IMG/VR virus record: IMGVR_UViG_3300013006_000036 | Coordinates: 1 to 60,688 of that record | DNA length: 60,688 bases | Origin: a virus | Lineage: Duplodnaviria > Caudoviricetes | Direction: 5' to 3' (one strand) | Shown: positions 1 through 60,688 of the stretch, one piece after another | How the letters are laid out: every line of letters starts with the position of its first letter | How positions within the stretch are numbered: position 1 is the stretch's first letter | Program-made: the position numbers and the translations under genes | Notes under the pieces: model-generated | What the model saw: only the letters and a program-made list of their open reading frames with translations | Told to the model about the DNA's origin: nothing | Database searches by the model: none

Positions 1-1840
1 CAAGTTCTCTAATACGAGCAAGTTCTGCAATCTGCGGATCTTGCTGTTGTGGAGCCATTCTTTCTACCATTTTGCGAGCAACCATTTCTGCCTGTTCGCC
101 AAACTTCTTGCCTACCATAATAGCAACGCCTTCTGGGCCTTTAGGGAATGTGCCTGATTCACGATCATAAAATGTATGAACAAATTCTGCAAGTTCTTGA
201 ACATTAAGCTGTTGGCTCTCCATTCCTAGTTCTTTCTTTTTACGTGCTAGACCTGCGGAACTAGTTGGCGATTTTGTTTTTTCGTCATCTATATCCTTGG
301 TACTAACTTTCCAGTCATCTCCGCCTTTGGCTTTTCTCATAAAAGCAGGAACATCGCTTTTATTTGGTCCATCGGCTTCTTCTTGTGGTGCTTCTGGCGC
401 TGTTATATCACCCCCTTGGTCAGTCGCCGGCGCTTCACCTTCTGGTTCAACAAAATCACCAAAGTCTAGTTGTTCTAGCGTATCTGGTGCATTTTGTTCT
501 AACCATTCTTTTACTAGACCTCTTGTATCTAGTTCAGAATCTTGTTTTGATTGTTCTTTAATTGATTGAAATAATTGTGGATCTTCAATTATACCTTTTA
601 GGCTTTCGATAGCATTTGTACCATCTACACCTGCTGGAAATGCTTGGCCTACTAGCTCTTGTAATTCTTTTATGGCTGCGTATTTTTCTTCTTGGTCTTC
701 GCTGGAAATGGCTGAAGCCTCACCTAGCCCCATTGCCCAAGTTTCAAATTTAGCAAATGGATCGTTGTAATTTACAGCAACCTCGTTTTCTACTACGTCT
801 GGTTGCGTCATTTCGACTATGTCGTCATAGCCTATTTCGTTTTCTTTCATTATTCTATACAGAACAGGAAATACTGATTTGATATCTTCTTTGAAATTTC
901 TTACTGTAAATTGATCTGTGTACTGTTCTACTACATCTTGCGGAATCTCTACGGGTTCCATTGCCTGGAAATTTTCTTTGTATGCCTCATAATGACTTTG
1001 TTTGGCCAGTGCTTTGATTTGTTCTCTTAGACCATTTAAATACTGAGATGATCTTTCTACAATAGAATTGTTTATTGAATTCATTAGGTCATTGCGTACA
1101 ACATAACTTTCAAAACTTTTTAGTTGCGCAATTTCTTCACTCATACCTACAATACTTTTTCCAAGTTCATCATAAGGTAATCCACCATTGGCTACGTGAC
1201 GTTGCATAGCACGAGCACCAGCTAGGTGAATAAAGGGATACTTGAATCTCTCACCGTCTTGATTTTCCACAAACAATGCACCAATGTTTCTTGTTCTGCT
1301 ACCTGGGGCAGTGTCGTCCATGACTGCTTTGCTGTGTTTGATGATTAGACGTGTATCCATCAATTTTTGGAAGCTGACGTTCTTGCTACCATACATTGCG
1401 CTTTCGCTCATAATTGATTCTCCAACAGTGGTGTTAATTGTATTTGGTTGTGATTTTTTTGGTGTGTTGTATTGACTTAAAAACGCAAAGTCTCTACGAT
1501 CTAGATTGTCTTTGGCAATATCTCTAGTATCAAAACTCATTAATCTTCTTTTGGCAAACAATCGTAATTCTTTTAGAAATCCATACCAGCCTTCCTTCTG
1601 TAAGGTATCCATGCTTTCTGTAATACCTGTAGAGAAATATACTTTAATAGAATTATTTTCAGCAAGGCTGATACTTACATGACCAATGGCTGCTTCACCG
1701 TCTTTATAATCAAAATCAAAGAATCTTGCTTCTTCAGGATTGATAGTGATAGCACCTGTGTCGTTACCTAATTTTAGGCCAGAAAATCTACTACGGATTT
1801 TGTAGAATAGATCAGTGGCAATGTTGTTTGTTGCATCCAT
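1..1840 (-). CDS. Conserved phage hypothetical protein (>613 aa, 3' end outside window), possibly head-associated
   Basis: Absent from the ORF track because the stop lies outside the window. ATG at 1840 reads MDATNNIATDLFYKIRSRFSGLKLGND...; the same frame reads ...DPQIAELARIREL at the window edge. TAAATA lies 5 nt upstream. Confidence 0.8.
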   Translation of the reverse strand, partial: MDATNNIATDLFYKIRSRFSGLKLGNDTGAITINPEEARFFDFDYKDGEAAIGHVSISLAENNSIKVYFSTGITESMDTLQKEGWYGFLKELRLFAKRRLMSFDTRDIAKDNLDRRDFAFLSQYNTPKKSQPNTINTTVGESIMSESAMYGSKNVSFQKLMDTRLIIKHSKAVMDDTAPGSRTRNIGALFVENQDGERFKYPFIHLAGARAMQRHVANGGLPYDELGKSIVGMSEEIAQLKSFESYVVRNDLMNSINNSIVERSSQYLNGLREQIKALAKQSHYEAYKENFQAMEPVEIPQDVVEQYTDQFTVRNFKEDIKSVFPVLYRIMKENEIGYDDIVEMTQPDVVENEVAVNYNDPFAKFETWAMGLGEASAISSEDQEEKYAAIKELQELVGQAFPAGVDGTNAIESLKGIIEDPQLFQSIKEQSKQDSELDTRGLVKEWLEQNAPDTLEQLDFGDFVEPEGEAPATDQGGDITAPEAPQEEADGPNKSDVPAFMRKAKGGDDWKVSTKDIDDEKTKSPTSSAGLARKKKELGMESQQLNVQELAEFVHTFYDRESGTFPKGPEGVAIMVGKKFGEQAEMVARKMVERMAPQQQDPQIAELARIREL

Positions 1841-1851
1841 AGTTATATTTA

Positions 1852-3441
1852 TCAATAACCGCTGCTGACAAAGATCGGCATTGGCATTTGATCTTCTGTG
1901 AGTTTTTCAGTCATTTTTTCGTAGATCTTAGGATCCCAATCGCTAAGAATAGTGGCCATACGCAGTATCAATAATGTTGCACTCACAAGATCGTCGTGTT
2001 CTCCGGTCTTGGCTCCAAATCCTACTCCGTGAGCTACAAAAGTTTTTAATTCAGAAATCAAAGGCTTGCTGTTGATCTTCATCTTTTGTGTTTCTAGCAT
2101 ATGTTTGAGCTGACTGCAGGTGGTTATTTTTGTACGGTGTGTGGTGTTGAATCCCTTGCGGAATTTACGAACGTGACCTTTGCGTATGGGTTCACTTAGA
2201 AACAGTCCAGGAAAGTTTTCTTCGCCTATATTATTAATCACAATTAATGCAGCTTCACCTAGGGTATTATTTTCTACACTGTAGTAGATCTGCGAACTTG
2301 CGCCACCTAGTTCTGTGCTTCTGTCTTGAATGTATTTGCAGACTTCTCTTAGATGTTTTACTTGAGTCTGTATAGGAGTTAGATTGTGACGCCATTCAGC
2401 CACCTGAATCATACTAGGCATTTCAAACACCTGGATGGCAGCATAGTCTCCACCAGTGCCAAGGCTGGGATCCAATGACACTAGATAGGTGCATCTAGCA
2501 TCGATTTCTTTATACCAACGTGTTTGACCCATGGTCATTATGGGGTCAATGCCTTTGAGTTCTGCAAGTTTAACAGAATTAATTAGTGTTTCATCGAAGA
2601 TTAAAAATTCGCAATCAAATTCTCTACGAAATCTTTCGTCGCCTATTTTGGCTCTTTCTGTTTGAGCCCATGCTTCGTCGCGATCAGGGTGTTCATTCCA
2701 GTGTGCAAAAAAGCTGTGAAATCCGTTTTTTCCCAATTCAGTTTCATTGCCAAATTCATCAAAACGGTTTTGAGCTTCTGTCCAAATAAGTGCAAACTGA
2801 TCTTCGTCTGAGTTTGGAGTTGATGTAATAATACATTTACCGCCTGTAGACAAAGTGGGTGATAATGCAGTCCAAAACTCTTTGGCTTTCTCTGGTGGTT
2901 GCACAAATGCAAACTCATCGCAATAGATCAATGAAAGAGACTTACCACGACCTGTATTTTCTGTTGTAGTTACTGCCTGTATACGAGCACCGTTGTCATA
3001 TTCGATGGTATTTCTATTATATGAATAAACGCCAGCACGAATAAAATCAGGAAGATTTTCATAACCAAATCGATATCTATTCATGATATCTTGCGCACCT
3101 TCATACTTGTGAGCCGCAATCAACACCTGTGCTTCCGGCACAAACTGTGTATACCATAGTAAGTATCCCGTGGCGCATGTGGTCTTGCCCATCTGACGAG
3201 GTAACATACCAATAGACTGTTTGTAGTTGTGGTATGATTGAATCAATCGTTCTTGATACTCGTATGGTACAAAGGGAATTGATCCACGAACAGGATGCTG
3301 AATCTTTAAAAAGTTTTTACAAAAATATAACGGACCGTCAACAGGATCCATACAGGCTTCTAGATGCTTGACTTCCTCTAACGTATATCGCTGAGGTGCG
3401 TGTGCTTTCTTAATTAAATTACCGTCTAGTGATTTTGCCAT
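1852..3441 (-). CDS. terL: Terminase large subunit (T4 gp17-like)
   Basis: Walker A PRQMGKTT, Walker B LIYCDEFAF, coupling motif ITSTPN, RNase-H-like nuclease motifs LDPSLGTGGDY and HDDLV. Confidence 0.96.
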   Translation of the reverse strand: MAKSLDGNLIKKAHAPQRYTLEEVKHLEACMDPVDGPLYFCKNFLKIQHPVRGSIPFVPYEYQERLIQSYHNYKQSIGMLPRQMGKTTCATGYLLWYTQFVPEAQVLIAAHKYEGAQDIMNRYRFGYENLPDFIRAGVYSYNRNTIEYDNGARIQAVTTTENTGRGKSLSLIYCDEFAFVQPPEKAKEFWTALSPTLSTGGKCIITSTPNSDEDQFALIWTEAQNRFDEFGNETELGKNGFHSFFAHWNEHPDRDEAWAQTERAKIGDERFRREFDCEFLIFDETLINSVKLAELKGIDPIMTMGQTRWYKEIDARCTYLVSLDPSLGTGGDYAAIQVFEMPSMIQVAEWRHNLTPIQTQVKHLREVCKYIQDRSTELGGASSQIYYSVENNTLGEAALIVINNIGEENFPGLFLSEPIRKGHVRKFRKGFNTTHRTKITTCSQLKHMLETQKMKINSKPLISELKTFVAHGVGFGAKTGEHDDLVSATLLILRMATILSDWDPKIYEKMTEKLTEDQMPMPIFVSSGY

Positions 3442-3455
3442 ACTGTTATTTACTG

Positions 3456-3483
3456 AAAAAAATAGGCTCCGAAGAGCCTATTT
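3456..3483 (-). terminator. Rho-independent terminator with C(UUCG)G loop
   Basis: Minus strand reads AAATAGGCTC-TTCG-GAGCCTATTT followed by a T run, just downstream of the 3501..3854 gene. Confidence 0.88.
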
Positions 3484-3500
3484 GAGTTTATGTTGTTATA

Positions 3501-3854
3501 TTAAGCAACAGTAATACTTGTTGCTGCTGTAACGGTAGTTCCTGTAACGTCAACATCATTAGGGCCAACTACTGTACCTAGGTTTCTAATCCTAGTTTGA
3601 ATATCTGCTGCTGAAAGACTTAAATCAGTAACAATGTGTATTGTTCCTGCCGATGAATCAGTTACCAAAAACATCAAAGGATTAATTTCTTTAACAATCA
3701 TTTCAACTGTTTCGTCTACAGCATCATCTTCTGCTCTTAGATCTCGTGCGCTTGCTGCTGCATTTTTCACCGTGATTAAAAATGCATTAGCATTTAAATT
3801 ATACAGAGTGGCTACTGTACAATTGAGTCCGTTAGTTCTTGTAAATGATCCCAT
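3501..3854 (-). CDS. Hypothetical protein, probable small virion structural protein (117 aa)
   Basis: ORF with AAGGAG Shine-Dalgarno, Thr/Ala/Val-rich, followed by a strong terminator. Confidence 0.7.
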   Translation of the reverse strand: MGSFTRTNGLNCTVATLYNLNANAFLITVKNAAASARDLRAEDDAVDETVEMIVKEINPLMFLVTDSSAGTIHIVTDLSLSAADIQTRIRNLGTVVGPNDVDVTGTTVTAATSITVA

Positions 3855-3864
3855 TTATATCTCC

Positions 3865-4749
3865 TTAATCTTTTAATCTACCATCAGCTTCGGCTGACTT
3901 TAACATTGCCGCACGATCTGCATAGCTACCACGCTTGACATCTTTAGCGGCTTTCTTCTCACCCGGAGTAGGATTCTTAACGTGCTTTAATGGATCAAAC
4001 TTTTCAGATTTAACTTCTGCTAAACGATCACGTAGTTCATTTCTAATAGAAGTTCTTAAATCAACAGCTTCAACTCGTTGCATAGGGTTGTCACCGCCTG
4101 CTACTTTGGGATATGTGCCTTTAGGGCCATTCATACCACCAGCAAGTTTGTTTACCATATAGTCGATGTCTTTGTATTGTTCATCTGGTTCGTTGGCATA
4201 CTCATTTTTCTTTTCGTCATCGTTTTCTACGTCGTGATCATCCATGTCGTGATCACCATCACCATCTCGATCGCCTCGAACTTTGTCAAGGTCATTGTCA
4301 CCAGGCATATTATCAGAGTCCATATCGCTCGGGCCGCCCATATTATCTGCATCAGGCTCATCGTGTGGTTTGTCCATGTCTAGATTTGGCAGCATCTTTA
4401 AAGGACCGGCATCCAAGTTACCAAGATCACCTATGGCAGATATACTAGGTCCTGGTGGCGTCAACGATGGCATTGCAGTCATAGCAGGCATTGGCATCAT
4501 CTTAGATGGCTGGTTAATCATATCTGGATTAACCTTGGTCATAAGTTTCATCAAACTTTCAATGTTGTCCATGCCTTGTGCATTGAGATTCACGCTCATA
4601 CTAGGATGACTTGGCGGTGGTTGACTAGTCACCGACGGTGGCATACTCATAGGCATAGGTGCATCACCACAGGCTTCTGTGGCAGGCATTGATTGTGTGA
4701 TTGGTTGATCCAAGTCTCTCATCTTGGCTAACAGTTGATTAAAGTCCAT
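3865..4749 (-). CDS. Low-complexity Met/Pro/Asp-rich protein, possible prohead core or internal head protein
   Basis: 294-aa ORF with an M/P-rich N-half and an acidic DRDGDGDHDMDD segment, located in the head/packaging cluster. Function is inferred. Confidence 0.6.
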   Translation of the reverse strand: MDFNQLLAKMRDLDQPITQSMPATEACGDAPMPMSMPPSVTSQPPPSHPSMSVNLNAQGMDNIESLMKLMTKVNPDMINQPSKMMPMPAMTAMPSLTPPGPSISAIGDLGNLDAGPLKMLPNLDMDKPHDEPDADNMGGPSDMDSDNMPGDNDLDKVRGDRDGDGDHDMDDHDVENDDEKKNEYANEPDEQYKDIDYMVNKLAGGMNGPKGTYPKVAGGDNPMQRVEAVDLRTSIRNELRDRLAEVKSEKFDPLKHVKNPTPGEKKAAKDVKRGSYADRAAMLKSAEADGRLKD

Positions 4750-5318
4750 TATTTACTCCCCATTGCGCTTTTAAGGCCTAACTTGTCAGTCTTGCCTTTG
4801 GGCAGCTTGTATTCTGTTGGCCCGGTTTGATCTTTTTTACGTTGTTTTGCAGTTTTTTCAAGGTCTTTTAAAAAACCTTTGTTGAAGTCATCACCAAAAT
4901 AGTCTTTGTGTTTAACATTTGTGTTTTCTTTATAGTTGGAATCTGTTAACAGTGCTTGTCCTGATGGCTCATTATCTAACAGAACTTGATCAGCTTCTGT
5001 TGGTTCACTGCCGCCCCGTACACGAAAGCTAGCCTCGTCGAGTCCCAATGCCTTGACATCATTGGTTATTTCTGGTCCTGTAATAGGATATTCACAAATT
5101 ACTTCGAACACAGTTACTTCACAATTTTTCATTGCAGGAAAGTCTAGGGGCAATGCTTGTATTGGTGTGGTCTTAATTTTTTCTAACTTGATACATTTAC
5201 AGCGATCTAATGCTGTCTTCAAGTTTTCTTGAAAAGCCTCAGGCAATTCTCCGGCCACTTTGACTTTAAAGTTATAGATTTTTTTGCTTTCAGCAAGATA
5301 TTCTGTAAATGGTTTCAT
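4749..5318 (-). CDS. Hypothetical protein, possible internal head protein
   Basis: N-terminus MKPFTEYLAES resembles T4-type capsid-targeting/gp21 cleavage leaders (L-x-E). TAAATA lies 5 nt upstream. Confidence 0.6.
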   Translation of the reverse strand: MKPFTEYLAESKKIYNFKVKVAGELPEAFQENLKTALDRCKCIKLEKIKTTPIQALPLDFPAMKNCEVTVFEVICEYPITGPEITNDVKALGLDEASFRVRGGSEPTEADQVLLDNEPSGQALLTDSNYKENTNVKHKDYFGDDFNKGFLKDLEKTAKQRKKDQTGPTEYKLPKGKTDKLGLKSAMGSK

Positions 5319-5326
5319 GTTAGTAT

Positions 5327-5815
5327 TTATGCTTTTCCGCTTAATTTCTTAATGAGCTCATTGCGATCTGTAATTACGTAACCCTGTCCGTTAATCACGT
5401 CATTTGGATCTTCGTTGTTGTCTTTATCAATCTTGTATTTTTTTAGTTGTAGATCTATTGCTTTTAGCTTTTTGTCTATTTTAGCAGATTTAGCATCGAT
5501 GGCGTTTTTAAGCATTCCGCCTGCCACTTCAAATATGCGCCCACTATAACGTACTTCAACATTCATACCTAGATCCATGAGATCATCGTAGGCCTTTTCA
5601 GCTTTGTTGGCGAGACTATCTAGATCATTGTCATTTAAATCATTTAATTCAACTATTTGTGGTAAACTCTTGGTTATTTGATTCACAGCTTCGATGCTGT
5701 CATCTAGACTTTTTACTTCTATGGCTTTTTCTACTAATTCTTCATTAATAGACTTAGGCACAACATTTATCTGTTTGTCGTCTAAATTAAATAATTCTTC
5801 AAGTTTCTTAGTCAT
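5327..5815 (-). CDS. Probable terminase small subunit (gp16-like)
   Basis: 162-aa helical protein with the segment AYDDLMDLGMNVE..YSGRIFEVA and a C-terminal ITDRNELIKKL, near terL. Confidence 0.55.
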   Translation of the reverse strand: MTKKLEELFNLDDKQINVVPKSINEELVEKAIEVKSLDDSIEAVNQITKSLPQIVELNDLNDNDLDSLANKAEKAYDDLMDLGMNVEVRYSGRIFEVAGGMLKNAIDAKSAKIDKKLKAIDLQLKKYKIDKDNNEDPNDVINGQGYVITDRNELIKKLSGKA

Positions 5816-5826
5816 AGCAATACTTA

Positions 5827-6264
5827 TCAGCGTTTTGAACCTTGATGGAAAATATGTTCCTCGTTGACCACACGAAACTTTATACCTTGCTGCTTACACC
5901 ATTTAGTGGCAGCTTCCCATTTGGCCAAATTCTTTATATACTGTTGTTGATTATAAACACTCTTGCCAACATTGGCCAACAGCGTTTGACTAGCTGGTTT
6001 TACTTCAACCACTTCTGCATGCTTTGCTCCGTTCTTGTCAACGTAGGTAATAAAAAAATCAGGAACATATATGGTATATTTTCCTGTTAGCGGATCTCTG
6101 TAAGGTATTTGTATACTTTCGCTGGCCCATTTTTCTACACCTTGATGTTCATCTAACATTCGCATAAAAACAAATTCCCAACTTGATCTTGCCAATGGTG
6201 TTTTGGTCCCAACATATTTGCTAGGATTTTTCATTTCGAATCTTCCCTGAGCAAATTTGGCCAT
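5827..6264 (-). CDS. gp4: Head completion protein (T4 gp4-like, TnsA-type nuclease fold)
   Basis: GRF..KNPSKY, RSSWE, WASE..IPY, YVPDF, EVKP and NLAKWEAA..WC motifs. Confidence 0.9.
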   Translation of the reverse strand: MAKFAQGRFEMKNPSKYVGTKTPLARSSWEFVFMRMLDEHQGVEKWASESIQIPYRDPLTGKYTIYVPDFFITYVDKNGAKHAEVVEVKPASQTLLANVGKSVYNQQQYIKNLAKWEAATKWCKQQGIKFRVVNEEHIFHQGSKR

Positions 6265-6635
6265 TATGGTAAAATGTTTCTAGTTTGATTTATCTTAATA
6301 ACATTTAGGGCTCTAAATCCTAATGAAGATGTGTTGGGACGATATTTGTTAAGAATCTGTGCAACTACTGCACTAAGTTGTGTACCGTTGAGTTCTTTCA
6401 AGGTGTCTAGTATTTCAAAAACACCAACGCCATCAATTTTGGCCTGACGCAGTATGGTCATTGCCGTGGTCAAGGCAGCTTCTTCTTCAAATCCTCTGCT
6501 TGTAAAAAATCCTATGCTGGCAGCAACTTCATTGGAGCCAAATTCCAAAGGCCGGCGGCCGTAGGTATCAAAAAACAATTTTGTACTTGAAGCACTGTCT
6601 GTTTTTGTAACTGCTGGTAAATTAATTGTGCTCAT
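6264..6635 (-). CDS. Conserved phage hypothetical protein (123 aa)
   Basis: ORF overlapping both neighbours by start/stop coupling. Confidence 0.7.
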   Translation of the reverse strand: MSTINLPAVTKTDSASSTKLFFDTYGRRPLEFGSNEVAASIGFFTSRGFEEEAALTTAMTILRQAKIDGVGVFEILDTLKELNGTQLSAVVAQILNKYRPNTSSLGFRALNVIKINQTRNILP

Positions 6636-7714
6636 GGAAATTCAGTTGGGCTTTCGTTACGACTGCCAGATGATAATGGGAATGTGTTATTGGCTGACTG
6701 TGTCTGCAAAACTTTCCTAGTGGCAGTTGTGGCTGCAATAGATCCTAATGCAGCACCTATTTTAGGAAAACTGGCTCCTACAATTCCGCCAACAGTGTTG
6801 GCCGCCGACAAAATATTTGCAGGATTTCTTAATTCTCCAATAACTCCATCTACTGTGGGGAATTGGCCTCCATTGTTTTTGTAAGTATTGATTTGAGAAA
6901 TTGCTGTGCTTATAAATCCGCCTGGATTTTTTAAAATGTTCTTTTTGGTTACATCACCGAATACAGATTCGATACCACCTAGCACATCTCCAACAGGGCC
7001 GAGGACGTTACCTAATCCCAGTGAACCACCTAACACATTGGGACTTTGTACAACATCGTAAGACAGGCTGGCAAATCCATCAGGCTGTCCATAGGCCACA
7101 CTGCCCGAAAGATATTTTACACCTTCGTACTCGACAGTCATTGTGTTATCCAACGGTTCATTTGATGAATAATCTACCTGTCCGTGAGACCAAGATTTAA
7201 TTCTTGGCGCCAATAGTTCATATCCGTTAAATCTATGTCTGCTTAGAGTATATAAAGATATTTTTCTAAAAAAGTTTGTTGGGGTAGCAAAGCCCATGCC
7301 ATAACTTCCAGAATAATTAAACAGACTCATGGGATGATCGTTTTGACTGTTTCCGCCGTCGCTGGCATAGTGTGCGTAGTAGGCCGAATACATAGAATGC
7401 ATAAGACCAGCATTGTCGTCGTGGAATGACAAATTAAGAGGTTCGTAATTTATTTTCTTATAAACCTGTTTGGTACGATTGTACACATTTTTATTTGCCA
7501 TGTCAAAATTAAATTTAGGCAAATCAGTGGATTTGATTAGTAGGCTAACTTCTCTTTCAGCACCCGAAAATACAGCATAATAAAGAAATTTGGTTCTAGG
7601 GGTTAGACGATAGTTGTTGTCAACAAATATTCGTGTGGCATGCTGAAAATTTCCAACCACACCCTTGGGTCCTCTGAGAGCACTATTTAAAAATCGTGTA
7701 AACTTATTGGCCAT
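6632..7714 (-). CDS. Tail-tube-like baseplate protein (gp54/gp48-like tube initiator or cap)
   Basis: gp19-like motifs DLPKFNF, YNR..VYKKINYEP..LSFHDD and TMTVEYE; adjacent to the tail tube gene. Confidence 0.7.
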   Translation of the reverse strand: MANKFTRFLNSALRGPKGVVGNFQHATRIFVDNNYRLTPRTKFLYYAVFSGAEREVSLLIKSTDLPKFNFDMANKNVYNRTKQVYKKINYEPLNLSFHDDNAGLMHSMYSAYYAHYASDGGNSQNDHPMSLFNYSGSYGMGFATPTNFFRKISLYTLSRHRFNGYELLAPRIKSWSHGQVDYSSNEPLDNTMTVEYEGVKYLSGSVAYGQPDGFASLSYDVVQSPNVLGGSLGLGNVLGPVGDVLGGIESVFGDVTKKNILKNPGGFISTAISQINTYKNNGGQFPTVDGVIGELRNPANILSAANTVGGIVGASFPKIGAALGSIAATTATRKVLQTQSANNTFPLSSGSRNESPTEFP

Positions 7715-7730
7715 ATAATTATTTAGTCAT

Positions 7731-7760
7731 AAAAAAAGCCCGAATAATTCGGGCTTTTTT
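7731..7760 (-). terminator. Rho-independent terminator (potentially bidirectional)
   Basis: AAAAAAAGCCCGAATAATTCGGGCTTTTTT inverted repeat downstream of the tail tube gene. Confidence 0.88.
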
Positions 7761-7775
7761 GTGTTTGGGTATTAA

Positions 7776-8411
7776 TTAAATACCTGAGCTACCTACTGAT
7801 AAAGCACTAGCTGTTGGTCTAGCTGTGCCGGCTGTTCCTATACCAATGACACCAACTGCATCTGGTGTGTGCATTGCATTGTCATAAACAATAGTTAAGG
7901 CCACTGTGGCTGGTTCGTTGGTTGTGTAGTTCAAATCACCGTAGTCCGTGTTTTGCAAGAAACATCCATAGCATTCCCAGGTTTCTAAAACTACTGGAGC
8001 AGCAGCACCGTTGCCACCATCTAGTATTTCAATACGAGTGGTAAACTTGTAATCGATACCAGAACGAGCACTGGCCTGTTCATGGAAATCAAACTGCTTT
8101 TGAATCTGTTGACCAACTAATTTGATAACACTACTGCTGGCATCATCTCTGAGATTCAATGTGATATTTTCCCAGGTGTACTTGCCTGCAATTTTGATTT
8201 TAGAATTGTAAATTTCGATTGGGATTTCTTCAAAAGAAACTTTTGGTCGAGTAACGTCCATGACCTGTTTGGTAAGTTCTGTACTAGACGATGTGCCAAA
8301 ACCTAGTAAAGTAACACGAAAGCGATACTTTAGTTTTGGCATCAACATACCGGTATTTGAACCAGGACCAGATGGGTTAATCGAGTAATTTGTTAATGAT
8401 GTAATTGCCAT
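7776..8411 (-). CDS. gp19: Tail tube protein (T4 gp19-like)
   Basis: PKLKYRFRV, RPKVSFEEI, AGKYTWENITL..RDD and W..YGCFL...YGDLNY motifs; directly downstream of the sheath gene. Confidence 0.9.
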   Translation of the reverse strand: MAITSLTNYSINPSGPGSNTGMLMPKLKYRFRVTLLGFGTSSSTELTKQVMDVTRPKVSFEEIPIEIYNSKIKIAGKYTWENITLNLRDDASSSVIKLVGQQIQKQFDFHEQASARSGIDYKFTTRIEILDGGNGAAAPVVLETWECYGCFLQNTDYGDLNYTTNEPATVALTIVYDNAMHTPDAVGVIGIGTAGTARPTASALSVGSSGI

Positions 8412-8441
8412 TGTCTTATGCTCCGATATTGTATTTATTCA

Positions 8442-11400
8442 TTAGATCTCACCTGTGTTCTTGAGACGCAATGGTATGTAAATAAATTCAACGGCCTTGG
8501 TTGGCTCAATGGCAACATCTACATATAATTCATTACGATCAATTCTACTCGGTGTGTTGTTGGTTTCGTCACACACTACTGCAAAGTCATAGATAGCTCT
8601 TAGACCCACTAGTTCTAGCAACAAACTTTCTACAGCTTGTTTGATCTCGTCACGAGTGATAGAATCGTTTGGCTCAAAGATATATGGACGAGCAAGTTTT
8701 GTCAACTGGCTGCGTAGATATACAACTAGACGTGCTACATTGATACGATCCAGTGCTGATGCATTTCTTGCACGAGTTTTTTGGCCATAAGCTACCAATC
8801 CTGTACCTACAAAGAACGGAATTGGATTGACTTTTAGATCATATAGTGTATCTCTCTGACCGTTGTTTAGAGCAACGCTTTGGAATTCACCTGTCAACGA
8901 ATCAATGTATCCCACTGCTGTGGCATTGGTAATACCACCACGACGTGTACCTGCTGGAGCAAACCATGGAAAGCTCACTTGATCGCTTAAAGCAATAGTT
9001 CTCAGCATCATGTGACTGGCCGGAACTACAGCATTTGCGCCTGTAAGATCAGTGGTGAATCCATTTGGATAGTAAACCGCTGCATATTCGTCATAGGTAA
9101 CAATACCATTGTCTCCGTTGTCTAGTGCTAGATTAGCATTGGTACCCCAGGTAGTTAAACTTGTTGCATCGCTCTTTAGACGCAATGGTGTATCACCGAC
9201 CACAAAAGCTGTGACCTTGCGATCCAGGTTCAAGTTGATTAGATTGCTAAGTGCTTCTGGATATCCAGGGCAAGCAATTAGGTTGAAGTTTCTGCGTTCT
9301 TCGTCACGTGCTTCTTCGCTGGTATCGATAGCACTCTTCAATGCAGCAACCACAGTTGATCTCTGTGCCTTGCGGCCAAAGCTGCCTGAACCGTCTTCAT
9401 TGTTAGGACTAGCTGTAGTCCAACGATCTGGCCAGTATGCTTCCATACTTTCGCTATTGTTGAAGCGTACATTGTCTGCTGTGGTGTCAATATAACCATT
9501 GTTGTATTTCTTGACGTTTCCACCGCTTCTACGTAGATTCCACAGCAACATACCTTTTGGATATAGATCTGGATCTGGTGCGTCAAAATCTAAGAAATTG
9601 TTAGTTAACAAATCTTTGATTGATCCAGAAGGTGCAGCAGTGGGTGACCCACCACTAGTGCCTGCACGAGCATCTGCAAATAAAATACCTTCTTCTGTGG
9701 TTTGATCAGTCTTGTCAACTAATACCCATTTTTGTGCAAGTTTTGTGCCTGCGTCAGTGTTGAATTTGTATATGCTTGGGAAATTTTCTAGATCAGCTGT
9801 GCTGATCCAAATATCGCCGTTGACTAATGTAGTGCCGTCGGTTTGTGTTTCAGGCATACTTGCGGATACAATCGGTCCTTCTGGATCAGTAAGGGTGTAT
9901 CCTGTAAAGTTTTGATAGCCTACCCAGGTTGTGCCATTGTGTATCATTAGATCCACTTCGCCAAAGGCAGGATTGTACCATAGTTGTCCATCTGCTGGCT
10001 CCTCTAATGGAGCATCTGGTGTAGCAGCAAACACATCATTGACCAATGGCAACCATAAAGAAGCCAAATAACCTTCTCGTGCTCCTGCGGCCAAACCACT
10101 TGACAATGCATAGAAATTACTAGTTCCGGCTCCTGTTGCTAGATTGTAGACTGTGAACAGTGTACCAATAGCAGTACCTGCAACATCAGTTAGTCTGATA
10201 TCGCCACCGGTCTTGTGTGTGATCACTAATTCGTTATTGGTTGTAACACTAGCAACTACATTGTTTGTAATGGCAGCACCTGTTGAGTCAACATAGTTAG
10301 CAGCATTTATTGCTCCAGCAATTCTAAAAGAGTCGTCAGCATTGATTGCTGCAAACGCAATAGTTGCTGCTGCGCTTATGTTTGCATCACCCACTATTGA
10401 TTGTTTGATAGTAAATGTTTTAGCAAGGTACGCAGTTCCGGTGCCGGTGCCAACTACTGCAGGAACAACTGTATCACCAACAGCATATGTTACACCGCTT
10501 GTACCTGCCACTGTGTTCCAATTGGTATTTCCAAGCGATTGAATTATGTAATATGTTCCAACTACCAATGCGGTCGCTGCCACGTTTGGTGTAGATACAC
10601 TAATTGTCCCTGTGGTAATAATTTTAGATTTGATTGCAGTTGTGCCGCTGGCTGCTCTTTTAAATATTCTAAAAGTAGTAGTGGCCAATGTTTCATCTGG
10701 TGCGTCAAAACCATTTACTGCTCCAGTAGTAGCAGAATATGATCCTGCGTGTTCACTGGCATTTGTTTGCACAAATAATGCATCCTTGGGAAGATTTATA
10801 CCGCCGCCGGATTTATCTAAAAAGTACAAGGCAGAGTGCGGAGTTGCGTACAACGGTGCTTCATTGGCTACCCAAGCATCAGTACTTTGATTGTAGCGTT
10901 TTACTCTCCAACGAGATCCGTTGTTTGGTTCAGTAGTTTTCAGCCATACAGACCCTGTAGGACGAGCATTTACAGTAGATCCAAAATCTGATCTCTTAAA
11001 CAGTGGTATGCTAGTGTGTGGTTGTTGAGCCAATGCTGGACACATGTATGTACCGGCAGCAATGTTCAATTTGTTAGCACCAGTTCCTAAGGCCGTTCCG
11101 CTGAGTACAATACCACCAGTTCCGCCAAAAAGTGCTGTGGAGTCACCACCTGTAGCAGTGGAGGTACCATCACTATATAGATACAATCTGTTGTTGTTGG
11201 CAACGGCTGTAATACCGCTGCCATTCATCAATGTATTAATACTGGAAACACAAGAAGCTAGACTAACACCTACTGTAATAGAAACATCGTTGATAATTAA
11301 TGTGCCTGATAATGCACCTACCGCTGCCGAACTAAATGCTGTGGGGTGACTGGCAGTCCATCCAGGACTGCCAACTAGTACCCAAGTACCAGCTGTAATT

Positions 11401-12074
11401 CCAGCAGTAGCATTGCCTGCACTCTTGTAGTATATTCTTACCAGTTCATCCTCAGCTAAAAATGTTCCGTCGCCTGCGGCTGTTTGAAACACCACAGCGT
11501 AGTCACCAATTGTACCTACTGATGTTTTAGGAGCATTACTGTTGATATTGTCAAGATCAGCGTCTGTGAGTACCAATGGAGTTTTAGCAGTGAATTTTTG
11601 ACCGCTGTCTGCAAGAGCCAAGCCGTTCCATTCGTTAATACCCCAAGTGGTGGTTTGTGTATCTACCCACCACTTGCCATCAGCTGGATCCGCTCCCGGT
11701 GCATCTGTTTTACCTTCTAATTCATTTAGATTAATATCTGCACGTAGTATGAATGCAGAATTTGAAACGCCTAACAAGCTGTACGCAGCTAATAGACCGT
11801 ATTCGTTTCTTTCTCCACCGTGTATAGGACTGGCCGATACTGTCTTTTCAAAGAACGGCGAACCAAATGTATCAACAAGTTCTCGTTGACTGGTAACTTT
11901 GAATACCTTACCTGCATTGGCTGCAGTGGTACCTGAAGCTGTGCCTGTGCCAGCTCCGTTTATTTTATTTTCAGCAGTGGCTACAATAATTAACGGAACC
12001 GTTCCTGGTTCAGCTGGAGTATAAAAACTCTCGTCAATTACTTGTACTTCTACGCCTGGTGATGTTAGTGCCAT
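8442..12074 (-). CDS. gp18: Contractile tail sheath protein (T4 gp18-like) with large insertion, 1210 aa
   Basis: N-terminal SPGVEVQVIDES; C-terminal PWFAPAGTRRG, YGQKT, LDRINVARL, FEPND and P.KAVEFIYI motifs. Confidence 0.95.
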   Translation of the reverse strand: MALTSPGVEVQVIDESFYTPAEPGTVPLIIVATAENKINGAGTGTASGTTAANAGKVFKVTSQRELVDTFGSPFFEKTVSASPIHGGERNEYGLLAAYSLLGVSNSAFILRADINLNELEGKTDAPGADPADGKWWVDTQTTTWGINEWNGLALADSGQKFTAKTPLVLTDADLDNINSNAPKTSVGTIGDYAVVFQTAAGDGTFLAEDELVRIYYKSAGNATAGITAGTWVLVGSPGWTASHPTAFSSAAVGALSGTLIINDVSITVGVSLASCVSSINTLMNGSGITAVANNNRLYLYSDGTSTATGGDSTALFGGTGGIVLSGTALGTGANKLNIAAGTYMCPALAQQPHTSIPLFKRSDFGSTVNARPTGSVWLKTTEPNNGSRWRVKRYNQSTDAWVANEAPLYATPHSALYFLDKSGGGINLPKDALFVQTNASEHAGSYSATTGAVNGFDAPDETLATTTFRIFKRAASGTTAIKSKIITTGTISVSTPNVAATALVVGTYYIIQSLGNTNWNTVAGTSGVTYAVGDTVVPAVVGTGTGTAYLAKTFTIKQSIVGDANISAAATIAFAAINADDSFRIAGAINAANYVDSTGAAITNNVVASVTTNNELVITHKTGGDIRLTDVAGTAIGTLFTVYNLATGAGTSNFYALSSGLAAGAREGYLASLWLPLVNDVFAATPDAPLEEPADGQLWYNPAFGEVDLMIHNGTTWVGYQNFTGYTLTDPEGPIVSASMPETQTDGTTLVNGDIWISTADLENFPSIYKFNTDAGTKLAQKWVLVDKTDQTTEEGILFADARAGTSGGSPTAAPSGSIKDLLTNNFLDFDAPDPDLYPKGMLLWNLRRSGGNVKKYNNGYIDTTADNVRFNNSESMEAYWPDRWTTASPNNEDGSGSFGRKAQRSTVVAALKSAIDTSEEARDEERRNFNLIACPGYPEALSNLINLNLDRKVTAFVVGDTPLRLKSDATSLTTWGTNANLALDNGDNGIVTYDEYAAVYYPNGFTTDLTGANAVVPASHMMLRTIALSDQVSFPWFAPAGTRRGGITNATAVGYIDSLTGEFQSVALNNGQRDTLYDLKVNPIPFFVGTGLVAYGQKTRARNASALDRINVARLVVYLRSQLTKLARPYIFEPNDSITRDEIKQAVESLLLELVGLRAIYDFAVVCDETNNTPSRIDRNELYVDVAIEPTKAVEFIYIPLRLKNTGEI

Positions 12075-12182
12075 TCGACTGTCTCCTAGGGTTAAATCAA
12101 TGTACTATTATTTAGCGGCATCATTAAAAAACACCAAGATATGCAAGGCTGAAAAAGGGGCTGAAAAGGTGTAAATATGTTT

Positions 12183-12518
12183 ATGAGACCCCTTTGTAGG
12201 TGCGGACAACGACCCCGTGCTGTGAACTATAAAAAGAACGACAAGATATATTATCGAAGTCTCTGCGAAATCTGCATGGCCAACGGTCTAGGGTCCGGTA
12301 TTCCTAGATGGTATCGATCTGGATATCGAATTAAAAACCAATGCGATAAGTGCGGTTTTCGCTCAGCACACAAAGAAGTTTTTAGAGTATTTCACATGGA
12401 CGGCAATCTAGATAACTGTCGCCACAGTAACTTAAAAACTGTGTGTACGAACTGTGCTCAAATACTAGGCAAAGAAGGAATCACTTGGCGACAGGGTGAT
12501 CTTGTCGCTGACTACTAG
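12183..12518 (+). CDS. Cys-rich HNH-like zinc-finger protein (possibly nuclease-dead)
   Basis: CxC, CEIC, CDKCG and FHMDGNLDN...NLKTVCTNC motifs. Start placed at 12183 (MRPLC) because TAAATA lies 5 nt upstream; the track gives 12177. Confidence 0.7.
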   Translation: MRPLCRCGQRPRAVNYKKNDKIYYRSLCEICMANGLGSGIPRWYRSGYRIKNQCDKCGFRSAHKEVFRVFHMDGNLDNCRHSNLKTVCTNCAQILGKEGITWRQGDLVADY

Positions 12519-13121
12519 ACTAGCTGATTGCCTATAAAGGTCATCAATAGAGCCGTTGTTGTCGATTACTACGTCGAAATCGCTGCCTAACCAAGCCCAC
12601 TCACTGGCGTGTATCTTGCGCATTTTCATTGCATTTAATCCCACGTTGTTACCTTGATTTGCACTAAGTGCATCTGCATACCAGTCGGGCAGTGTGCCTC
12701 TTTGTACCCAAACAATGCTGCCGCCTGCACGTTTTAAAGATTCAATTTCATTAGGGAATCTGCAATCTGAAATTACAATATTATCTCGACTATTACGCAG
12801 TTTGTTTTCTAGACTGGCAATCCATATGTCGTCGTGAAATGCTTTGCGACACACTTCAGTACCCCAATATTGTAAGACCCATCTCGGAGTCAATGTGGGC
12901 ATATCGAGTCTAGAGGCCCACCATGGATCTACTTGTTCACGCCACTCTCTAGCTTCTTTAGTACGGCCTTCTAGCATGGTCCTGTCCCAACCAAATACTG
13001 AAGATACAGCATCTTTTAAAGTAGATGCAAAGCTCTCTCGTCTAAATTCGTGAAAATTAACTAGATAGTCCGCAACTGTGTCTTTGCCCGAACCAATAAA
13101 ACCGCAAATTCCAATAATCAT
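12465..13121 (-). CDS. gp1: Deoxynucleoside monophosphate kinase (T4 gp1-like)
   Basis: P-loop GFIGSGKDT, SFA..LKD, TPRWVLQYWGTE, ISDCRFPNE and HASE motifs. A GGAG SD supports the start at 13121 rather than 13139. Confidence 0.92.
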   Translation of the reverse strand: MIIGICGFIGSGKDTVADYLVNFHEFRRESFASTLKDAVSSVFGWDRTMLEGRTKEAREWREQVDPWWASRLDMPTLTPRWVLQYWGTEVCRKAFHDDIWIASLENKLRNSRDNIVISDCRFPNEIESLKRAGGSIVWVQRGTLPDWYADALSANQGNNVGLNAMKMRKIHASEWAWLGSDFDVVIDNNGSIDDLYRQSASLVVSDKITLSPSDSFFA

Positions 13122-13166
13122 AATATTCTCCAACTGCATAAAGTATACAGGAGAACATTATCGTGG

Positions 13167-13925
13167 TCAACCTATAATAAAAGTATATCCTTGGCCGCCC
13201 GGTACTAATTTCATCAAATCATCTGTGAGTTTTTCAATTTCTGCTGTGGCTTCTGCTTTCATTGCCGCACCGTTTAGACTGCTTCCACCTTGTGGTCCAG
13301 CAATTTGGGCAAACTTTTCACGGGCTTGTCCTAGCATCATTTTACAGTTAGCAAGCGAATAATCTTTAATCCATTGTCCTGCATAGGTATCGTCAATAAT
13401 AGCAAAGTCTGGCTTGGTGTTATACACCCATAACATTACTTCTTCGTCACCCCTAGGACGTTGTTGAATCATAATCTTGCGACTTTGTGGTTGCCAGGTA
13501 AAGTTAATAAATGATCCAAACATCTTTCCTACTAATTCTTGATAACCGCTGAATAGTTCATAGGTTAACAGTCCACCCATATTTGTTGAACTTAACAAAT
13601 AGGTATTAGTATAGGCTAGGTTAAACGGTTCAAACACTGTGCCGCCTGTACCATTGCCTGTGCGAGATCCTATGCTACGTCTAAAAATTTGTCGTACTTG
13701 TTGTATTTCTTTAGGCAAAACATATTCTTGCTGATCTTGTCTTAGTGTTAAAAACGCATAACTTTCTTCAACGGCGTTATCTGAACGCTGCCGAAAAACT
13801 CCCAATGCTCTGTTTAGTGCAGTTTCGTAGTGTATAGGATCTAGTTCTACATCAATCATGCCGTCGCCTAGCATGGCTTTGCAGTAATTAAAAACTTCTT
13901 GCTTGGATTGGTCTATTTGGCTCAT
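13167..13925 (-). CDS. gp13: Neck protein (T4 gp13-like)
   Basis: LGDGMIDVELD, WIKDYSLA.CK..LGQAREKF and GPQGG..LNG motifs. Confidence 0.88.
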   Translation of the reverse strand: MSQIDQSKQEVFNYCKAMLGDGMIDVELDPIHYETALNRALGVFRQRSDNAVEESYAFLTLRQDQQEYVLPKEIQQVRQIFRRSIGSRTGNGTGGTVFEPFNLAYTNTYLLSSTNMGGLLTYELFSGYQELVGKMFGSFINFTWQPQSRKIMIQQRPRGDEEVMLWVYNTKPDFAIIDDTYAGQWIKDYSLANCKMMLGQAREKFAQIAGPQGGSSLNGAAMKAEATAEIEKLTDDLMKLVPGGQGYTFIIG

Positions 13926-13958
13926 ACAACTATTTATCGTAGCGGTAAATATATGACT

Positions 13959-15350
13959 ATGCCAAGACTAAGCCTTTACCGTCCTGAAAAGGGCAATGAT
14001 TATAAATTTATAGATAAAAATATCTGGGAAATGTTCCAGGTTGGTGGTACTGATGTGTTTATACATCGATATCTAGGACCCGGATCTACTGGGAATACTG
14101 CCTCCCCTACACAACCTGTCTATAATACTAGCGATCCTACACAGATCCAAGATCTGTTATTTCTCGAAAATAGAGATCGCAAGTATGACCCTGATATCTA
14201 TGTGATGCGAGGAGTATACAGCCTTCAAGATCTAGATTTTAATCTCAGCCAATTTGGTTTGTTTTTACAAAACGATACTGTGTTTATTACGTTTCATATC
14301 AACGATACCATAGAGAAACTAGGTCGTAAGTTGATCAGTGGGGATGTTATAGAACTGCCGCACTTAAAAGACGATCATGCTCTTAATGATTTTCAATTTG
14401 CTCTTAAAAGGTTCTATGTAATCGAAGAAGTAAATCGGGCTGCGGAAGGTTTCTCAGTTACTTGGTATCCACATTTATATCGTGCCAAATGTAAACCATT
14501 GGTCGACAGTCAAGAATTCAAAGAAATATTAGATCAGGTTGCTAACAAAGATGCTATGGTTGGTAGTTACAATGCTGCTGTGACCTATTATCCAGGCGAT
14601 GTTGTTACTGGATTGGATGGAAAAAATTATACAGTGCTACAGGAAGTAACCGGAGTCTCACCTCCTAATTCTACCTATTATGAACTAGCCGATAGCTTAC
14701 GAAACATAATGAGCACCTACGAAAAAGAAATGCAGATTACACAGGCAGTTCTTGATCAAGCGGAAACAGATGCTCCAAGGAGTGGTTCGGACACCACACA
14801 GTTTTACACTCTTACAGTGGACGAAAATAAATTACCGGTACTGGTCAGCGCAGATAACAGCCTATTAGATGCTAGCTTAGAAACTCAGGCTACTGATGAA
14901 GCAGGCAATCTTTTGTTTAACACTGATGGTACTCCTGTGTATGTAGGATCTACTGCTGCTACCGCTTTACTATCATCAGAAGTATCTGGTTATAACGGAT
15001 ATCTAGTAGGCGATGGTGTTCCGCCAAACGGTGCTCCATTCACAGCCGGTATAGCCTTTCCATTAGCTCCTGCAAACGGTCAATTCTGTCTTAGAAAAGA
15101 TTATTTTCCTTATAGATTGTTTAGATACAACGGATCAAGATGGGTCAAAGTTGAAGACAAAGTAAGAATGACCATGAATAATCTAGGACCAAGTGATGTG
15201 GGAGTAGGCGATCAATTTGAAGGCAAGGACGTTCGCCAGACACAAAAAGCTGGATTCATCAACAATACAAATACCGACACAATAAATGGACACACTGTGA
15301 AAGAAAGACAGAGTCTCAGCAAGGCTCTTAGACCAGAGGCAGATGAATAA
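13959..15350 (+). CDS. gp14: Neck/head-closure protein (T4 gp14-like) with C-terminal extension
   Basis: QDLLFLENRDRKY, LSQFGLFL and GDVIELPHL motifs; divergent from gp13 and upstream of gp15. The ATG at 13959 (or 13953) is preferred over the TTG at 13899. Confidence 0.78.
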   Translation: MPRLSLYRPEKGNDYKFIDKNIWEMFQVGGTDVFIHRYLGPGSTGNTASPTQPVYNTSDPTQIQDLLFLENRDRKYDPDIYVMRGVYSLQDLDFNLSQFGLFLQNDTVFITFHINDTIEKLGRKLISGDVIELPHLKDDHALNDFQFALKRFYVIEEVNRAAEGFSVTWYPHLYRAKCKPLVDSQEFKEILDQVANKDAMVGSYNAAVTYYPGDVVTGLDGKNYTVLQEVTGVSPPNSTYYELADSLRNIMSTYEKEMQITQAVLDQAETDAPRSGSDTTQFYTLTVDENKLPVLVSADNSLLDASLETQATDEAGNLLFNTDGTPVYVGSTAATALLSSEVSGYNGYLVGDGVPPNGAPFTAGIAFPLAPANGQFCLRKDYFPYRLFRYNGSRWVKVEDKVRMTMNNLGPSDVGVGDQFEGKDVRQTQKAGFINNTNTDTINGHTVKERQSLSKALRPEADE

Positions 15351-16828
15351 TGGATTATTTTTACGATGCGCAAGTAAGGCGATATGTCACACAGTTTATG
15401 AGAATCTTTATAGGATTCAAATACAAAACTGGAGGTGATGTTCCCGAAGAGAGACACGTGCCTGTGTTGTACGGCGATATGACCAGACAGGTTGCCAGCA
15501 TGATCAAGGACAACAGTGAGAACAAACTGTCAACGGTGCCTAGAATAGCCTGTTATATCAGCGGTCTTGAGTTGGATAATTCTAGACTCAGTGACTATAG
15601 TTTTGTTAGTAAACTATCTGTGAGAGAACGGCAGTATACTATCAATCCGGCAGGCGAAAGAGAATACGGTGGTGTACAGGGCGGTGGATACACGGTAGAA
15701 AGACTCATGCCTACTCCATTCAAACTGTCTATGAAAGCAGAAATTTGGACCAGTAACACAGATCAAAAACTTCAATTGCTAGAACAGATTTTGGTATTGT
15801 TTAATCCCAGTCTCGAAATCCAAACTACAGACAACTATGTCGACTGGACCAGTATTAGTGTAGTGGATCTTAGCAGCATAAATTTCAGTTCAAGAACTAT
15901 TCCGCAGGGTACAGAAAGTGATATTGATATATGCACTCTAGATTTTCAAACTCCTATCTGGATCAGTCCACCTGCCAAAGTTAAGAAAATGGGCATCATT
16001 AAAAACATTATCATGAATGTATTTGGGGAGTCGGGCCAATTGTTAGGTCTAGAAGATCTCATATTCAATGGTGACAGTGCGTCCACTCAGATACAAAACA
16101 CAGTGGATCGATTTGGTGTATTATTAATATTAAACAAGGCTACAGGATTGTATGATCTCACTGTGTTAAATGTATATGAAGCAGTGATAGCCCTAGGTCT
16201 AGATGAAACTCCTTACAAAGGCAATCAACAAAGACTAGATTGGTACAAGGTGCTAGAGCTTCACGGCGGATATACAGGTACCAGTAGAATACATTTTACA
16301 CAACCCAGCGGCTATGAAATCACAGGTACATTCACCGTAAATGAAATTGATCCTACATATCTAGTAATAGACATTGATATGGACACAGTACCTAGCAATA
16401 CAATATCACCTGTAACTGCCATCGTTGATCCCTACAAGTTTAATCCAATTGAAAGATTTGGAAGTATTGCTGCAATTCCTGTAGGCACAAGATACCTAGT
16501 ATTAGACGATGTTAACAACAGTGTAAATGTGGGACAGACTGTGGAAAATTCAGGATGGAACAACTTTGATTCTGGGTCAACTGCTTATGACGGCCCAGAT
16601 GCTTGGAAAGATCTTATAGGTAACGACACTGTGATCAAAGCCAATTCAATAATCGAATGGACTGGTACTGTATGGCAAGAAACGTTTGACCCCAGCACAG
16701 TGACAACTATTCAGTATTTCACCAACTTGACCACAGGCGTACAATACAAATGGGATGGCTCACAATGGTTGAGATCATTTGAAGGCGAATATGCTGCCGG
16801 ATATTGGAGATTTGATCTAGACGCTTGA
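15350..16828 (+). CDS. gp15: Tail sheath stabiliser / tail terminator (T4 gp15-like) with C-terminal extension
   Basis: YFYD.QVRRY..QF, VPV.YG, MPTPF.L and QLLEQILVLFNP motifs. Confidence 0.85.
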   Translation: MDYFYDAQVRRYVTQFMRIFIGFKYKTGGDVPEERHVPVLYGDMTRQVASMIKDNSENKLSTVPRIACYISGLELDNSRLSDYSFVSKLSVRERQYTINPAGEREYGGVQGGGYTVERLMPTPFKLSMKAEIWTSNTDQKLQLLEQILVLFNPSLEIQTTDNYVDWTSISVVDLSSINFSSRTIPQGTESDIDICTLDFQTPIWISPPAKVKKMGIIKNIIMNVFGESGQLLGLEDLIFNGDSASTQIQNTVDRFGVLLILNKATGLYDLTVLNVYEAVIALGLDETPYKGNQQRLDWYKVLELHGGYTGTSRIHFTQPSGYEITGTFTVNEIDPTYLVIDIDMDTVPSNTISPVTAIVDPYKFNPIERFGSIAAIPVGTRYLVLDDVNNSVNVGQTVENSGWNNFDSGSTAYDGPDAWKDLIGNDTVIKANSIIEWTGTVWQETFDPSTVTTIQYFTNLTTGVQYKWDGSQWLRSFEGEYAAGYWRFDLDA

Positions 16829-16839
16829 TAAGTATCTAG

Positions 16840-17235
16840 ATGCAACAACGTGCCGGTCTACTATTCCTAAGTAAAAACACTAAAAGAATTCTTCTTATTT
16901 TAGAAGACGCCAAATGGACTGTGCCTACATTTGTGAGAAACAGTAGTCTATTAGAAGATGCTGAACCGTTGTTAAATAATTTCTCAGTGGGTAAAATTTT
17001 GCCCATAGAATTGTATCTCAGTGAGGACCGTGGATTTGAATACGGCACTTATATCTGTCTAGTTGATGATGAATTTCTTACAACATCGGCTGCTACTATA
17101 TGTTGGGCTACGTTAAATCATTTGCCTAAACAACTACACACAGGTTTAAAAAATACACTGAGCAATACCATAATCCGTACAAAAATTGAAACCATATTGG
17201 AGTTAGAAAATGTCAAACATACTACAAAAATCTAA
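16840..17235 (+). CDS. Degenerate Nudix-fold protein
   Basis: AGLLFLS..TKRILL...W and GFEYGTY....DDEF resemble phage Nudix proteins, but the GX5EX7REUXEE box is absent. Confidence 0.5.
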   Translation: MQQRAGLLFLSKNTKRILLILEDAKWTVPTFVRNSSLLEDAEPLLNNFSVGKILPIELYLSEDRGFEYGTYICLVDDEFLTTSAATICWATLNHLPKQLHTGLKNTLSNTIIRTKIETILELENVKHTTKI

Positions 17236-17488
17236 TAGATTTCTCAAAGACTGTGAAAGATACGAGGCAGCAATAGCCACTATGCCAGAGGGCAATGTAA
17301 AAAATGAAACTGTGCAATTGTTACAAAAATTAACCTATAGCATTAAAAAACTTGATAACATGCATCTAGAAATGGTATATTCTAGACAGTTGCCTACCAT
17401 GGGTGGAGATATGAAACAAGAAATTACAGATTTAAGAAAAAAATTAGAAACCAGAATCAAAGACTGGTCACAGGCACAGCAAAATTAG
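17210..17488 (+). CDS. Hypothetical helical protein (92 aa)
   Basis: ORF with GGAG SD, convergent with the fibre gene. Confidence 0.7.
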   Translation: MSNILQKSNRFLKDCERYEAAIATMPEGNVKNETVQLLQKLTYSIKKLDNMHLEMVYSRQLPTMGGDMKQEITDLRKKLETRIKDWSQAQQN

Positions 17489-19530
17489 ATAGTACCGAAA
17501 TTCTTAACGACGATAGTTCCTACCATGGCCGCGTGGCTTGCACATTGATATCTGTAATTACCACTGATACTGTCGGGAATTTTCCAATACAACGTTCCTG
17601 ATTGCTTACCCTGTGCGTTTGATCCTGTACTAACTGTACCATCGGTAGCCACATGCACTAACCCTGTATTATAATTTGTACCGGTGTTGTCCTGTATCAA
17701 GAAAGGGTGGCCGCCAGCTCCCATCAAATTAAATGCTATGGTAGTAGCATTGATGGCATATATCGTAGGGTCATCAGTGCTTCCGTATTGATCAAATCTA
17801 TATGCAGTGGCTCCGTTGGCGGTTACTGTCAGCATAGTAATTGCTGGCAGATAAATTTTATCCACAGTTAATGAAGCAGAACTTGCATCACTAAGTCCTG
17901 TGAATGCTGTAGCGCCTGCCGACACCGTGCTGGTTACAGTTATAGTATCGGTGCTGGCATCGGTGGTGATCGAGATTCCTGTGCCTGCGGCTATAGTAAG
18001 AGTGTCAGTGGCCGAATCTGCTACAACGTTTGATTGACCAGCTACCGCTATAGTAGCAAAGCTATCTGATGCCGTTCCGCCGCCGGCAGCAGCGATAGTT
18101 ATGGTGTCTGTGCTGGCGTTTGTTGTTATAGTTATATTCGAGCCAGCTACTAAGGTTAATGTATCTGTAGCTGAATCAGCTACCACGCTAGATTGTCCTG
18201 CAACAGCTATGGTAGCAAAACTGTCTGATGCTGTACCACCACCCGACACAGTGGCCCACGTATTATCGCCTCTCAGGTACGTAGTAGCATCTCTAGTACC
18301 CGATACTCCTAATCTTAAAACAGGCACAGTGCCGCTGGTAAGTTCAGTTGCATTTAACGCAGTAAGATTAGTGCCGCTGGCCGCTGGTAATGTTGCAGGT
18401 AGTGCCGTGAGATTTACTCCGCTTACTGCAGGTAGTGTAGCTGGGAATCGTGCATTCGGTATGGTGCCTGAAGTTAATTCAGTGGCGTTTAAGGCAGTGA
18501 GCGATGCACCACCGCCACTAAAGTTGGTAGCTGTGAGTAGTCCACCGTCTGATATAGTTGCCGAACTGTTCTGTATAATAGTACCTGTGGTACCATCATA
18601 GCGTATGATAGCATTATCTACATATCCACCGCCCGAGCTTAGTACGTCTCCTGTTCCTGCTCCCGAAGCTCCTTGGGGACCTTGGGGACCTTGGGGACCT
18701 GGAACTCCCACAGCACTGGTCTGCTGATAAGTGCCGTCTGGAAATACAATAGCGTTTCCAACTACAATATCACTGTCAAAAGATACTGTAGGAGTGAATG
18801 TGATGGTAGAACTATCTGCGGAATCTATAGTAGTTCCCACAAAAGTGATGCTACCTGTGCTGGTAGTTGAATTAATTGTTATAGTATCTGTGCCAGCATT
18901 AGTAGTAATAGTAATATTAGAACCAGCAACCAGTGTAAGTGTGTCGGCAGTGGAGTCGGCCACAACAGTGGGCTGTCCAGCTACAGATATGGTACTAAAT
19001 GTGTTAGGCAGACTGCTTTCTGCGGCTACTGGCACCCAAGCTCCTGCATGAGCATAATACAGTTTGCCGGTGTCATGAACATGAGCTACCATACCGTGAT
19101 AATCTACAGGAGATACCTCGGCTGTAAGATCTGCTAGAGTATCCCAATGAAACCTAATACGATTTTTTTGACCTGTGATATCAATCACGCCCGATAACAC
19201 CAGCGTGTTAGTAGAGTCATCTAACCACGTTAACGCAGTCAAGTCGTTGACTTGAGATCCATTCGACGGATAATAGGCTATTTTTCCAGCCACCCCCGAT
19301 TGTACTCCACCGCTAAATCCTGCTGAAGTTGCTTTGGCTAAGAAATCTGCATTAGACACATTGGTAAGACTGGCTTTGGCTAATGGAATTCCGCCTTGTC
19401 CGGATCCGTTAAACAGCCTAAGAGTATCAGCATCTCTGTCATAAAAAATTTCTCCGGAGGCACCGGTTTTTCGATTGAGGTAGTCGCTTTCTCTTGGAGT
19501 AATTCTTAAATTTTTTATAGGTACTGACAT
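17485..19530 (-). CDS. Tail fibre-like protein with collagen segment, internal repeats and C-terminal cupredoxin-like domain
   Basis: Mtd-N-like GEIFYD..TLRLFNG; GPQ x3; three F.TI.VAGQ..VVADS..DTLT repeats; LTALNATELTSGT x2; C-terminal HPF...YQCASHAAMVG. Confidence 0.82.
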   Translation of the reverse strand: MSVPIKNLRITPRESDYLNRKTGASGEIFYDRDADTLRLFNGSGQGGIPLAKASLTNVSNADFLAKATSAGFSGGVQSGVAGKIAYYPSNGSQVNDLTALTWLDDSTNTLVLSGVIDITGQKNRIRFHWDTLADLTAEVSPVDYHGMVAHVHDTGKLYYAHAGAWVPVAAESSLPNTFSTISVAGQPTVVADSTADTLTLVAGSNITITTNAGTDTITINSTTSTGSITFVGTTIDSADSSTITFTPTVSFDSDIVVGNAIVFPDGTYQQTSAVGVPGPQGPQGPQGASGAGTGDVLSSGGGYVDNAIIRYDGTTGTIIQNSSATISDGGLLTATNFSGGGASLTALNATELTSGTIPNARFPATLPAVSGVNLTALPATLPAASGTNLTALNATELTSGTVPVLRLGVSGTRDATTYLRGDNTWATVSGGGTASDSFATIAVAGQSSVVADSATDTLTLVAGSNITITTNASTDTITIAAAGGGTASDSFATIAVAGQSNVVADSATDTLTIAAGTGISITTDASTDTITVTSTVSAGATAFTGLSDASSASLTVDKIYLPAITMLTVTANGATAYRFDQYGSTDDPTIYAINATTIAFNLMGAGGHPFLIQDNTGTNYNTGLVHVATDGTVSTGSNAQGKQSGTLYWKIPDSISGNYRYQCASHAAMVGTIVVKNFGTI
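18671..18697 (-). repeat. Perfect 9-bp tandem repeat x3 encoding collagen-like GPQ triplets
   Basis: CCTTGGGGA occurs three times in tandem on the + strand. Confidence 0.92.
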
Positions 19531-19593
19531 GGGAATCCAATTAACATATACATATATTTATGACAAAATTTACTTTGGGTTATCATAGCATAT

Positions 19594-20211
19594 CTATGAA
19601 TTAATGTTTCCAAATGTAAAAAATTTTGTAAGAGTAAAGTTTATAAAATTTGCCGACAAAATTACCCTGTCTTCAAAGCTGCAATTTTTTTCAGACTTAT
19701 GCATCATCCATCCTGGAAAAAACAGAATCTCTCCCTGTTTTACTGGAACTGAATAGTACTCTTGCAGTGAACTAGTTTCATGCAGATTTTTAAGAGCATA
19801 ATGCGGATCTTGAAATTGAGTAAATCCTGATTGATCTGGTAAAGAAATATATGCTACACAACTTATCGAGCTGAATCCGTGATTATGCGGAACAGTTTCT
19901 CCGGTATGTCCGTGCCGATTTATCCAACTATTGCCTATATAAAATTGATTGCTGGTGTCTAGATTCCATTGCTTTAATATATGATTGCTTTTTTCTTCCA
20001 TCCACTTAAAGAAATCTATGAAGGCCGGGTGTCTATGTGGTGCATTATTTTGATTGTCCACTGTGCTTTGAGCATCGCCTATTTCTAAGTTGGTGTTTAA
20101 GTCTGTGGCAGCATGTAACATTTCATAAGCGGCAGCAAGATGCTTATCTGTAAATTCAAAATGATCTCGAAAAATTACTGGCGGAAAGGGAGATACTGGG
20201 CTAAGACTCAT
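19594..20211 (-). CDS. Putative 2OG-Fe(II) oxygenase (TIGR02466-like)
   Basis: SWIN, HNH, FFPGWMMH and DRVILSAN motifs. Confidence 0.85.
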   Translation of the reverse strand: MSLSPVSPFPPVIFRDHFEFTDKHLAAAYEMLHAATDLNTNLEIGDAQSTVDNQNNAPHRHPAFIDFFKWMEEKSNHILKQWNLDTSNQFYIGNSWINRHGHTGETVPHNHGFSSISCVAYISLPDQSGFTQFQDPHYALKNLHETSSLQEYYSVPVKQGEILFFPGWMMHKSEKNCSFEDRVILSANFINFTLTKFFTFGNINS

Positions 20212-20798
20212 AGATATAATTGTGTTAATGGCAAATTGTTGATTTTCCCCTTAACAAAAGTGTTGAAGCTTAGAGTAATTCTAGGTTCATTTCCGTGATA
20301 GGGTTCTACCAAATGCTCTACGTTAGAAGGAAAAATTATAATGTTGCCAGCAGTTGATTGAAAAGACCAACTTTTTGAATTGTATATCGATGCATCAATC
20401 ACTTGAAATTCTAAAGTATCATATTGACTAGTTATTAATTTTAAGTGTCCCGAATCAGCATCGCCAGATAATGTTACTACACCCGATAATATCGAATTTG
20501 GATGCCAGTGCCTATGATGACTTTGGCCTGCTTCGGTTTTATTCAGCCATGATTCTGTAATATAAATTTCAGTATCTGTAGATACTCGCATAACACCGTA
20601 AAAATAATCAGCAAGTTTATTTCCTATCTCGTCTAGCATATTTTTGAAAGGCTCTGTGCTTAAAATATTTTGACTTTCGCTAATCCAATTTTGATAGTTT
20701 CTTGCCCATTTTACAGATGATAAGTCGACGTCCACACTTGTTATTTTAGATGTTAATATAGGTTTTGAAAAGAGGGGTATGAGTTCGTCATGATTCAT
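20208..20798 (-). CDS. Putative 2OG-Fe(II) oxygenase (TIGR02466-like)
   Basis: ESWLN, HWHPNSILSGV, IFPS..EH.V and RITLSFN motifs. ATG at 20798 preferred over the track start 20840. Confidence 0.85.
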   Translation of the reverse strand: MNHDELIPLFSKPILTSKITSVDVDLSSVKWARNYQNWISESQNILSTEPFKNMLDEIGNKLADYFYGVMRVSTDTEIYITESWLNKTEAGQSHHRHWHPNSILSGVVTLSGDADSGHLKLITSQYDTLEFQVIDASIYNSKSWSFQSTAGNIIIFPSNVEHLVEPYHGNEPRITLSFNTFVKGKINNLPLTQLYL

Positions 20799-20854
20799 GT
20801 TAAAGTACCGAGTAATATGATATATAGTGTTAGTAAACAATTTAAGTGGGATTT

Positions 20855-21424
20855 ATGAAAATACAAAAAGATATAGCAACTTGGGAAAATTTAATTGATG
20901 TCACCGAGTGCAATGATATTATAGCTAGATATCACGCCTTGGAAAATTTGCAATTGTCTTTTCCCAGATTTGAATCGCCCGGTCATATTAAACAGGATAG
21001 GGCTGTATTTGTATTATCAGATGATTCTATGCGACTGACTCCAGACCTCACGATACTGCATCCATTCTTAAAGAAATTTTGGATCTGCTGGGAATCATAT
21101 CTCAAACATTATAGTGTATTAGCTGAAACAGGCAAGCATTTTGTAAGATCCATGAAAATACAAAAAACATTACCCAGTGAAGGCTATCATATTTGGCATT
21201 TTGAATCAGACGGTCTAGAAAGATGTTCTCGAATAGCTGCCTGGTCTTTGTATCTCAATACAGTAGAAGAGGGAGGAGAGACCGAATGGTTGTATCAAAG
21301 CATTCGGATACCTGCCACGGTTGGCACATTAGCTATATGGCCAGCTACTTATACACATGCTCATAGAGGAAATCCTCCATTAGCAGGAGAAAAATATCTA
21401 CTTACAGGTTGGATCGAGTGGTAA
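20855..21424 (+). CDS. 2OG-Fe(II) oxygenase, prolyl-4-hydroxylase-like phage family
   Basis: GYHIWHFE, LYLNTVEEGGETEW, WPA.YTH.HRGNPP and KYLLTGW motifs. ATG at 20855; the track start 20846 is GTG. Confidence 0.9.
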   Translation: MKIQKDIATWENLIDVTECNDIIARYHALENLQLSFPRFESPGHIKQDRAVFVLSDDSMRLTPDLTILHPFLKKFWICWESYLKHYSVLAETGKHFVRSMKIQKTLPSEGYHIWHFESDGLERCSRIAAWSLYLNTVEEGGETEWLYQSIRIPATVGTLAIWPATYTHAHRGNPPLAGEKYLLTGWIEW

Positions 21425-22027
21425 ATGGAAGTAATAAAACTATTTCCTATAGAATTTTTTAGATTTACTAACCAACAATTTTGCTCTTTGGAGATTGTTG
21501 ACTACATCCAGTCACTAAATGTTTCTCCAAAATTTAGTAGTAATATAAGCTATCAAATTCCGTTACATCGAGATCAAAAACTTGCTGGATTATTTGATTG
21601 GTTTCATATTTGTCTAGAACAGATTAGAGATACACAAAAATATGATTGCGATAAATTTAATATTAGTTCTAGTTGGTATAATCAGAGTTTGAAAAATCGA
21701 GGCATGCATCAAACATATCACAAACACACCAATAGTTTTTTTAGTGGAATCTATTATCTATCTGGTGGGTCTCCTACAGTATTTGAGGATCCTGTTATTC
21801 CACGAACCATGACACAGTTAGAGGTGTTAAGGAAAGATCATTCGCCTTTTGAAAGAACCATGGCGGTTCCGGGAAGTTTGATTATTTTTCCTAGTTATGT
21901 ATTTCATCATTCTCCGCCTCACGTAGAAAACTTTGATAGGCATGTTATTAGCTTTAATGTATTGCCCACCGGCAAAATTAATTCAAGTGCCGATGCAGAT
22001 GCATCTATAATTTTGGAGTTACAATGA
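21425..22027 (+). CDS. Putative 2OG-Fe(II) oxygenase (TIGR02466-like)
   Basis: SWYN, HKHTNSFFSGIYY, IFPSYVFH and RHVISFN motifs. Confidence 0.85.
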   Translation: MEVIKLFPIEFFRFTNQQFCSLEIVDYIQSLNVSPKFSSNISYQIPLHRDQKLAGLFDWFHICLEQIRDTQKYDCDKFNISSSWYNQSLKNRGMHQTYHKHTNSFFSGIYYLSGGSPTVFEDPVIPRTMTQLEVLRKDHSPFERTMAVPGSLIIFPSYVFHHSPPHVENFDRHVISFNVLPTGKINSSADADASIILELQ

Positions 22028-23490
22028 TCAACACACTGGGAATATTAGGAGCAGGAAACGCAGGATTGATATCAGCATTGATGCTGAGAGCGTGTTTTAC
22101 TGATTTGCCAATTACTGTGATCAAATCTACTAAAATTGGAGCTATCGGAGTGGGCGAAGGATCAAATGAACACTGGACAGAGTTTTCGAGACTTGTTAAT
22201 ATATCTGTAAATGATATTATTGTAAATGCTGGCGCAACATTCAAACACGGAATAAAATTTGTAAACTGGAAAAATGGCAATGATACGTTTTATCATAGCT
22301 TGCCCGAGTGGTTTGTTTCTCAAGATACCTATACCGGCTTGCCGTTTACTCTTATGAATTTTGTGGCTAACAACATAGAACCAAAAAAAATTGTTTATGA
22401 TCTAGCACTCGAAGGTAAGATTGCAGGCCCGTTAGGTGCAGGAGTAGGTCAATTTCACTTTGACACATTTAAATTAAATGTTTTTTTAGAAAAATTATGT
22501 ATTGATCGCAACATTAAAATTATAGAAGACACAGTTGTTAGAGTCAAATTAGATGAATCAGGCAATGTAGATAGCCTTATAGGCGAAGAATATAATCATC
22601 AATTTGAATTTTATATTGACACAACCGGATTTGAAAGAGTTATACATAAACAGCTAGGTAGTAAATGGATATCGTATCAAAATCATTTACCAACAAATTC
22701 AGCGATAGCATTTCCATCACCCTTGGATAAAAAAATAAGCACGTTCACTACAGCCGTTGCCAGAAAGCACGGTTGGAGTTGGCAAGCACCAGTGCAAGAA
22801 AGATACGGAAACGGATATGTTTTTAACAACAACTTTGCCAATGTCAACACTGTGCTCGATGAATTGCAGAAAGAGTATAAAGATAAAATTAAAATAGCAA
22901 AAGTAATTGATTTTACCCCAGGTAAAGTAGATAAATTTTGGATTAAAAATTGTGTGGCGGTTGGATTATCTGGAAGTTTTATCGAACCTTTAGAAGCAAG
23001 TAGTATAGGGGCTACTATAAATCAAATAAAATGTCTAGCGAGTTCTCTAGTGTGTTGGTCGAAAGGGGATCAGTTTATAGAAAGAAAGTATAACAAAACT
23101 TTTGATAGAGTATATGAAAATATTTTAGATTTTGTACAACTACATTATCTAGGTCAGCGAAAAGACACAGAGTTTTGGCGCTGGTGCAAGAACGATATGA
23201 TACTGACTGATTTCAATCGCGAAACCATTGACTATTTTAAAGACAACTTTGTAAGTTGGAATTTCTTTCATGAAAACAATTATGAATTATTCGACGAACT
23301 AGATTGGATACAGGTCATGCACGGTCTTGGCTTATTCAATAATGAAAAAATAAAAGAAAAATATTTGACTAATTTCCGGGTTTGGCAAAAAGTAACTGAA
23401 GAAGAGCTAAGTAGAGTACCGTCAGAAAAAACTTGGCAATTTCTTTCCCAAGAAAAAACTATAGAGCTTATTAAACAACAATACACATGA
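22024..23490 (+). CDS. Flavin-dependent tryptophan-halogenase-like protein 1
   Basis: GAGNAG FAD motif, GVGEGS, ATFKHGIKF (PrnA K79-equivalent), WSWQAP (variant WxWxIP) and FIEPLEAS. Confidence 0.9.
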   Translation: MINTLGILGAGNAGLISALMLRACFTDLPITVIKSTKIGAIGVGEGSNEHWTEFSRLVNISVNDIIVNAGATFKHGIKFVNWKNGNDTFYHSLPEWFVSQDTYTGLPFTLMNFVANNIEPKKIVYDLALEGKIAGPLGAGVGQFHFDTFKLNVFLEKLCIDRNIKIIEDTVVRVKLDESGNVDSLIGEEYNHQFEFYIDTTGFERVIHKQLGSKWISYQNHLPTNSAIAFPSPLDKKISTFTTAVARKHGWSWQAPVQERYGNGYVFNNNFANVNTVLDELQKEYKDKIKIAKVIDFTPGKVDKFWIKNCVAVGLSGSFIEPLEASSIGATINQIKCLASSLVCWSKGDQFIERKYNKTFDRVYENILDFVQLHYLGQRKDTEFWRWCKNDMILTDFNRETIDYFKDNFVSWNFFHENNYELFDELDWIQVMHGLGLFNNEKIKEKYLTNFRVWQKVTEEELSRVPSEKTWQFLSQEKTIELIKQQYT

Positions 23491-24983
23491 TAAATTCACT
23501 TTGCATCCTAGGAGGTGGCAGCAGCGGCCTAATTGCGGCGTTGATGTTTCGCAAAGCATATCCTAAGTTAAAAATTACCATAATCGAATCCTCGAAGATC
23601 GGCATTGTCGGTGTTGGGGAAGGTACCACAGAACACTGGAGATTCTTTGTAGAATATTGCGATATTCCCCTCCACGAATTATTTGAACAAACGGGAGCCA
23701 CATTTAAAATTGGAATAAAATTTACCAATTGGCATGGAGATGGCACTCATTATTTCCATAGCCTCTTACAAGACTATGGAGGAGTTGATCCCAAAAGCGA
23801 CATTGCATATACATGGTTCAAAATGATAGGAGAAAAGTGGGACCCGCTACACACATTAGGTGATGGCAGTCAAAAATCAAGACATTACGAGCCATTGCAC
23901 AATAATATCAACCAGTTCCATTTTGATACTGTAAAATTGAATAGCTTTTTGCATAACAAATGTGTTGAGCGAGATATTGCAGTAATTGACAGCGTAATTA
24001 AAGAAGTAAAATTAGATCAGAACGGATACATTAGTAGCCTCGTTGACGCTGCTGATCAAGAGCATGTTTATGACTTTTACATCGACTGTTCTGGGTTTAA
24101 AAGAGTTATCGGTGATCAGTTGGGATTATCATGGGTTGACAAGAGTGAATTCCTTCCCATGAACAGTGCTATAGCATTTCAAACTCCATATCAAGAAGAT
24201 ATTCCGTCATATACAGAAGCAACAGCGTTGAGCAGCGGTTGGAGCTGGAGGATACCTACTCAGGAAAGATTCGGAAACGGATATGTGTATTGCAATAGTT
24301 TTATCAATGACGATGCAGCTATTTTAGAAATTACAGAACATTACAAGAGTCATTTAGGAATAAGTGATATTGCAATAGGAAAGAAATTTAAATTCACAGC
24401 AGGACATGTAGATAAATTCTGGGTTAAAAATTGTGCAGTCATTGGTCTTAGCGGTATATTCGTTGAGCCTTTAGAAGCCAGCAGTATTGGTACAACCATA
24501 CAGCAATGTGCCAATCTTGTATCATCAATGCCCCATTTTACAAAGGGTCAAGAAGCTACCGCAAGTCAATATAATAAATTAATGACCAAAGTTGCAGAAA
24601 ATATTATAGATTTTATACAATTACATTATTTTACTCAACGATCAGACAGTGAATTTTGGAATTGGTGTAAAAACTCAATACGAGTCACAGATTTTAATCA
24701 AGAAAATTTAGATTATTTTAAAAAAAATAACGTAGATAACAATTTTTTTAGAGAACCTCTGCTGTTGTTTAAAACGCTTAACTTCATGCAGGTAATGCAT
24801 GGGCTGAGATTAATTGACAATCAGCATTCGTTAAAAGTATACAACGACCATTTAAGAGAAAAGTACGACGGCGAAGTTGAAAAAATGCTGATTTTAAATG
24901 CTGACTTAACAGAATCTATACCGCACCGTCAATGTATTGAAATTCTCAAAAAAAGAATTCCATTGATAAAATATAAATTTTAA
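23487..24983 (+). CDS. Flavin-dependent tryptophan-halogenase-like protein 2
   Basis: GGGSSG, GVGEGT, ATFKIGIKF, canonical WSWRIP and FVEPLEAS. Confidence 0.92.
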   Translation: MINSLCILGGGSSGLIAALMFRKAYPKLKITIIESSKIGIVGVGEGTTEHWRFFVEYCDIPLHELFEQTGATFKIGIKFTNWHGDGTHYFHSLLQDYGGVDPKSDIAYTWFKMIGEKWDPLHTLGDGSQKSRHYEPLHNNINQFHFDTVKLNSFLHNKCVERDIAVIDSVIKEVKLDQNGYISSLVDAADQEHVYDFYIDCSGFKRVIGDQLGLSWVDKSEFLPMNSAIAFQTPYQEDIPSYTEATALSSGWSWRIPTQERFGNGYVYCNSFINDDAAILEITEHYKSHLGISDIAIGKKFKFTAGHVDKFWVKNCAVIGLSGIFVEPLEASSIGTTIQQCANLVSSMPHFTKGQEATASQYNKLMTKVAENIIDFIQLHYFTQRSDSEFWNWCKNSIRVTDFNQENLDYFKKNNVDNNFFREPLLLFKTLNFMQVMHGLRLIDNQHSLKVYNDHLREKYDGEVEKMLILNADLTESIPHRQCIEILKKRIPLIKYKF

Positions 24984-24992
24984 CAGATAATT

Positions 24993-26543
24993 ATGAAAAA
25001 AATAGTCATATTAGGAGGAGGAACTGCGGGATGGGTAACTGCACTGTACATTCAACGCTACTGGCCCAAACTTGCTATCACAGTAATTGAAGATCCCAAT
25101 AGACCCCCAATCATAGCAGGGGAAAGTGGTAACACACTGTTCACTGATTTTTTAAATAGAATAAACATAAACAAAGATGATTTTATCAAGGCTACAAATG
25201 CAACACCTAAACTGGGCGGAAGATTCACTGACTGGAATGGTATTGGCACAGAATTTCTTCATGTTATGCAAACTGATCATTCACCGTGGTTAGATAATTG
25301 GGACAAATTCTTAGAAAATTCTCCAACTCTTGATATTGCGTTGAATAAAGTGTTTGCTGAAAGAATACGTAGTACGTATTTAAAAACAGTGGTGGCCAAT
25401 GATGTTCCATTGCATCATATGTTTCATTCCGGTGAATTTATAAGACAAAATAAAGTTCCACTTGGTAGTTATAGTCAATTACCCTGTGTTCCTATGTGGC
25501 ATTTTGACAGTCGTGCAGGTGCATTGTGGTTTAAAGACATCGGATTAAAACGAAATTTAGAAGTGATCCTTGGTGAATATGTGGACGGTGAGCGAGACAT
25601 TGACGGTGCCGTGACTAAAATTATTTTAAAAGACGGTAGGAAAATTGAAGGAGATTGGTTCTTCGATTGCTCTGGTTTTTCTAGATTGCTTATCAACAAA
25701 TTATTGAAAGTTGAGCAAATTGATCTCAGTGAAAATTTTCCTGCAAGAAGTGTGGTGGCTTGGTGGTCAGACTCAGTACCGTCTCTAACTACCAATGCTA
25801 TTGCTATGCAACACGGATGGTCGTGGAATATAAATCTAAGGCACAGATCAGGAAACGGCTATATCTTTGATCCGGACTGTACTACATTAGATCAAGCCAT
25901 TGATGAAGCATCAACTAGATTCAATAAAAAAATAGAACCGGTGGCAAACTTTACCTATACTCCGGGAATATCTAAATTACACTGGAAAAATAATGTTATT
26001 GCAGTCGGACTAAGTTCTGGATTTCTTGAACCGCTAGAAGCCAACGGGGTTGCAGTTATAATAGAAGCCATGTATGCATTATCGGATCATTGGCAGCCTG
26101 ATAAATCAACAAAAGAACAGTCACAACAAATTGAAAAATTTAATAATAGAATGTTTATGATCTATAACGATATCAAAGATTTCTTAGCCCTGCATTACAG
26201 AGGAAAAAGAAACGATAGCGAATATTGGAAAAAATTAAAGGATCCGCATACTATTCCAGATTCTTTAAAAGAAAAGCTTCAAGCCTGGGAAGAATTTTAT
26301 TACAAAGACGGTATTGAACCCCAGTGTTTGGGATATTCCGAGGCCGCTTGGTTGATGGTATTACAGGGTTTAGAGTGTTTTGATCACTCAGTGCTACAGC
26401 AGCGGCTGGCTGCTCGTTCTCAAGAAACTTCCGGAATAGAAATCATAAATAAGAGTAGAACATATTACAAACAGCTGGTTGATCCATTTTATACACTAGA
26501 CGAATGGATGGAAAAATCGGCTGTTAACAACAAGGAGCATTAA
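24993..26543 (+). CDS. Flavin-dependent tryptophan-halogenase-like protein 3
   Basis: GGGTAG, AGESG, ATPKLGGRF, WSWNINL (variant) and FLEPLEANG. Confidence 0.9.
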   Translation: MKKIVILGGGTAGWVTALYIQRYWPKLAITVIEDPNRPPIIAGESGNTLFTDFLNRININKDDFIKATNATPKLGGRFTDWNGIGTEFLHVMQTDHSPWLDNWDKFLENSPTLDIALNKVFAERIRSTYLKTVVANDVPLHHMFHSGEFIRQNKVPLGSYSQLPCVPMWHFDSRAGALWFKDIGLKRNLEVILGEYVDGERDIDGAVTKIILKDGRKIEGDWFFDCSGFSRLLINKLLKVEQIDLSENFPARSVVAWWSDSVPSLTTNAIAMQHGWSWNINLRHRSGNGYIFDPDCTTLDQAIDEASTRFNKKIEPVANFTYTPGISKLHWKNNVIAVGLSSGFLEPLEANGVAVIIEAMYALSDHWQPDKSTKEQSQQIEKFNNRMFMIYNDIKDFLALHYRGKRNDSEYWKKLKDPHTIPDSLKEKLQAWEEFYYKDGIEPQCLGYSEAAWLMVLQGLECFDHSVLQQRLAARSQETSGIEIINKSRTYYKQLVDPFYTLDEWMEKSAVNNKEH

Positions 26544-26720
26544 ATGTCGGATAATTTAAAAACATATGAGATTTTTTTACGAGAGTCTTTGACTTCTCTT
26601 AAAATTGTAAGAGAAACATGTCAAGCAGCAAATATCAAAGAAGCTCAAGCACACTTTCAAGCAACTTACGGAAACGGAAGAACTGTTGCAGGCCCGAATT
26701 TAGTCAAACAATCTAACTAA
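26544..26720 (+). CDS. Small hypothetical protein (58 aa), absent from the ORF track
   Basis: AAGGAG at 26532-26537, then an ATG reading MSDNLKTYEIFLRESLTSLKIVRETCQAANIKEAQAHFQATYGNGRTVAGPNLVKQSN*; fills the intergenic gap exactly. Confidence 0.72.
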   Translation: MSDNLKTYEIFLRESLTSLKIVRETCQAANIKEAQAHFQATYGNGRTVAGPNLVKQSN

Positions 26721-27349
26721 ATTTTTCCAGCTTGCTTGTCAGCAGCAATAACTCTAGCTACTTCTGTTCTTACTGCAGGGCCGACATAGTCATAGGGTAA
26801 TCCTAGACTTGGCCTTGTATCCCATTTTAACCAAGATAAATTTCCTGCAACTTTTACATACTGTAAAAAACATTGTATTTGTTTTTTTCCGGTAAATTCG
26901 TTGCGCCAATGTTCTTGAGCGTTGCCTTTATAAATTACAATATCCCCTTCATTGAGACTAATTTCGTGAGTCACACCTTGCTCTGATTTAATAAACAACG
27001 GCCAATCTACTTGATCTTTTTGTATACATACACTTATGCTTATTTCGCTGCTTGATCGATCGAAATGAGGATCTAATCTACTACCAGTGTAATAAATCCT
27101 TGCATAAGAATAAACCGGATATAATTTTTCACCTACTATATTTTCTATCACAGGTAATAGATAAACAGATAGTGCTTCAAAACACAGAGGAGCATACCGT
27201 GCGAATGAATTGGGCGATCCGTCAGCCATTGATGTATTTGGATATATCACAGAGCAACACGATTCCTGCATTTCGTATTGTATTGCACACAGCTTGCATA
27301 TTTCGGCAGGAACTGCACCGGATAAAAGTTTATAATCTTCTTGCATCAT
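26717..27349 (-). CDS. 2OG-Fe(II) oxygenase (PKHD-like phage family)
   Basis: YSYARIY..G..L..HFDR..EIS, GD..IY.G..EHWR and QCFLQY motifs. An ATGA overlap supports the start at 27349. Confidence 0.85.
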   Translation of the reverse strand: MMQEDYKLLSGAVPAEICKLCAIQYEMQESCCSVIYPNTSMADGSPNSFARYAPLCFEALSVYLLPVIENIVGEKLYPVYSYARIYYTGSRLDPHFDRSSSEISISVCIQKDQVDWPLFIKSEQGVTHEISLNEGDIVIYKGNAQEHWRNEFTGKKQIQCFLQYVKVAGNLSWLKWDTRPSLGLPYDYVGPAVRTEVARVIAADKQAGKI

Positions 27350-27900
27350 AATGGGATGAAAGATAGGTTGTCCCAAGGAAGGTGTATATTTTTAACAAAG
27401 CCATTGTTATTAGTTGAAACTATGTCAAACCCCAAGGTGATCCGTGTTCCTTCATATCTCTCATGTGCTACAACTTTGTGTTGGCGATAGCCTGGTCCGA
27501 AATATATCTGGCCTGCTGTGTTTTCTATTGCGTAATCTTTGAAATCGGTATAGGTATTTTTTGGATCGATGGATATATAACCGTGATAATCAAATACATG
27601 GCCGTGCCAATCTAACCGATCTAATTCTTCGTAGGTTATATAATTCACCCAGCATTGCAACCACAGTTCTGTATCTGTGCCCAACTGTTGTTTTATCACA
27701 CCCTGCAGTTCTTTGAATACTTTGTAAAACACAGTTGACGGTCCGGCTAGACTAAAAATATTATATCTGTCATACGACCATGTTGAATCAGTGCTGGGGT
27801 ACATTTTTTCAAATGTTTTATGAGCTTCGTGTGTATGTATAATAATATCTTGAATATTATTTTTAATATATTCTGATTGATAGATGATATAGTTATTCAT
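27346..27900 (-). CDS. Putative 2OG-Fe(II) oxygenase
   Basis: QCWVN, LDWHGH, HGYISID, QHKV and RITLGFD motifs. Confidence 0.75.
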   Translation of the reverse strand: MNNYIIYQSEYIKNNIQDIIIHTHEAHKTFEKMYPSTDSTWSYDRYNIFSLAGPSTVFYKVFKELQGVIKQQLGTDTELWLQCWVNYITYEELDRLDWHGHVFDYHGYISIDPKNTYTDFKDYAIENTAGQIYFGPGYRQHKVVAHERYEGTRITLGFDIVSTNNNGFVKNIHLPWDNLSFIPL

Positions 27901-28511
27901 GATGGAATTATAACATTTTCTAGATTTATGTTTATAACACTCCTACACTTGTTTACAATAGGCCAGGATGATGTGTGATAATATTTTCCTTCAAATATCA
28001 GCACTTTGCCTTTTTTTGGAGTAATTCTTCTTTTGATTGTAAAATTACCAGAAAGTGATTTGTCGATATCTGATTGGCCGCTGTTGTAGTCATCGTTGGT
28101 CTCGTTAAAAATCACAGTGTCACCGTCACTGTCATTTACATAATAAATTGCAACCCAGTGTGGCCGCCATGTATCTATATGCGGAAGATGATGTTGTAAC
28201 GAGGATCCTGCACTATTAAGAGTGAGATTGGCTCGCATACGCACAAGATTGTTAGAAATAATACATGGATGGCTCGTGATGCTTAACACCAACGGATACA
28301 TAGCTTCAAAATATGCTGAAGGCTTTCCTGCTTCAAGGAACAAATGATTAAATCCTTGATGATTATCTACTCGCTGTAAAAATTCTTTATCAGGACTGAC
28401 TAAATTTGGATTGTAATACCAAGGGAAATTTGATCCTAACATGATTTTTTCGATGTGATTTTGATAATCTATAGGAATTATATTTTCAATTTCAAATATG
28501 TTATCGTTCAT
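27897..28511 (-). CDS. 2OG-Fe(II) oxygenase
   Basis: FPWYY, PHID, IYYVNDSDGDT, PKKG...IFEG.YYH.S and RSVININ motifs. Confidence 0.87.
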   Translation of the reverse strand: MNDNIFEIENIIPIDYQNHIEKIMLGSNFPWYYNPNLVSPDKEFLQRVDNHQGFNHLFLEAGKPSAYFEAMYPLVLSITSHPCIISNNLVRMRANLTLNSAGSSLQHHLPHIDTWRPHWVAIYYVNDSDGDTVIFNETNDDYNSGQSDIDKSLSGNFTIKRRITPKKGKVLIFEGKYYHTSSWPIVNKCRSVININLENVIIPS

Positions 28512-29026
28512 ATCGCTGTTCCAAAAAAAGTTATTGTAAGTCTGCTGCTTTCTAAATCGTTACCAAACGTTCCTGCAGGGGCATGCCACACTGCCGGATC
28601 AAAAATAATCATTCTGTTATAGGCATTTTCTACTGTTATTGTTTCTACTAGCTCACCGCTAGTTGTTTTATTAAAAAATACAGTGCCGGAGTTTGCTGGG
28701 GCACGCTCATTTAAATAAATTATTCCTGCTACATTATAAAAAGGTTCGTCCTGATGTGCATTCTTTTTGAATTCATTTAACTCAGTGTAAGCAAATTGTA
28801 TTTTTAATCTTTGAAAATTAGTTTTTTTGTTGACATGTAGCACTATTTTTTCTGCTAGTGAATGAAACATACCGTCATTTAACTCATCTAGAGTCTTGGT
28901 TTTTTTACCAGGATACCCCGAATAATCTTTTAGATATTCCTGTTGTAATGCAAAGATTCGCCACATCCCAGGTAATTCTAAAAAATTATCAACAATTTTA
29001 AAATGTTGTTTAATGTTAGGTAGCAT
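28508..29026 (-). CDS. 2OG-Fe(II) oxygenase-like protein (DUF6445-like)
   Basis: VDNF..P, YPG, HQD, AGIIYLN, SGT, YNR.IIFD...WH and RLT..FF motifs. Confidence 0.8.
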   Translation of the reverse strand: MLPNIKQHFKIVDNFLELPGMWRIFALQQEYLKDYSGYPGKKTKTLDELNDGMFHSLAEKIVLHVNKKTNFQRLKIQFAYTELNEFKKNAHQDEPFYNVAGIIYLNERAPANSGTVFFNKTTSGELVETITVENAYNRMIIFDPAVWHAPAGTFGNDLESSRLTITFFGTAI

Positions 29027-29728
29027 TTATCTCACCTTGAAAAAGAATACATTAGTTAGTCTAGTATCTTCTTTGCAAGTTCCAAAAAAATTATCTGCGC
29101 TATGCCAATTTCTAGTATCAAAAATAATACATCTATTATATACATTTCCTATTCGTATAGTAGGACTAAAATGCGATCGTTGCTCTAGTCGATATTTTGC
29201 AAATTTACTTCTTTCTTCTTCAGCGGAAAATACATCTTCCATAAAAATTTTGGAATACTTGTCTCCGTTGAAGTCTATATTATCTGCATATAATGTAGTA
29301 CCCGACTCTACTGGTGCATTTGGTGACAGGTAGATCAGACCTGCGACATGCAATTTTGGATCGTCATCATGCACCCATCCAGTTCCCCAGGTCTTATCAA
29401 TTAACTGAAATCCAGTCTGCATGTCATACATTTCATTGACACCATACTCTTTGATTGCTTGGAAAATTTTTCTAATCAACAAGTTGTATAATTCTAAGTT
29501 AGAGTTGTGTAATAATTCACTCCGTAGTCCTGGCCAAGTTCCTCGTTCGCCTTTAAAAAACTCTTGGTTCAACGCCCATGATCTGACTAAATCTGGCGCT
29601 TCAAAAAAATTATCTAATATAATAGTTGGAAAGTAAGGATGCAAGTCTCTATTTTTTAAGTCAAGACGGTTGATCATCATGCGACTGTTGACTTCTTCTT
29701 GCAGATATTTTTCTACAATACTTTTCAT
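29027..29728 (-). CDS. 2OG-Fe(II) oxygenase-like protein (DUF6445-like)
   Basis: LDNFF..PD.VR, WPGLRS, GWVHDD, AGLIYL, YNRCIIFD...WHS and RLT.VFF motifs. Confidence 0.82.
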   Translation of the reverse strand: MKSIVEKYLQEEVNSRMMINRLDLKNRDLHPYFPTIILDNFFEAPDLVRSWALNQEFFKGERGTWPGLRSELLHNSNLELYNLLIRKIFQAIKEYGVNEMYDMQTGFQLIDKTWGTGWVHDDDPKLHVAGLIYLSPNAPVESGTTLYADNIDFNGDKYSKIFMEDVFSAEEERSKFAKYRLEQRSHFSPTIRIGNVYNRCIIFDTRNWHSADNFFGTCKEDTRLTNVFFFKVR

Positions 29729-30300
29729 TTGATGTTAGCTGAAAAATTTATAGTACACACTAGTCGTTTATTAAAAACTTTTGGGCAGGTGCTTGCATGA
29801 TAATGAAGTCCGTCGAATACTACAACTTTACCTTTTTTCGGTTCTGCTTTATGCAGCGGATAATACTTTTCGGCTTTTGCAGTTTCTCTAAAAATTACTG
29901 TTGATCCGTCACACTCATTTAGATAGTAGACTGCGGTCCAGTGCGGGGTTTCCATATCTCTATGAACTGCATTATGCTGATACGGACTTCCTGCAAATGC
30001 ATATTTGGTGTTAAGTAGAAAACCCAATCTTATTCTATGAACGATAGTCAATTCCATGTTTGCTTGATCTACTATGGCATTAACTAAGGGTTTGAAGAAA
30101 TCAGCATAGGGATTTTGTGAGTTCCCAGGGTGATAGATTAAATTTCCAAATGCGGGAGTAGATGATGTTTTTTCGGTGACTTTTACGTTAGTTGTATCTT
30201 CCATAAAGTGCCAAGGAAATTCTATATCTGTGACTAGATTATAAATTTTATCTTGATATTCTTGATCTATAACATTGTTAATTTCTAAAGGTTTAAACAT
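29725..30300 (-). CDS. 2OG-Fe(II) oxygenase
   Basis: FPWHF, HRD, VYYLNECDGST, PKKG.VVVFDG..YHAS and RLVCTINF motifs; paralog of 27897..28511. Confidence 0.87.
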   Translation of the reverse strand: MFKPLEINNVIDQEYQDKIYNLVTDIEFPWHFMEDTTNVKVTEKTSSTPAFGNLIYHPGNSQNPYADFFKPLVNAIVDQANMELTIVHRIRLGFLLNTKYAFAGSPYQHNAVHRDMETPHWTAVYYLNECDGSTVIFRETAKAEKYYPLHKAEPKKGKVVVFDGLHYHASTCPKVFNKRLVCTINFSANIK

Positions 30301-30327
30301 TATTTTTCCAACTTACAAACTTACTTA

Positions 30328-30987
30328 TTACAGTATGTGACAACGACTACGATATATTGGTGTGTTGATCGTGCTTATATCATTTACAAAAAAAACTAAG
30401 GTAAGTCTTTCTTGATCATTTTCTCCGTGATAGTCTTGAGCAGAATGTATGATGTGAGAATCAAAAGTTACCATCCTATTATATTTTGCATTTATAATCA
30501 CGCTGTCATTGAATTCATTATTATTACGCTGTCTAGATAACTCAACATCTTCCTCGGATACTAAATTTTTATAAAAATTTGTTTTGTCTGTCTGCTTATC
30601 GTTTAATCTTGAATTAGACCAAAGAGATCGTTTATCTAGTAACACTGTTCCACTATTTGGTGCGGGGATTGGATTTAAGTATACAATTCCGGTAATTGTT
30701 ACTCCGATGTCGTTGTGTGCCCAACCTTTACCGTATTGTTTTCCAATCTTTTGAAATCGTGCATCAACAGTCCACCCCAGTTTCTCAACAGCAAAAAATA
30801 AAGAAAAATATTTTCTTGCAAAAATGTCAAAAATATCATTGTCTATTAAATGTAGTGATTTGGTTCTAGTCCCAGGCCAATGTCCGGTAGGGTCTGGTAA
30901 AAATTCTTGAGCTAGTGCAAACTCCCGCACAGCGTCGGGATCATCAAAAAAATTATCTACAACTGTTAGAGGAATTACATGCATCAT
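30328..30987 (-). CDS. 2OG-Fe(II) oxygenase-like protein (DUF6445-like)
   Basis: VDNFFDDPD.VR, WPGTRT, GWAHND, GIVYLN, YNR.V.FDS..IHS and RLTLVFF motifs. Confidence 0.82.
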   Translation of the reverse strand: MMHVIPLTVVDNFFDDPDAVREFALAQEFLPDPTGHWPGTRTKSLHLIDNDIFDIFARKYFSLFFAVEKLGWTVDARFQKIGKQYGKGWAHNDIGVTITGIVYLNPIPAPNSGTVLLDKRSLWSNSRLNDKQTDKTNFYKNLVSEEDVELSRQRNNNEFNDSVIINAKYNRMVTFDSHIIHSAQDYHGENDQERLTLVFFVNDISTINTPIYRSRCHIL

Positions 30988-31718
30988 TGTTTCCCTATAC
31001 TATACCAATTTCTATCTGAACTCTTAGTTGGCAAATCGCTGGGGTATTTGGTCCAACATGGTATGCTTAGGCTTATTCTTTTCGAATCAGGATAAGCAAC
31101 ATGGTAGCATCTCGAAGGAATGTATAGTGCATCTCCGGGTTCTAGTTCAACATCTATTGCTGCTTGCAAATCACTTTCATTGATTTTTTTATCGTATCGT
31201 TGATTATTCAACGTTCCAATTTGATATAGACTAGAAATTCTGTTGTGGAACACTTTCCACCTGGTTTTTCCTTCAACCTGTACAATAAAATTCACAGGAT
31301 AATCGTCGTGGATGGGAAACGAATTAGATCCCTCTAAACCACAATACACATGTAAGGCAGCATTTACATCAAATAATTTTTCAAATATTTGCACTAACTT
31401 ATTGGTTGTTTCGCTATACGAAGCGTAATTCATTATTACTAATCCGTGACCGCGCCTAACTTTGTCAAATAGAAACCCTTTATCTTGAACTTGGTGATCC
31501 CATACCCATGTTTTGTTGGCTTGGGGTATATCGATCTTCATGTTAGAATCTTTATCAATTAATTCAAAATTAAAAATTTCTGGACGATTCAGGCAGCTTT
31601 CAATATCAGTCCACGAGGCAATAGCAGCAACATCTAAAATAAATTTTTTAAAAAAATGAGGAGTATCGTTTTTTAATAAATCAGTTTCACTTAATATTTT
31701 TTGCCCAATAAAGTCCAT
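30984..31718 (-). CDS. JmjC/cupin-4 (ROX/YcfD-like) hydroxylase
   Basis: SFPIHDD..NFIVQVEG.TRW.V and LEPGDALYIP...YH motifs, typical of ribosomal-oxygenase-type JmjC proteins. Confidence 0.85.
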   Translation of the reverse strand: MDFIGQKILSETDLLKNDTPHFFKKFILDVAAIASWTDIESCLNRPEIFNFELIDKDSNMKIDIPQANKTWVWDHQVQDKGFLFDKVRRGHGLVIMNYASYSETTNKLVQIFEKLFDVNAALHVYCGLEGSNSFPIHDDYPVNFIVQVEGKTRWKVFHNRISSLYQIGTLNNQRYDKKINESDLQAAIDVELEPGDALYIPSRCYHVAYPDSKRISLSIPCWTKYPSDLPTKSSDRNWYSIGKQ

Positions 31719-32316
31719 CTATTTTCCTCATAAGTTTTACATTAAATGAAATAGAAATTCTATCATTTTTTGTTCCATTTCTCTCAACACCGTGTGGTAA
31801 ATATCCAGGAAAAATGATTAATTTTCCCACCTTTGGCTGAAACGATATAGCCGATGCACTGATTGGAGTATAATTATTAACTCTAGCTTGCGATGCTACT
31901 ATATAGTCCTGCGAATAACATTTATACAGATTAATTGGTCCCTGTCCCGGTTCGGCTTTTACATAAAAAACTCCAGATATAAATGCATTATCGTGTATAT
32001 GGACAGAGTTGGTATGATGTTCTCCGTTGATGTTTACCCACATATTTCCAATGCTTAGAATACACTCGTCCTCGTCGTATCCGTAATCTCGAACACAATT
32101 TACTGCCTGATTTAATATTTTTTTATGTAGATCTGCTAGTTCTGGATATTGATCCGGATAAAAGTCTTGTGATTGCCACCCGCCTTGATTACTGAATGTT
32201 CTGCCCTTAGGGTCTTTGTTGTGCAGATCATAACATAGTTTTAATATTGGCTCAATTGCAATGTCATCAGTGTCTTCCCACCAAATAGGCGTAGGAAAAT
32301 ATAATTCGTATCTCAT
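31687..32316 (-). CDS. Putative 2OG-Fe(II) oxygenase (TIGR02466-like)
   Basis: FPTPIW, SNQGGWQS, WVNIN, HIH...ISGVFYV, IFP.YLPH.V and DRISISFN motifs. Confidence 0.9.
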   Translation of the reverse strand: MRYELYFPTPIWWEDTDDIAIEPILKLCYDLHNKDPKGRTFSNQGGWQSQDFYPDQYPELADLHKKILNQAVNCVRDYGYDEDECILSIGNMWVNINGEHHTNSVHIHDNAFISGVFYVKAEPGQGPINLYKCYSQDYIVASQARVNNYTPISASAISFQPKVGKLIIFPGYLPHGVERNGTKNDRISISFNVKLMRKIDGLYWAKNIK

Positions 32317-33116
32317 ATTCTAAAATAATCCCTTAAATTTAAATTGTTACTTATTAAATGAGAAAAGGCAAATGTATGACTCCATCTAAAATCAACATTT
32401 GGTGAAATAAAAGGAGTATGGCATGTGTTGGCTTGATACATAGATAATGTTTTTTCTTTGGTAGGAACACTTCCTAGATACTCAAACCCCCATCTAGATA
32501 ATTCGCTGTCTGGAGTGTTAAACCATCCTATATTTTTTGTAGGGATTTCTGACATAGCCCGCCATTCTTCATGCATCTTGTGCTTTGTATTAATTTGAAA
32601 GTCGTATATTAAATCTTTTACCTCTCCGTGATACTTATAGATTTTTGTGCAACTGTCTTGCAGTTCGTGATTCGTAAACCATAAATTAGCCACCATTCCA
32701 TGCTCATAATCCATATGAGGAATTCGCCAGCAACTAATAGGGTTAATGGAAGATTTGAAATATACATTGCCCCATTCGTGTACTTGCGGTTCATATACTG
32801 GAGTATCGATCTGTTGTAAATAAAAATTTCTTACCAATAGACAAAGATCTTTGTGAACCCATTCCGGAACATGCACCGTATCAAATGGATTGGGTTGGAT
32901 GGAGCTAGACAAACTATTGCTTTTTTGGATAGGAAAACAATTTATGACATTTTTAAATAATTCAAACCCGTCATTAAGAAACGGATCGTCAACGACCCAA
33001 TAGCCGATGTTATATCCTAGATCTACAAATTCAAATTTCCAGTCCGTTAACGGTTTATATTTTATAATTTGATTAAAACTATTAGCGTCTGGATCACATC
33101 TTTTAAAATTTATCAT
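32313..33116 (-). CDS. Divergent 2OG-Fe(II) oxygenase-like protein
   Basis: RIPHMD (HxD), NLWF, distal MY.A...H.P and RWS motifs, plus island context. Confidence 0.65.
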   Translation of the reverse strand: MINFKRCDPDANSFNQIIKYKPLTDWKFEFVDLGYNIGYWVVDDPFLNDGFELFKNVINCFPIQKSNSLSSSIQPNPFDTVHVPEWVHKDLCLLVRNFYLQQIDTPVYEPQVHEWGNVYFKSSINPISCWRIPHMDYEHGMVANLWFTNHELQDSCTKIYKYHGEVKDLIYDFQINTKHKMHEEWRAMSEIPTKNIGWFNTPDSELSRWGFEYLGSVPTKEKTLSMYQANTCHTPFISPNVDFRWSHTFAFSHLISNNLNLRDYFRI

Positions 33117-33721
33117 TGTATGTTGAACGTTATCACGTATCTATCTTCTGAGCTTAAATTAGGTTGCACATAATGTTTTAAATATCCAGGGAAAATTAAT
33201 ACATCATTTGTAGTTACAGAAACTTCTTGGTAAAGATGTTGTTCGGGAAAGATAGGCCAAGCCGATTTATGATATTCTAGAGGATCTTTAAAAACAATGT
33301 TTCCTGAATTAGATGGACAATTTAGATATGCTGAAACTACGAAAGTAGAATTATTGTGGTTGTGCTCAATAGTTTCTCCTAGCTCTTTGTGAAGGTTGAT
33401 CCATGAGTTAGTAATTCTATAATCTGCAGATTGAAAGTTTAGATCTCTAGCTATTCCAAGAATAATTATATCAAGCCAATCAATAAAATGCTGAAATTCA
33501 GGCCAATGATGCGGTTGCATATCTTTGTCACAACCAACTGTTGACCACGCAGCATTTTTTTCTAATAGACTATTTGTTTTTATTTGCGAAAACAAATAAT
33601 TTACTTTAGTTTTAAGCAAATTCCAATCAAACGAATATTGATATTTCCATAAGACTGGTTGAAATAAATTTATCGAGCCGTAGGATGATTGATCAGGCGG
33701 TTGATGCATCGCATAATTCAA
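33113..33721 (-). CDS. Putative 2OG-Fe(II) oxygenase (TIGR02466-like)
   Basis: SWIN, HNH, SGNIVFKDP, IFPGYLKH.V and DRYVITFN motifs. The start may be 33709. Confidence 0.87.
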   Translation of the reverse strand: MNYAMHQPPDQSSYGSINLFQPVLWKYQYSFDWNLLKTKVNYLFSQIKTNSLLEKNAAWSTVGCDKDMQPHHWPEFQHFIDWLDIIILGIARDLNFQSADYRITNSWINLHKELGETIEHNHNNSTFVVSAYLNCPSNSGNIVFKDPLEYHKSAWPIFPEQHLYQEVSVTTNDVLIFPGYLKHYVQPNLSSEDRYVITFNIQ

Positions 33722-33932
33722 CTGCTAGTTGCAATCCCATCAAACAGCCTTCCATTTTTAACACATCGCTGGACAGTTCTTGTCTTTTAGAAAAATCAAT
33801 GGCAGTAATTCCATAAGGGTTCAGTTTAACATTGGCGAAATCTACTTCTAGATCTTGCAATTCTTTTTGGAATCTTGCGTGTTCGATTTCAACCGCAGCA
33901 ATTTTATCCAGTAATGATTGTTTTAGTGACAT
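33693..33932 (-). CDS. Small hypothetical coiled-coil protein (79 aa)
   Basis: ORF with AAGGA SD inside the operon; heptad-like Leu pattern. Confidence 0.68.
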   Translation of the reverse strand: MSLKQSLLDKIAAVEIEHARFQKELQDLEVDFANVKLNPYGITAIDFSKRQELSSDVLKMEGCLMGLQLAVELCDASTA

Positions 33933-33935
33933 AAT

Positions 33936-34748
33936 TTATTTCCTTTTTGTGTAATTTTTTAAAATCTTAGACAGTCTATTTAATCTTGCAGATAAAGAAT
34001 CGGTCTTCATTATGGCACAGTTAGATGCATATACCCATGCTCTTTCTCTCACCCAGTCTTTGCTGTCGGCTTCATCAATAATTGTCTCGTATGTTCCTGC
34101 AGACAGATATTCACGTTTCATGGGAATAATATGGCACAGCGGTGTTCCAGCTTTTACTAGTGTTTCACCATGACGTTTTTTCCAAAACAGCTGAATATTT
34201 AAGTTGTACCCGTATCTACTATCTAAGATTCCTGTGGCTGAAAAAAATCTGTCTTCGTTGTTATAATGCACTGGCATCATTATAAAAACTATATCATCAG
34301 ATGCTTCTACACGCCACGGCGTTTCTATTTTTACAATAGAACTCAAGACTTCTGAGGGATCGTCTAACAAGCACGTGGTTTGATTAGGGCCATGTACTGC
34401 TGAAACATATCGTGCTACATCAGGCGGATATTCGGGTCCGGTTTTGAATCTCCACGGCTCTCTCCAGTCATATGAAATTCCTAACTCATCTACTTTGATT
34501 ATAAAATCAGCTGGTGCAGGCAATATCCAGCCTGTTGAAGTAAGTTTGAGGATCCCCGGACAATTTTTAGTCGACATCACATTAGGATCTTCTGGCCAGG
34601 CTCGATATTTTCGATTCAACTGTTTAGATGGATATATAGGAAATAGTGTTGTAACTCCTGGTTCCATAGAGTAGAATCTTACCCAAGGCTTCTTTTTCCA
34701 GATTTTTCCAAATAATTTCTTACACAGAATGCTCATCAACACCGCCAT
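33936..34748 (-). CDS. Hypothetical protein, DUF6065-like (dUTPase-like beta-clip fold)
   Basis: K.CPG...TGWILPAP.D, K..TPW, GILDS and GTPL..IIP motifs; a family I associate with phage oxygenase clusters. The start may be 34736. Confidence 0.6.
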   Translation of the reverse strand: MAVLMSILCKKLFGKIWKKKPWVRFYSMEPGVTTLFPIYPSKQLNRKYRAWPEDPNVMSTKNCPGILKLTSTGWILPAPADFIIKVDELGISYDWREPWRFKTGPEYPPDVARYVSAVHGPNQTTCLLDDPSEVLSSIVKIETPWRVEASDDIVFIMMPVHYNNEDRFFSATGILDSRYGYNLNIQLFWKKRHGETLVKAGTPLCHIIPMKREYLSAGTYETIIDEADSKDWVRERAWVYASNCAIMKTDSLSARLNRLSKILKNYTKRK

Positions 34749-36327
34749 ATATATTTTGTTTTAAAAATTCGTAGTGTGACGGACAATTTTTAACATATTC
34801 TATTACATAGTCTTTGTATTGTTCATAGTTGCGCCTTGTTACGTTTAATTCTTGAGTCTTTAGACCAGTCCAATCTTTGTAGTACACTAATGATTTAAGA
34901 GATTCAGGCCTAATACCTTGTCCTGCTGCAATATACATAGCGCCTTGCATATCAGGGGGATATATTTGATTACTTGTAACGTTTCCTATCAAATTAGAAA
35001 AGCCTCCGTTGGTGGTCATAAAATCATTCATCATGTCCGGAGAATATTCATTTATTTGTGTACACCAACGCCAGTATGGAGTATCTGTTCTCATGCTAAA
35101 CGCATAGTGCATAGCAACAAAATCTTTAAATATTGTAACTTCTCTATCAACGGTTAAATTAAATCCGTCTTTTTCGATTCTAGAAACATAACCATTTCTT
35201 CGATTTAAAATTTCTACCAGCTTTAAAATATTTTCATGTGTGGTAAGCAGTCCTGTAGATTCCAATGGTTCGACAAATCCATAACTTAACCCGATACCTA
35301 CTACGTTTCCTACCCAGGCTCGACGGCGCTTGCCATGTGAAATATTTACAGGAAACATTTCTGCTTGTTCTGCAATTTCAGGACTGTGTTTTATAGCCAA
35401 GTGAGCGCGGAATTCTTTTTGCGCATCTGCCGGGGTTACGAATCTTGTTGAAAATACATAACCTGTGCCAATTCTATTCCACAGCGGAATATTCCACACC
35501 CAACCATTGTCCAATGCATGACAGTCAGTGACATTGTGCATTTCGCGTTCTCTATCAATGTATGGTAAACGACATGCCCAAGCCATGTCGTTAGCAAGAC
35601 TGTCTTTAAATGGCACAAACTGTGAGCCCATCCAGTTTTCTAACAAAATAGATTTAAAGCCAGTACAGTCTATCCACAAATCTGATTGAAGCTCATGACC
35701 ATTTTCAGTAAATATCTGAACGATATTTCCTAATTTATCTTTTTTATAACTGTGTACATCACCGTGTAAATGTTTAACACCATTGGGTAATGCTATTTTA
35801 TCTCGCAAATAGTTTCCAAATAGTGCAGCATCCATGTGATATGCAGTATCGTATTTGAAATTGAAATTTCTCAATACTCCTTGCTCATTCTTTGATTGTT
35901 TGTTATATTTGGCCAACATGGTATTTCCTGTGCAGAAAAATTCTGCAAAAGACTCGGGTCCAAATTCATCGGGAAATACTGCTGCAAGATCGCCCCAAGA
36001 AGCTAGTCCATTAGGTTTATCTGTGAGATCAAATCCGGGAGCAAACGGATACTCAAATGATTCGCCTTTGCCTTCTCTAAAATTAGTGAATCGAATGGAG
36101 TTTTTGTATGTGGCATTACACGCTGCCATCCAATCCTCATCTTTTAAATCTAACATGTGTAAAAACTTATTAATATGTCCTAGCGTACTTTCGCCAACGC
36201 CCACAGTTTTTATTTTTTGAGATTCGATGAGTGTGATTTTTAAGAATGGGCATAATTTCGATAGGGCAGCAGCGGTCATCCACCCAGAGCTTCCGCCGCC
36301 GACAATTGTAACTGTTTTAACGTTCAT
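34720..36327 (-). CDS. Flavin-dependent tryptophan-halogenase-like protein 4
   Basis: GGGSSGWM.A, GVGEST, ATYKNSIRF, AYHMDA, canonical WVWNIP, R.GTGYV and FVEPLESTG. Confidence 0.93.
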   Translation of the reverse strand: MNVKTVTIVGGGSSGWMTAAALSKLCPFLKITLIESQKIKTVGVGESTLGHINKFLHMLDLKDEDWMAACNATYKNSIRFTNFREGKGESFEYPFAPGFDLTDKPNGLASWGDLAAVFPDEFGPESFAEFFCTGNTMLAKYNKQSKNEQGVLRNFNFKYDTAYHMDAALFGNYLRDKIALPNGVKHLHGDVHSYKKDKLGNIVQIFTENGHELQSDLWIDCTGFKSILLENWMGSQFVPFKDSLANDMAWACRLPYIDREREMHNVTDCHALDNGWVWNIPLWNRIGTGYVFSTRFVTPADAQKEFRAHLAIKHSPEIAEQAEMFPVNISHGKRRRAWVGNVVGIGLSYGFVEPLESTGLLTTHENILKLVEILNRRNGYVSRIEKDGFNLTVDREVTIFKDFVAMHYAFSMRTDTPYWRWCTQINEYSPDMMNDFMTTNGGFSNLIGNVTSNQIYPPDMQGAMYIAAGQGIRPESLKSLVYYKDWTGLKTQELNVTRRNYEQYKDYVIEYVKNCPSHYEFLKQNIYGGVDEHSV

Positions 36328-36347
36328 TGTGTATTCCTTGTGTGAGT

Positions 36348-36355
36348 TATTTATA
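36348..36355 (-). promoter_or_regulatory. T4-type late promoter TATAAATA heading the halogenase-4/oxygenase operon
   Basis: Exact T4 gp55 consensus 20 nt upstream of the ATG at 36327, with an AAGGA SD between them. Confidence 0.8.
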
Positions 36356-36400
36356 GATGTAAAAGTAATGGATCCGCTATTGTGGTAACGACTGCTGAAC

Positions 36401-36991
36401 CTATTCGCTTAAATTAAAAGCAAGACTGATTCTTGGTTCGGCGTTATTATGAGGAAGTACCGCGTGTCGTAGATTGCTGCGAAAAACTACAAGCTGTCCT
36501 TCAATTGGCACATACACTGCTGCGGTGCTATTTAATTCTGTTTCTTGACTGGTTTTTATTGGACGCATATCAGACATAGCAAGACTGTTTTCAAAAATTA
36601 ATTTACCACTGTTAGGTGGGATCGATATGAAATACACCGCACTGAAATCAAGCCTCGGATGTATGTGCGGTTCTTGAAAATCACCTTTTTGATAAATGTT
36701 AGCCCAACATTGCTTAATTTTGTAGGATGATGTGCTGTTGTAATGTTTTGAAAATTCAGTGACTTGATCAACAACCCAATTAGAAAACGTATCTACCTCC
36801 AGACTAGAGCTTGCCAACGGATTTATTGGGCCTAGTTTATGTTGTTTGGTCCAAAAAGGCCAACCATCAATTTGCTTTCCCTCTGTGGCTGGCAGAGAAC
36901 TAGGTAACATTTTCAATAATTCTTTTTTTAAATCAGCATGCTTGGAATATATTGAGTGATATATTCCAGTCGGAAACCAATAATTTATCAT
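36401..36991 (-). CDS. Putative 2OG-Fe(II) oxygenase (TIGR02466-like)
   Basis: FPT.IY, WANIY, QEPHIH...FSAVY, FRSNLRH.V and RISLAFN motifs. ATG at 36991 lies 4 nt after TAAATA; the track start 37018 falls inside a terminator. Confidence 0.87.
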   Translation of the reverse strand: MINYWFPTGIYHSIYSKHADLKKELLKMLPSSLPATEGKQIDGWPFWTKQHKLGPINPLASSSLEVDTFSNWVVDQVTEFSKHYNSTSSYKIKQCWANIYQKGDFQEPHIHPRLDFSAVYFISIPPNSGKLIFENSLAMSDMRPIKTSQETELNSTAAVYVPIEGQLVVFRSNLRHAVLPHNNAEPRISLAFNLSE

Positions 36992-37008
36992 GCAGTATTT
37001 ATTGAGAC

Positions 37009-37037
37009 AAAAAAACACCCTAGAATTTCTAGGGTGT
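37009..37037 (-). terminator. Rho-independent terminator
   Basis: Minus strand reads ACACCCTAGA-AAT-TCTAGGGTGT followed by a T run; ends the fibre/adhesin operon. Confidence 0.82.
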
Positions 37038-37057
37038 GTAGGTTGAATTTATAAATG

Positions 37058-37561
37058 TTATTGCGAATTATATCCCTTCCAACCTGGATACCTAGTCCAA
37101 GCAGGAATTTCAACTGTGGAAGGTCTGCATTGTTTGTCTACACTTGGCTCAGAGGTAAGAGCTTCTGCTTGTAAATATTCTTCAGTCATTGTCGCTGGAT
37201 CTGGATCGGCAGGCGGACGCTCAATCATGGTCTTAACTGTAGCAATGTGATTATACCAATCGCCGTCAGTGCTCAAAACACCATTTTGTCTAATGTCATG
37301 ATAGATCAAATCCAATTGTTGTTCGATCAGTCCATAGGCTACCTTTCTAGCTACCTTTCTATCGGTGTATGCAGCATCTCTTTCCACCCATATCATTTGC
37401 TGTTGACCTGGACTCCATTCAAGAGTCCACTCTCGTTGAATGTTATCTGGTGCATCAACCCAGGCTATAGTGGCATCGGGTCCTTCATAAATTTGAAAAT
37501 CCTCGCCGGGATCTACAATATCTTGTACATATCCCTGATAAGTAACAATCGCTTTTTTCAT
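37058..37561 (-). CDS. Tail-fibre-associated protein (possible assembly chaperone)
   Basis: R..AY..IEQQLD.IYHD...W..HIA.VK motif of the kind found beside phage fibre genes; follows the three Gly-rich genes. Confidence 0.55.
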   Translation of the reverse strand: MKKAIVTYQGYVQDIVDPGEDFQIYEGPDATIAWVDAPDNIQREWTLEWSPGQQQMIWVERDAAYTDRKVARKVAYGLIEQQLDLIYHDIRQNGVLSTDGDWYNHIATVKTMIERPPADPDPATMTEEYLQAEALTSEPSVDKQCRPSTVEIPAWTRYPGWKGYNSQ

Positions 37562-37579
37562 ATGATATCCTTAACTTTT

Positions 37580-38437
37580 TTATTTATATTCTTCAACTAC
37601 TATTATGCCAGGTCTGCCATCAGAACCTCTGTGGCCTCCAAAATAACCGCCTGAACCGCCTGTACCTGGAGCTGCGTGACCTTGGTGATTATGTGTAAAG
37701 TTACCACCGTTGGGGTGACCTGAAGGGGCTGCGCCACCAAAGTGAGTGGCTCCTCCCATACCAAAGCTGTGATGATGATCACCGCCCGACCCTTGATGAA
37801 GATTTAGATTTCCACCAGAACCAGTACCGCTAACACCGCCGCAATGTTGTCCTTGTCTATTGGCGCCATGGCCGCCACCGGCGCTCATGAAAGGGCCAAA
37901 ACTGGTAGTGGTTCCATCACCGCCTGCATTAGAGTAGTATGTGCCACCCCCGCCTCCACCAATGGTCACGCTCACACTGCTGGTTCCGGTGACATCGATG
38001 ACTCGTTCAGAATAGCCGCCTGCGCCGCCTGATTCGCCGTGGCCACCGCCACCTCCTCCACCTGCAACCAATTTAACTCTGATAAATCTCACACCGCTGG
38101 GTCTATTCCAAGTTGAGCTACCGGTAAACACCTGCATGCCGCTGAAACCAACGGCTCTGTATTCTAATCCGTTGTTAGATGAATTTGTCATCAATACAGT
38201 ATTTGCAGCGCCTACGGCAGTTAGTCCAGTACCACCAATCGATACAGGGGCTTGCCCGGTAACAGTGCTTGAGCCTAAATTTACTGAAGCGTTGGCCAGT
38301 TTGGCTGCTGTAACCGCTCCATCTGCAATATCCCCAGAAGGTATAGTTCTACTAGCAATGTTTGCATTTACCAGGCTGGCAGCAGTGATTGCAGTTGCTC
38401 CGTTTAGATTTTTTAATGTTTGATAATTAAATGGCAT
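37580..38437 (-). CDS. Gly-rich/His-rich adhesin-like fibre-tip protein, paralog 3
   Basis: MPFNYQTLKN start; VFT.S.TW..P.GV..I.V..V.GGGGG domain ending G..GIIVVEEY; 13 His, all in the C-terminal domain. Confidence 0.78.
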   Translation of the reverse strand: MPFNYQTLKNLNGATAITAASLVNANIASRTIPSGDIADGAVTAAKLANASVNLGSSTVTGQAPVSIGGTGLTAVGAANTVLMTNSSNNGLEYRAVGFSGMQVFTGSSTWNRPSGVRFIRVKLVAGGGGGGGHGESGGAGGYSERVIDVTGTSSVSVTIGGGGGGTYYSNAGGDGTTTSFGPFMSAGGGHGANRQGQHCGGVSGTGSGGNLNLHQGSGGDHHHSFGMGGATHFGGAAPSGHPNGGNFTHNHQGHAAPGTGGSGGYFGGHRGSDGRPGIIVVEEYK

Positions 38438-38448
38438 TTCTTTACCTA

Positions 38449-39306
38449 TTAGTAATATTCATACACCACAACAATTCCGGGCCTGCCGTCAGCGCCTCTA
38501 TGGCCTGAAAAATATCCGCTGGTGCCTCCTGTTCCAGGAGCAGAATGACCTTGGTGGTTATGTGCAAAATTGCCGGCATTGGGATGTCCTGCTGGACCAG
38601 CTCCGCCGAAATATGTGGATCCACCCATACCTGTGGACCGTTGTTCGTGACCCCCACCCGAACCTTGATGCATGTTTATATCGCCACCGGAACCAGTACC
38701 GCTCAAGCCGCCGTTGTGTTGATTGTGTCTATTGGCTCCGTGTCCCCCACTTGCGCTCATAAATGGACCAAAACTAGTAGTGGTTCCATCTCCACCTGCA
38801 CTAGAGTAGTATGTGCCGCCGCCGCCACCACCGATGGTCACGCTCACACTGCTGGTACCAGTAACATCAATGATTCGTTCTGAATAACCGCCTGCTGCTC
38901 CACTTTCTCCGTGTCCACTGGCTCCGCCGCCACCACCTACCAGTATCACGTGTATAAAACGCACACCGGTTGGACGACTCCAAGTAGTACTACCTGTAAA
39001 CACCTGCATGCTTCTAATTCCGGAATTTCTAAATGTCAATCCGTTATTGGTATCGTTTACACCCAGCATTAAATTGGCGCCGGCAAATGCAAATAAACCT
39101 GTACCGCCTTGAGCTGCACTAATAGATCCAGAAACCTTTGATCCTGTTAGATTAACAGAAGCTGCACCTAACTCTTGGCTGGTAACTACACTATTCTGTA
39201 GATTGGTGCTAGTTACTGCATTTGCTGCTAGATCTCCGCCTGTTATTGTATTGGCTACAAAAGAATTATTGTTGAGATTTTTTAAAGTTTGATAATTAAA
39301 TGGCAT
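38449..39306 (-). CDS. Gly-rich/His-rich adhesin-like fibre-tip protein, paralog 2
   Basis: Same architecture and identical first 10 aa; 12 His. Confidence 0.78.
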   Translation of the reverse strand: MPFNYQTLKNLNNNSFVANTITGGDLAANAVTSTNLQNSVVTSQELGAASVNLTGSKVSGSISAAQGGTGLFAFAGANLMLGVNDTNNGLTFRNSGIRSMQVFTGSTTWSRPTGVRFIHVILVGGGGGASGHGESGAAGGYSERIIDVTGTSSVSVTIGGGGGGTYYSSAGGDGTTTSFGPFMSASGGHGANRHNQHNGGLSGTGSGGDINMHQGSGGGHEQRSTGMGGSTYFGGAGPAGHPNAGNFAHNHQGHSAPGTGGTSGYFSGHRGADGRPGIVVVYEYY

Positions 39307-39314
39307 GATGTCTC

Positions 39315-40166
39315 TTAATAGAAGTTAGTTACAATAATTATACCAGGTCTACCATCTGTGCCTCGATAGCTGTGAAAGTGTGCTCCGCCGCCACCTGCTC
39401 CGAGAGCAGAGTGTCCGTTGTGATTGTGTCCAAATTGTCCACCGTTGGGATAATTGCTGGCTGTGCCGCCACCAAAAAAGCTCTCGGCTACGGAAGAACA
39501 ATCTCTTCCGTGATGGCTGTAGCCGCCGCCTGTATGAATGTTCAAGTTGCCGCCGCTTCCGGCGCCACTGACACCACCGCAGTGCTGTGCCTGTCTATTG
39601 GCTCCATGGCCGCCGCCGGCACTTACGTAAGGACCAAAACTAGAAGAGTTGCCGTTGCCGGCTGCACCAGAATAGTATGTGCCACCTCCACCACCGCCGA
39701 TGGTTATACCTACTGAACTAATACTTGTAACATCTAAAAATAATTCAGCGTATCCTCCTGCTGCACCACCTTCTCCGTGGCCGCCGCCGCCACCACCTGC
39801 ACCATTTACTTGAACTTTTATGTATTTTACACCAGATGGACGAGTCCAAGTCGAGTTACTTGTATAAACGTTTATGCTGGCTATTCCATGCGGTTGTTGT
39901 GATAATGCAGAACCGTCACTTTGAATTGCTCGGCCAGCACCCGAAAATGATGATATTCCAAGTCCGCCTTTAGACAATGCCAATGCACCAGTAACTACAG
40001 AACTGCCAAGTGCCACTGCTCCTGTTGCCAGTTTACTTTCAGTCACGCTTCCCAGTTCTAATCTGTCAGCAGCGATTGTGGTAGAAGCAATCCTATCTGC
40101 TGCGACGGATGCGTCTACCACTGATTGAGTGGTGTAGTTTTTTAGTGTTTGATAATTAAATGGCAT
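39315..40166 (-). CDS. Gly-rich/His-rich adhesin-like fibre-tip protein, paralog 1
   Basis: Same architecture and identical first 10 aa; 12 His. Confidence 0.78.
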   Translation of the reverse strand: MPFNYQTLKNYTTQSVVDASVAADRIASTTIAADRLELGSVTESKLATGAVALGSSVVTGALALSKGGLGISSFSGAGRAIQSDGSALSQQPHGIASINVYTSNSTWTRPSGVKYIKVQVNGAGGGGGGHGEGGAAGGYAELFLDVTSISSVGITIGGGGGGTYYSGAAGNGNSSSFGPYVSAGGGHGANRQAQHCGGVSGAGSGGNLNIHTGGGYSHHGRDCSSVAESFFGGGTASNYPNGGQFGHNHNGHSALGAGGGGAHFHSYRGTDGRPGIIIVTNFY

Positions 40167-40169
40167 AGT

Positions 40170-40637
40170 TTAAATTGCTTCTAATAACCAACCTCGAGTG
40201 GCATCAAAATATACCAGTGCTAATGAAGCACCTGTAGTATTTATTACCATGGTGTCATTGGTTCGCATTATTGGATTTCCATTGTTGTTAATGGTACAGG
40301 CATTAGTACCGAATTGACCATGACTGTCAGTGATTTTTATGTAATCACCCTGTCTTGGCGTTGTGGGCAAAGCCAATGTAACTGCACCACCTGTGGTATT
40401 TACCCAGTATGCGTGATTGGAGCCCAAAGTCTGGCTTGTGCTAATGGCAACGTTGGGAAATTCACCTATCACGAACCAATAAGATCCGTTCCAAATTTCT
40501 AGCTGATTTACATCAGTGTTGAAATAAGTAATACCCAACTGTGTGCTATTATAAACTGGTCGTTGTGCGGTAGTTCCCACAGCATCGTTCGGTTGAACAG
40601 ATGTTGATATAACGCCCGTCGTTGTATGTCTTCCCAT
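40170..40637 (-). CDS. Short tail-fibre/adaptor protein
   Basis: GTTAQRP..G..YFNTD..QLEIWNG..W motif plus a Y.VNTTGGAVTL.LP..P..GD.I...D domain typical of T4-like fibres. ATG at 40637 with AGGA SD. Confidence 0.72.
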   Translation of the reverse strand: MGRHTTTGVISTSVQPNDAVGTTAQRPVYNSTQLGITYFNTDVNQLEIWNGSYWFVIGEFPNVAISTSQTLGSNHAYWVNTTGGAVTLALPTTPRQGDYIKITDSHGQFGTNACTINNNGNPIMRTNDTMVINTTGASLALVYFDATRGWLLEAI

Positions 40638-40650
40638 TTTACTATTCCTA

Positions 40651-40980
40651 TTAAGCCGTAGCAGTTTCAATACCGTACGCCACAGCACTTACACCAACTG
40701 CACTTGATCTTACTACTAGCTTTTCACCTGCTTTAAGCACAAGTCCAGTACGCTCTAAAACACCGTTTGCGGTTAACTGTACATTAAATTCTATATATTC
40801 AGCTGTGGTAGGAGTAGCTAGACTAGCTATCGCTATCTGAATAGTACATACGGTTGCTGCTCTATTACAAACACTCACAGATAAAACTGTAAAAGTGTCC
40901 ACCGGACATTCATATAGTGTGAAATTGGTTGCTGCTCCAACGACTGTAAAGTCTGCTATTCCTAATCTTCCTGTTGCCAT
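40651..40980 (-). CDS. Small beta-rich virion protein (~110-aa family, copy 1)
   Basis: Y.CP...SV.VCN...YIE...L..N..LERTGLVL..GE...V; paralogous to 54632..54964 and 57870..58220. Confidence 0.7.
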   Translation of the reverse strand: MATGRLGIADFTVVGAATNFTLYECPVDTFTVLSVSVCNRAATVCTIQIAIASLATPTTAEYIEFNVQLTANGVLERTGLVLKAGEKLVVRSSAVGVSAVAYGIETATA

Positions 40981-40999
40981 AATGTATTCTCCATGTTTA

Positions 41000-41007
41000 T
41001 ATTTATA
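41000..41007 (-). promoter_or_regulatory. T4-type late promoter TATAAATA for the adhesin operon (40980 to 37058)
   Basis: Exact consensus, followed by a GGAGA SD and the ATG at 40980. Confidence 0.78.
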
Positions 41008-44000
41008 TCAAAAAGTAGTTGAATGCTAAAGGAAGGCCAATAACTCCGCCTCTGAATTCAAAGGTAGCATTCATCTTGATTGGCCCTGCTGTCACAGTGG
41101 TTATTATGTTTGAGCTGATAAAAATACTACCTGCTGTCACAGAGTTAACATTCAAGCTGGCTCCGCCGCCGCCGATTTGTCCAGCAATAAACGCCTTGAT
41201 AGCTCGTTGTGTAGGCACAATGTTGTCTGAATCTGCAGTAAAAAACGGATCTGTTGAAAATTCCGTAATTGTAGCTGATCCTCCACCTAGTGTAACGTTA
41301 CCCAAATTAAGTTCTTGAAGACCTGAAATGTTAAACGCATCTGCATTCAATGTTGCAATACCAGTTGATTGTTCAATAGCAAACAAGTCACCAACTCGGA
41401 AGTTACCGTCCTGGTCTGTAGATGTAAAGAACACTCGGCCCCCACCTTGTTCCACAGTTTCATTTGCAGGAATTGGCGATTGCAGTGGTGTTCCTGGATA
41501 ATTAGTATCAATAAAGCTGCCTGTGCCTATGTCTAAGAAGTCGTGTCCTGTAAGTCGAACCTGACTGTATCTCAATCGCATAGTAACGTCTGCACCGTCA
41601 GGTGGCGCTTCTGATATAGTCAGCGTAGGACTGATCTGTAAGAACGCTGTGTGGGATCCTAGATTTTCTCCAAGGAACGTGATCACATTCACCAACTTGA
41701 AAGTTCTGTCAGGCAAATGACTGAACACCACGTTGGAACCCGGTGTGGGTTGTTGAATGAGTCTGCGGGTGGCTACAAATGTACCAGATTGGAACAGATC
41801 TGAATAACCATCACCGGTGTCTACTTCGCCGCTACCTGTAACAAACTGTGTGCCTCTGTTCACAAAGCTAGGATTGGCCAATACACCACTGTTCTTTCTC
41901 ACTGTTGTAGGAGATTCAAATGTATTATTGGGATCAGTAAATGTAATTGTAGGTATAGTAGCGTAGCCTGATCCAGGTTCTGTGATATTGACCTGGAACA
42001 GTTTATTAGCAGCTACCTTGGCTCGACCTCTAGCAGTAGCGCCTGTTCTGATATATGTGGATACATCACCTGTGCTGGCGCCAACACCTACAAACAAGCC
42101 GTATCTATTTCTGTTACCAAAAGTAATTGCTGAAAAACCGTTTGCTGCTGTGGATGTAGTTCTTGTAGTCCAAGTAACACCATCTGGCGATGTGGCTGCT
42201 GCTGTGGTTGTACTTACTGCAAGGAATACTCCTTGACCGTATGTGACTTTGGTCCACGATGCTGTAGCTGGCAGTGTGCTGGCTGTCCATGTGATACCAT
42301 CCAAACTGTATGCAGCTATGGTTCCGCTGGTATTTGAAATAGCAACGAATCTATTATTACCATAGGCAATGCTGTTCCAGTTTGAGCTAGAAGGCAATGT
42401 GCCTGCAGTCCATGCGCCTGCGACTGTGGTCGATGTGGCATAATTAGTCACGTTAGTACCGCTCTTGATTGCAACGAATCTGTTTTTGCCGTAGGCGATA
42501 GCTGTAAACCCAGTAGTAGTTAATGTACCAGTTTGATCCCAATTTTCACCGTCGTTGCTGATTCTTACTGTAGTTACATCACTGCTGACTGCTACGAATT
42601 TTTGTGCACCAAATGCCACACCAACCCATGTAGCAGAAGTCTGCATACTGGTTGCTGTCCATGTTATACCGTCGTCGCTGTATGCGCCTGTGGTGTTAGC
42701 ACTGGTGCCTGCAACTGCTACGAATTTGCTGACTTTACCTATTGTAGAACCGTCGTCAAATAATCCTGCGGTCATTGCTGACCAGTTAGCAGCACTAGGC
42801 ATCAAACTGGCTCTAGTGGTCCACGCTACTCCGTCTTCTGAAGTTGCACCCACTGTGCTACCACTTCTTAGAGCAACATATCTACCACCTATTCCGTAGC
42901 CTGAATGATCAAAGTCTAAAATGGCGCCTGTGGTGGAATTAACTGCGGTAATCGTGATAATCAAATCGTTAGCGGTTGTAGTGCCGCCTAGGCTAGTGCC
43001 CAAAATTGTTATGGTCTGTAATCTTGTATAACCTGTGCCTGCGGCCTGCAAGGACGGAGTATATTTCCATCCATTACGTATCACCATGAATGATACTCCA
43101 ACACCAGAACCTGTATAAGTGCCTGTGACTGATGTATATACAGCAGCAGTTTCACCATATTTTACAGCTCTCCATGCTCCGCTAGTTGGTAGTGTGACAG
43201 CTGTACTGGCATATCCGGGCGCTGAGAATGTTACTCTAGGTTCAATGATATAGGTTGATGAAGCATCAGGCGATACAATTGTTGTACCTGCTACCAAATG
43301 ATCGAATCCTGCTGTGCCGTCTGATTCTTTGACCAATCCAGCCACCTTAGTACCTGAATTATATGTATTGATAATACCAAACTGGCCAACACCTGCACCA
43401 CCTGTAAGCACAATTTTCATACCTATGTAAGCAGTACTTGATTCTCCGTCTGTAGCAGCGATAGTAATTGAGGTAGAAGAACCGCCTTGTGCGGTGTTAG
43501 AGTTGGTGATATATCCAAAACCACCAAGATTACCGTCTGCTTCTGGAGCATTAGTGCTGTCATCAACAAGATCCAACATGCGGACTTCAAATACAGCATC
43601 GTCACGGAATTCGTCAGTTTCAACTACTTGACCTGAACCGCCGCCTGTAAGAGTATAGCTAACTTCTGTGTAGTCTATACCTGCATTTAGATATTCTATC
43701 TGTAGCAGTGCTGACCCGTCAGTGATCACTCGATCAATCACAGCTTCAAACTGTAGTCTGTTATCAACAATACCTGTGTCCGGTGCTTCTGTTGCGTCAA
43801 AACCTTCTGCTACAGAACCAAAATCTCCATATGAGTTGTTGCCGTTGGTGGCTCGTATTCTTCCACCGTTTTCTGCCAAATATGCAATGTGGGCGTAATA
43901 GCTGAACACAGACACTAATTCAGCACGACCGTTGTTGGTAATCCAAGCACCAATACCATCTGATATTACCTGTGTGAAGTCGTTGGAAACAATTGAATCA

Positions 44001-47000
44001 TTACCGCCGTTGTGCAAAGAGCCATCGATCTTTTGACCAACGGCCGCTGTGCCCAATGTGGTCAATCCCTGCACGTATGGTGAACGTGTGATAATCCAAG
44101 TGCGATAATCATCTGGACCCCAACCTGGATCTAGGGATGCATATGCTCCTGCACTTACTCGTGATGTACCAAATTCATTTACAGCTAATAGGTCGCCTGT
44201 TAGGCCTTCCATGGTTTGATCTCTTAAACCAGTAGCGTCTCTGAGATAGTACATGTCCTCTTCCAAACTGCCCATCACGCTGTTTGCATAATATCTAGCT
44301 GCAAATCTTGATTTGTAGTTGCCTGGATATTTTAAATCGTATTTTAGTGCATCTATATATGTGTTAACATCTCTTAGACATGCTTCGCTGCTGTAATACA
44401 ATGCCACTGTCATTGAACCGCTGCCGCTGTTTATAATGTTAAACGCTGTGTTTGAATTTCTAGTTGTAGCAACCTTAAAAGTAGTTGAGCTTACTACGTT
44501 TTGTACATAGTAAGTAGTAGTTGTATTGATATCACCAAATACTGTACCTGAGAATCTTATAGCAGCATTTCTCGTCATCCAAGCTGTTGATGTGCAGGTA
44601 AACAAATCGGTGGCTTGTGTGGCTGCTGTAACTGTGGTAGTGTAAGTTGAATCAATGTAAGCATCTATTTCTGCAACTATGTAATCTCTGTTGCGCTCTA
44701 ATTGCAGCACAGCATAGTCAACCATTCTATTGCCTGTGGCACAACGACTGCCTTCGTTGGTAGCACCAAAGACTATGTCATCCAACAGTGTCATTAATGT
44801 TTCAATACGAGCCTGTGCTGTAGCATTGCCGCCCACGTTGGCGCTGGCCAATCCTTTGACATAGGTAAATGCTGCACGAGTGGCTGTTTTCTGATTTAAA
44901 CTGAATACATCAGCGGCTGTGGCTCTCAAATATGAGTATGCAGCTTCTCTAGTTTTAAAATTGCTGTTGAACATGAAGTCGAACATCACTGCTTCTAATA
45001 TCAATCTCACATCACGTTCGCACTTAACTGAGTTATAAACTAATGCAGGAAAGTTAGCAGTAATATAAGCGGTAGACGCAGTTACTATGGTTTCTTGTGC
45101 AGCATCTAGAGTCACTGCCGCAGCTATCAATGCTGTGGTTGATGTAACTGCATTAGTAGCTGTAGGATAATTAATGATTTCTAAGTCAATGTCAAGTCCG
45201 GCACCGTTAGTGAACGAAGCCAATACTGCTCCACCATATGTGGCCGCCAGTTGGAATGTATTGGTAGTTACTGTGCCTACTACCCAATATTTGGTGCCGT
45301 TAACTAACCCGTTAGCTGTTATTCTTGGAACTACCGCATCACCAACTAATAGTCCATGATTATTGCTAGTCAGTGTGTTGAGAGTAGCTATAGTTGTAAC
45401 ATTGATCTGAGGAGTGTTTCCTTCTGTGCTATCGCCTTGTATGATATTAGTAATAATGTCTACCAATGCGCCTACAGTGGCATTGGCAGCGGCTCCGCCT
45501 GTTAAATTAGTGCTGTCAGTCCACTGAGTAGCAGTATTTCCGGTAGATTTAGTCACAGCAGTGTTGGCAATGATCTCTTGTATCACAGTTTTTATTCTTC
45601 CATAAGCAGCCACTGTGGCCGCAATTTCTGTGCTGTCAATCTGTAATGCAGTGCTGTTATCGCCATCAAAATATGCTGTGCCAGCTACCAGTGTGGCCCA
45701 AGCTCCGCCATAGGTCAAGTCGTAGTCCATGGCATCAACAATAAATGCCACGTCACGTTTGCATTTGGTTCTACTGTATAATACATTAGGAAAATTTTCT
45801 GTTAAAAATGCAGTGGTTTCTTCTTTGATAAATTCTTTGTTTTCACGCAGCAGTTTTCGTGCATCGCCAAATCCTGTTAGGAATGATGTATTGTATCCTG
45901 TTGGATCTGCAGAACTCACCATGAACGTAGAACTGATCTTGAAATCAATCTGATGTTGCATGACTCTGACCAATTGTGCTGCATCTGCTGCTTCTTCAGT
46001 GCTGGCAAATGGAAATGCTACACTCTGTGTAGCAGTGTTGCCTGAGCTTTCTGTGACATTGGCTCCTCGTACAATTTGATCAATCACTGTTTGCAATCTA
46101 GTCAATGCGCCTACGCTGTATCCGGCATCGGATCTATTGGTCTGGCTGCCTGCAGGTCCTGTATTAGTTGAACGTAGTTCGTCGCCTTGTATACAAGTTT
46201 GTTCTGGCACAATAATCGGCAATGTTTCACGATACCTTCCTGTGGCCACATTAATTAGATTACTAGGACTGTATCTTGCTGGTACACTGGCTATGGCGGC
46301 TGCTATTTGAGGTGCTGTTACTGCTGCTGCTCTAGCAGTGATAGCATTAGTGATCAGTGTAACACTTGCTGTCACATTAGCCAATGCCCCAGTTTCTGCT
46401 GTGAGATCGCTGTTGAAATATTGAGCTACTGTGGCAGTGGAATTGTCGCCGTTCAATGTCTGATAATTTATAGTTGGAGCTGTCTGTGCTAAAACATTTC
46501 CAACAACTGTAAGCATGTAGTTATAGGCAGCTACTGATTCGTCTGATTCAATGGCCAATCCTGGATATGCTTCTGTTTCGTCCTCGCTGAGTCCGCCAAT
46601 CAATGAATTAGCAACACCTCGTGATTTAATATTACCGCCGTGGCATAGATCATAAATCACTGCATCTAATGTAAATCCTACATCTCTCTCACATTTGAAA
46701 TCATCGTAAACAAATGCTGTAGTAAATGGTGCTGTGTTTGTGGAAATCTGACGCTGTATAAATTCTGTGACTTCGCGTTGAATAAACACACGGTTGAGTT
46801 CTAACAGATATCGTGCATCAGGATTTCGAGGACCACGTTCTACCTGTTCGCAGGCATAGCGTATGGTCTTAAAGGGTTTGTCCCAGGTTCTACCATGTAT
46901 AGGTGAAGGCCCGTCAACACCTGTAGGTGCTACAAAATATGTGTGATCTGTTTCTCCCAGTGTGACCCATTCTGGATCAATACCGTTAGAGGTTAATACT

Positions 47001-48532
47001 TGACCTTCTCGACCTATCGGCAGTCTTGTAGGACCCGAACCGCCGTAGTAGACTAAATCGCCTCTTACTGAAAGAATATCAGTTTCAGAACCTACACTTA
47101 GTAAACTCCAATATGTGCCTGTGCTGTCTTGATCAGGTCTGCTGTTGGCTTGGCCACCACCTGCCGCACCTACTGTGGATCCGTCATCGCCTTCTGATCT
47201 GTGAGATAATAAGCAGATATATGCATTAGCGCCCAATCTTACTGCGTCACCTAGTAGATAATCTCTGTCATCTGACCACTCTCCCTGCCAGCTGATACCA
47301 GCGTTGAGTCTCGACCAGTATGTGGTATTTGGTGGTTCTGCTGACACTGTGGCAGACATTGTGCCGGCAGCATCAGCTGAGACATTAAATGTTGCTCCAC
47401 CAGATGTAGTGCTGATTGTGATATTGCCTGCAGCCACAGTCTTTACATAATATCTAGCTGTGGTGAACACATTACCAAATGTTGTGCCGGTAAATCTTAC
47501 TGTCATGCCTACCACAATGCCTGTGGTTGAAGCTATGGTAAATGTGTCAGTGGCTGCGGTTACTGCTGTTACAGTAACAGTAGTTGAAGGAGAATCCTGT
47601 GCTGCCAAATAAGTGTAGCCGCCTATAGATACTACTTCACCTATTTTGTATGATGTGGTGTTAGCCCATGCAGATTGAAATTTAAATCCTTCTGTGTATA
47701 GATCCCATCTTGCTGCTTGTGTTGTAGGAGTTTCTGTGACAGCAGCGGCAGTATGTACAGTTTTTGCAATATATTGATTACCACCGTAAACAACTATGTC
47801 GCCTGGTTGGTACAGTGTAGCGGAATTCCATGTACTTTCAAATTCTGCTCCTTCTGTGAACTGGCTCCAACGACCTGCGGTGCTGTCTGTTAAAAATGCA
47901 GCATCTGCGGTATGTTGAATAGCACATATCCAAAGTCCGGCGCCGTATTTTACTACATCATTGAGTTTATATCTAACAGCAGTGGACCATGTGCCTTTGT
48001 ATTCCACGCCAGGATTAAATGTATCCCATTTGGCTTGATCAGCTTCCAATCCTGACGCTGTAGTTGCAGCTGAAGTATGATAGGTGTTACACACATAGGT
48101 ATAGCCACCGTACTTGACTAGATCATTTACTTTGTAACGGGTAGATACGGTCCAACTAGATTTCCAATCAAACCCTTCTGCATACACAGTCCATTTAGCT
48201 TGATCAGCTTCCAATCCTGATGCTGTGGTAGCTGCTGAAGTGTGACTGTCGTTACAGATATAAAGAAGGCCACCGTATTTGACCACGTCATTAAGTTTAT
48301 ATAAAGTGCTGACGTTCCAATCACCAGTCCAGCTTTGACCGTCGCTCATCTGATTCCATTTGGTCGGACTGTATTCTAAATCTGTGTTAAAATCTGCAGC
48401 AGAAGTATGTCCCACTGCACAGATATATGTGCGAGCACCGTATCTTACCACATCATCAATGTAATAAGTGGTGGATGGGGACCATGTGTTTTTCCAAACA
48501 AATCTAATTCTACCTAATTTAAATTCTGCCAT
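41003..48532 (-). CDS. Giant tail fibre/baseplate appendage protein (2509 aa)
   Basis: N-terminal CBM5/12-like repeats (W...Y...DVV.YGG..Y.C...HT), four C.RDV repeats, beta-helix-like RSPYVQ/NDFTQ region, beta-propeller-like W..IAYG..RFVA/S.DG.TW repeats, C-terminal GHDFLDIGTG/STDQDGNFRVG. Confidence 0.85.
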   Translation of the reverse strand: MAEFKLGRIRFVWKNTWSPSTTYYIDDVVRYGARTYICAVGHTSAADFNTDLEYSPTKWNQMSDGQSWTGDWNVSTLYKLNDVVKYGGLLYICNDSHTSAATTASGLEADQAKWTVYAEGFDWKSSWTVSTRYKVNDLVKYGGYTYVCNTYHTSAATTASGLEADQAKWDTFNPGVEYKGTWSTAVRYKLNDVVKYGAGLWICAIQHTADAAFLTDSTAGRWSQFTEGAEFESTWNSATLYQPGDIVVYGGNQYIAKTVHTAAAVTETPTTQAARWDLYTEGFKFQSAWANTTSYKIGEVVSIGGYTYLAAQDSPSTTVTVTAVTAATDTFTIASTTGIVVGMTVRFTGTTFGNVFTTARYYVKTVAAGNITISTTSGGATFNVSADAAGTMSATVSAEPPNTTYWSRLNAGISWQGEWSDDRDYLLGDAVRLGANAYICLLSHRSEGDDGSTVGAAGGGQANSRPDQDSTGTYWSLLSVGSETDILSVRGDLVYYGGSGPTRLPIGREGQVLTSNGIDPEWVTLGETDHTYFVAPTGVDGPSPIHGRTWDKPFKTIRYACEQVERGPRNPDARYLLELNRVFIQREVTEFIQRQISTNTAPFTTAFVYDDFKCERDVGFTLDAVIYDLCHGGNIKSRGVANSLIGGLSEDETEAYPGLAIESDESVAAYNYMLTVVGNVLAQTAPTINYQTLNGDNSTATVAQYFNSDLTAETGALANVTASVTLITNAITARAAAVTAPQIAAAIASVPARYSPSNLINVATGRYRETLPIIVPEQTCIQGDELRSTNTGPAGSQTNRSDAGYSVGALTRLQTVIDQIVRGANVTESSGNTATQSVAFPFASTEEAADAAQLVRVMQHQIDFKISSTFMVSSADPTGYNTSFLTGFGDARKLLRENKEFIKEETTAFLTENFPNVLYSRTKCKRDVAFIVDAMDYDLTYGGAWATLVAGTAYFDGDNSTALQIDSTEIAATVAAYGRIKTVIQEIIANTAVTKSTGNTATQWTDSTNLTGGAAANATVGALVDIITNIIQGDSTEGNTPQINVTTIATLNTLTSNNHGLLVGDAVVPRITANGLVNGTKYWVVGTVTTNTFQLAATYGGAVLASFTNGAGLDIDLEIINYPTATNAVTSTTALIAAAVTLDAAQETIVTASTAYITANFPALVYNSVKCERDVRLILEAVMFDFMFNSNFKTREAAYSYLRATAADVFSLNQKTATRAAFTYVKGLASANVGGNATAQARIETLMTLLDDIVFGATNEGSRCATGNRMVDYAVLQLERNRDYIVAEIDAYIDSTYTTTVTAATQATDLFTCTSTAWMTRNAAIRFSGTVFGDINTTTTYYVQNVVSSTTFKVATTRNSNTAFNIINSGSGSMTVALYYSSEACLRDVNTYIDALKYDLKYPGNYKSRFAARYYANSVMGSLEEDMYYLRDATGLRDQTMEGLTGDLLAVNEFGTSRVSAGAYASLDPGWGPDDYRTWIITRSPYVQGLTTLGTAAVGQKIDGSLHNGGNDSIVSNDFTQVISDGIGAWITNNGRAELVSVFSYYAHIAYLAENGGRIRATNGNNSYGDFGSVAEGFDATEAPDTGIVDNRLQFEAVIDRVITDGSALLQIEYLNAGIDYTEVSYTLTGGGSGQVVETDEFRDDAVFEVRMLDLVDDSTNAPEADGNLGGFGYITNSNTAQGGSSTSITIAATDGESSTAYIGMKIVLTGGAGVGQFGIINTYNSGTKVAGLVKESDGTAGFDHLVAGTTIVSPDASSTYIIEPRVTFSAPGYASTAVTLPTSGAWRAVKYGETAAVYTSVTGTYTGSGVGVSFMVIRNGWKYTPSLQAAGTGYTRLQTITILGTSLGGTTTANDLIITITAVNSTTGAILDFDHSGYGIGGRYVALRSGSTVGATSEDGVAWTTRASLMPSAANWSAMTAGLFDDGSTIGKVSKFVAVAGTSANTTGAYSDDGITWTATSMQTSATWVGVAFGAQKFVAVSSDVTTVRISNDGENWDQTGTLTTTGFTAIAYGKNRFVAIKSGTNVTNYATSTTVAGAWTAGTLPSSSNWNSIAYGNNRFVAISNTSGTIAAYSLDGITWTASTLPATASWTKVTYGQGVFLAVSTTTAAATSPDGVTWTTRTTSTAANGFSAITFGNRNRYGLFVGVGASTGDVSTYIRTGATARGRAKVAANKLFQVNITEPGSGYATIPTITFTDPNNTFESPTTVRKNSGVLANPSFVNRGTQFVTGSGEVDTGDGYSDLFQSGTFVATRRLIQQPTPGSNVVFSHLPDRTFKLVNVITFLGENLGSHTAFLQISPTLTISEAPPDGADVTMRLRYSQVRLTGHDFLDIGTGSFIDTNYPGTPLQSPIPANETVEQGGGRVFFTSTDQDGNFRVGDLFAIEQSTGIATLNADAFNISGLQELNLGNVTLGGGSATITEFSTDPFFTADSDNIVPTQRAIKAFIAGQIGGGGASLNVNSVTAGSIFISSNIITTVTAGPIKMNATFEFRGGVIGLPLAFNYFLI
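48026..48245 (-). repeat. Direct repeat (~55 bp x2, 165-bp period) encoding HTSAATTASGLEADQAKW twice
   Basis: 48026-48080 and 48191-48245 are near-identical and encode the same peptide. Confidence 0.85.
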
Positions 48533-48570
48533 TTTCTACTCCGTATTCTATATTTAGTTTGTTATATTGT

Positions 48571-51500
48571 TTATCTGAAAGACTTTTTAAACATGGCCTG
48601 TGCTAGCATCATGCCAGTTATTCCAGAATTTGCACCATTAAATTCTGCTCTTACTGGTACTATAATACGCAGGCTTGCAACGTTGTTAATTCTATCAGGA
48701 CCTATTAGAATTGTACCAGCAATAAAACTACCCACTGCAATTTCAGAGCCACCAACGCTTAATCTTGAAGCAAGATATGCTGCAATAGCACGTTGAGTCG
48801 GTACTATGTTGTTGGAATCTGCTGTGAACAATGGATCTGTAGAAAACTCTCGAACCACTGCTCCTGTTCCGCCTACTCTGATACCACCTAATCTTAGTTC
48901 TGACAATCCTCCTAGATCAAAGAAATCTGAACTAATAGTAACTATTCCTGTGGCCTGCTCTACTGCAAACAGCTCTCCAGTTCTAAAGTTTCCGCTTTGG
49001 TCAGTTGAAGTATAAAACACCCTACCTCGATCTAACTCTACTACTTCGTTTTCTGGGGCAGGGGTATAAAAGCCCGAATACAATTCAGGATAATTAGTTT
49101 CTTCAAAATTACCCGTACCTATATCTAAAAAATCGTGCCCTGTAATTCTACATTGGCTAAACTGTGTTCTAATTGTGATTTCATTGAGATGCGATAGATT
49201 ATCACGAACTTTAATTTCCGGAGAAATACGTATTCTTGCAGCTAGCCCTCTATCTGTTAAACCAATTTCTTCAAGACTCACTAATGTATATGATCCAGTT
49301 AACCCTGCGATTACTAGATTAGCACCCAGCGTTGGATAAGCCGTCAAATCGTTTATGACAATGAATTTACCAAACGGTATAACATCTGCAAATCCGTTGC
49401 CAGTTATTGTGACTGTGGTACTGAGAGTACGATAACCTAATCCTCGATTGATCCAACTAGTACTGCCTATAACACCATCAGCTGTTCGACATTCGACACG
49501 AGCATCAGAACCGTTATTTGGATCAACTAACGTACAAGTAGGTCCCTCTGTGTATCCGGATCCCGGATCCCATAATTTTACTGAACGTATGATACCAGAA
49601 CTTAGTGTGACTCGACCCAAGGCTCGAGCACCTGTCTGTATCTTATTGAATGTCTCGGTGTTGTCTATGGCTATCCACATTGGTGTGCTTTTGCCTACTG
49701 TGGAATCTCTAGTATCTACGTAGGGATTGCCAAATGCCACGCTGACCCATTCTGCAGAAGAAGCTAATGTTCTTGCAGTCCACACTAATCCATCTGCAGA
49801 TTGTGCTGCATAGTTTGTAGGAACTCCTGATGGATCGTTGCCAATATTACGACCACCTGTATCGCCTATAGCAAAGAATACACCCTGTGCGTATCTTATT
49901 TTTTTCCAGTTATGAGCTGAGCTACCGTCTTGTGATGGCATGGTAGCAGGAAGCCAAGTTATTCCATCAAAGCTGTAGGCAACATCGCCAGTGTTAGATA
50001 TAGCAACAAATCTGTCATTACCGTATGCAATACTAACCCATCCTTTAGGACTGGAGTCTGCGATCACGTCCATAGTATATATATTCCATGACCATGTGTC
50101 CAGTGTAGAATTGTATGTGCCTGTGGCCACAGTGTTTCCATTGTTTCCTAACACTACATAAGTATTCTTTCCGTAGGCTATATCTGTCCATTCGTTGAGG
50201 GTTGAATCACCTGATGGTAGTGTGACATTAGCCCAATTGATTCCGTTTAAGCTATATGCCGCTGAATTTGAATCAGTTGCCACTGCGATAAATAGCCCGC
50301 CACCATATATAACTGAATTCCATTGACGCGATGCTGGCATAGCTCGTGTTGTCCAGGCTATTCCATTTGATGAGCTAGCTGCAATCGAACTGCCTTGACG
50401 TATAGCTACAAATTGATAATTGCCTAGTGAAGGATAAGTTACTCTACCTGTTGCTAGACATTTCCAGTTGCCTGATGTTGGCATATTAAACTGATTCCAT
50501 TCAACTCCGTCTTGACTGTGAAGTGCGGCTGAGCCGCCTGAAGAAATTGCTACAAATCTTCCGCTGGCGGCTTCGTTGTCTTCACCTGTGCCGTATGTTT
50601 TTTGTTGTGCAGCTAGTATCGAGTTGGTACTGTCGTCGCTAACATCGGTAACTAAAATAATTAAATCGTTTAGAGGAGTTTCACCGCCTATGAGATCACC
50701 GTCAATAGTTAGCAACTGACCAGCTTGATATCCTGCGCCTCCGTTATTGATAGTTAGCGTATAATTTCTGCCCTGTTTTACCACATTAAATGTGGCCAAT
50801 GCTGCAACAACATCTATAGTTGTACCTGTGCCAGACTCGTTAACTGCTATGTCAGAATAGGATTCGGTGGTGTCACCGTAAATAATATCAGTCCAAGTAG
50901 TATTGGTTGGTACAACTATCTCTTGTGCTGCATATGCAGGAGCTGAAAATATCACTCTAGGTTCTATTCTGTATGTGGTGTTGGTCAGCAAAGGTATTGT
51001 GAGAGGTTTGCCTGGCACCACGTGATCCCAACCTGGTTGATCATCTGATTCTCTGTATACTGTTACCACTTTAGTGGAATTGTTATATGCTGCGATGTAA
51101 CCATATTGTCCTGTACCCGCGCCGCTGGTAAGAATAATACGCATGCCAAGATATTCTGTGATAGAATTTGGATCATTAGTGGCTATGGTAATAGTAGTAG
51201 CATTACCAGTTTGGGCATTGTTTTGCACAAGTGTATACCCGCCGCCGCCTATAGCCTGTGCAATTTGTGCGGTGCCTGCATTAGCATCTAAAATTCTAGC
51301 TTCGAATACCGCATCATCTCGAAAATCTTCAAATACTACGTCGGCATCAATACCAGCTCCCTCAAAAGCAGCTGTCGCACTGGTATAGTCTTGTCCTGCA
51401 TTGGTCCACTCCAGTATCTGTATCTCGTCGACAAAGTCTCCAGCAAATGCTGCTGCCACTATGGCTTGCTGTGCTCTGGTATAGTTTCTTGCGATTGCTG

Positions 51501-54243
51501 GCACCTCTGTGGCATCAATACCGTCTGCAATCGTTCCGTATGTTCCATATGAACTATTTCCGTTAGTAGCTCTGATAATTCCACCATCTTGTGCCAAGTA
51601 TCCAATATGACAATAGTATGAGAATACAGACACTAACTCTGCTCTAGCATTGTTAGTGACCCATGCTCCTACGCCATCGCTTAGAACCTGTGTAAAGTCG
51701 TTACTAACTATAGATCGATTTCCGCCATTGTGCAGAGATCCGTCGACTTTTTGTCCAACACAACCTGTTCCTATGGTAGTAACCCCTTGAATATAAGGCG
51801 AGCGAGTATTGATCCATGTACGTGTGTCTGCAGGTCCCCATCCTGGATCCAGCGACACATAGGCACCTCCTAGCGGTATCTGATATAGATCAAATGCTGC
51901 AGGCGGGTTTAGTGATGATTCAAGACCTTTTAGTGTGCAGTTTCTAATACCAGTAGAATTTCTAACATAGAACATGTCTTCTGTCTCAGTGCATCCTAGC
52001 ACATGATTTCTATAATATCTAGCTTCTAATAGAGACTTGTAATTACCAGTATATCTTATATCATAGATAAGCGAATCTATAAATCTACCAGCAAATTTTC
52101 TTGTGAGTTCGCTGATAGAACTAAAAGTAGAATAATTTGCAGATACAAAGGCTACGGCTTCTTCCTGAAAGAATTCTTTATTCTGTTGCAAGGCTGTGGC
52201 CACATTTAAAGCACTTGCTATTGTAGATAACGAATTTGTTCCGCTTACTGTGGGATTTGATCCTGTGCTATTAACATAAAAATTAATATAGCTGATCATA
52301 TTATTAATAATTACAGTTATTCTAGCAATAGTATCGGTATCAAAATTAGTCAACGGCACTGACACAGTTGTGGTACTTTCATAAATTTCAGGTCCCGGTA
52401 CTGTTAGTTCTTGACCAAATCCATCAAAGGAAGGGGGCACTGTTGGAACCTGTAGATACTGTTGAGGATTAAAAGAATTATTCACTGTTACACTTGTGAA
52501 AGGAATTACAGGATCTTCTAAGTTGCCATCAGTTTTAACCACAGGCAAACCTCTAACAACGTTGTTAGCCAATCCCGAAATTCTACTCAATATTGCTAGA
52601 ATTACTGGAGTGTAGTTAGTCAATGCCGCAACAGGACCAGATGCTCTTATAGTTGTAGATCTAAGTTCTGCTCCTAGAACCACTGTGTTTCGTGGAACTA
52701 TGATTGGAGTTATTTCTACAAATTCTCCTACCGGAACTTTAATAGTGGTGGTGCCAGTAAACCCGTCGTCTACTTGTTCGCAGGCATAGCGTATGGTTCT
52801 CCAAGGCAGAAACTGACTGGCTCCACGTTCTGGATCTGCGTTGTCATCGACTCCGTCCAAACTTACATACTTCACTCTAGCAAGATCGCCCCAGAACGCA
52901 TAGTCAACGCTGTTTTGATTGTTAACTATAACCAGTTGATTTTCTTCACCAATGGCCACGGGTGCAGGACCAAATGAACTACCATCTCCTTGCAATGCCC
53001 TTGAAAGATTGTATGTTAGCAGATCCCCTCGTAGGCTCATGCCAGACTGTTGTCCAGCCTGTAGAATTAGATCCCAATATGAGAAGCCCGATCCGTTGTC
53101 TCCTGGAAGATTGAAGTCTGCGGCCGTATGTTCAAAATTACAGGCATATGTATTGCCAAGATATACAACAGTATCATTAACACTATACGTATTACCTATA
53201 GTCCACGAACCGCGCCAAGATTGGGAAATAGTAATCACTTCCCAATTGCCTGCATCCAAATAATCCAATGAACTGCCGTCGTGCGTGGTATCCGCTGTGG
53301 CTATGTATAAGTTTCCGCCTCGGCGTACAACGTCACCAATTTTATAATCAACATCTGCACTCCATGTGCCTGCGAAATTTACTGCTTTAGATAATATATT
53401 CCAGTTTATAGCGTCTTGTGACGGGCTCACACTGGCATAATTGTTAGCGGATGCTACATACAGATATCCGCCGTGTCTAACTATATCCCCTATTGCATAG
53501 TAAACTGTGTTGATCCATGAATCATAAAAATTCTGTCCAGGAAAGGCTGTAACAAAATTTGCATTAGTTATATTTGCACCGGCCACGTGTCCTGTTACAC
53601 AGCGAAGAACACTACCTCCATATTTTACAAGATCGTTAGGTCTGTATCTGGTAGTAGTGGTCCATTCTCCTCTATATTGGATACCTTCGTAGTAGACCTG
53701 CCACAGTTCACCTGTGCTGTCATCGTTGGCATCGTTGTTACCTATCTCAAGACCTTGTACTGTGGTTCCTGAAGTGTGTCCTACTATGCAGCGATAGATT
53801 ACTCCGTTGTATCTTACTACATCTCCTATGCCGTAACGTGTGGCAGGGGTCCATACTGGTCTCCAATTATCTGCAGAAAGATACACGGCCCAATCGCCTA
53901 TGTTAGCATCAAATGTTACCTGTGAGGTATGACTGTTTACGCATAGGTATATAACGCCACCGTGCAGGGCAAGGTCGCCTGGATTGTACAAAGTTGGCGC
54001 TGTTGTCCAAAGCCCTCTCCATGCGTAGCCGTCGGTCATTTTAAACCAAGCTGGAGTTGGTTGTGTGTCGTTTTCGTTGGCTAGATATGTTTGATCAGCA
54101 GCAAATATTCCGGCGGTGTGTTGACGTTGACAAATCCAAGTAGATCCACCATATCGTACCACATCATCACGATTGTACACCGTGGCTGCACTCCACGAAT
54201 TTCTCCATGTATATCTAATCCTACTGATTCTAAATTCTGCCAT
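48571..54243 (-). CDS. Giant tail fibre/baseplate appendage protein (1890 aa), paralog of 41003..48532
   Basis: MAEFRISRIRYTW versus MAEFKLGRIRFVW; same repeat, beta-helix, propeller and C-terminal motifs. Confidence 0.85.
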   Translation of the reverse strand: MAEFRISRIRYTWRNSWSAATVYNRDDVVRYGGSTWICQRQHTAGIFAADQTYLANENDTQPTPAWFKMTDGYAWRGLWTTAPTLYNPGDLALHGGVIYLCVNSHTSQVTFDANIGDWAVYLSADNWRPVWTPATRYGIGDVVRYNGVIYRCIVGHTSGTTVQGLEIGNNDANDDSTGELWQVYYEGIQYRGEWTTTTRYRPNDLVKYGGSVLRCVTGHVAGANITNANFVTAFPGQNFYDSWINTVYYAIGDIVRHGGYLYVASANNYASVSPSQDAINWNILSKAVNFAGTWSADVDYKIGDVVRRGGNLYIATADTTHDGSSLDYLDAGNWEVITISQSWRGSWTIGNTYSVNDTVVYLGNTYACNFEHTAADFNLPGDNGSGFSYWDLILQAGQQSGMSLRGDLLTYNLSRALQGDGSSFGPAPVAIGEENQLVIVNNQNSVDYAFWGDLARVKYVSLDGVDDNADPERGASQFLPWRTIRYACEQVDDGFTGTTTIKVPVGEFVEITPIIVPRNTVVLGAELRSTTIRASGPVAALTNYTPVILAILSRISGLANNVVRGLPVVKTDGNLEDPVIPFTSVTVNNSFNPQQYLQVPTVPPSFDGFGQELTVPGPEIYESTTTVSVPLTNFDTDTIARITVIINNMISYINFYVNSTGSNPTVSGTNSLSTIASALNVATALQQNKEFFQEEAVAFVSANYSTFSSISELTRKFAGRFIDSLIYDIRYTGNYKSLLEARYYRNHVLGCTETEDMFYVRNSTGIRNCTLKGLESSLNPPAAFDLYQIPLGGAYVSLDPGWGPADTRTWINTRSPYIQGVTTIGTGCVGQKVDGSLHNGGNRSIVSNDFTQVLSDGVGAWVTNNARAELVSVFSYYCHIGYLAQDGGIIRATNGNSSYGTYGTIADGIDATEVPAIARNYTRAQQAIVAAAFAGDFVDEIQILEWTNAGQDYTSATAAFEGAGIDADVVFEDFRDDAVFEARILDANAGTAQIAQAIGGGGYTLVQNNAQTGNATTITIATNDPNSITEYLGMRIILTSGAGTGQYGYIAAYNNSTKVVTVYRESDDQPGWDHVVPGKPLTIPLLTNTTYRIEPRVIFSAPAYAAQEIVVPTNTTWTDIIYGDTTESYSDIAVNESGTGTTIDVVAALATFNVVKQGRNYTLTINNGGAGYQAGQLLTIDGDLIGGETPLNDLIILVTDVSDDSTNSILAAQQKTYGTGEDNEAASGRFVAISSGGSAALHSQDGVEWNQFNMPTSGNWKCLATGRVTYPSLGNYQFVAIRQGSSIAASSSNGIAWTTRAMPASRQWNSVIYGGGLFIAVATDSNSAAYSLNGINWANVTLPSGDSTLNEWTDIAYGKNTYVVLGNNGNTVATGTYNSTLDTWSWNIYTMDVIADSSPKGWVSIAYGNDRFVAISNTGDVAYSFDGITWLPATMPSQDGSSAHNWKKIRYAQGVFFAIGDTGGRNIGNDPSGVPTNYAAQSADGLVWTARTLASSAEWVSVAFGNPYVDTRDSTVGKSTPMWIAIDNTETFNKIQTGARALGRVTLSSGIIRSVKLWDPGSGYTEGPTCTLVDPNNGSDARVECRTADGVIGSTSWINRGLGYRTLSTTVTITGNGFADVIPFGKFIVINDLTAYPTLGANLVIAGLTGSYTLVSLEEIGLTDRGLAARIRISPEIKVRDNLSHLNEITIRTQFSQCRITGHDFLDIGTGNFEETNYPELYSGFYTPAPENEVVELDRGRVFYTSTDQSGNFRTGELFAVEQATGIVTISSDFFDLGGLSELRLGGIRVGGTGAVVREFSTDPLFTADSNNIVPTQRAIAAYLASRLSVGGSEIAVGSFIAGTILIGPDRINNVASLRIIVPVRAEFNGANSGITGMMLAQAMFKKSFR

Positions 54244-54256
54244 AATTTATTCCGTT

Positions 54257-54622
54257 TTAACTTGAATGTCCTGTGGGATAGGTGTATCCCTGATTTATTC
54301 TTTGTGTAAGTCTGCCTTGATTATCAATGTAGTACAGAATATTTCTATTGTCCCATCGATACTGTGACCATCTCAAATTGTCATATTCTATCTCATGGTC
54401 TGCCGAAATACCATCAAAGTAGTCTACTCCTGGTTCAAAATCTTCAAAATTTTCTTCAGGTGCCCCAGGCAAATTTAATTCGATACTGTCTTTGTCTTTG
54501 AGTTGATCACTTCTATACAAAAATAGTTCGCCATCATTGTTTCTTCGCAGAGCATACCAATAGCGAGGACTATCGCCTAGTGCTTCATCTGGACTTTGAC
54601 CTACATAATAATTGCTTGGCAT
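54257..54622 (-). CDS. Conserved phage hypothetical protein (121 aa)
   Basis: Acidic/aromatic ORF with SD, inside the structural operon. Confidence 0.7.
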   Translation of the reverse strand: MPSNYYVGQSPDEALGDSPRYWYALRRNNDGELFLYRSDQLKDKDSIELNLPGAPEENFEDFEPGVDYFDGISADHEIEYDNLRWSQYRWDNRNILYYIDNQGRLTQRINQGYTYPTGHSS

Positions 54623-54631
54623 GATTTTTCC

Positions 54632-54964
54632 TTAAGATATTTCTACGTAACTAATAACAGCATCGATACTGTCTTCAGTATCACTGACTATTCGTATGCC
54701 TGCAGTTTCTGGTAATATCAGTTTTTCACCTTGTGTGATAATCTTAGCTGTACTGTTGGGAGAGATTGACAGACCACGCACATAGTGTGCCTGGGTAGAG
54801 TTTTCATCTATCACATATACGTCAACTACCGCTGTGTCATAATCTGTAACATTAGCTAGATTAAGACCAATAACAGTCACTCTAACTCCTGCATCAACCT
54901 GTAGTACATCTACAGGTGTGGTTCCTATTTCGGTGTTTACTGCGTGTCTAAATAAGGTTGGCAT
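54632..54964 (-). CDS. Small beta-rich virion protein (~110-aa family, copy 2)
   Basis: T.IGLNLAN, I.PN, GEKLIL and S.D..ISYVEI motifs. Confidence 0.72.
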   Translation of the reverse strand: MPTLFRHAVNTEIGTTPVDVLQVDAGVRVTVIGLNLANVTDYDTAVVDVYVIDENSTQAHYVRGLSISPNSTAKIITQGEKLILPETAGIRIVSDTEDSIDAVISYVEIS

Positions 54965-54968
54965 AATT

Positions 54969-56021
54969 TTATCCTAACATCAGCGCATAAGTGGCTGCTA
55001 TTTCGTTGGCTTGAATTTCTGAAACTGCTCCAGACGCTCCTGCAGGTGATGCCCAGGTAATTCCGTCCCAAATCTCAAGAGCTTTTGAATTGGTATTAAA
55101 ACGAGTCATACCTAGCACTGCGTAAGCAGTCGGCCTTTGAGCATCACTGCCCACTGGAGGAACAAAACCATTTGTTCCTTGAATTTTAAAATATCCTGTG
55201 CCTGTTTGCGCAATTTCAGTTACTGCATTAGAACTGAGATTGGTTATAACATTGTCTACAATTCGAAAATTTCCCAGTCTCACTCCGCCGGCACCATTGC
55301 CGTCTATGATTATGTCTTGTCCTGTGGTACTGGTAATTTCATTGTCTCTAAACATGAGATTACCAACATCTAACATGGTAACATTTAACACATTAGTATA
55401 CACGTTATTGACGTAAAAATTTCTCCAGCGGTAGGCTCCGGAACCTAGATCTACTGTGTTGTCAGTTTGAGGAACTAGATCACTGTTAATACTGGCATTG
55501 ATAGTAACGGAATCAGACAGGCTGTCTCCTATCACAATGTTTCCGCCTATGGTTACGTTTCCGGTAGCATTAATATTTCCTGTAACATTAAGATTGCCTG
55601 TAATGTTGGTGTTACCGTAAATATCTATTATTCCTGTACCGTTGGCTCTCAGTTCTAAAGCACTGTTTGATACTTCTGTGGAAATGGTATTTCCTAGAAT
55701 TTGAATGTCGTCTACTACCAACCTAGCATTATAGATAGTTGGTTCAGCACCAGATGGTGCAAAAGTTATGGTACTGAGATCGCTGCTGATGGTGTTTCCA
55801 GTCACAGTGATGTTACCAATGTCAAATTGATTGGTAACTTCTAGATTAGTAGTTTTTGTTGTGCCGTTAACGTCTAAGTCGTGCAGCGGAGAAGATTTGT
55901 TTACTCCAATTCGAGAGTTTACAACATCCAAATATAATAAGTCAGTCTCAAATGCTAGATCTACGCCATCTCTGACTAGATTGGATTTGAGCATTTGACC
56001 GGAAATTCTTCCAATAGCCAT
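54969..56021 (-). CDS. Tail fibre/baseplate appendage protein (350 aa)
   Basis: GRISG..L.SNL.RDG.DLAF.TDLLYL, repeated I.GNTIS/L..NGTG units, DLGS...RW, P.GS.AQRP..G.TRFNT; C-terminal YALMLG. Confidence 0.75.
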   Translation of the reverse strand: MAIGRISGQMLKSNLVRDGVDLAFETDLLYLDVVNSRIGVNKSSPLHDLDVNGTTKTTNLEVTNQFDIGNITVTGNTISSDLSTITFAPSGAEPTIYNARLVVDDIQILGNTISTEVSNSALELRANGTGIIDIYGNTNITGNLNVTGNINATGNVTIGGNIVIGDSLSDSVTINASINSDLVPQTDNTVDLGSGAYRWRNFYVNNVYTNVLNVTMLDVGNLMFRDNEITSTTGQDIIIDGNGAGGVRLGNFRIVDNVITNLSSNAVTEIAQTGTGYFKIQGTNGFVPPVGSDAQRPTAYAVLGMTRFNTNSKALEIWDGITWASPAGASGAVSEIQANEIAATYALMLG

Positions 56022-56127
56022 TAACTCTCCTTAGACCCCGTGTTTCACGGTTAACCACCTTGCATTGCGGGTTTACCACAGTTTGACCATACAGAAAAAG
56101 ACTTTTTCTGTAATCACTATTATTTAT
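56022..56127 (-). promoter_or_regulatory. Late promoter plus structured ~100-nt 5' leader (candidate cis-regulatory RNA)
   Basis: ATAAATA at 56121-56127, then hairpins TACAGAAAAA/TTTTTCTGTA, TGTGG/CCGCA and CCGTG/CACGG, then an AAGGAG SD. Confidence 0.5.
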
Positions 56128-56140
56128 GTCTTTTGGAGAA

Positions 56141-57316
56141 TTAGCCTAGAATGAGAGTGTATACGTTTCCTAAATCTTGCATTACCGGTACGCTTATTGT
56201 TGCGCCGCCGCCAGTTGATAATTGCCATACTGTGCCGTCGTAGCATTCGACATATGCTAAATCAGTGTTCCACCGAGTTTCGCCTTCTTCAGGATTAACT
56301 CTTCTTTGATTTTGCGGAGTGCCAGGGGCATAATTATCGTCACCTGTTCCTGCAGGTATTACAAAACCATTTGTGCCTTGATATTTTAAATAGCCTATGC
56401 CTGTAGATGCAACAGTGATGGCAGAATTGTTAAGGTTAGTAACTATATTTCCCTGCCACTGAGTACGTTCAATTGATGTTATTCCAGTAAATGGTGTTAT
56501 TCGAATATCATCATTTGACTGCACACTGATAATTTGACCAGTAACTCCGTCCAGTCTCATCTGATCGCTAATAAGGACTGCTTGAGGTAGCACAAGATTA
56601 GCGTGTGTTAGATCATCAGCTATGTGTAACTGACTCCAACGTTTTGCAGATTGACCTAGATCATACGTGTTATCTATGCCTGGAATAATGTCTTGTGTAA
56701 AATCTGGTGCTACAATCACAACATCTAAAGGACTATCTCCAACTATGATGTTGTCTCCTGCTGATAAATCTCCAGACAGCAAAGTGTTACCAGTGACTGC
56801 TAGATTGCCTAGTATACTGGTATTGTTTTGAATAATAATTTGACCAGATGCATTAGGATTAAGCACAACACTGCCGTTGGTTGTATAATTTTTAATTGCA
56901 TTTCCGTTGATTTCAAGTTGTGCTGTTAGTACCCTGTCAAGATTGATTACAGCGCCTGCTACAACAGGACTAATATTAATAGGTCCTACAACCGTTGATA
57001 TTGTGCCGTTGGCGTTGAATATAAGATTGTCAAATATTGCTTGGTTGTCAACTATTAGATTTGTGGTTTTTGTATAACCGTTAATGTCTAAATTGACTAC
57101 TGGAGTATCGGTGTTGATACCTATACCTGTGCCAGCCAATGACGCTGGCAAAGATGAATCATAATTAGGATCTCCTACTTCGCCATCTTGTTCCCACGGC
57201 ACTATAATTGGAGAAATTTTTAAATATAATAGATCAGTGTCAAATGCTAAATCATTGCCATCTCTCAGCAGATTACTATTGAGTATTGGGCCGCTTATTC
57301 TGCCTAGTTGTGTCAT
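56141..57316 (-). CDS. Tail fibre/baseplate appendage protein (391 aa), paralog of 54969..56021
   Basis: Shares GRISG..L.SNL.RDG.DLAF.TDLLYL and GTNGFV.P.G; C-terminal YTLILG. Confidence 0.75.
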   Translation of the reverse strand: MTQLGRISGPILNSNLLRDGNDLAFDTDLLYLKISPIIVPWEQDGEVGDPNYDSSLPASLAGTGIGINTDTPVVNLDINGYTKTTNLIVDNQAIFDNLIFNANGTISTVVGPINISPVVAGAVINLDRVLTAQLEINGNAIKNYTTNGSVVLNPNASGQIIIQNNTSILGNLAVTGNTLLSGDLSAGDNIIVGDSPLDVVIVAPDFTQDIIPGIDNTYDLGQSAKRWSQLHIADDLTHANLVLPQAVLISDQMRLDGVTGQIISVQSNDDIRITPFTGITSIERTQWQGNIVTNLNNSAITVASTGIGYLKYQGTNGFVIPAGTGDDNYAPGTPQNQRRVNPEEGETRWNTDLAYVECYDGTVWQLSTGGGATISVPVMQDLGNVYTLILG

Positions 57317-57318
57317 GA

Positions 57319-57873
57319 TTAATTAGCGTAACCGTAATACACAGTGACAGTTTTACCGATCGGCACTGCATCAGAAAAACTTATATAATAACCTGCAGGA
57401 TAAGGAACACCTGCCAAATATCCTGTTGCACTGCTTGATCCAGATGGATTAAGCACTATGGTAAAATTTGTTCCGGCAATCTGCCAAACATTTTCAACTA
57501 ATACGATGATATTGTTGGCATTGGCTGTATAATCAGGAGCATAGGCAGTATTCAGTGGTCCAAATTTTGTTTCTACAAAATCTCCAGGACCATATCCTGA
57601 AGCCGTTATCGAGTTAGTTGCGGAACCTTTAACAGTTTCCCAGGCGCCACCGATATAACATTCCAATTCATTGAGAGTGGTGTTGTAGCGCAACATTCCG
57701 TTAGCACCATTGGGCATTTCAACACCTGAAAGATTGGGTCTTTGGGCTGTAGTACCTTTGGGCAATCGTATGCCGCCCACACCATCCATGGTGTAACGTC
57801 CGTAGGAATTAGCTTTGAACACGTTGTCTTTAAGACCAAATCTACTGGTGTTTTGTGTTTTTAAAAATTTCAT
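57319..57873 (-). CDS. Virion structural protein (184 aa)
   Basis: RLPKGTTAQRP..GMLRYNTT..LE.Y motif; baseplate-wedge-like V.VENV.Q..NF...I.F..AVP.G..V.V domain. Confidence 0.7.
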   Translation of the reverse strand: MKFLKTQNTSRFGLKDNVFKANSYGRYTMDGVGGIRLPKGTTAQRPNLSGVEMPNGANGMLRYNTTLNELECYIGGAWETVKGSATNSITASGYGPGDFVETKFGPLNTAYAPDYTANANNIIVLVENVWQIAGTNFTIVLNPSGSSSATGYLAGVPYPAGYYISFSDAVPIGKTVTVYYGYAN

Positions 57874-58220
57874 ACTGGTAATGTGCTTACAGTTATAGTT
57901 AATAATCCGCCGACTCCACCTGTGGAACTGGCCTGGGCCTGTACACTATCTCCGTTGCTTAAAACTACTCTTTCTTCGCTGAAGAAAACAGTTTCACCTG
58001 CAGGTATTGTCAACTTGCTTATTATTCTTGTAGCTTCAGTGCCGCCACCACCGCCATTTGGAACCAAATATAAATCTAAATCGCTAGCGCGAACTGTTTC
58101 GTCTGTGAGGTCTACTGTTCCAGTGTTGCACACAATAATTGTGGTAATTGCATTGTTGCCAGAACTTGTGTAAACTGTGGTTAGTCCTGTAGTTGTTAAT
58201 CGTGTGTTTGCGATTGCCAT
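57870..58220 (-). CDS. Small beta-rich virion protein (~110-aa family, copy 3)
   Basis: VYTS...AITTIIVCN, LYLVP and IPAGET...ERVVL.NGD motifs. Confidence 0.72.
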   Translation of the reverse strand: MAIANTRLTTTGLTTVYTSSGNNAITTIIVCNTGTVDLTDETVRASDLDLYLVPNGGGGGTEATRIISKLTIPAGETVFFSEERVVLSNGDSVQAQASSTGGVGGLLTITVSTLPV

Positions 58221-58229
58221 TTATGATCC

Positions 58230-59366
58230 TTAAAATAACATACTGAAAAGTAGTGCTCTATTTTTACTTATTAATTCATCGGTGGTAAAACTGGCATTTA
58301 CTGTGCCGTCCAATTCTATACTAGGTCTAGTGTTTCTAAAACTTAAACCAGTGGTACCAGGTCCTGGTGTAGAACCGTAAAGTATAGATGTACTGCTGAC
58401 CTGTGTTACCGGACTTCCATGATATTCAAAACTCATGGCATATGAAATCACAACCTTGCCTGTGCCGTTGGTTTCTAATCTTATGTTGGCGTTGGTGTTG
58501 TCTGACTGGATAACTACTGCACTTTGATTTTCAAAACCAGTAAGATTTGTTGAAGTTGGACCTGGGTTATAATTTCCTGACATAGCTGCTTCTATATCAG
58601 GTACTACAGGATCTTCAGTAAAAATAGTAAGACCTGTCATTTCAAAATGATCTCTAGTCATTACTGCCATACGTCTGTTGTCAACAATAAAAGCAATTTC
58701 ACTACGTGCTGGCTGAGCTATATATGGTCCTATTGCAGGTGAAAAAGATGATGCTGGCAGTGGATTTTCTTTGTCAAATACAATGACTCTGGTATCGTCT
58801 TTGGTAATTTGAAATGTGGGATTTAATTGAATTGCATCATCTACATATCGTTTGTTTGGAACATCATCATCGTCTAACACTCTCTGTTCGTAGTTTATAG
58901 TACCTGTTACTTTTACCACTCCTGTGCCGGCACCAATTAGAATTAGGTCTCCGTCGTCGGTGGCAGCATCTGTGAGAATCTGTGACAGTTTTAATTTGCT
59001 ATCTGTGTAATTAAATCCGTCTTCAGGAGTACCTTGAGCTATTTGCCAGGTTTCATTAGCTTCATCCCATAGCAAAGCAGTTGGAGCAACTTGGCTGGAG
59101 TCGATATTATAACCTCGATCTATCTGTACGCCAGAATAGCCTAGGGTAACACCTTGCCCAGTTTCACCATAGTTTAGTATGATAATATTGTCTTGAACAT
59201 TCAAATTTGTGGCTTCAACCGTAAGTGTTTCTCCCAATACAATGAGATTGCCAGTGACTCGGACTTCGCCTACATTAGGACCGGTGTCCAGCAGAATAGT
59301 ACTGCCTTCACCGGTTTTAATATTATAATCACCGCTAGATTGTACTGTGCGTCCACTCAGTGCCAT
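58230..59366 (-). CDS. Virion structural/fibre protein (378 aa)
   Basis: VTGNL.V.G..T.V..TNL.V.DNII.LN.GE.G.G...SG..IDRG motif, DDDVPNKRYVD and C-terminal ALLFSMLF. Confidence 0.72.
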   Translation of the reverse strand: MALSGRTVQSSGDYNIKTGEGSTILLDTGPNVGEVRVTGNLIVLGETLTVEATNLNVQDNIIILNYGETGQGVTLGYSGVQIDRGYNIDSSQVAPTALLWDEANETWQIAQGTPEDGFNYTDSKLKLSQILTDAATDDGDLILIGAGTGVVKVTGTINYEQRVLDDDDVPNKRYVDDAIQLNPTFQITKDDTRVIVFDKENPLPASSFSPAIGPYIAQPARSEIAFIVDNRRMAVMTRDHFEMTGLTIFTEDPVVPDIEAAMSGNYNPGPTSTNLTGFENQSAVVIQSDNTNANIRLETNGTGKVVISYAMSFEYHGSPVTQVSSTSILYGSTPGPGTTGLSFRNTRPSIELDGTVNASFTTDELISKNRALLFSMLF

Positions 59367-59380
59367 ATAATATTCCTAGA

Positions 59381-59767
59381 TTAAATTGCCGTTAGTACAA
59401 TATAGTCTGCTGAGGAATCATTCTCTAGAAACCACTTGTAGCGATTACCGCTAAAATCAGTAGCCACACGTTTGGTCAATTTAGCTATGCTAACTAAATT
59501 TGCATCAAGCATACCTGATGTGGAGCCTCGAATACGCATTTCTCCAGCTGCGGATGGTGTGCCTGTGACTAATGTATTAGTAAACAATGTTCCTGGAGTA
59601 CCTATACGAGCCACAACATAAGTTTTAGCCCCGCGTTGTTTAATTAGAATACCGTCTACTTGGTTTGTTGAACCATCATAAAACTCGCAAGTAATACCAG
59701 TTGCGGCAGCCGCTGGGGTGTTGATAACATCTACACCGTTTACATCTTTCTTTAATGCACGTCCCAT
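59381..59767 (-). CDS. Conserved virion-associated protein (128 aa)
   Basis: MGR.LKK start, G.LIKQRG...Y.V and I.KLT..VA.DF.G.RY.W motifs; strong AGGAG SD. Confidence 0.7.
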   Translation of the reverse strand: MGRALKKDVNGVDVINTPAAAATGITCEFYDGSTNQVDGILIKQRGAKTYVVARIGTPGTLFTNTLVTGTPSAAGEMRIRGSTSGMLDANLVSIAKLTKRVATDFSGNRYKWFLENDSSADYIVLTAI

Positions 59768-59856
59768 TTGTTTCTCCTAGTGATTTTTTAAATCATACGC
59801 GGCGGGTTCCGCATAAGTCCGATTTTACGGCTCTTACTTTATGATACTTTATTTAT
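59768..59856 (-). promoter_or_regulatory. Late promoter plus structured ~80-nt 5' leader
   Basis: ATAAATA at about 59850-59856, then possible stems CCG/CGG, TATGCGG/CCGCGTA and TGATTT/AAATCA, then AGGAG. Confidence 0.45.
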
Positions 59857-60122
59857 CCGCGACTCAGCATTGACATTAACTCTAGTTTTTCAACTGTGGC
59901 TAATGTTCTGTTTATAGAATCTATTTCTAGTTGTGCTTTTTCTAAGTAGCTTCTATTGTGTGTTTGTCTATACATGACCATAATTTTACTGTGCTGTTGT
60001 ATGTGCCTATCTATAATTTTTTCTATCTGTTGTACATCGTGAACAAACATAGAAAAACGTTTGCGCCAAACTGAAAATTGATTTCTCAGTTGTATAAAAT
60101 CTTTATCACTTTCTATCTGCAT
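59853..60122 (-). CDS. Hypothetical helical protein (89 aa)
   Basis: ATG at 60122, 4 nt after TAAATA; the track start 60125 is TTG. Confidence 0.68.
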   Translation of the reverse strand: MQIESDKDFIQLRNQFSVWRKRFSMFVHDVQQIEKIIDRHIQQHSKIMVMYRQTHNRSYLEKAQLEIDSINRTLATVEKLELMSMLSRG

Positions 60123-60140
60123 CAAATATTTAAGTCAAAC

Positions 60141-60164
60141 AAAAAGGCTCCGAAGAGCCTTTTT
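60141..60164 (-). terminator. Rho-independent terminator with C(UUCG)G loop after the major capsid gene
   Basis: AAAAAGGCTC-CGAA-GAGCCTTTTT; its core is identical to that of the terminator at 3456-3483. Confidence 0.9.
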
Positions 60165-60188
60165 GAACTTTGTTGTAAAAGTCAGCAA

Positions 60189-60688
60189 TTAAGCAAACTT
60201 AACATTACCACTAGTGATAGCAACGTTAGCCAAATAATCAGCTGCGTTACCTAGAGATGATGCTGTGTTGGTCAATTCAACATAACCATAACGTGTCATG
60301 AATGATACGACTGGTTCGAATGTTGATGGATCTAGTACAACTCCACTGCTCATCAATGGAATGTATGGGCAGTAGAAAGCGGCTGCGTCAGATTCTGAAG
60401 AACCTTTGTAGCCAATTAGAACTGGAGCACTGTCAGCGGCATAACCGTTAACATAGATCTTCATAGCACTGTTTAATGTACCAACAAACTTGGTGTTTGT
60501 AGGAGCTTCGAATGTACCTTCTGTTGTACGAGCAAATGCGCTTGTAGTAGCAGACTGAAGAATTGTCAATGCAAACGGACTAACAACTGCAAAGTTACCT
60601 GCACCACGACGTGTACGCTGTGCAATGATGTTGCTAGCACGATTGATCTGAACAGCTAGAGCAGCGTGTTCGTCACCAACGAAAGTAG
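60189..60688 (-). CDS. gp23: Major capsid protein (T4 gp23-like), 3' part; start outside window
   Basis: IAQRTRRGAGNFAVVS, GYKG..E.DAAAFYCPYIPL and FEP..SFMTRYG motifs. Confidence 0.95.
   Translation of the reverse strand, partial: TFVGDEHAALAVQINRASNIIAQRTRRGAGNFAVVSPFALTILQSATTSAFARTTEGTFEAPTNTKFVGTLNSAMKIYVNGYAADSAPVLIGYKGSSESDAAAFYCPYIPLMSSGVVLDPSTFEPVVSFMTRYGYVELTNTASSLGNAADYLANVAITSGNVKFA

Follow-up and report, generated by a model that had tools for sequence, protein, structure and literature searches.

An oxidative-enzyme cluster beside fibre-tip genes in a freshwater T4-like cyanomyovirus

Introduction

Gene blocks of the kind considered here are already known, as the gp42-gp54 array of cyanophage Syn9 was treated by Iyer et al. 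(2010). In the available text of that study, homologous dioxygenases (including those resembling Syn9 gp52 and gp54) and halogenases of bacteria are tied to NRPS, TonB-receptor, and SapC neighbourhoods, and organohalogens or other secondary metabolites are proposed for the cyanophage array. Sullivan et al. (2010) listed the gp16-gp17 region as a hot spot for accessory genes and proposed modulation of 2-oxoglutarate (2OG) and DNA repair for cyanophage 2OG oxygenases, the repair role being one that they cite from Weigele (2007). The main texts on the virion proteomes of S-SM1 and S-CREM1, in the portions available, do not mention protein modification (Sullivan et al. (2010) also mark Syn9 and S-PM2 data).

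One halogenase of this group, VirX1, is an iodinating enzyme. The accessible part of a review describes it as trimeric, with an active site large and accessible enough for bulky substrates, and the accessible account of its activity in vitro has it halogenating many small aromatic compounds. Its ortholog occurs in the virus considered here, within a block that is an enlarged counterpart of the Syn9 array. The window, the whole stretch of DNA analysed, is 60,688 nucleotides long.

Results

The oxidative enzymes

Positions 19594-37018 of the window encode four flavin-dependent halogenases (FDHs), 16 double-stranded β-helix (DSBH) oxygenases of the 2OG/Fe type, one dUTPase-fold protein, and two small conserved proteins. 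The region is thus a genuine oxidative-enzyme cluster of a T4-like cyanomyovirus from a freshwater lake, and the count of about 20 oxidative enzymes (some 16 oxygenases and four halogenase-like proteins) put forward in an earlier note on this DNA is borne out.

All four FDHs match Pfam Trp_halogenase at 290-351 bits, and all four retain GxGxxG, the catalytic Lys, WxWxI[P/N] (WxWxAP in FDH1), and the conserved Glu:

22024..23490, plus strand: FDH1, flavin-dependent halogenase (PF04820, 304.6 bits; 38% identity to P-SSM2 PrnA)
23487..24983, plus strand: FDH2, flavin-dependent halogenase (PF04820, 332.8 bits; 45% identity to FDH1)
24993..26543, plus strand: FDH3, flavin-dependent halogenase (PF04820, 290.4 bits; WxWxIN)
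34720..36327, minus strand: FDH4, VirX1 ortholog, first gene of the late operon 36327-26717 (PF04820, 351.1 bits)

FDH4 aligns with VirX1 (PDB 6qgm) over residues 2-530 at 672.7 bits, and tryptophan halogenases align to it only as far as about residue 421-426 of 535.

The Pfam gathering score was met by 11 oxygenase genes (six 2OG-FeII_Oxy_5, one 2OG-FeII_Oxy_3, three DUF6445, and one JmjC_2), and two more gave sub-threshold matches. The remaining three (26717-27376, 27346-27900, and 32313-33116) had no Pfam match; these match PHROGs families, and in S-CREM1 the counterparts carry 2OG-Fe(II) oxygenase annotations. TIGR02466 is matched by six oxygenases, in two cases above the cut-off. Of the family calls made earlier from the sequence, profiles recovered the six TIGR02466-like, the three DUF6445-like, the P4H-like (2OG-FeII_Oxy_3), and the JmjC/ROX-like. 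The metal- and 2OG-binding pattern H-x-(D/E/H)...H...R/K is present in all 16 DSBH proteins, with key residues conserved in orthologs:

19594..20211, minus strand: ox5_a, TIGR02466/2OG-FeII_Oxy_5 oxygenase (PF13759, 55.7 bits; TIGR02466, 55 bits, below cut-off; HxH...H...R)
20208..20840, minus strand: ox5_b, TIGR02466/2OG-FeII_Oxy_5 oxygenase (PF13759, 70.9 bits; H109, H111, H176, R187)
20846..21424 (likely ATG 20855), plus strand: ox3_c, 2OG-FeII_Oxy_3 (P4H-type) oxygenase heading the plus-strand unit (PF13640, 32.7 bits; HxE...H...K)
21425..22027, plus strand: ox5_d, TIGR02466-like oxygenase (PF13759, 50.7 bits; TIGR02466, 40.9 bits)
26717..27376, minus strand: p219, Syn9 gp54-like DSBH oxygenase, last in the late operon (phrog_2954, labelled 'ferrochelatase', E 1.3e-47; 37% identity to the Syn9 counterpart; invariant H104, D106, H156)
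27346..27900, minus strand: p184, DSBH-like, HxH type (phrog_2696; invariant H99, H101, H141, R153)
27897..28511, minus strand: ox_w204, weak 2OG-FeII oxygenase match (PF13759, 20.2 bits, and PF13640, 18.7 bits, both below cut-off; invariant H111, D113, H179, R190)
28508..29026, minus strand: short DUF6445 oxygenase lacking the internal insert (PF20043, 46.7 bits; HQD...H...R kept)
29027..29728, minus strand: DUF6445 oxygenase, Syn9 gp52-like (PF20043, 45.8 bits; invariant H120, D122, H209, R223)
29725..30300, minus strand: ox3_191, 2OG-FeII_Oxy_3-like oxygenase (PF13640, 26.1 bits against a cut-off of 27; invariant H113, D115, H168, R179)
30328..30987, minus strand: DUF6445 oxygenase, an extra copy mapped only in the closest relatives, L006-L009 (PF20043, 44.3 bits)
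30984..31718, minus strand: minimal JmjC oxygenase, Syn9 gp49-like, MINA/NO66 clade (PF08007, 59 bits; invariant H137, D139, H206)
31687..32316, minus strand: ox5_209, TIGR02466 oxygenase (TIGR02466, 122.2 bits, above cut-off; PDB 3bvc and 2rg4, both of unknown function)
32313..33116, minus strand: p267, DSBH oxygenase, Syn9 gp46-like (phrog_1644; invariant H134, D136, H233; no PDB sequence match found)
33113..33721, minus strand: ox5_202, TIGR02466-like oxygenase (PF13759, 50.2 bits; invariant H120, H122, H183, R194)
36401..37018 (likely ATG 36991), minus strand: ox5_205, TIGR02466 oxygenase, mapped at this position only in L006-L009 and L082 (PF13759, 77.9 bits; TIGR02466, 85.1 bits)

The closest solved relatives of the JmjC protein are the protein hydroxylases NO66, YcfD, and MINA (E 2e-6 to 4e-4). 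It has 244 amino acids, and the match covers no more than the catalytic core; the solved ROX chains that it matches have 373-489.

Three further proteins are encoded among the enzymes:

33936..34748, minus strand: dUTPase-fold protein, Syn9 gp43-like (invariant Cys-Pro, C62 P63; AlphaFold2 pLDDT 77.9)
33693..33932, minus strand: s79, small helical protein, Syn9 gp44-like (42 distinct orthologs, with a variable N-terminus and an invariant central motif)
26544..26720, plus strand: s58, 58-aa ORF beginning directly past the FDH3 stop (conserved core in 11 distinct orthologs)

The likeness of the first to dUTPases is at the level of fold: Foldseek matched its model to them at E 7e-5 (TM 0.67 by target, about 10% identity), and the profile reached only E 0.48 against PDB sequences. 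The protein s79 was found in 46 of the 48 loci that have enough downstream flank.

The window contains no gene for an NRPS or a PKS, as the earlier note had it, nor for a ligase, and every ORF in it of at least 500 amino acids is a fibre, sheath, terminase, or structural protein or an FDH. Genes for forming, activating, methylating, or exporting a scaffold were found neither in the window nor in the conserved operon. That note's suggestion of a RiPP-like pathway fared worse: no precursor was found, and both small ORFs, s58 and s79, have conserved cores rather than a leader joined to a variable core.

Flanking genes

The island lies between gp15/gp16-like genes and the fibre module, bounded as earlier described by a fibre gene on one side and adhesin-like genes on the other, identities now supported by phrog_677 and Gly_rich_2 matches:

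17485..19530, minus strand: baseplate wedge/tail-fibre connector-like protein, 681 aa (phrog_677, E 3.7e-46)
37015..37037, minus strand: terminator-like hairpin (10 pairs and a T run), 3' of the gp40-like gene
37058..37561, minus strand: p167, gp40-like protein with five invariant Trp (phrog_1787; AlphaFold2 pLDDT 86.9)
37580..40166, minus strand: three paralogous Gly/His-rich Gly_rich_2 adhesin-like proteins of 285, 285, and 283 aa (PF21722, 42-53 bits; phrog_863; paralog alignment)

The Gly_rich_2 domain forms the C-terminal part of tail fibres of Pseudomonadota prophages, and since it is present there, the domain presumably has no general need for enzymes such as these. A scan with the adhesin alignment found no relatives of the adhesins in cellular genomes. 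The AlphaFold2 model of the gp40-like protein gave no fold match; among named Atlas clusters, those nearest to it are tail-assembly chaperones (0.86-0.87, to be taken as a lead only), and it may be no more than a chaperone.

Promoters and transcription units

The enzymes are arranged in three transcription units rather than one, 19594-20840 (minus), about 20855-26720 (plus), and 36327-26717 (minus), to which 36401-36991 (minus) is added. An exact late promoter had been claimed for the long minus-strand operon, and it is there:

36348..36355, minus strand: T4-type late-promoter motif TATAAATA, 20 nt ahead of the FDH4 ATG (36327) and followed by an AAGGAA ribosome-binding site

The motif recurs at 37581-37588, 20 nt ahead of the gp40-like gene, and ATAAATA lies at 19555-19561, 25 nt upstream of the connector-like gene. 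TATAAATA is no more frequent in the window than chance would have it, with three copies where shuffles gave an expectation of 5.7; each of the three is followed, about 20 nt on, by a minus-strand start codon.

In relatives, the 55 distinct sequences upstream of the first FDH include 34 with a TAAATA-class motif in the 70 nt before the gene, and for the gp40-like gene the figure is 30 of 49. The motif is rare before most internal genes (p270 0/22, p267 0/38, ox5_209 0/39, jmjc 1/37, duf_233 0/23, ox_w204 0/35, p184 1/35), and s79 has up to 7/18. TAAATA also precedes s58 in seven of nine relatives. Among the units here, only operon 36327-26717 has the canonical late motif; it was found neither for the plus-strand unit (two oxygenases, FDH1-3, and s58), which has a conserved GATATATAGT element upstream of ox3_c, nor for the 19594-20840 pair. 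The motif's conservation suggests that the core operon is transcribed late. Late expression, pictured earlier for the island as a whole, is supported by promoter sequence for that operon.

Conservation of gene order

What is new here is a deeply conserved order: adhesin(s), gp40-like gene, FDH, dUTPase-fold gene, small protein, oxygenases. Of 78 metagenomic loci from IMG/VR, in which FDH identity runs from 45 to 95%, 74 have the gp40-like gene immediately before the FDH, and in 73 a Gly_rich_2 gene precedes the gp40-like gene. At least nine of 11 core genes follow the FDH in 45 of 48 loci. Among the matches listed for the gp40-like protein (20 phage records), a VirX1-like FDH adjoins in at least 18.

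The same order is found in five isolates, Syn9, S-CREM1, P-TIM40, S-WAM1, and S-RIM44 (four named genera plus the unclassified S-CREM1), Syn9 gp42-gp54 being syntenic with the 9.6-kb operon 36327-26717. The outer neighbours vary among these isolates: small genes together with a methyltransferase, a helicase, or gp13. In loci L117-L134, the gp40-like and Gly-rich genes converge with the enzyme array and still adjoin it, and pelagiphage HTVC008M has a convergent version in which fibre genes, a Gly_rich_2 gene, and a small gene face a five-gene 2OG array. Different outer neighbours, or even a different orientation, thus do not part the enzyme block from the Gly_rich_2 and gp40-like genes.

This supports the tie between island and fibre genes that had been posited, with exceptions. 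The replication module of S-B64 has an FDH of the VirX1 clade (41% identity), with SbcC on one side, a peptidase on the other, and about 85 kb separating it from the Gly_rich_2 gene; more distant FDHs, those of S-PM2, Syn1, and S-MbCM6, have hli, talC, psbA, and petE genes as their neighbours. Moreover, T4-like gene order is conservative and many of the loci are close kin, so the adjacency counts are not independent.

Discussion

With their motifs intact, the enzymes look active. What might they act on? Large substrates are plausible, considering the active site of VirX1, the break in homology of FDH4 near residues 421-426, and the protein hydroxylases akin to the JmjC protein. We tentatively propose, with partial support from promoter, gene order, and the lack of any scaffold-building gene, that the operon's enzymes may serve late modification of the phage's own fibre-tip proteins.

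The small-molecule or short-peptide pathway of Iyer et al. (2010) would instead take an amino acid, peptide, or aromatic metabolite from the host and convert it to a halogenated, hydroxylated compound during infection. The bacterial neighbourhoods given in the available text of that paper agree with it, as does the reported action of VirX1 on small aromatics. So do the pairs of FDH and 2OG oxygenase that persist away from fibre genes, among metabolic genes, in Syn1 and P-SSM2, which suit a non-fibre substrate. The pathway is nonetheless unlikely, given an operon with late-promoter motifs inside the structural module, no scaffold-forming, activating, methylating, or export gene, and a link to adhesin and gp40-like genes that outlasts rearrangement. 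Perhaps the targets are host macromolecules, i.e., ribosomal, translation, or photosynthetic proteins or components of the cell envelope, hydroxylated or halogenated late in infection. NO66, YcfD, and MINA do hydroxylate ribosomal proteins, no substrate is assigned to enzymes of the P4H and TIGR02466 types, and no phage-encoded precursor peptide was found. Still, the JmjC protein amounts to a catalytic core, no host target can be named, and late motifs and fibre linkage are not what this idea predicts, so that we regard it as quite improbable.

The position of the island between gp15/gp16-like genes and the fibre module recalls the gp16-gp17 hot spot, and with it the proposals of Sullivan et al. 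(2010): the genes could be accessory metabolic cargo gathered in a hyperplastic region with no fibre link, and turnover of 2-oxoglutarate might tune the host's nitrogen-stress (NtcA) response. Such cargo would hardly be expected to hold an 11-gene order in 45 of 48 loci, even where FDH identity falls to about 50%, nor to adjoin adhesin genes in Syn9, P-TIM40, and S-WAM1, where the block lies away from gp13-gp16; and consuming 2OG requires neither more than five distinct enzyme families nor four halogenases. We consider cargo very doubtful. Finally, the fold of the 33936-34748 protein and the DNA-repair role attributed to Weigele (2007) in the available text might point to modification of nucleotides or DNA by that protein with dioxygenases and possibly halogenases. 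The match is one of fold, however, Pfam scans found no AlkB or TET/JBP match for any island oxygenase, and late motifs in a structural module would be unusual for DNA-modification genes. The probability of this must be slight indeed.

If fibre-tip modification is what the operon does, then its T4-type promoter would have it transcribed late, directly after the genes for the fibre tip, these being the three Gly/His-rich adhesin-like proteins and the Trp-rich gp40-like protein. These late proteins, made by the phage itself, would be the enzymes' substrates either ahead of fibre assembly or in its course, with the host supplying 2-oxoglutarate, Fe(II), O2, reduced flavin, and halide. The oxygenases might hydroxylate side chains, e.g., of His, Asn, Pro, Lys, or Arg, and Trp or Tyr might be the residues on which the halogenases act. 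In this way the phage would come to bear a receptor-binding tip of altered chemistry.

The virus and its structural genes

The 60,688-bp window is the whole IMG/VR contig, estimated by CheckV to be approximately 16% complete. It includes the following structural genes:

1852-3441, large terminase
6632-7714, tail tube
8442-12074, tail sheath
13167-13925, gp13-like adaptor
15350-16828, gp15 sheath stabiliser
41003-54243, two giant fibre genes

A deoxynucleoside monophosphate kinase-like gene (12465-13139; phrog_139, E 1e-52) lies amid these genes, between those for the sheath and the gp13-like adaptor. Megablast finds a nucleotide match of only 61 nt, in the halogenase genes of phages Syn9 and Syn10. 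At the protein level, S-CREM1, an estuarine Synechococcus phage, is the closest isolate (63% identity for FDH4, one of the flavin-dependent halogenases, or FDHs, of the island). The 20 DNA sequencing runs that contain sequence from the window come from lake water, freshwater, or unlabelled metagenomes, and no RNA run is among them. Given the T4-like genes, the kinship of the proteins, and the labels of the runs, we therefore take the virus to be an uncultured freshwater T4-like cyanomyovirus. Contigs related to the window (L010, L115, and L134) span up to 270-278 kb, and freshwater relatives may have genomes that are unusually large for cyanomyoviruses.

Transcription units and late-promoter motifs

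The region 19594-37018 had been described in an earlier note as a single late-expressed island. It consists instead of three transcription units and a gene that stands apart:

19594-20840, minus strand, oxygenase pair (unit 1)
~20855-26720, plus strand, two oxygenases, FDH1-3 (22024-26543), and a 58-aa ORF (unit 2)
36327-26717, minus strand, 9.6-kb operon headed by FDH4 (unit 3)
36401-36991, lone oxygenase gene, apart from the units

What stands of the description is the 9.6-kb operon, which has a canonical late motif; the other two units lack one. The exact late promoter said to head the operon is indeed present: the T4-type motif TATAAATA occupies 36348-36355, 20 nt 5' of the FDH4 start, and is followed by the ribosome-binding site AAGGAA. 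The operon thus has the form of a T4-type late operon, with a motif of the TATAAATA class shortly 5' of its first gene and none inside. From what is established for T4-like phages, motifs of this type mark late genes in cyanomyoviruses. The gene encoding the gp40-like protein (37058-37561, minus strand) has its own TATAAATA at 37581-37588, and a strong hairpin terminator lies 3' of the gene at 37037-37015.

Within the window, no ATAAATA is found 5' of either the minus-strand pair or the plus-strand unit. The latter is headed by a conserved element, GATATATAGT; at this position, one relative (L100) carries ATAAATA. If both genes start at ATG, the two units are separated by a divergent junction (20800-20860) of just ~55 nt, and the GATATATAGT element looks less like a late promoter than like an extended -10 box. 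The window has fewer copies of ATAAATA than expected (14 vs 21.7); 12 of them are on the minus strand, which is the coding strand, and most are just 5' of genes. The copy at 36996-37002 was considered as a promoter of the lone oxygenase gene and discounted, as only 5 nt separate it from the likely ATG at 36991.

In relatives, TAAATA was counted over distinct 70-nt upstream sequences. The motif occurs 5' of the first FDH in 34 of 55 such sequences, of the gp40-like gene in 30 of 49, of p109 in 10 of 26, and of s58 (the 58-aa ORF) in 7 of 9. It is rare 5' of seven internal genes (0/22, 0/38, 0/39, 1/37, 0/23, 0/35, and 1/35) and higher 5' of some others (7/18 for s79, a small gene at 33693-33932, and 4/40 for ox3_191, at 29725-30300, both on the minus strand).

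Enzymes of the island

WxWxIP and a conserved Glu serve as criteria for FDHs. The island encodes four proteins that match Trp_halogenase (PF04820) over the full domain (290.4-351.1 bits, cut-off 21), the number previously claimed. All four keep GxGxxG, the catalytic Lys, WxWxI[P/N] (WxWxAP in FDH1 and WxWxIN in FDH3), and the conserved Glu, and the first two of these are named as FDH hallmarks in a review (PMC8407142). No flavin reductase family is represented among the Pfam matches of the island; the partner reductase is assumed to be a host enzyme. FDH4 (34720-36327, minus strand) aligns over its full length with VirX1 (PDB 6qgm; residues 2-530, 672.7 bits), the C-terminal substrate module included, with all catalytic motifs kept. 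Tryptophan halogenases cover FDH4 only up to about residue 421-426. Judged by sequence, FDH4 is an ortholog of VirX1, the FDH of cyanophage Syn10, described in the same review as a trimer with an open active site. FDH1-3 are more distant, sharing just 24-27% identity with FDH4, and are nearer to PrnA of P-SSM2 and the FDH of HTVC008M.

The estimate of about 16 oxygenases proved accurate, as 16 were found. Eleven reach the Pfam cut-off (six 2OG-FeII_Oxy_5, one Oxy_3, three DUF6445, and one JmjC_2), two fall below it, and three have PHROG matches only. Six match TIGR02466, again the number proposed. In three without a Pfam match (26717-27376, 27346-27900, and 32313-33116), the His/Asp/His/Arg positions are invariant across 39-45 distinct orthologs, and the S-CREM1 counterparts are annotated as 2OG-Fe(II) oxygenases. 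The pattern H-x-(D/E/H)...H...R/K is found in all 16 of these double-stranded beta-helix (DSBH) oxygenases, as HxD/E...H...R/K in nine and as HxH...H...R in seven (the TIGR02466 type plus p184, at 27346-27900). Direct alignment shows that the short DUF6445 copy (28508-29026, minus strand) keeps HQD...H...R. In 31687-32316, 33113-33721, 20208-20840, 36401-37018, 27346-27900, and others, H-x-H...H...R is invariant, not the usual H-x-D/E...H. The solved structures closest to the TIGR02466-type enzymes, 3bvc and 2rg4, are both of no known function.

The JmjC protein (30984-31718, minus strand; 244 aa) matches PF08007 at 59 bits, and its H137, D139, and H206 are invariant. Its PDB matches (E 2e-6 to 4e-4) are to chains of 373-489 aa, with which only its own residues ~92-217 can be aligned. 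ROX enzymes have C-terminal dimerisation and winged-helix domains, and these are absent from the JmjC protein. It would thus appear from its sequence to work like a JmjC hydroxylase without being a full ROX.

Other proteins of the island and its flanks

The fibre-gene flanks attributed to the island are confirmed, with a phrog_677 baseplate/fibre-connector gene (17485-19530, minus strand) on one side and three paralogous Gly_rich_2 genes (37580-40166, minus strand) on the other. The Gly_rich_2 domain is the C-terminal part of the tail fibres of Pseudomonadota prophages. The three adhesin-like paralogs have an invariant N-terminal decapeptide and a C-terminal domain of very high Gly and His content, in which many His, Asn, and Pro residues and a single Trp are invariant. 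These C-terminal domains recall the tips of T4 fibres, which have iron-binding His motifs.

The gp40-like protein has five invariant tryptophans. Its AlphaFold2 model (pLDDT 86.9) gave no Foldseek match in PDB at E ≤0.001, and its profile gave only chance-level matches to PDB sequences. A search for homologs returned 319 clusters, the best 120 of which are unnamed or 'hypothetical'. In the Atlas, the nearest named clusters are tail-assembly chaperones (0.86-0.87), a similarity at the level of a lead only. The predicted complex of FDH4 (alignment A3) and the gp40-like protein (A2) scored 0.00 against a mark of 0.32, which counts neither way.

The island also encodes a dUTPase-fold protein and two conserved small proteins. 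The first (33936-34748, minus strand) is likened to dUTPases by fold alone (E 7e-5, ~10% identity; sequence profile E 0.48) and has an invariant Cys-Pro. The earlier note had envisaged a RiPP-like pathway, but alignment of s79 and s58 across relatives revealed no precursor in which a variable core is joined to a conserved leader. In s79, the N-terminal helix is variable and the central motif KLNPYG.T..DF is invariant. Of 48 loci, 46 have the gene, invariably after that for the dUTPase-fold protein and before the first oxygenase, and its product may be an adaptor or a substrate. The product of s58 (58 aa) is conserved throughout in 11 distinct orthologs. The gene (26544-26720, plus strand) begins immediately downstream of the FDH3 stop codon and overlaps the stop codon of 26717-27376, with which it is convergent. 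MibH and SrpI, FDHs of RiPP pathways, act on peptide Trp, not on the free amino acid; clusters of their type have a leader-plus-core precursor, which the small ORFs of the window do not resemble. Neither RiPP recognition genes nor protease/export genes were seen beside the island enzymes.

Conserved gene order among relatives

A scan of IMG/VR with FDH4 yielded 176 relatives, and 80 of these loci were mapped. The gp40-like gene lies directly 5' of the first FDH in 74 of the 78 loci with enough flank (the exceptions are L080, L081, L083, and L085), and in 73 a Gly_rich_2 gene precedes the gp40-like gene. Of the 48 loci for which 8.5 kb or more of downstream sequence is available, all but L057, L079, and L081 have at least 9 of the 11 core genes next, in the same orientation (45 of 48). 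These counts are not independent, since many of the loci are closely related, but FDH identity nonetheless ranges over 45-95%. The order is the same in five isolates with differing outer neighbours: Syn9, P-TIM40, S-WAM1, and S-RIM44, each of a different named genus, and S-CREM1, which is not assigned to any. The adjacency survives in two rearranged versions. In one (L117-L134), the enzyme genes, downstream of gp15/gp16, are convergent with gp40-like and Gly-rich genes encoded on the opposite strand. A gp40-like gene occurs in 20 phage records, representing 11 phages, and among the matches listed the coordinates put a VirX1-like FDH beside it in at least 18 of these records.

In the other rearranged version, that of the SAR11 phage HTVC008M, fibre genes are followed by a Gly_rich_2 gene (66.9 bits) and a small gene, which face an array of five 2OG genes; the gene for the small terminase is separated from that for the large by an FDH and a further oxygenase. 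A scan with HTVC008M gp065 gave nine loci that add no independent lineage, since most are near-identical to HTVC008M (76-100% identity). Cellular genomes scanned with an alignment of the Gly-rich adhesins gave no relatives. The tblastn search of phage records with the adhesin found only four records, probably owing to the low-complexity filter, and is not a phyletic test.

Relation to known arrays

The island is an enlarged example of a cyanophage array already described. Iyer et al. 2010 (PMC2938197) describe the Syn9 array as a tandem series of 10 dioxygenases from five or more families, one of them a MINA/NO66-type JmjC protein (gp49), accompanied by two genes for tryptophan halogenases and one for a dUTPase-fold protein that has a conserved cysteine. 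The operon of the window is collinear with Syn9 gp42-gp54 (tblastn identity 31-55% across gp40-gp54, 24% for the gp50-like protein). In both viruses, the array (gp41-gp54 in Syn9) is placed after Gly-rich genes (gp38/gp39 in Syn9), and gp40-like, FDH, dUTPase-fold, and small proteins are followed by distantly related dioxygenases, among them the MINA/NO66-type JmjC, gp52-like (DUF6445), and gp54-like proteins. The array of the window, unlike that of Syn9, is from a lake virus. It has 16 dioxygenases to the 10 of Syn9 and four FDHs to its two, adding a convergent plus-strand unit (two oxygenases, three FDHs similar to P-SSM2 PrnA, and s58) and an additional oxygenase pair. Later genome papers report ten such oxygenases in S-CREM1 and 24 in S-SCSM1. 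The RefSeq names 'DNA endonuclease V', 'minor coat protein', and 'ferrochelatase' in Syn9, P-TIM40, S-WAM1, and S-RIM44 (L005 and L089-L091) fall on counterparts of the DSBH oxygenases, and they seem to be erroneous labels inherited from PHROG names.

Viral hydroxylases for a virus's own surface fibres have precedents in Mimivirus L230 (a collagen lysyl hydroxylase/glycosyltransferase) and the prolyl 4-hydroxylase of chlorovirus PBCV-1. As in the mechanism proposed here, a virus-encoded 2OG/Fe oxygenase is proposed to target the virus's own Gly-rich or collagen-like surface proteins. These precedents, however, come from giant viruses of eukaryotes, in which one or two enzymes and no halogenase take part. 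Bacterial neighbourhoods with TonB-receptor, SapC, tryptophan-halogenase, and JmjC genes share with the island the gp52-like dioxygenase, a JmjC protein, and one to three FDHs with the Lys intact, but they are cellular, tied to uptake receptors, and without fibre genes (Iyer et al. 2010, PMC2938197).

Possible roles of the island

A late protein-tailoring role is the best single reading of the island, held tentatively, because of the conserved late-promoter motifs, the persistent tie to fibre tips, the purely oxidative set of genes, and the lack of a scaffold-building gene. We infer both modification and late timing from gene content, synteny, and motifs. The most likely substrates would be the Gly/His-rich adhesins and the Trp-rich gp40-like protein, and the open active site and trimer of VirX1 would fit a bulky substrate. 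It is possible, if somewhat doubtful, that a VirX1-type halogenase and more than ten different hydroxylases post-translationally decorate these fibre-tip proteins of the phage itself. To this extent the virion-modification interpretation of the earlier note is partly supported. Our literature searches found no paper that tests or proposes modification of virion proteins by these enzymes.

Iyer et al. 2010 (PMC2938197) propose that the Syn9 array makes halogenated secondary metabolites, not that it modifies virions. A small-molecule pathway of this kind seems to us rather unlikely for the island; as was claimed earlier, the window has no NRPS or PKS, every ORF of at least 500 aa being accounted for otherwise. 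Modification of host proteins is a still less likely role. The closest solved relatives of the JmjC protein are hydroxylases of ribosomal proteins (the NO66/MINA53/YcfD group), and the enzymes keep company with the phage's own Gly_rich_2 and gp40-like genes. Least probable is modification of nucleotides or DNA, to which the dUTPase-fold protein, like dUTPases in fold alone, might point. Sullivan et al. 2010 proposed DNA repair or modulation of 2OG/NtcA for cyanophage 2OG oxygenases, and they list the gp16-gp17 region as a hot spot.

Two points weaken the fibre tie as evidence: T4-like phages tend to keep their gene order, and accessory genes are known to gather at this hot spot. FDHs found elsewhere also count against the tailoring role. 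In S-B64, an FDH of the VirX1 clade lies inside the replication module, ~85 kb from the phage's own Gly_rich_2 gene, and the more distant FDHs of S-PM2, Syn1, and S-MbCM6 are found among hli, talC, psbA, and petE genes. FDH1-3, which lack a canonical late motif, group with these distant FDHs. Those of P-SSM2 and Syn1 retain an adjoining 2OG oxygenase, and therefore the partnership of FDH and oxygenase can do without nearby fibre genes. With the gene order kept amid differing outer neighbours, we consider it improbable that the island is merely metabolic cargo of the hot spot. In P-SSM2 (L141, 4398-7458), three genes are transcribed divergently from the halogenase gene, and the annotation calls two of the three 'L-shaped tail fiber protein assembly'; a gene for a PhyH-type 2OG oxygenase follows that for the halogenase.

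Phages in culture (Syn9, Syn10, S-CREM1, P-TIM40, S-WAM1, and S-RIM44) carry this cassette too, and the idea of fibre-tip tailoring is therefore directly testable. The analysis narrows the search for the physiological substrate of VirX1 and of the dioxygenase arrays of cyanophages, as the enzyme block stays attached to Gly_rich_2 and gp40-like genes, with late-promoter motifs, across cyanomyoviruses and one SAR11 phage. Should the tailoring of fibre tips prove false, the small-molecule reading of Iyer et al. would gain weight. If it is true, then widespread aquatic T4-like phages would have receptor-binding tips that are enzymatically halogenated and hydroxylated, virion chemistry of a kind undescribed for any phage. 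Enzymatic halogenation and multi-site hydroxylation would join the means by which phages diversify or stabilise their receptor-binding proteins, and phage adsorption would be linked to the availability, in lakes and oceans, of iron, 2-oxoglutarate, oxygen, and halide.
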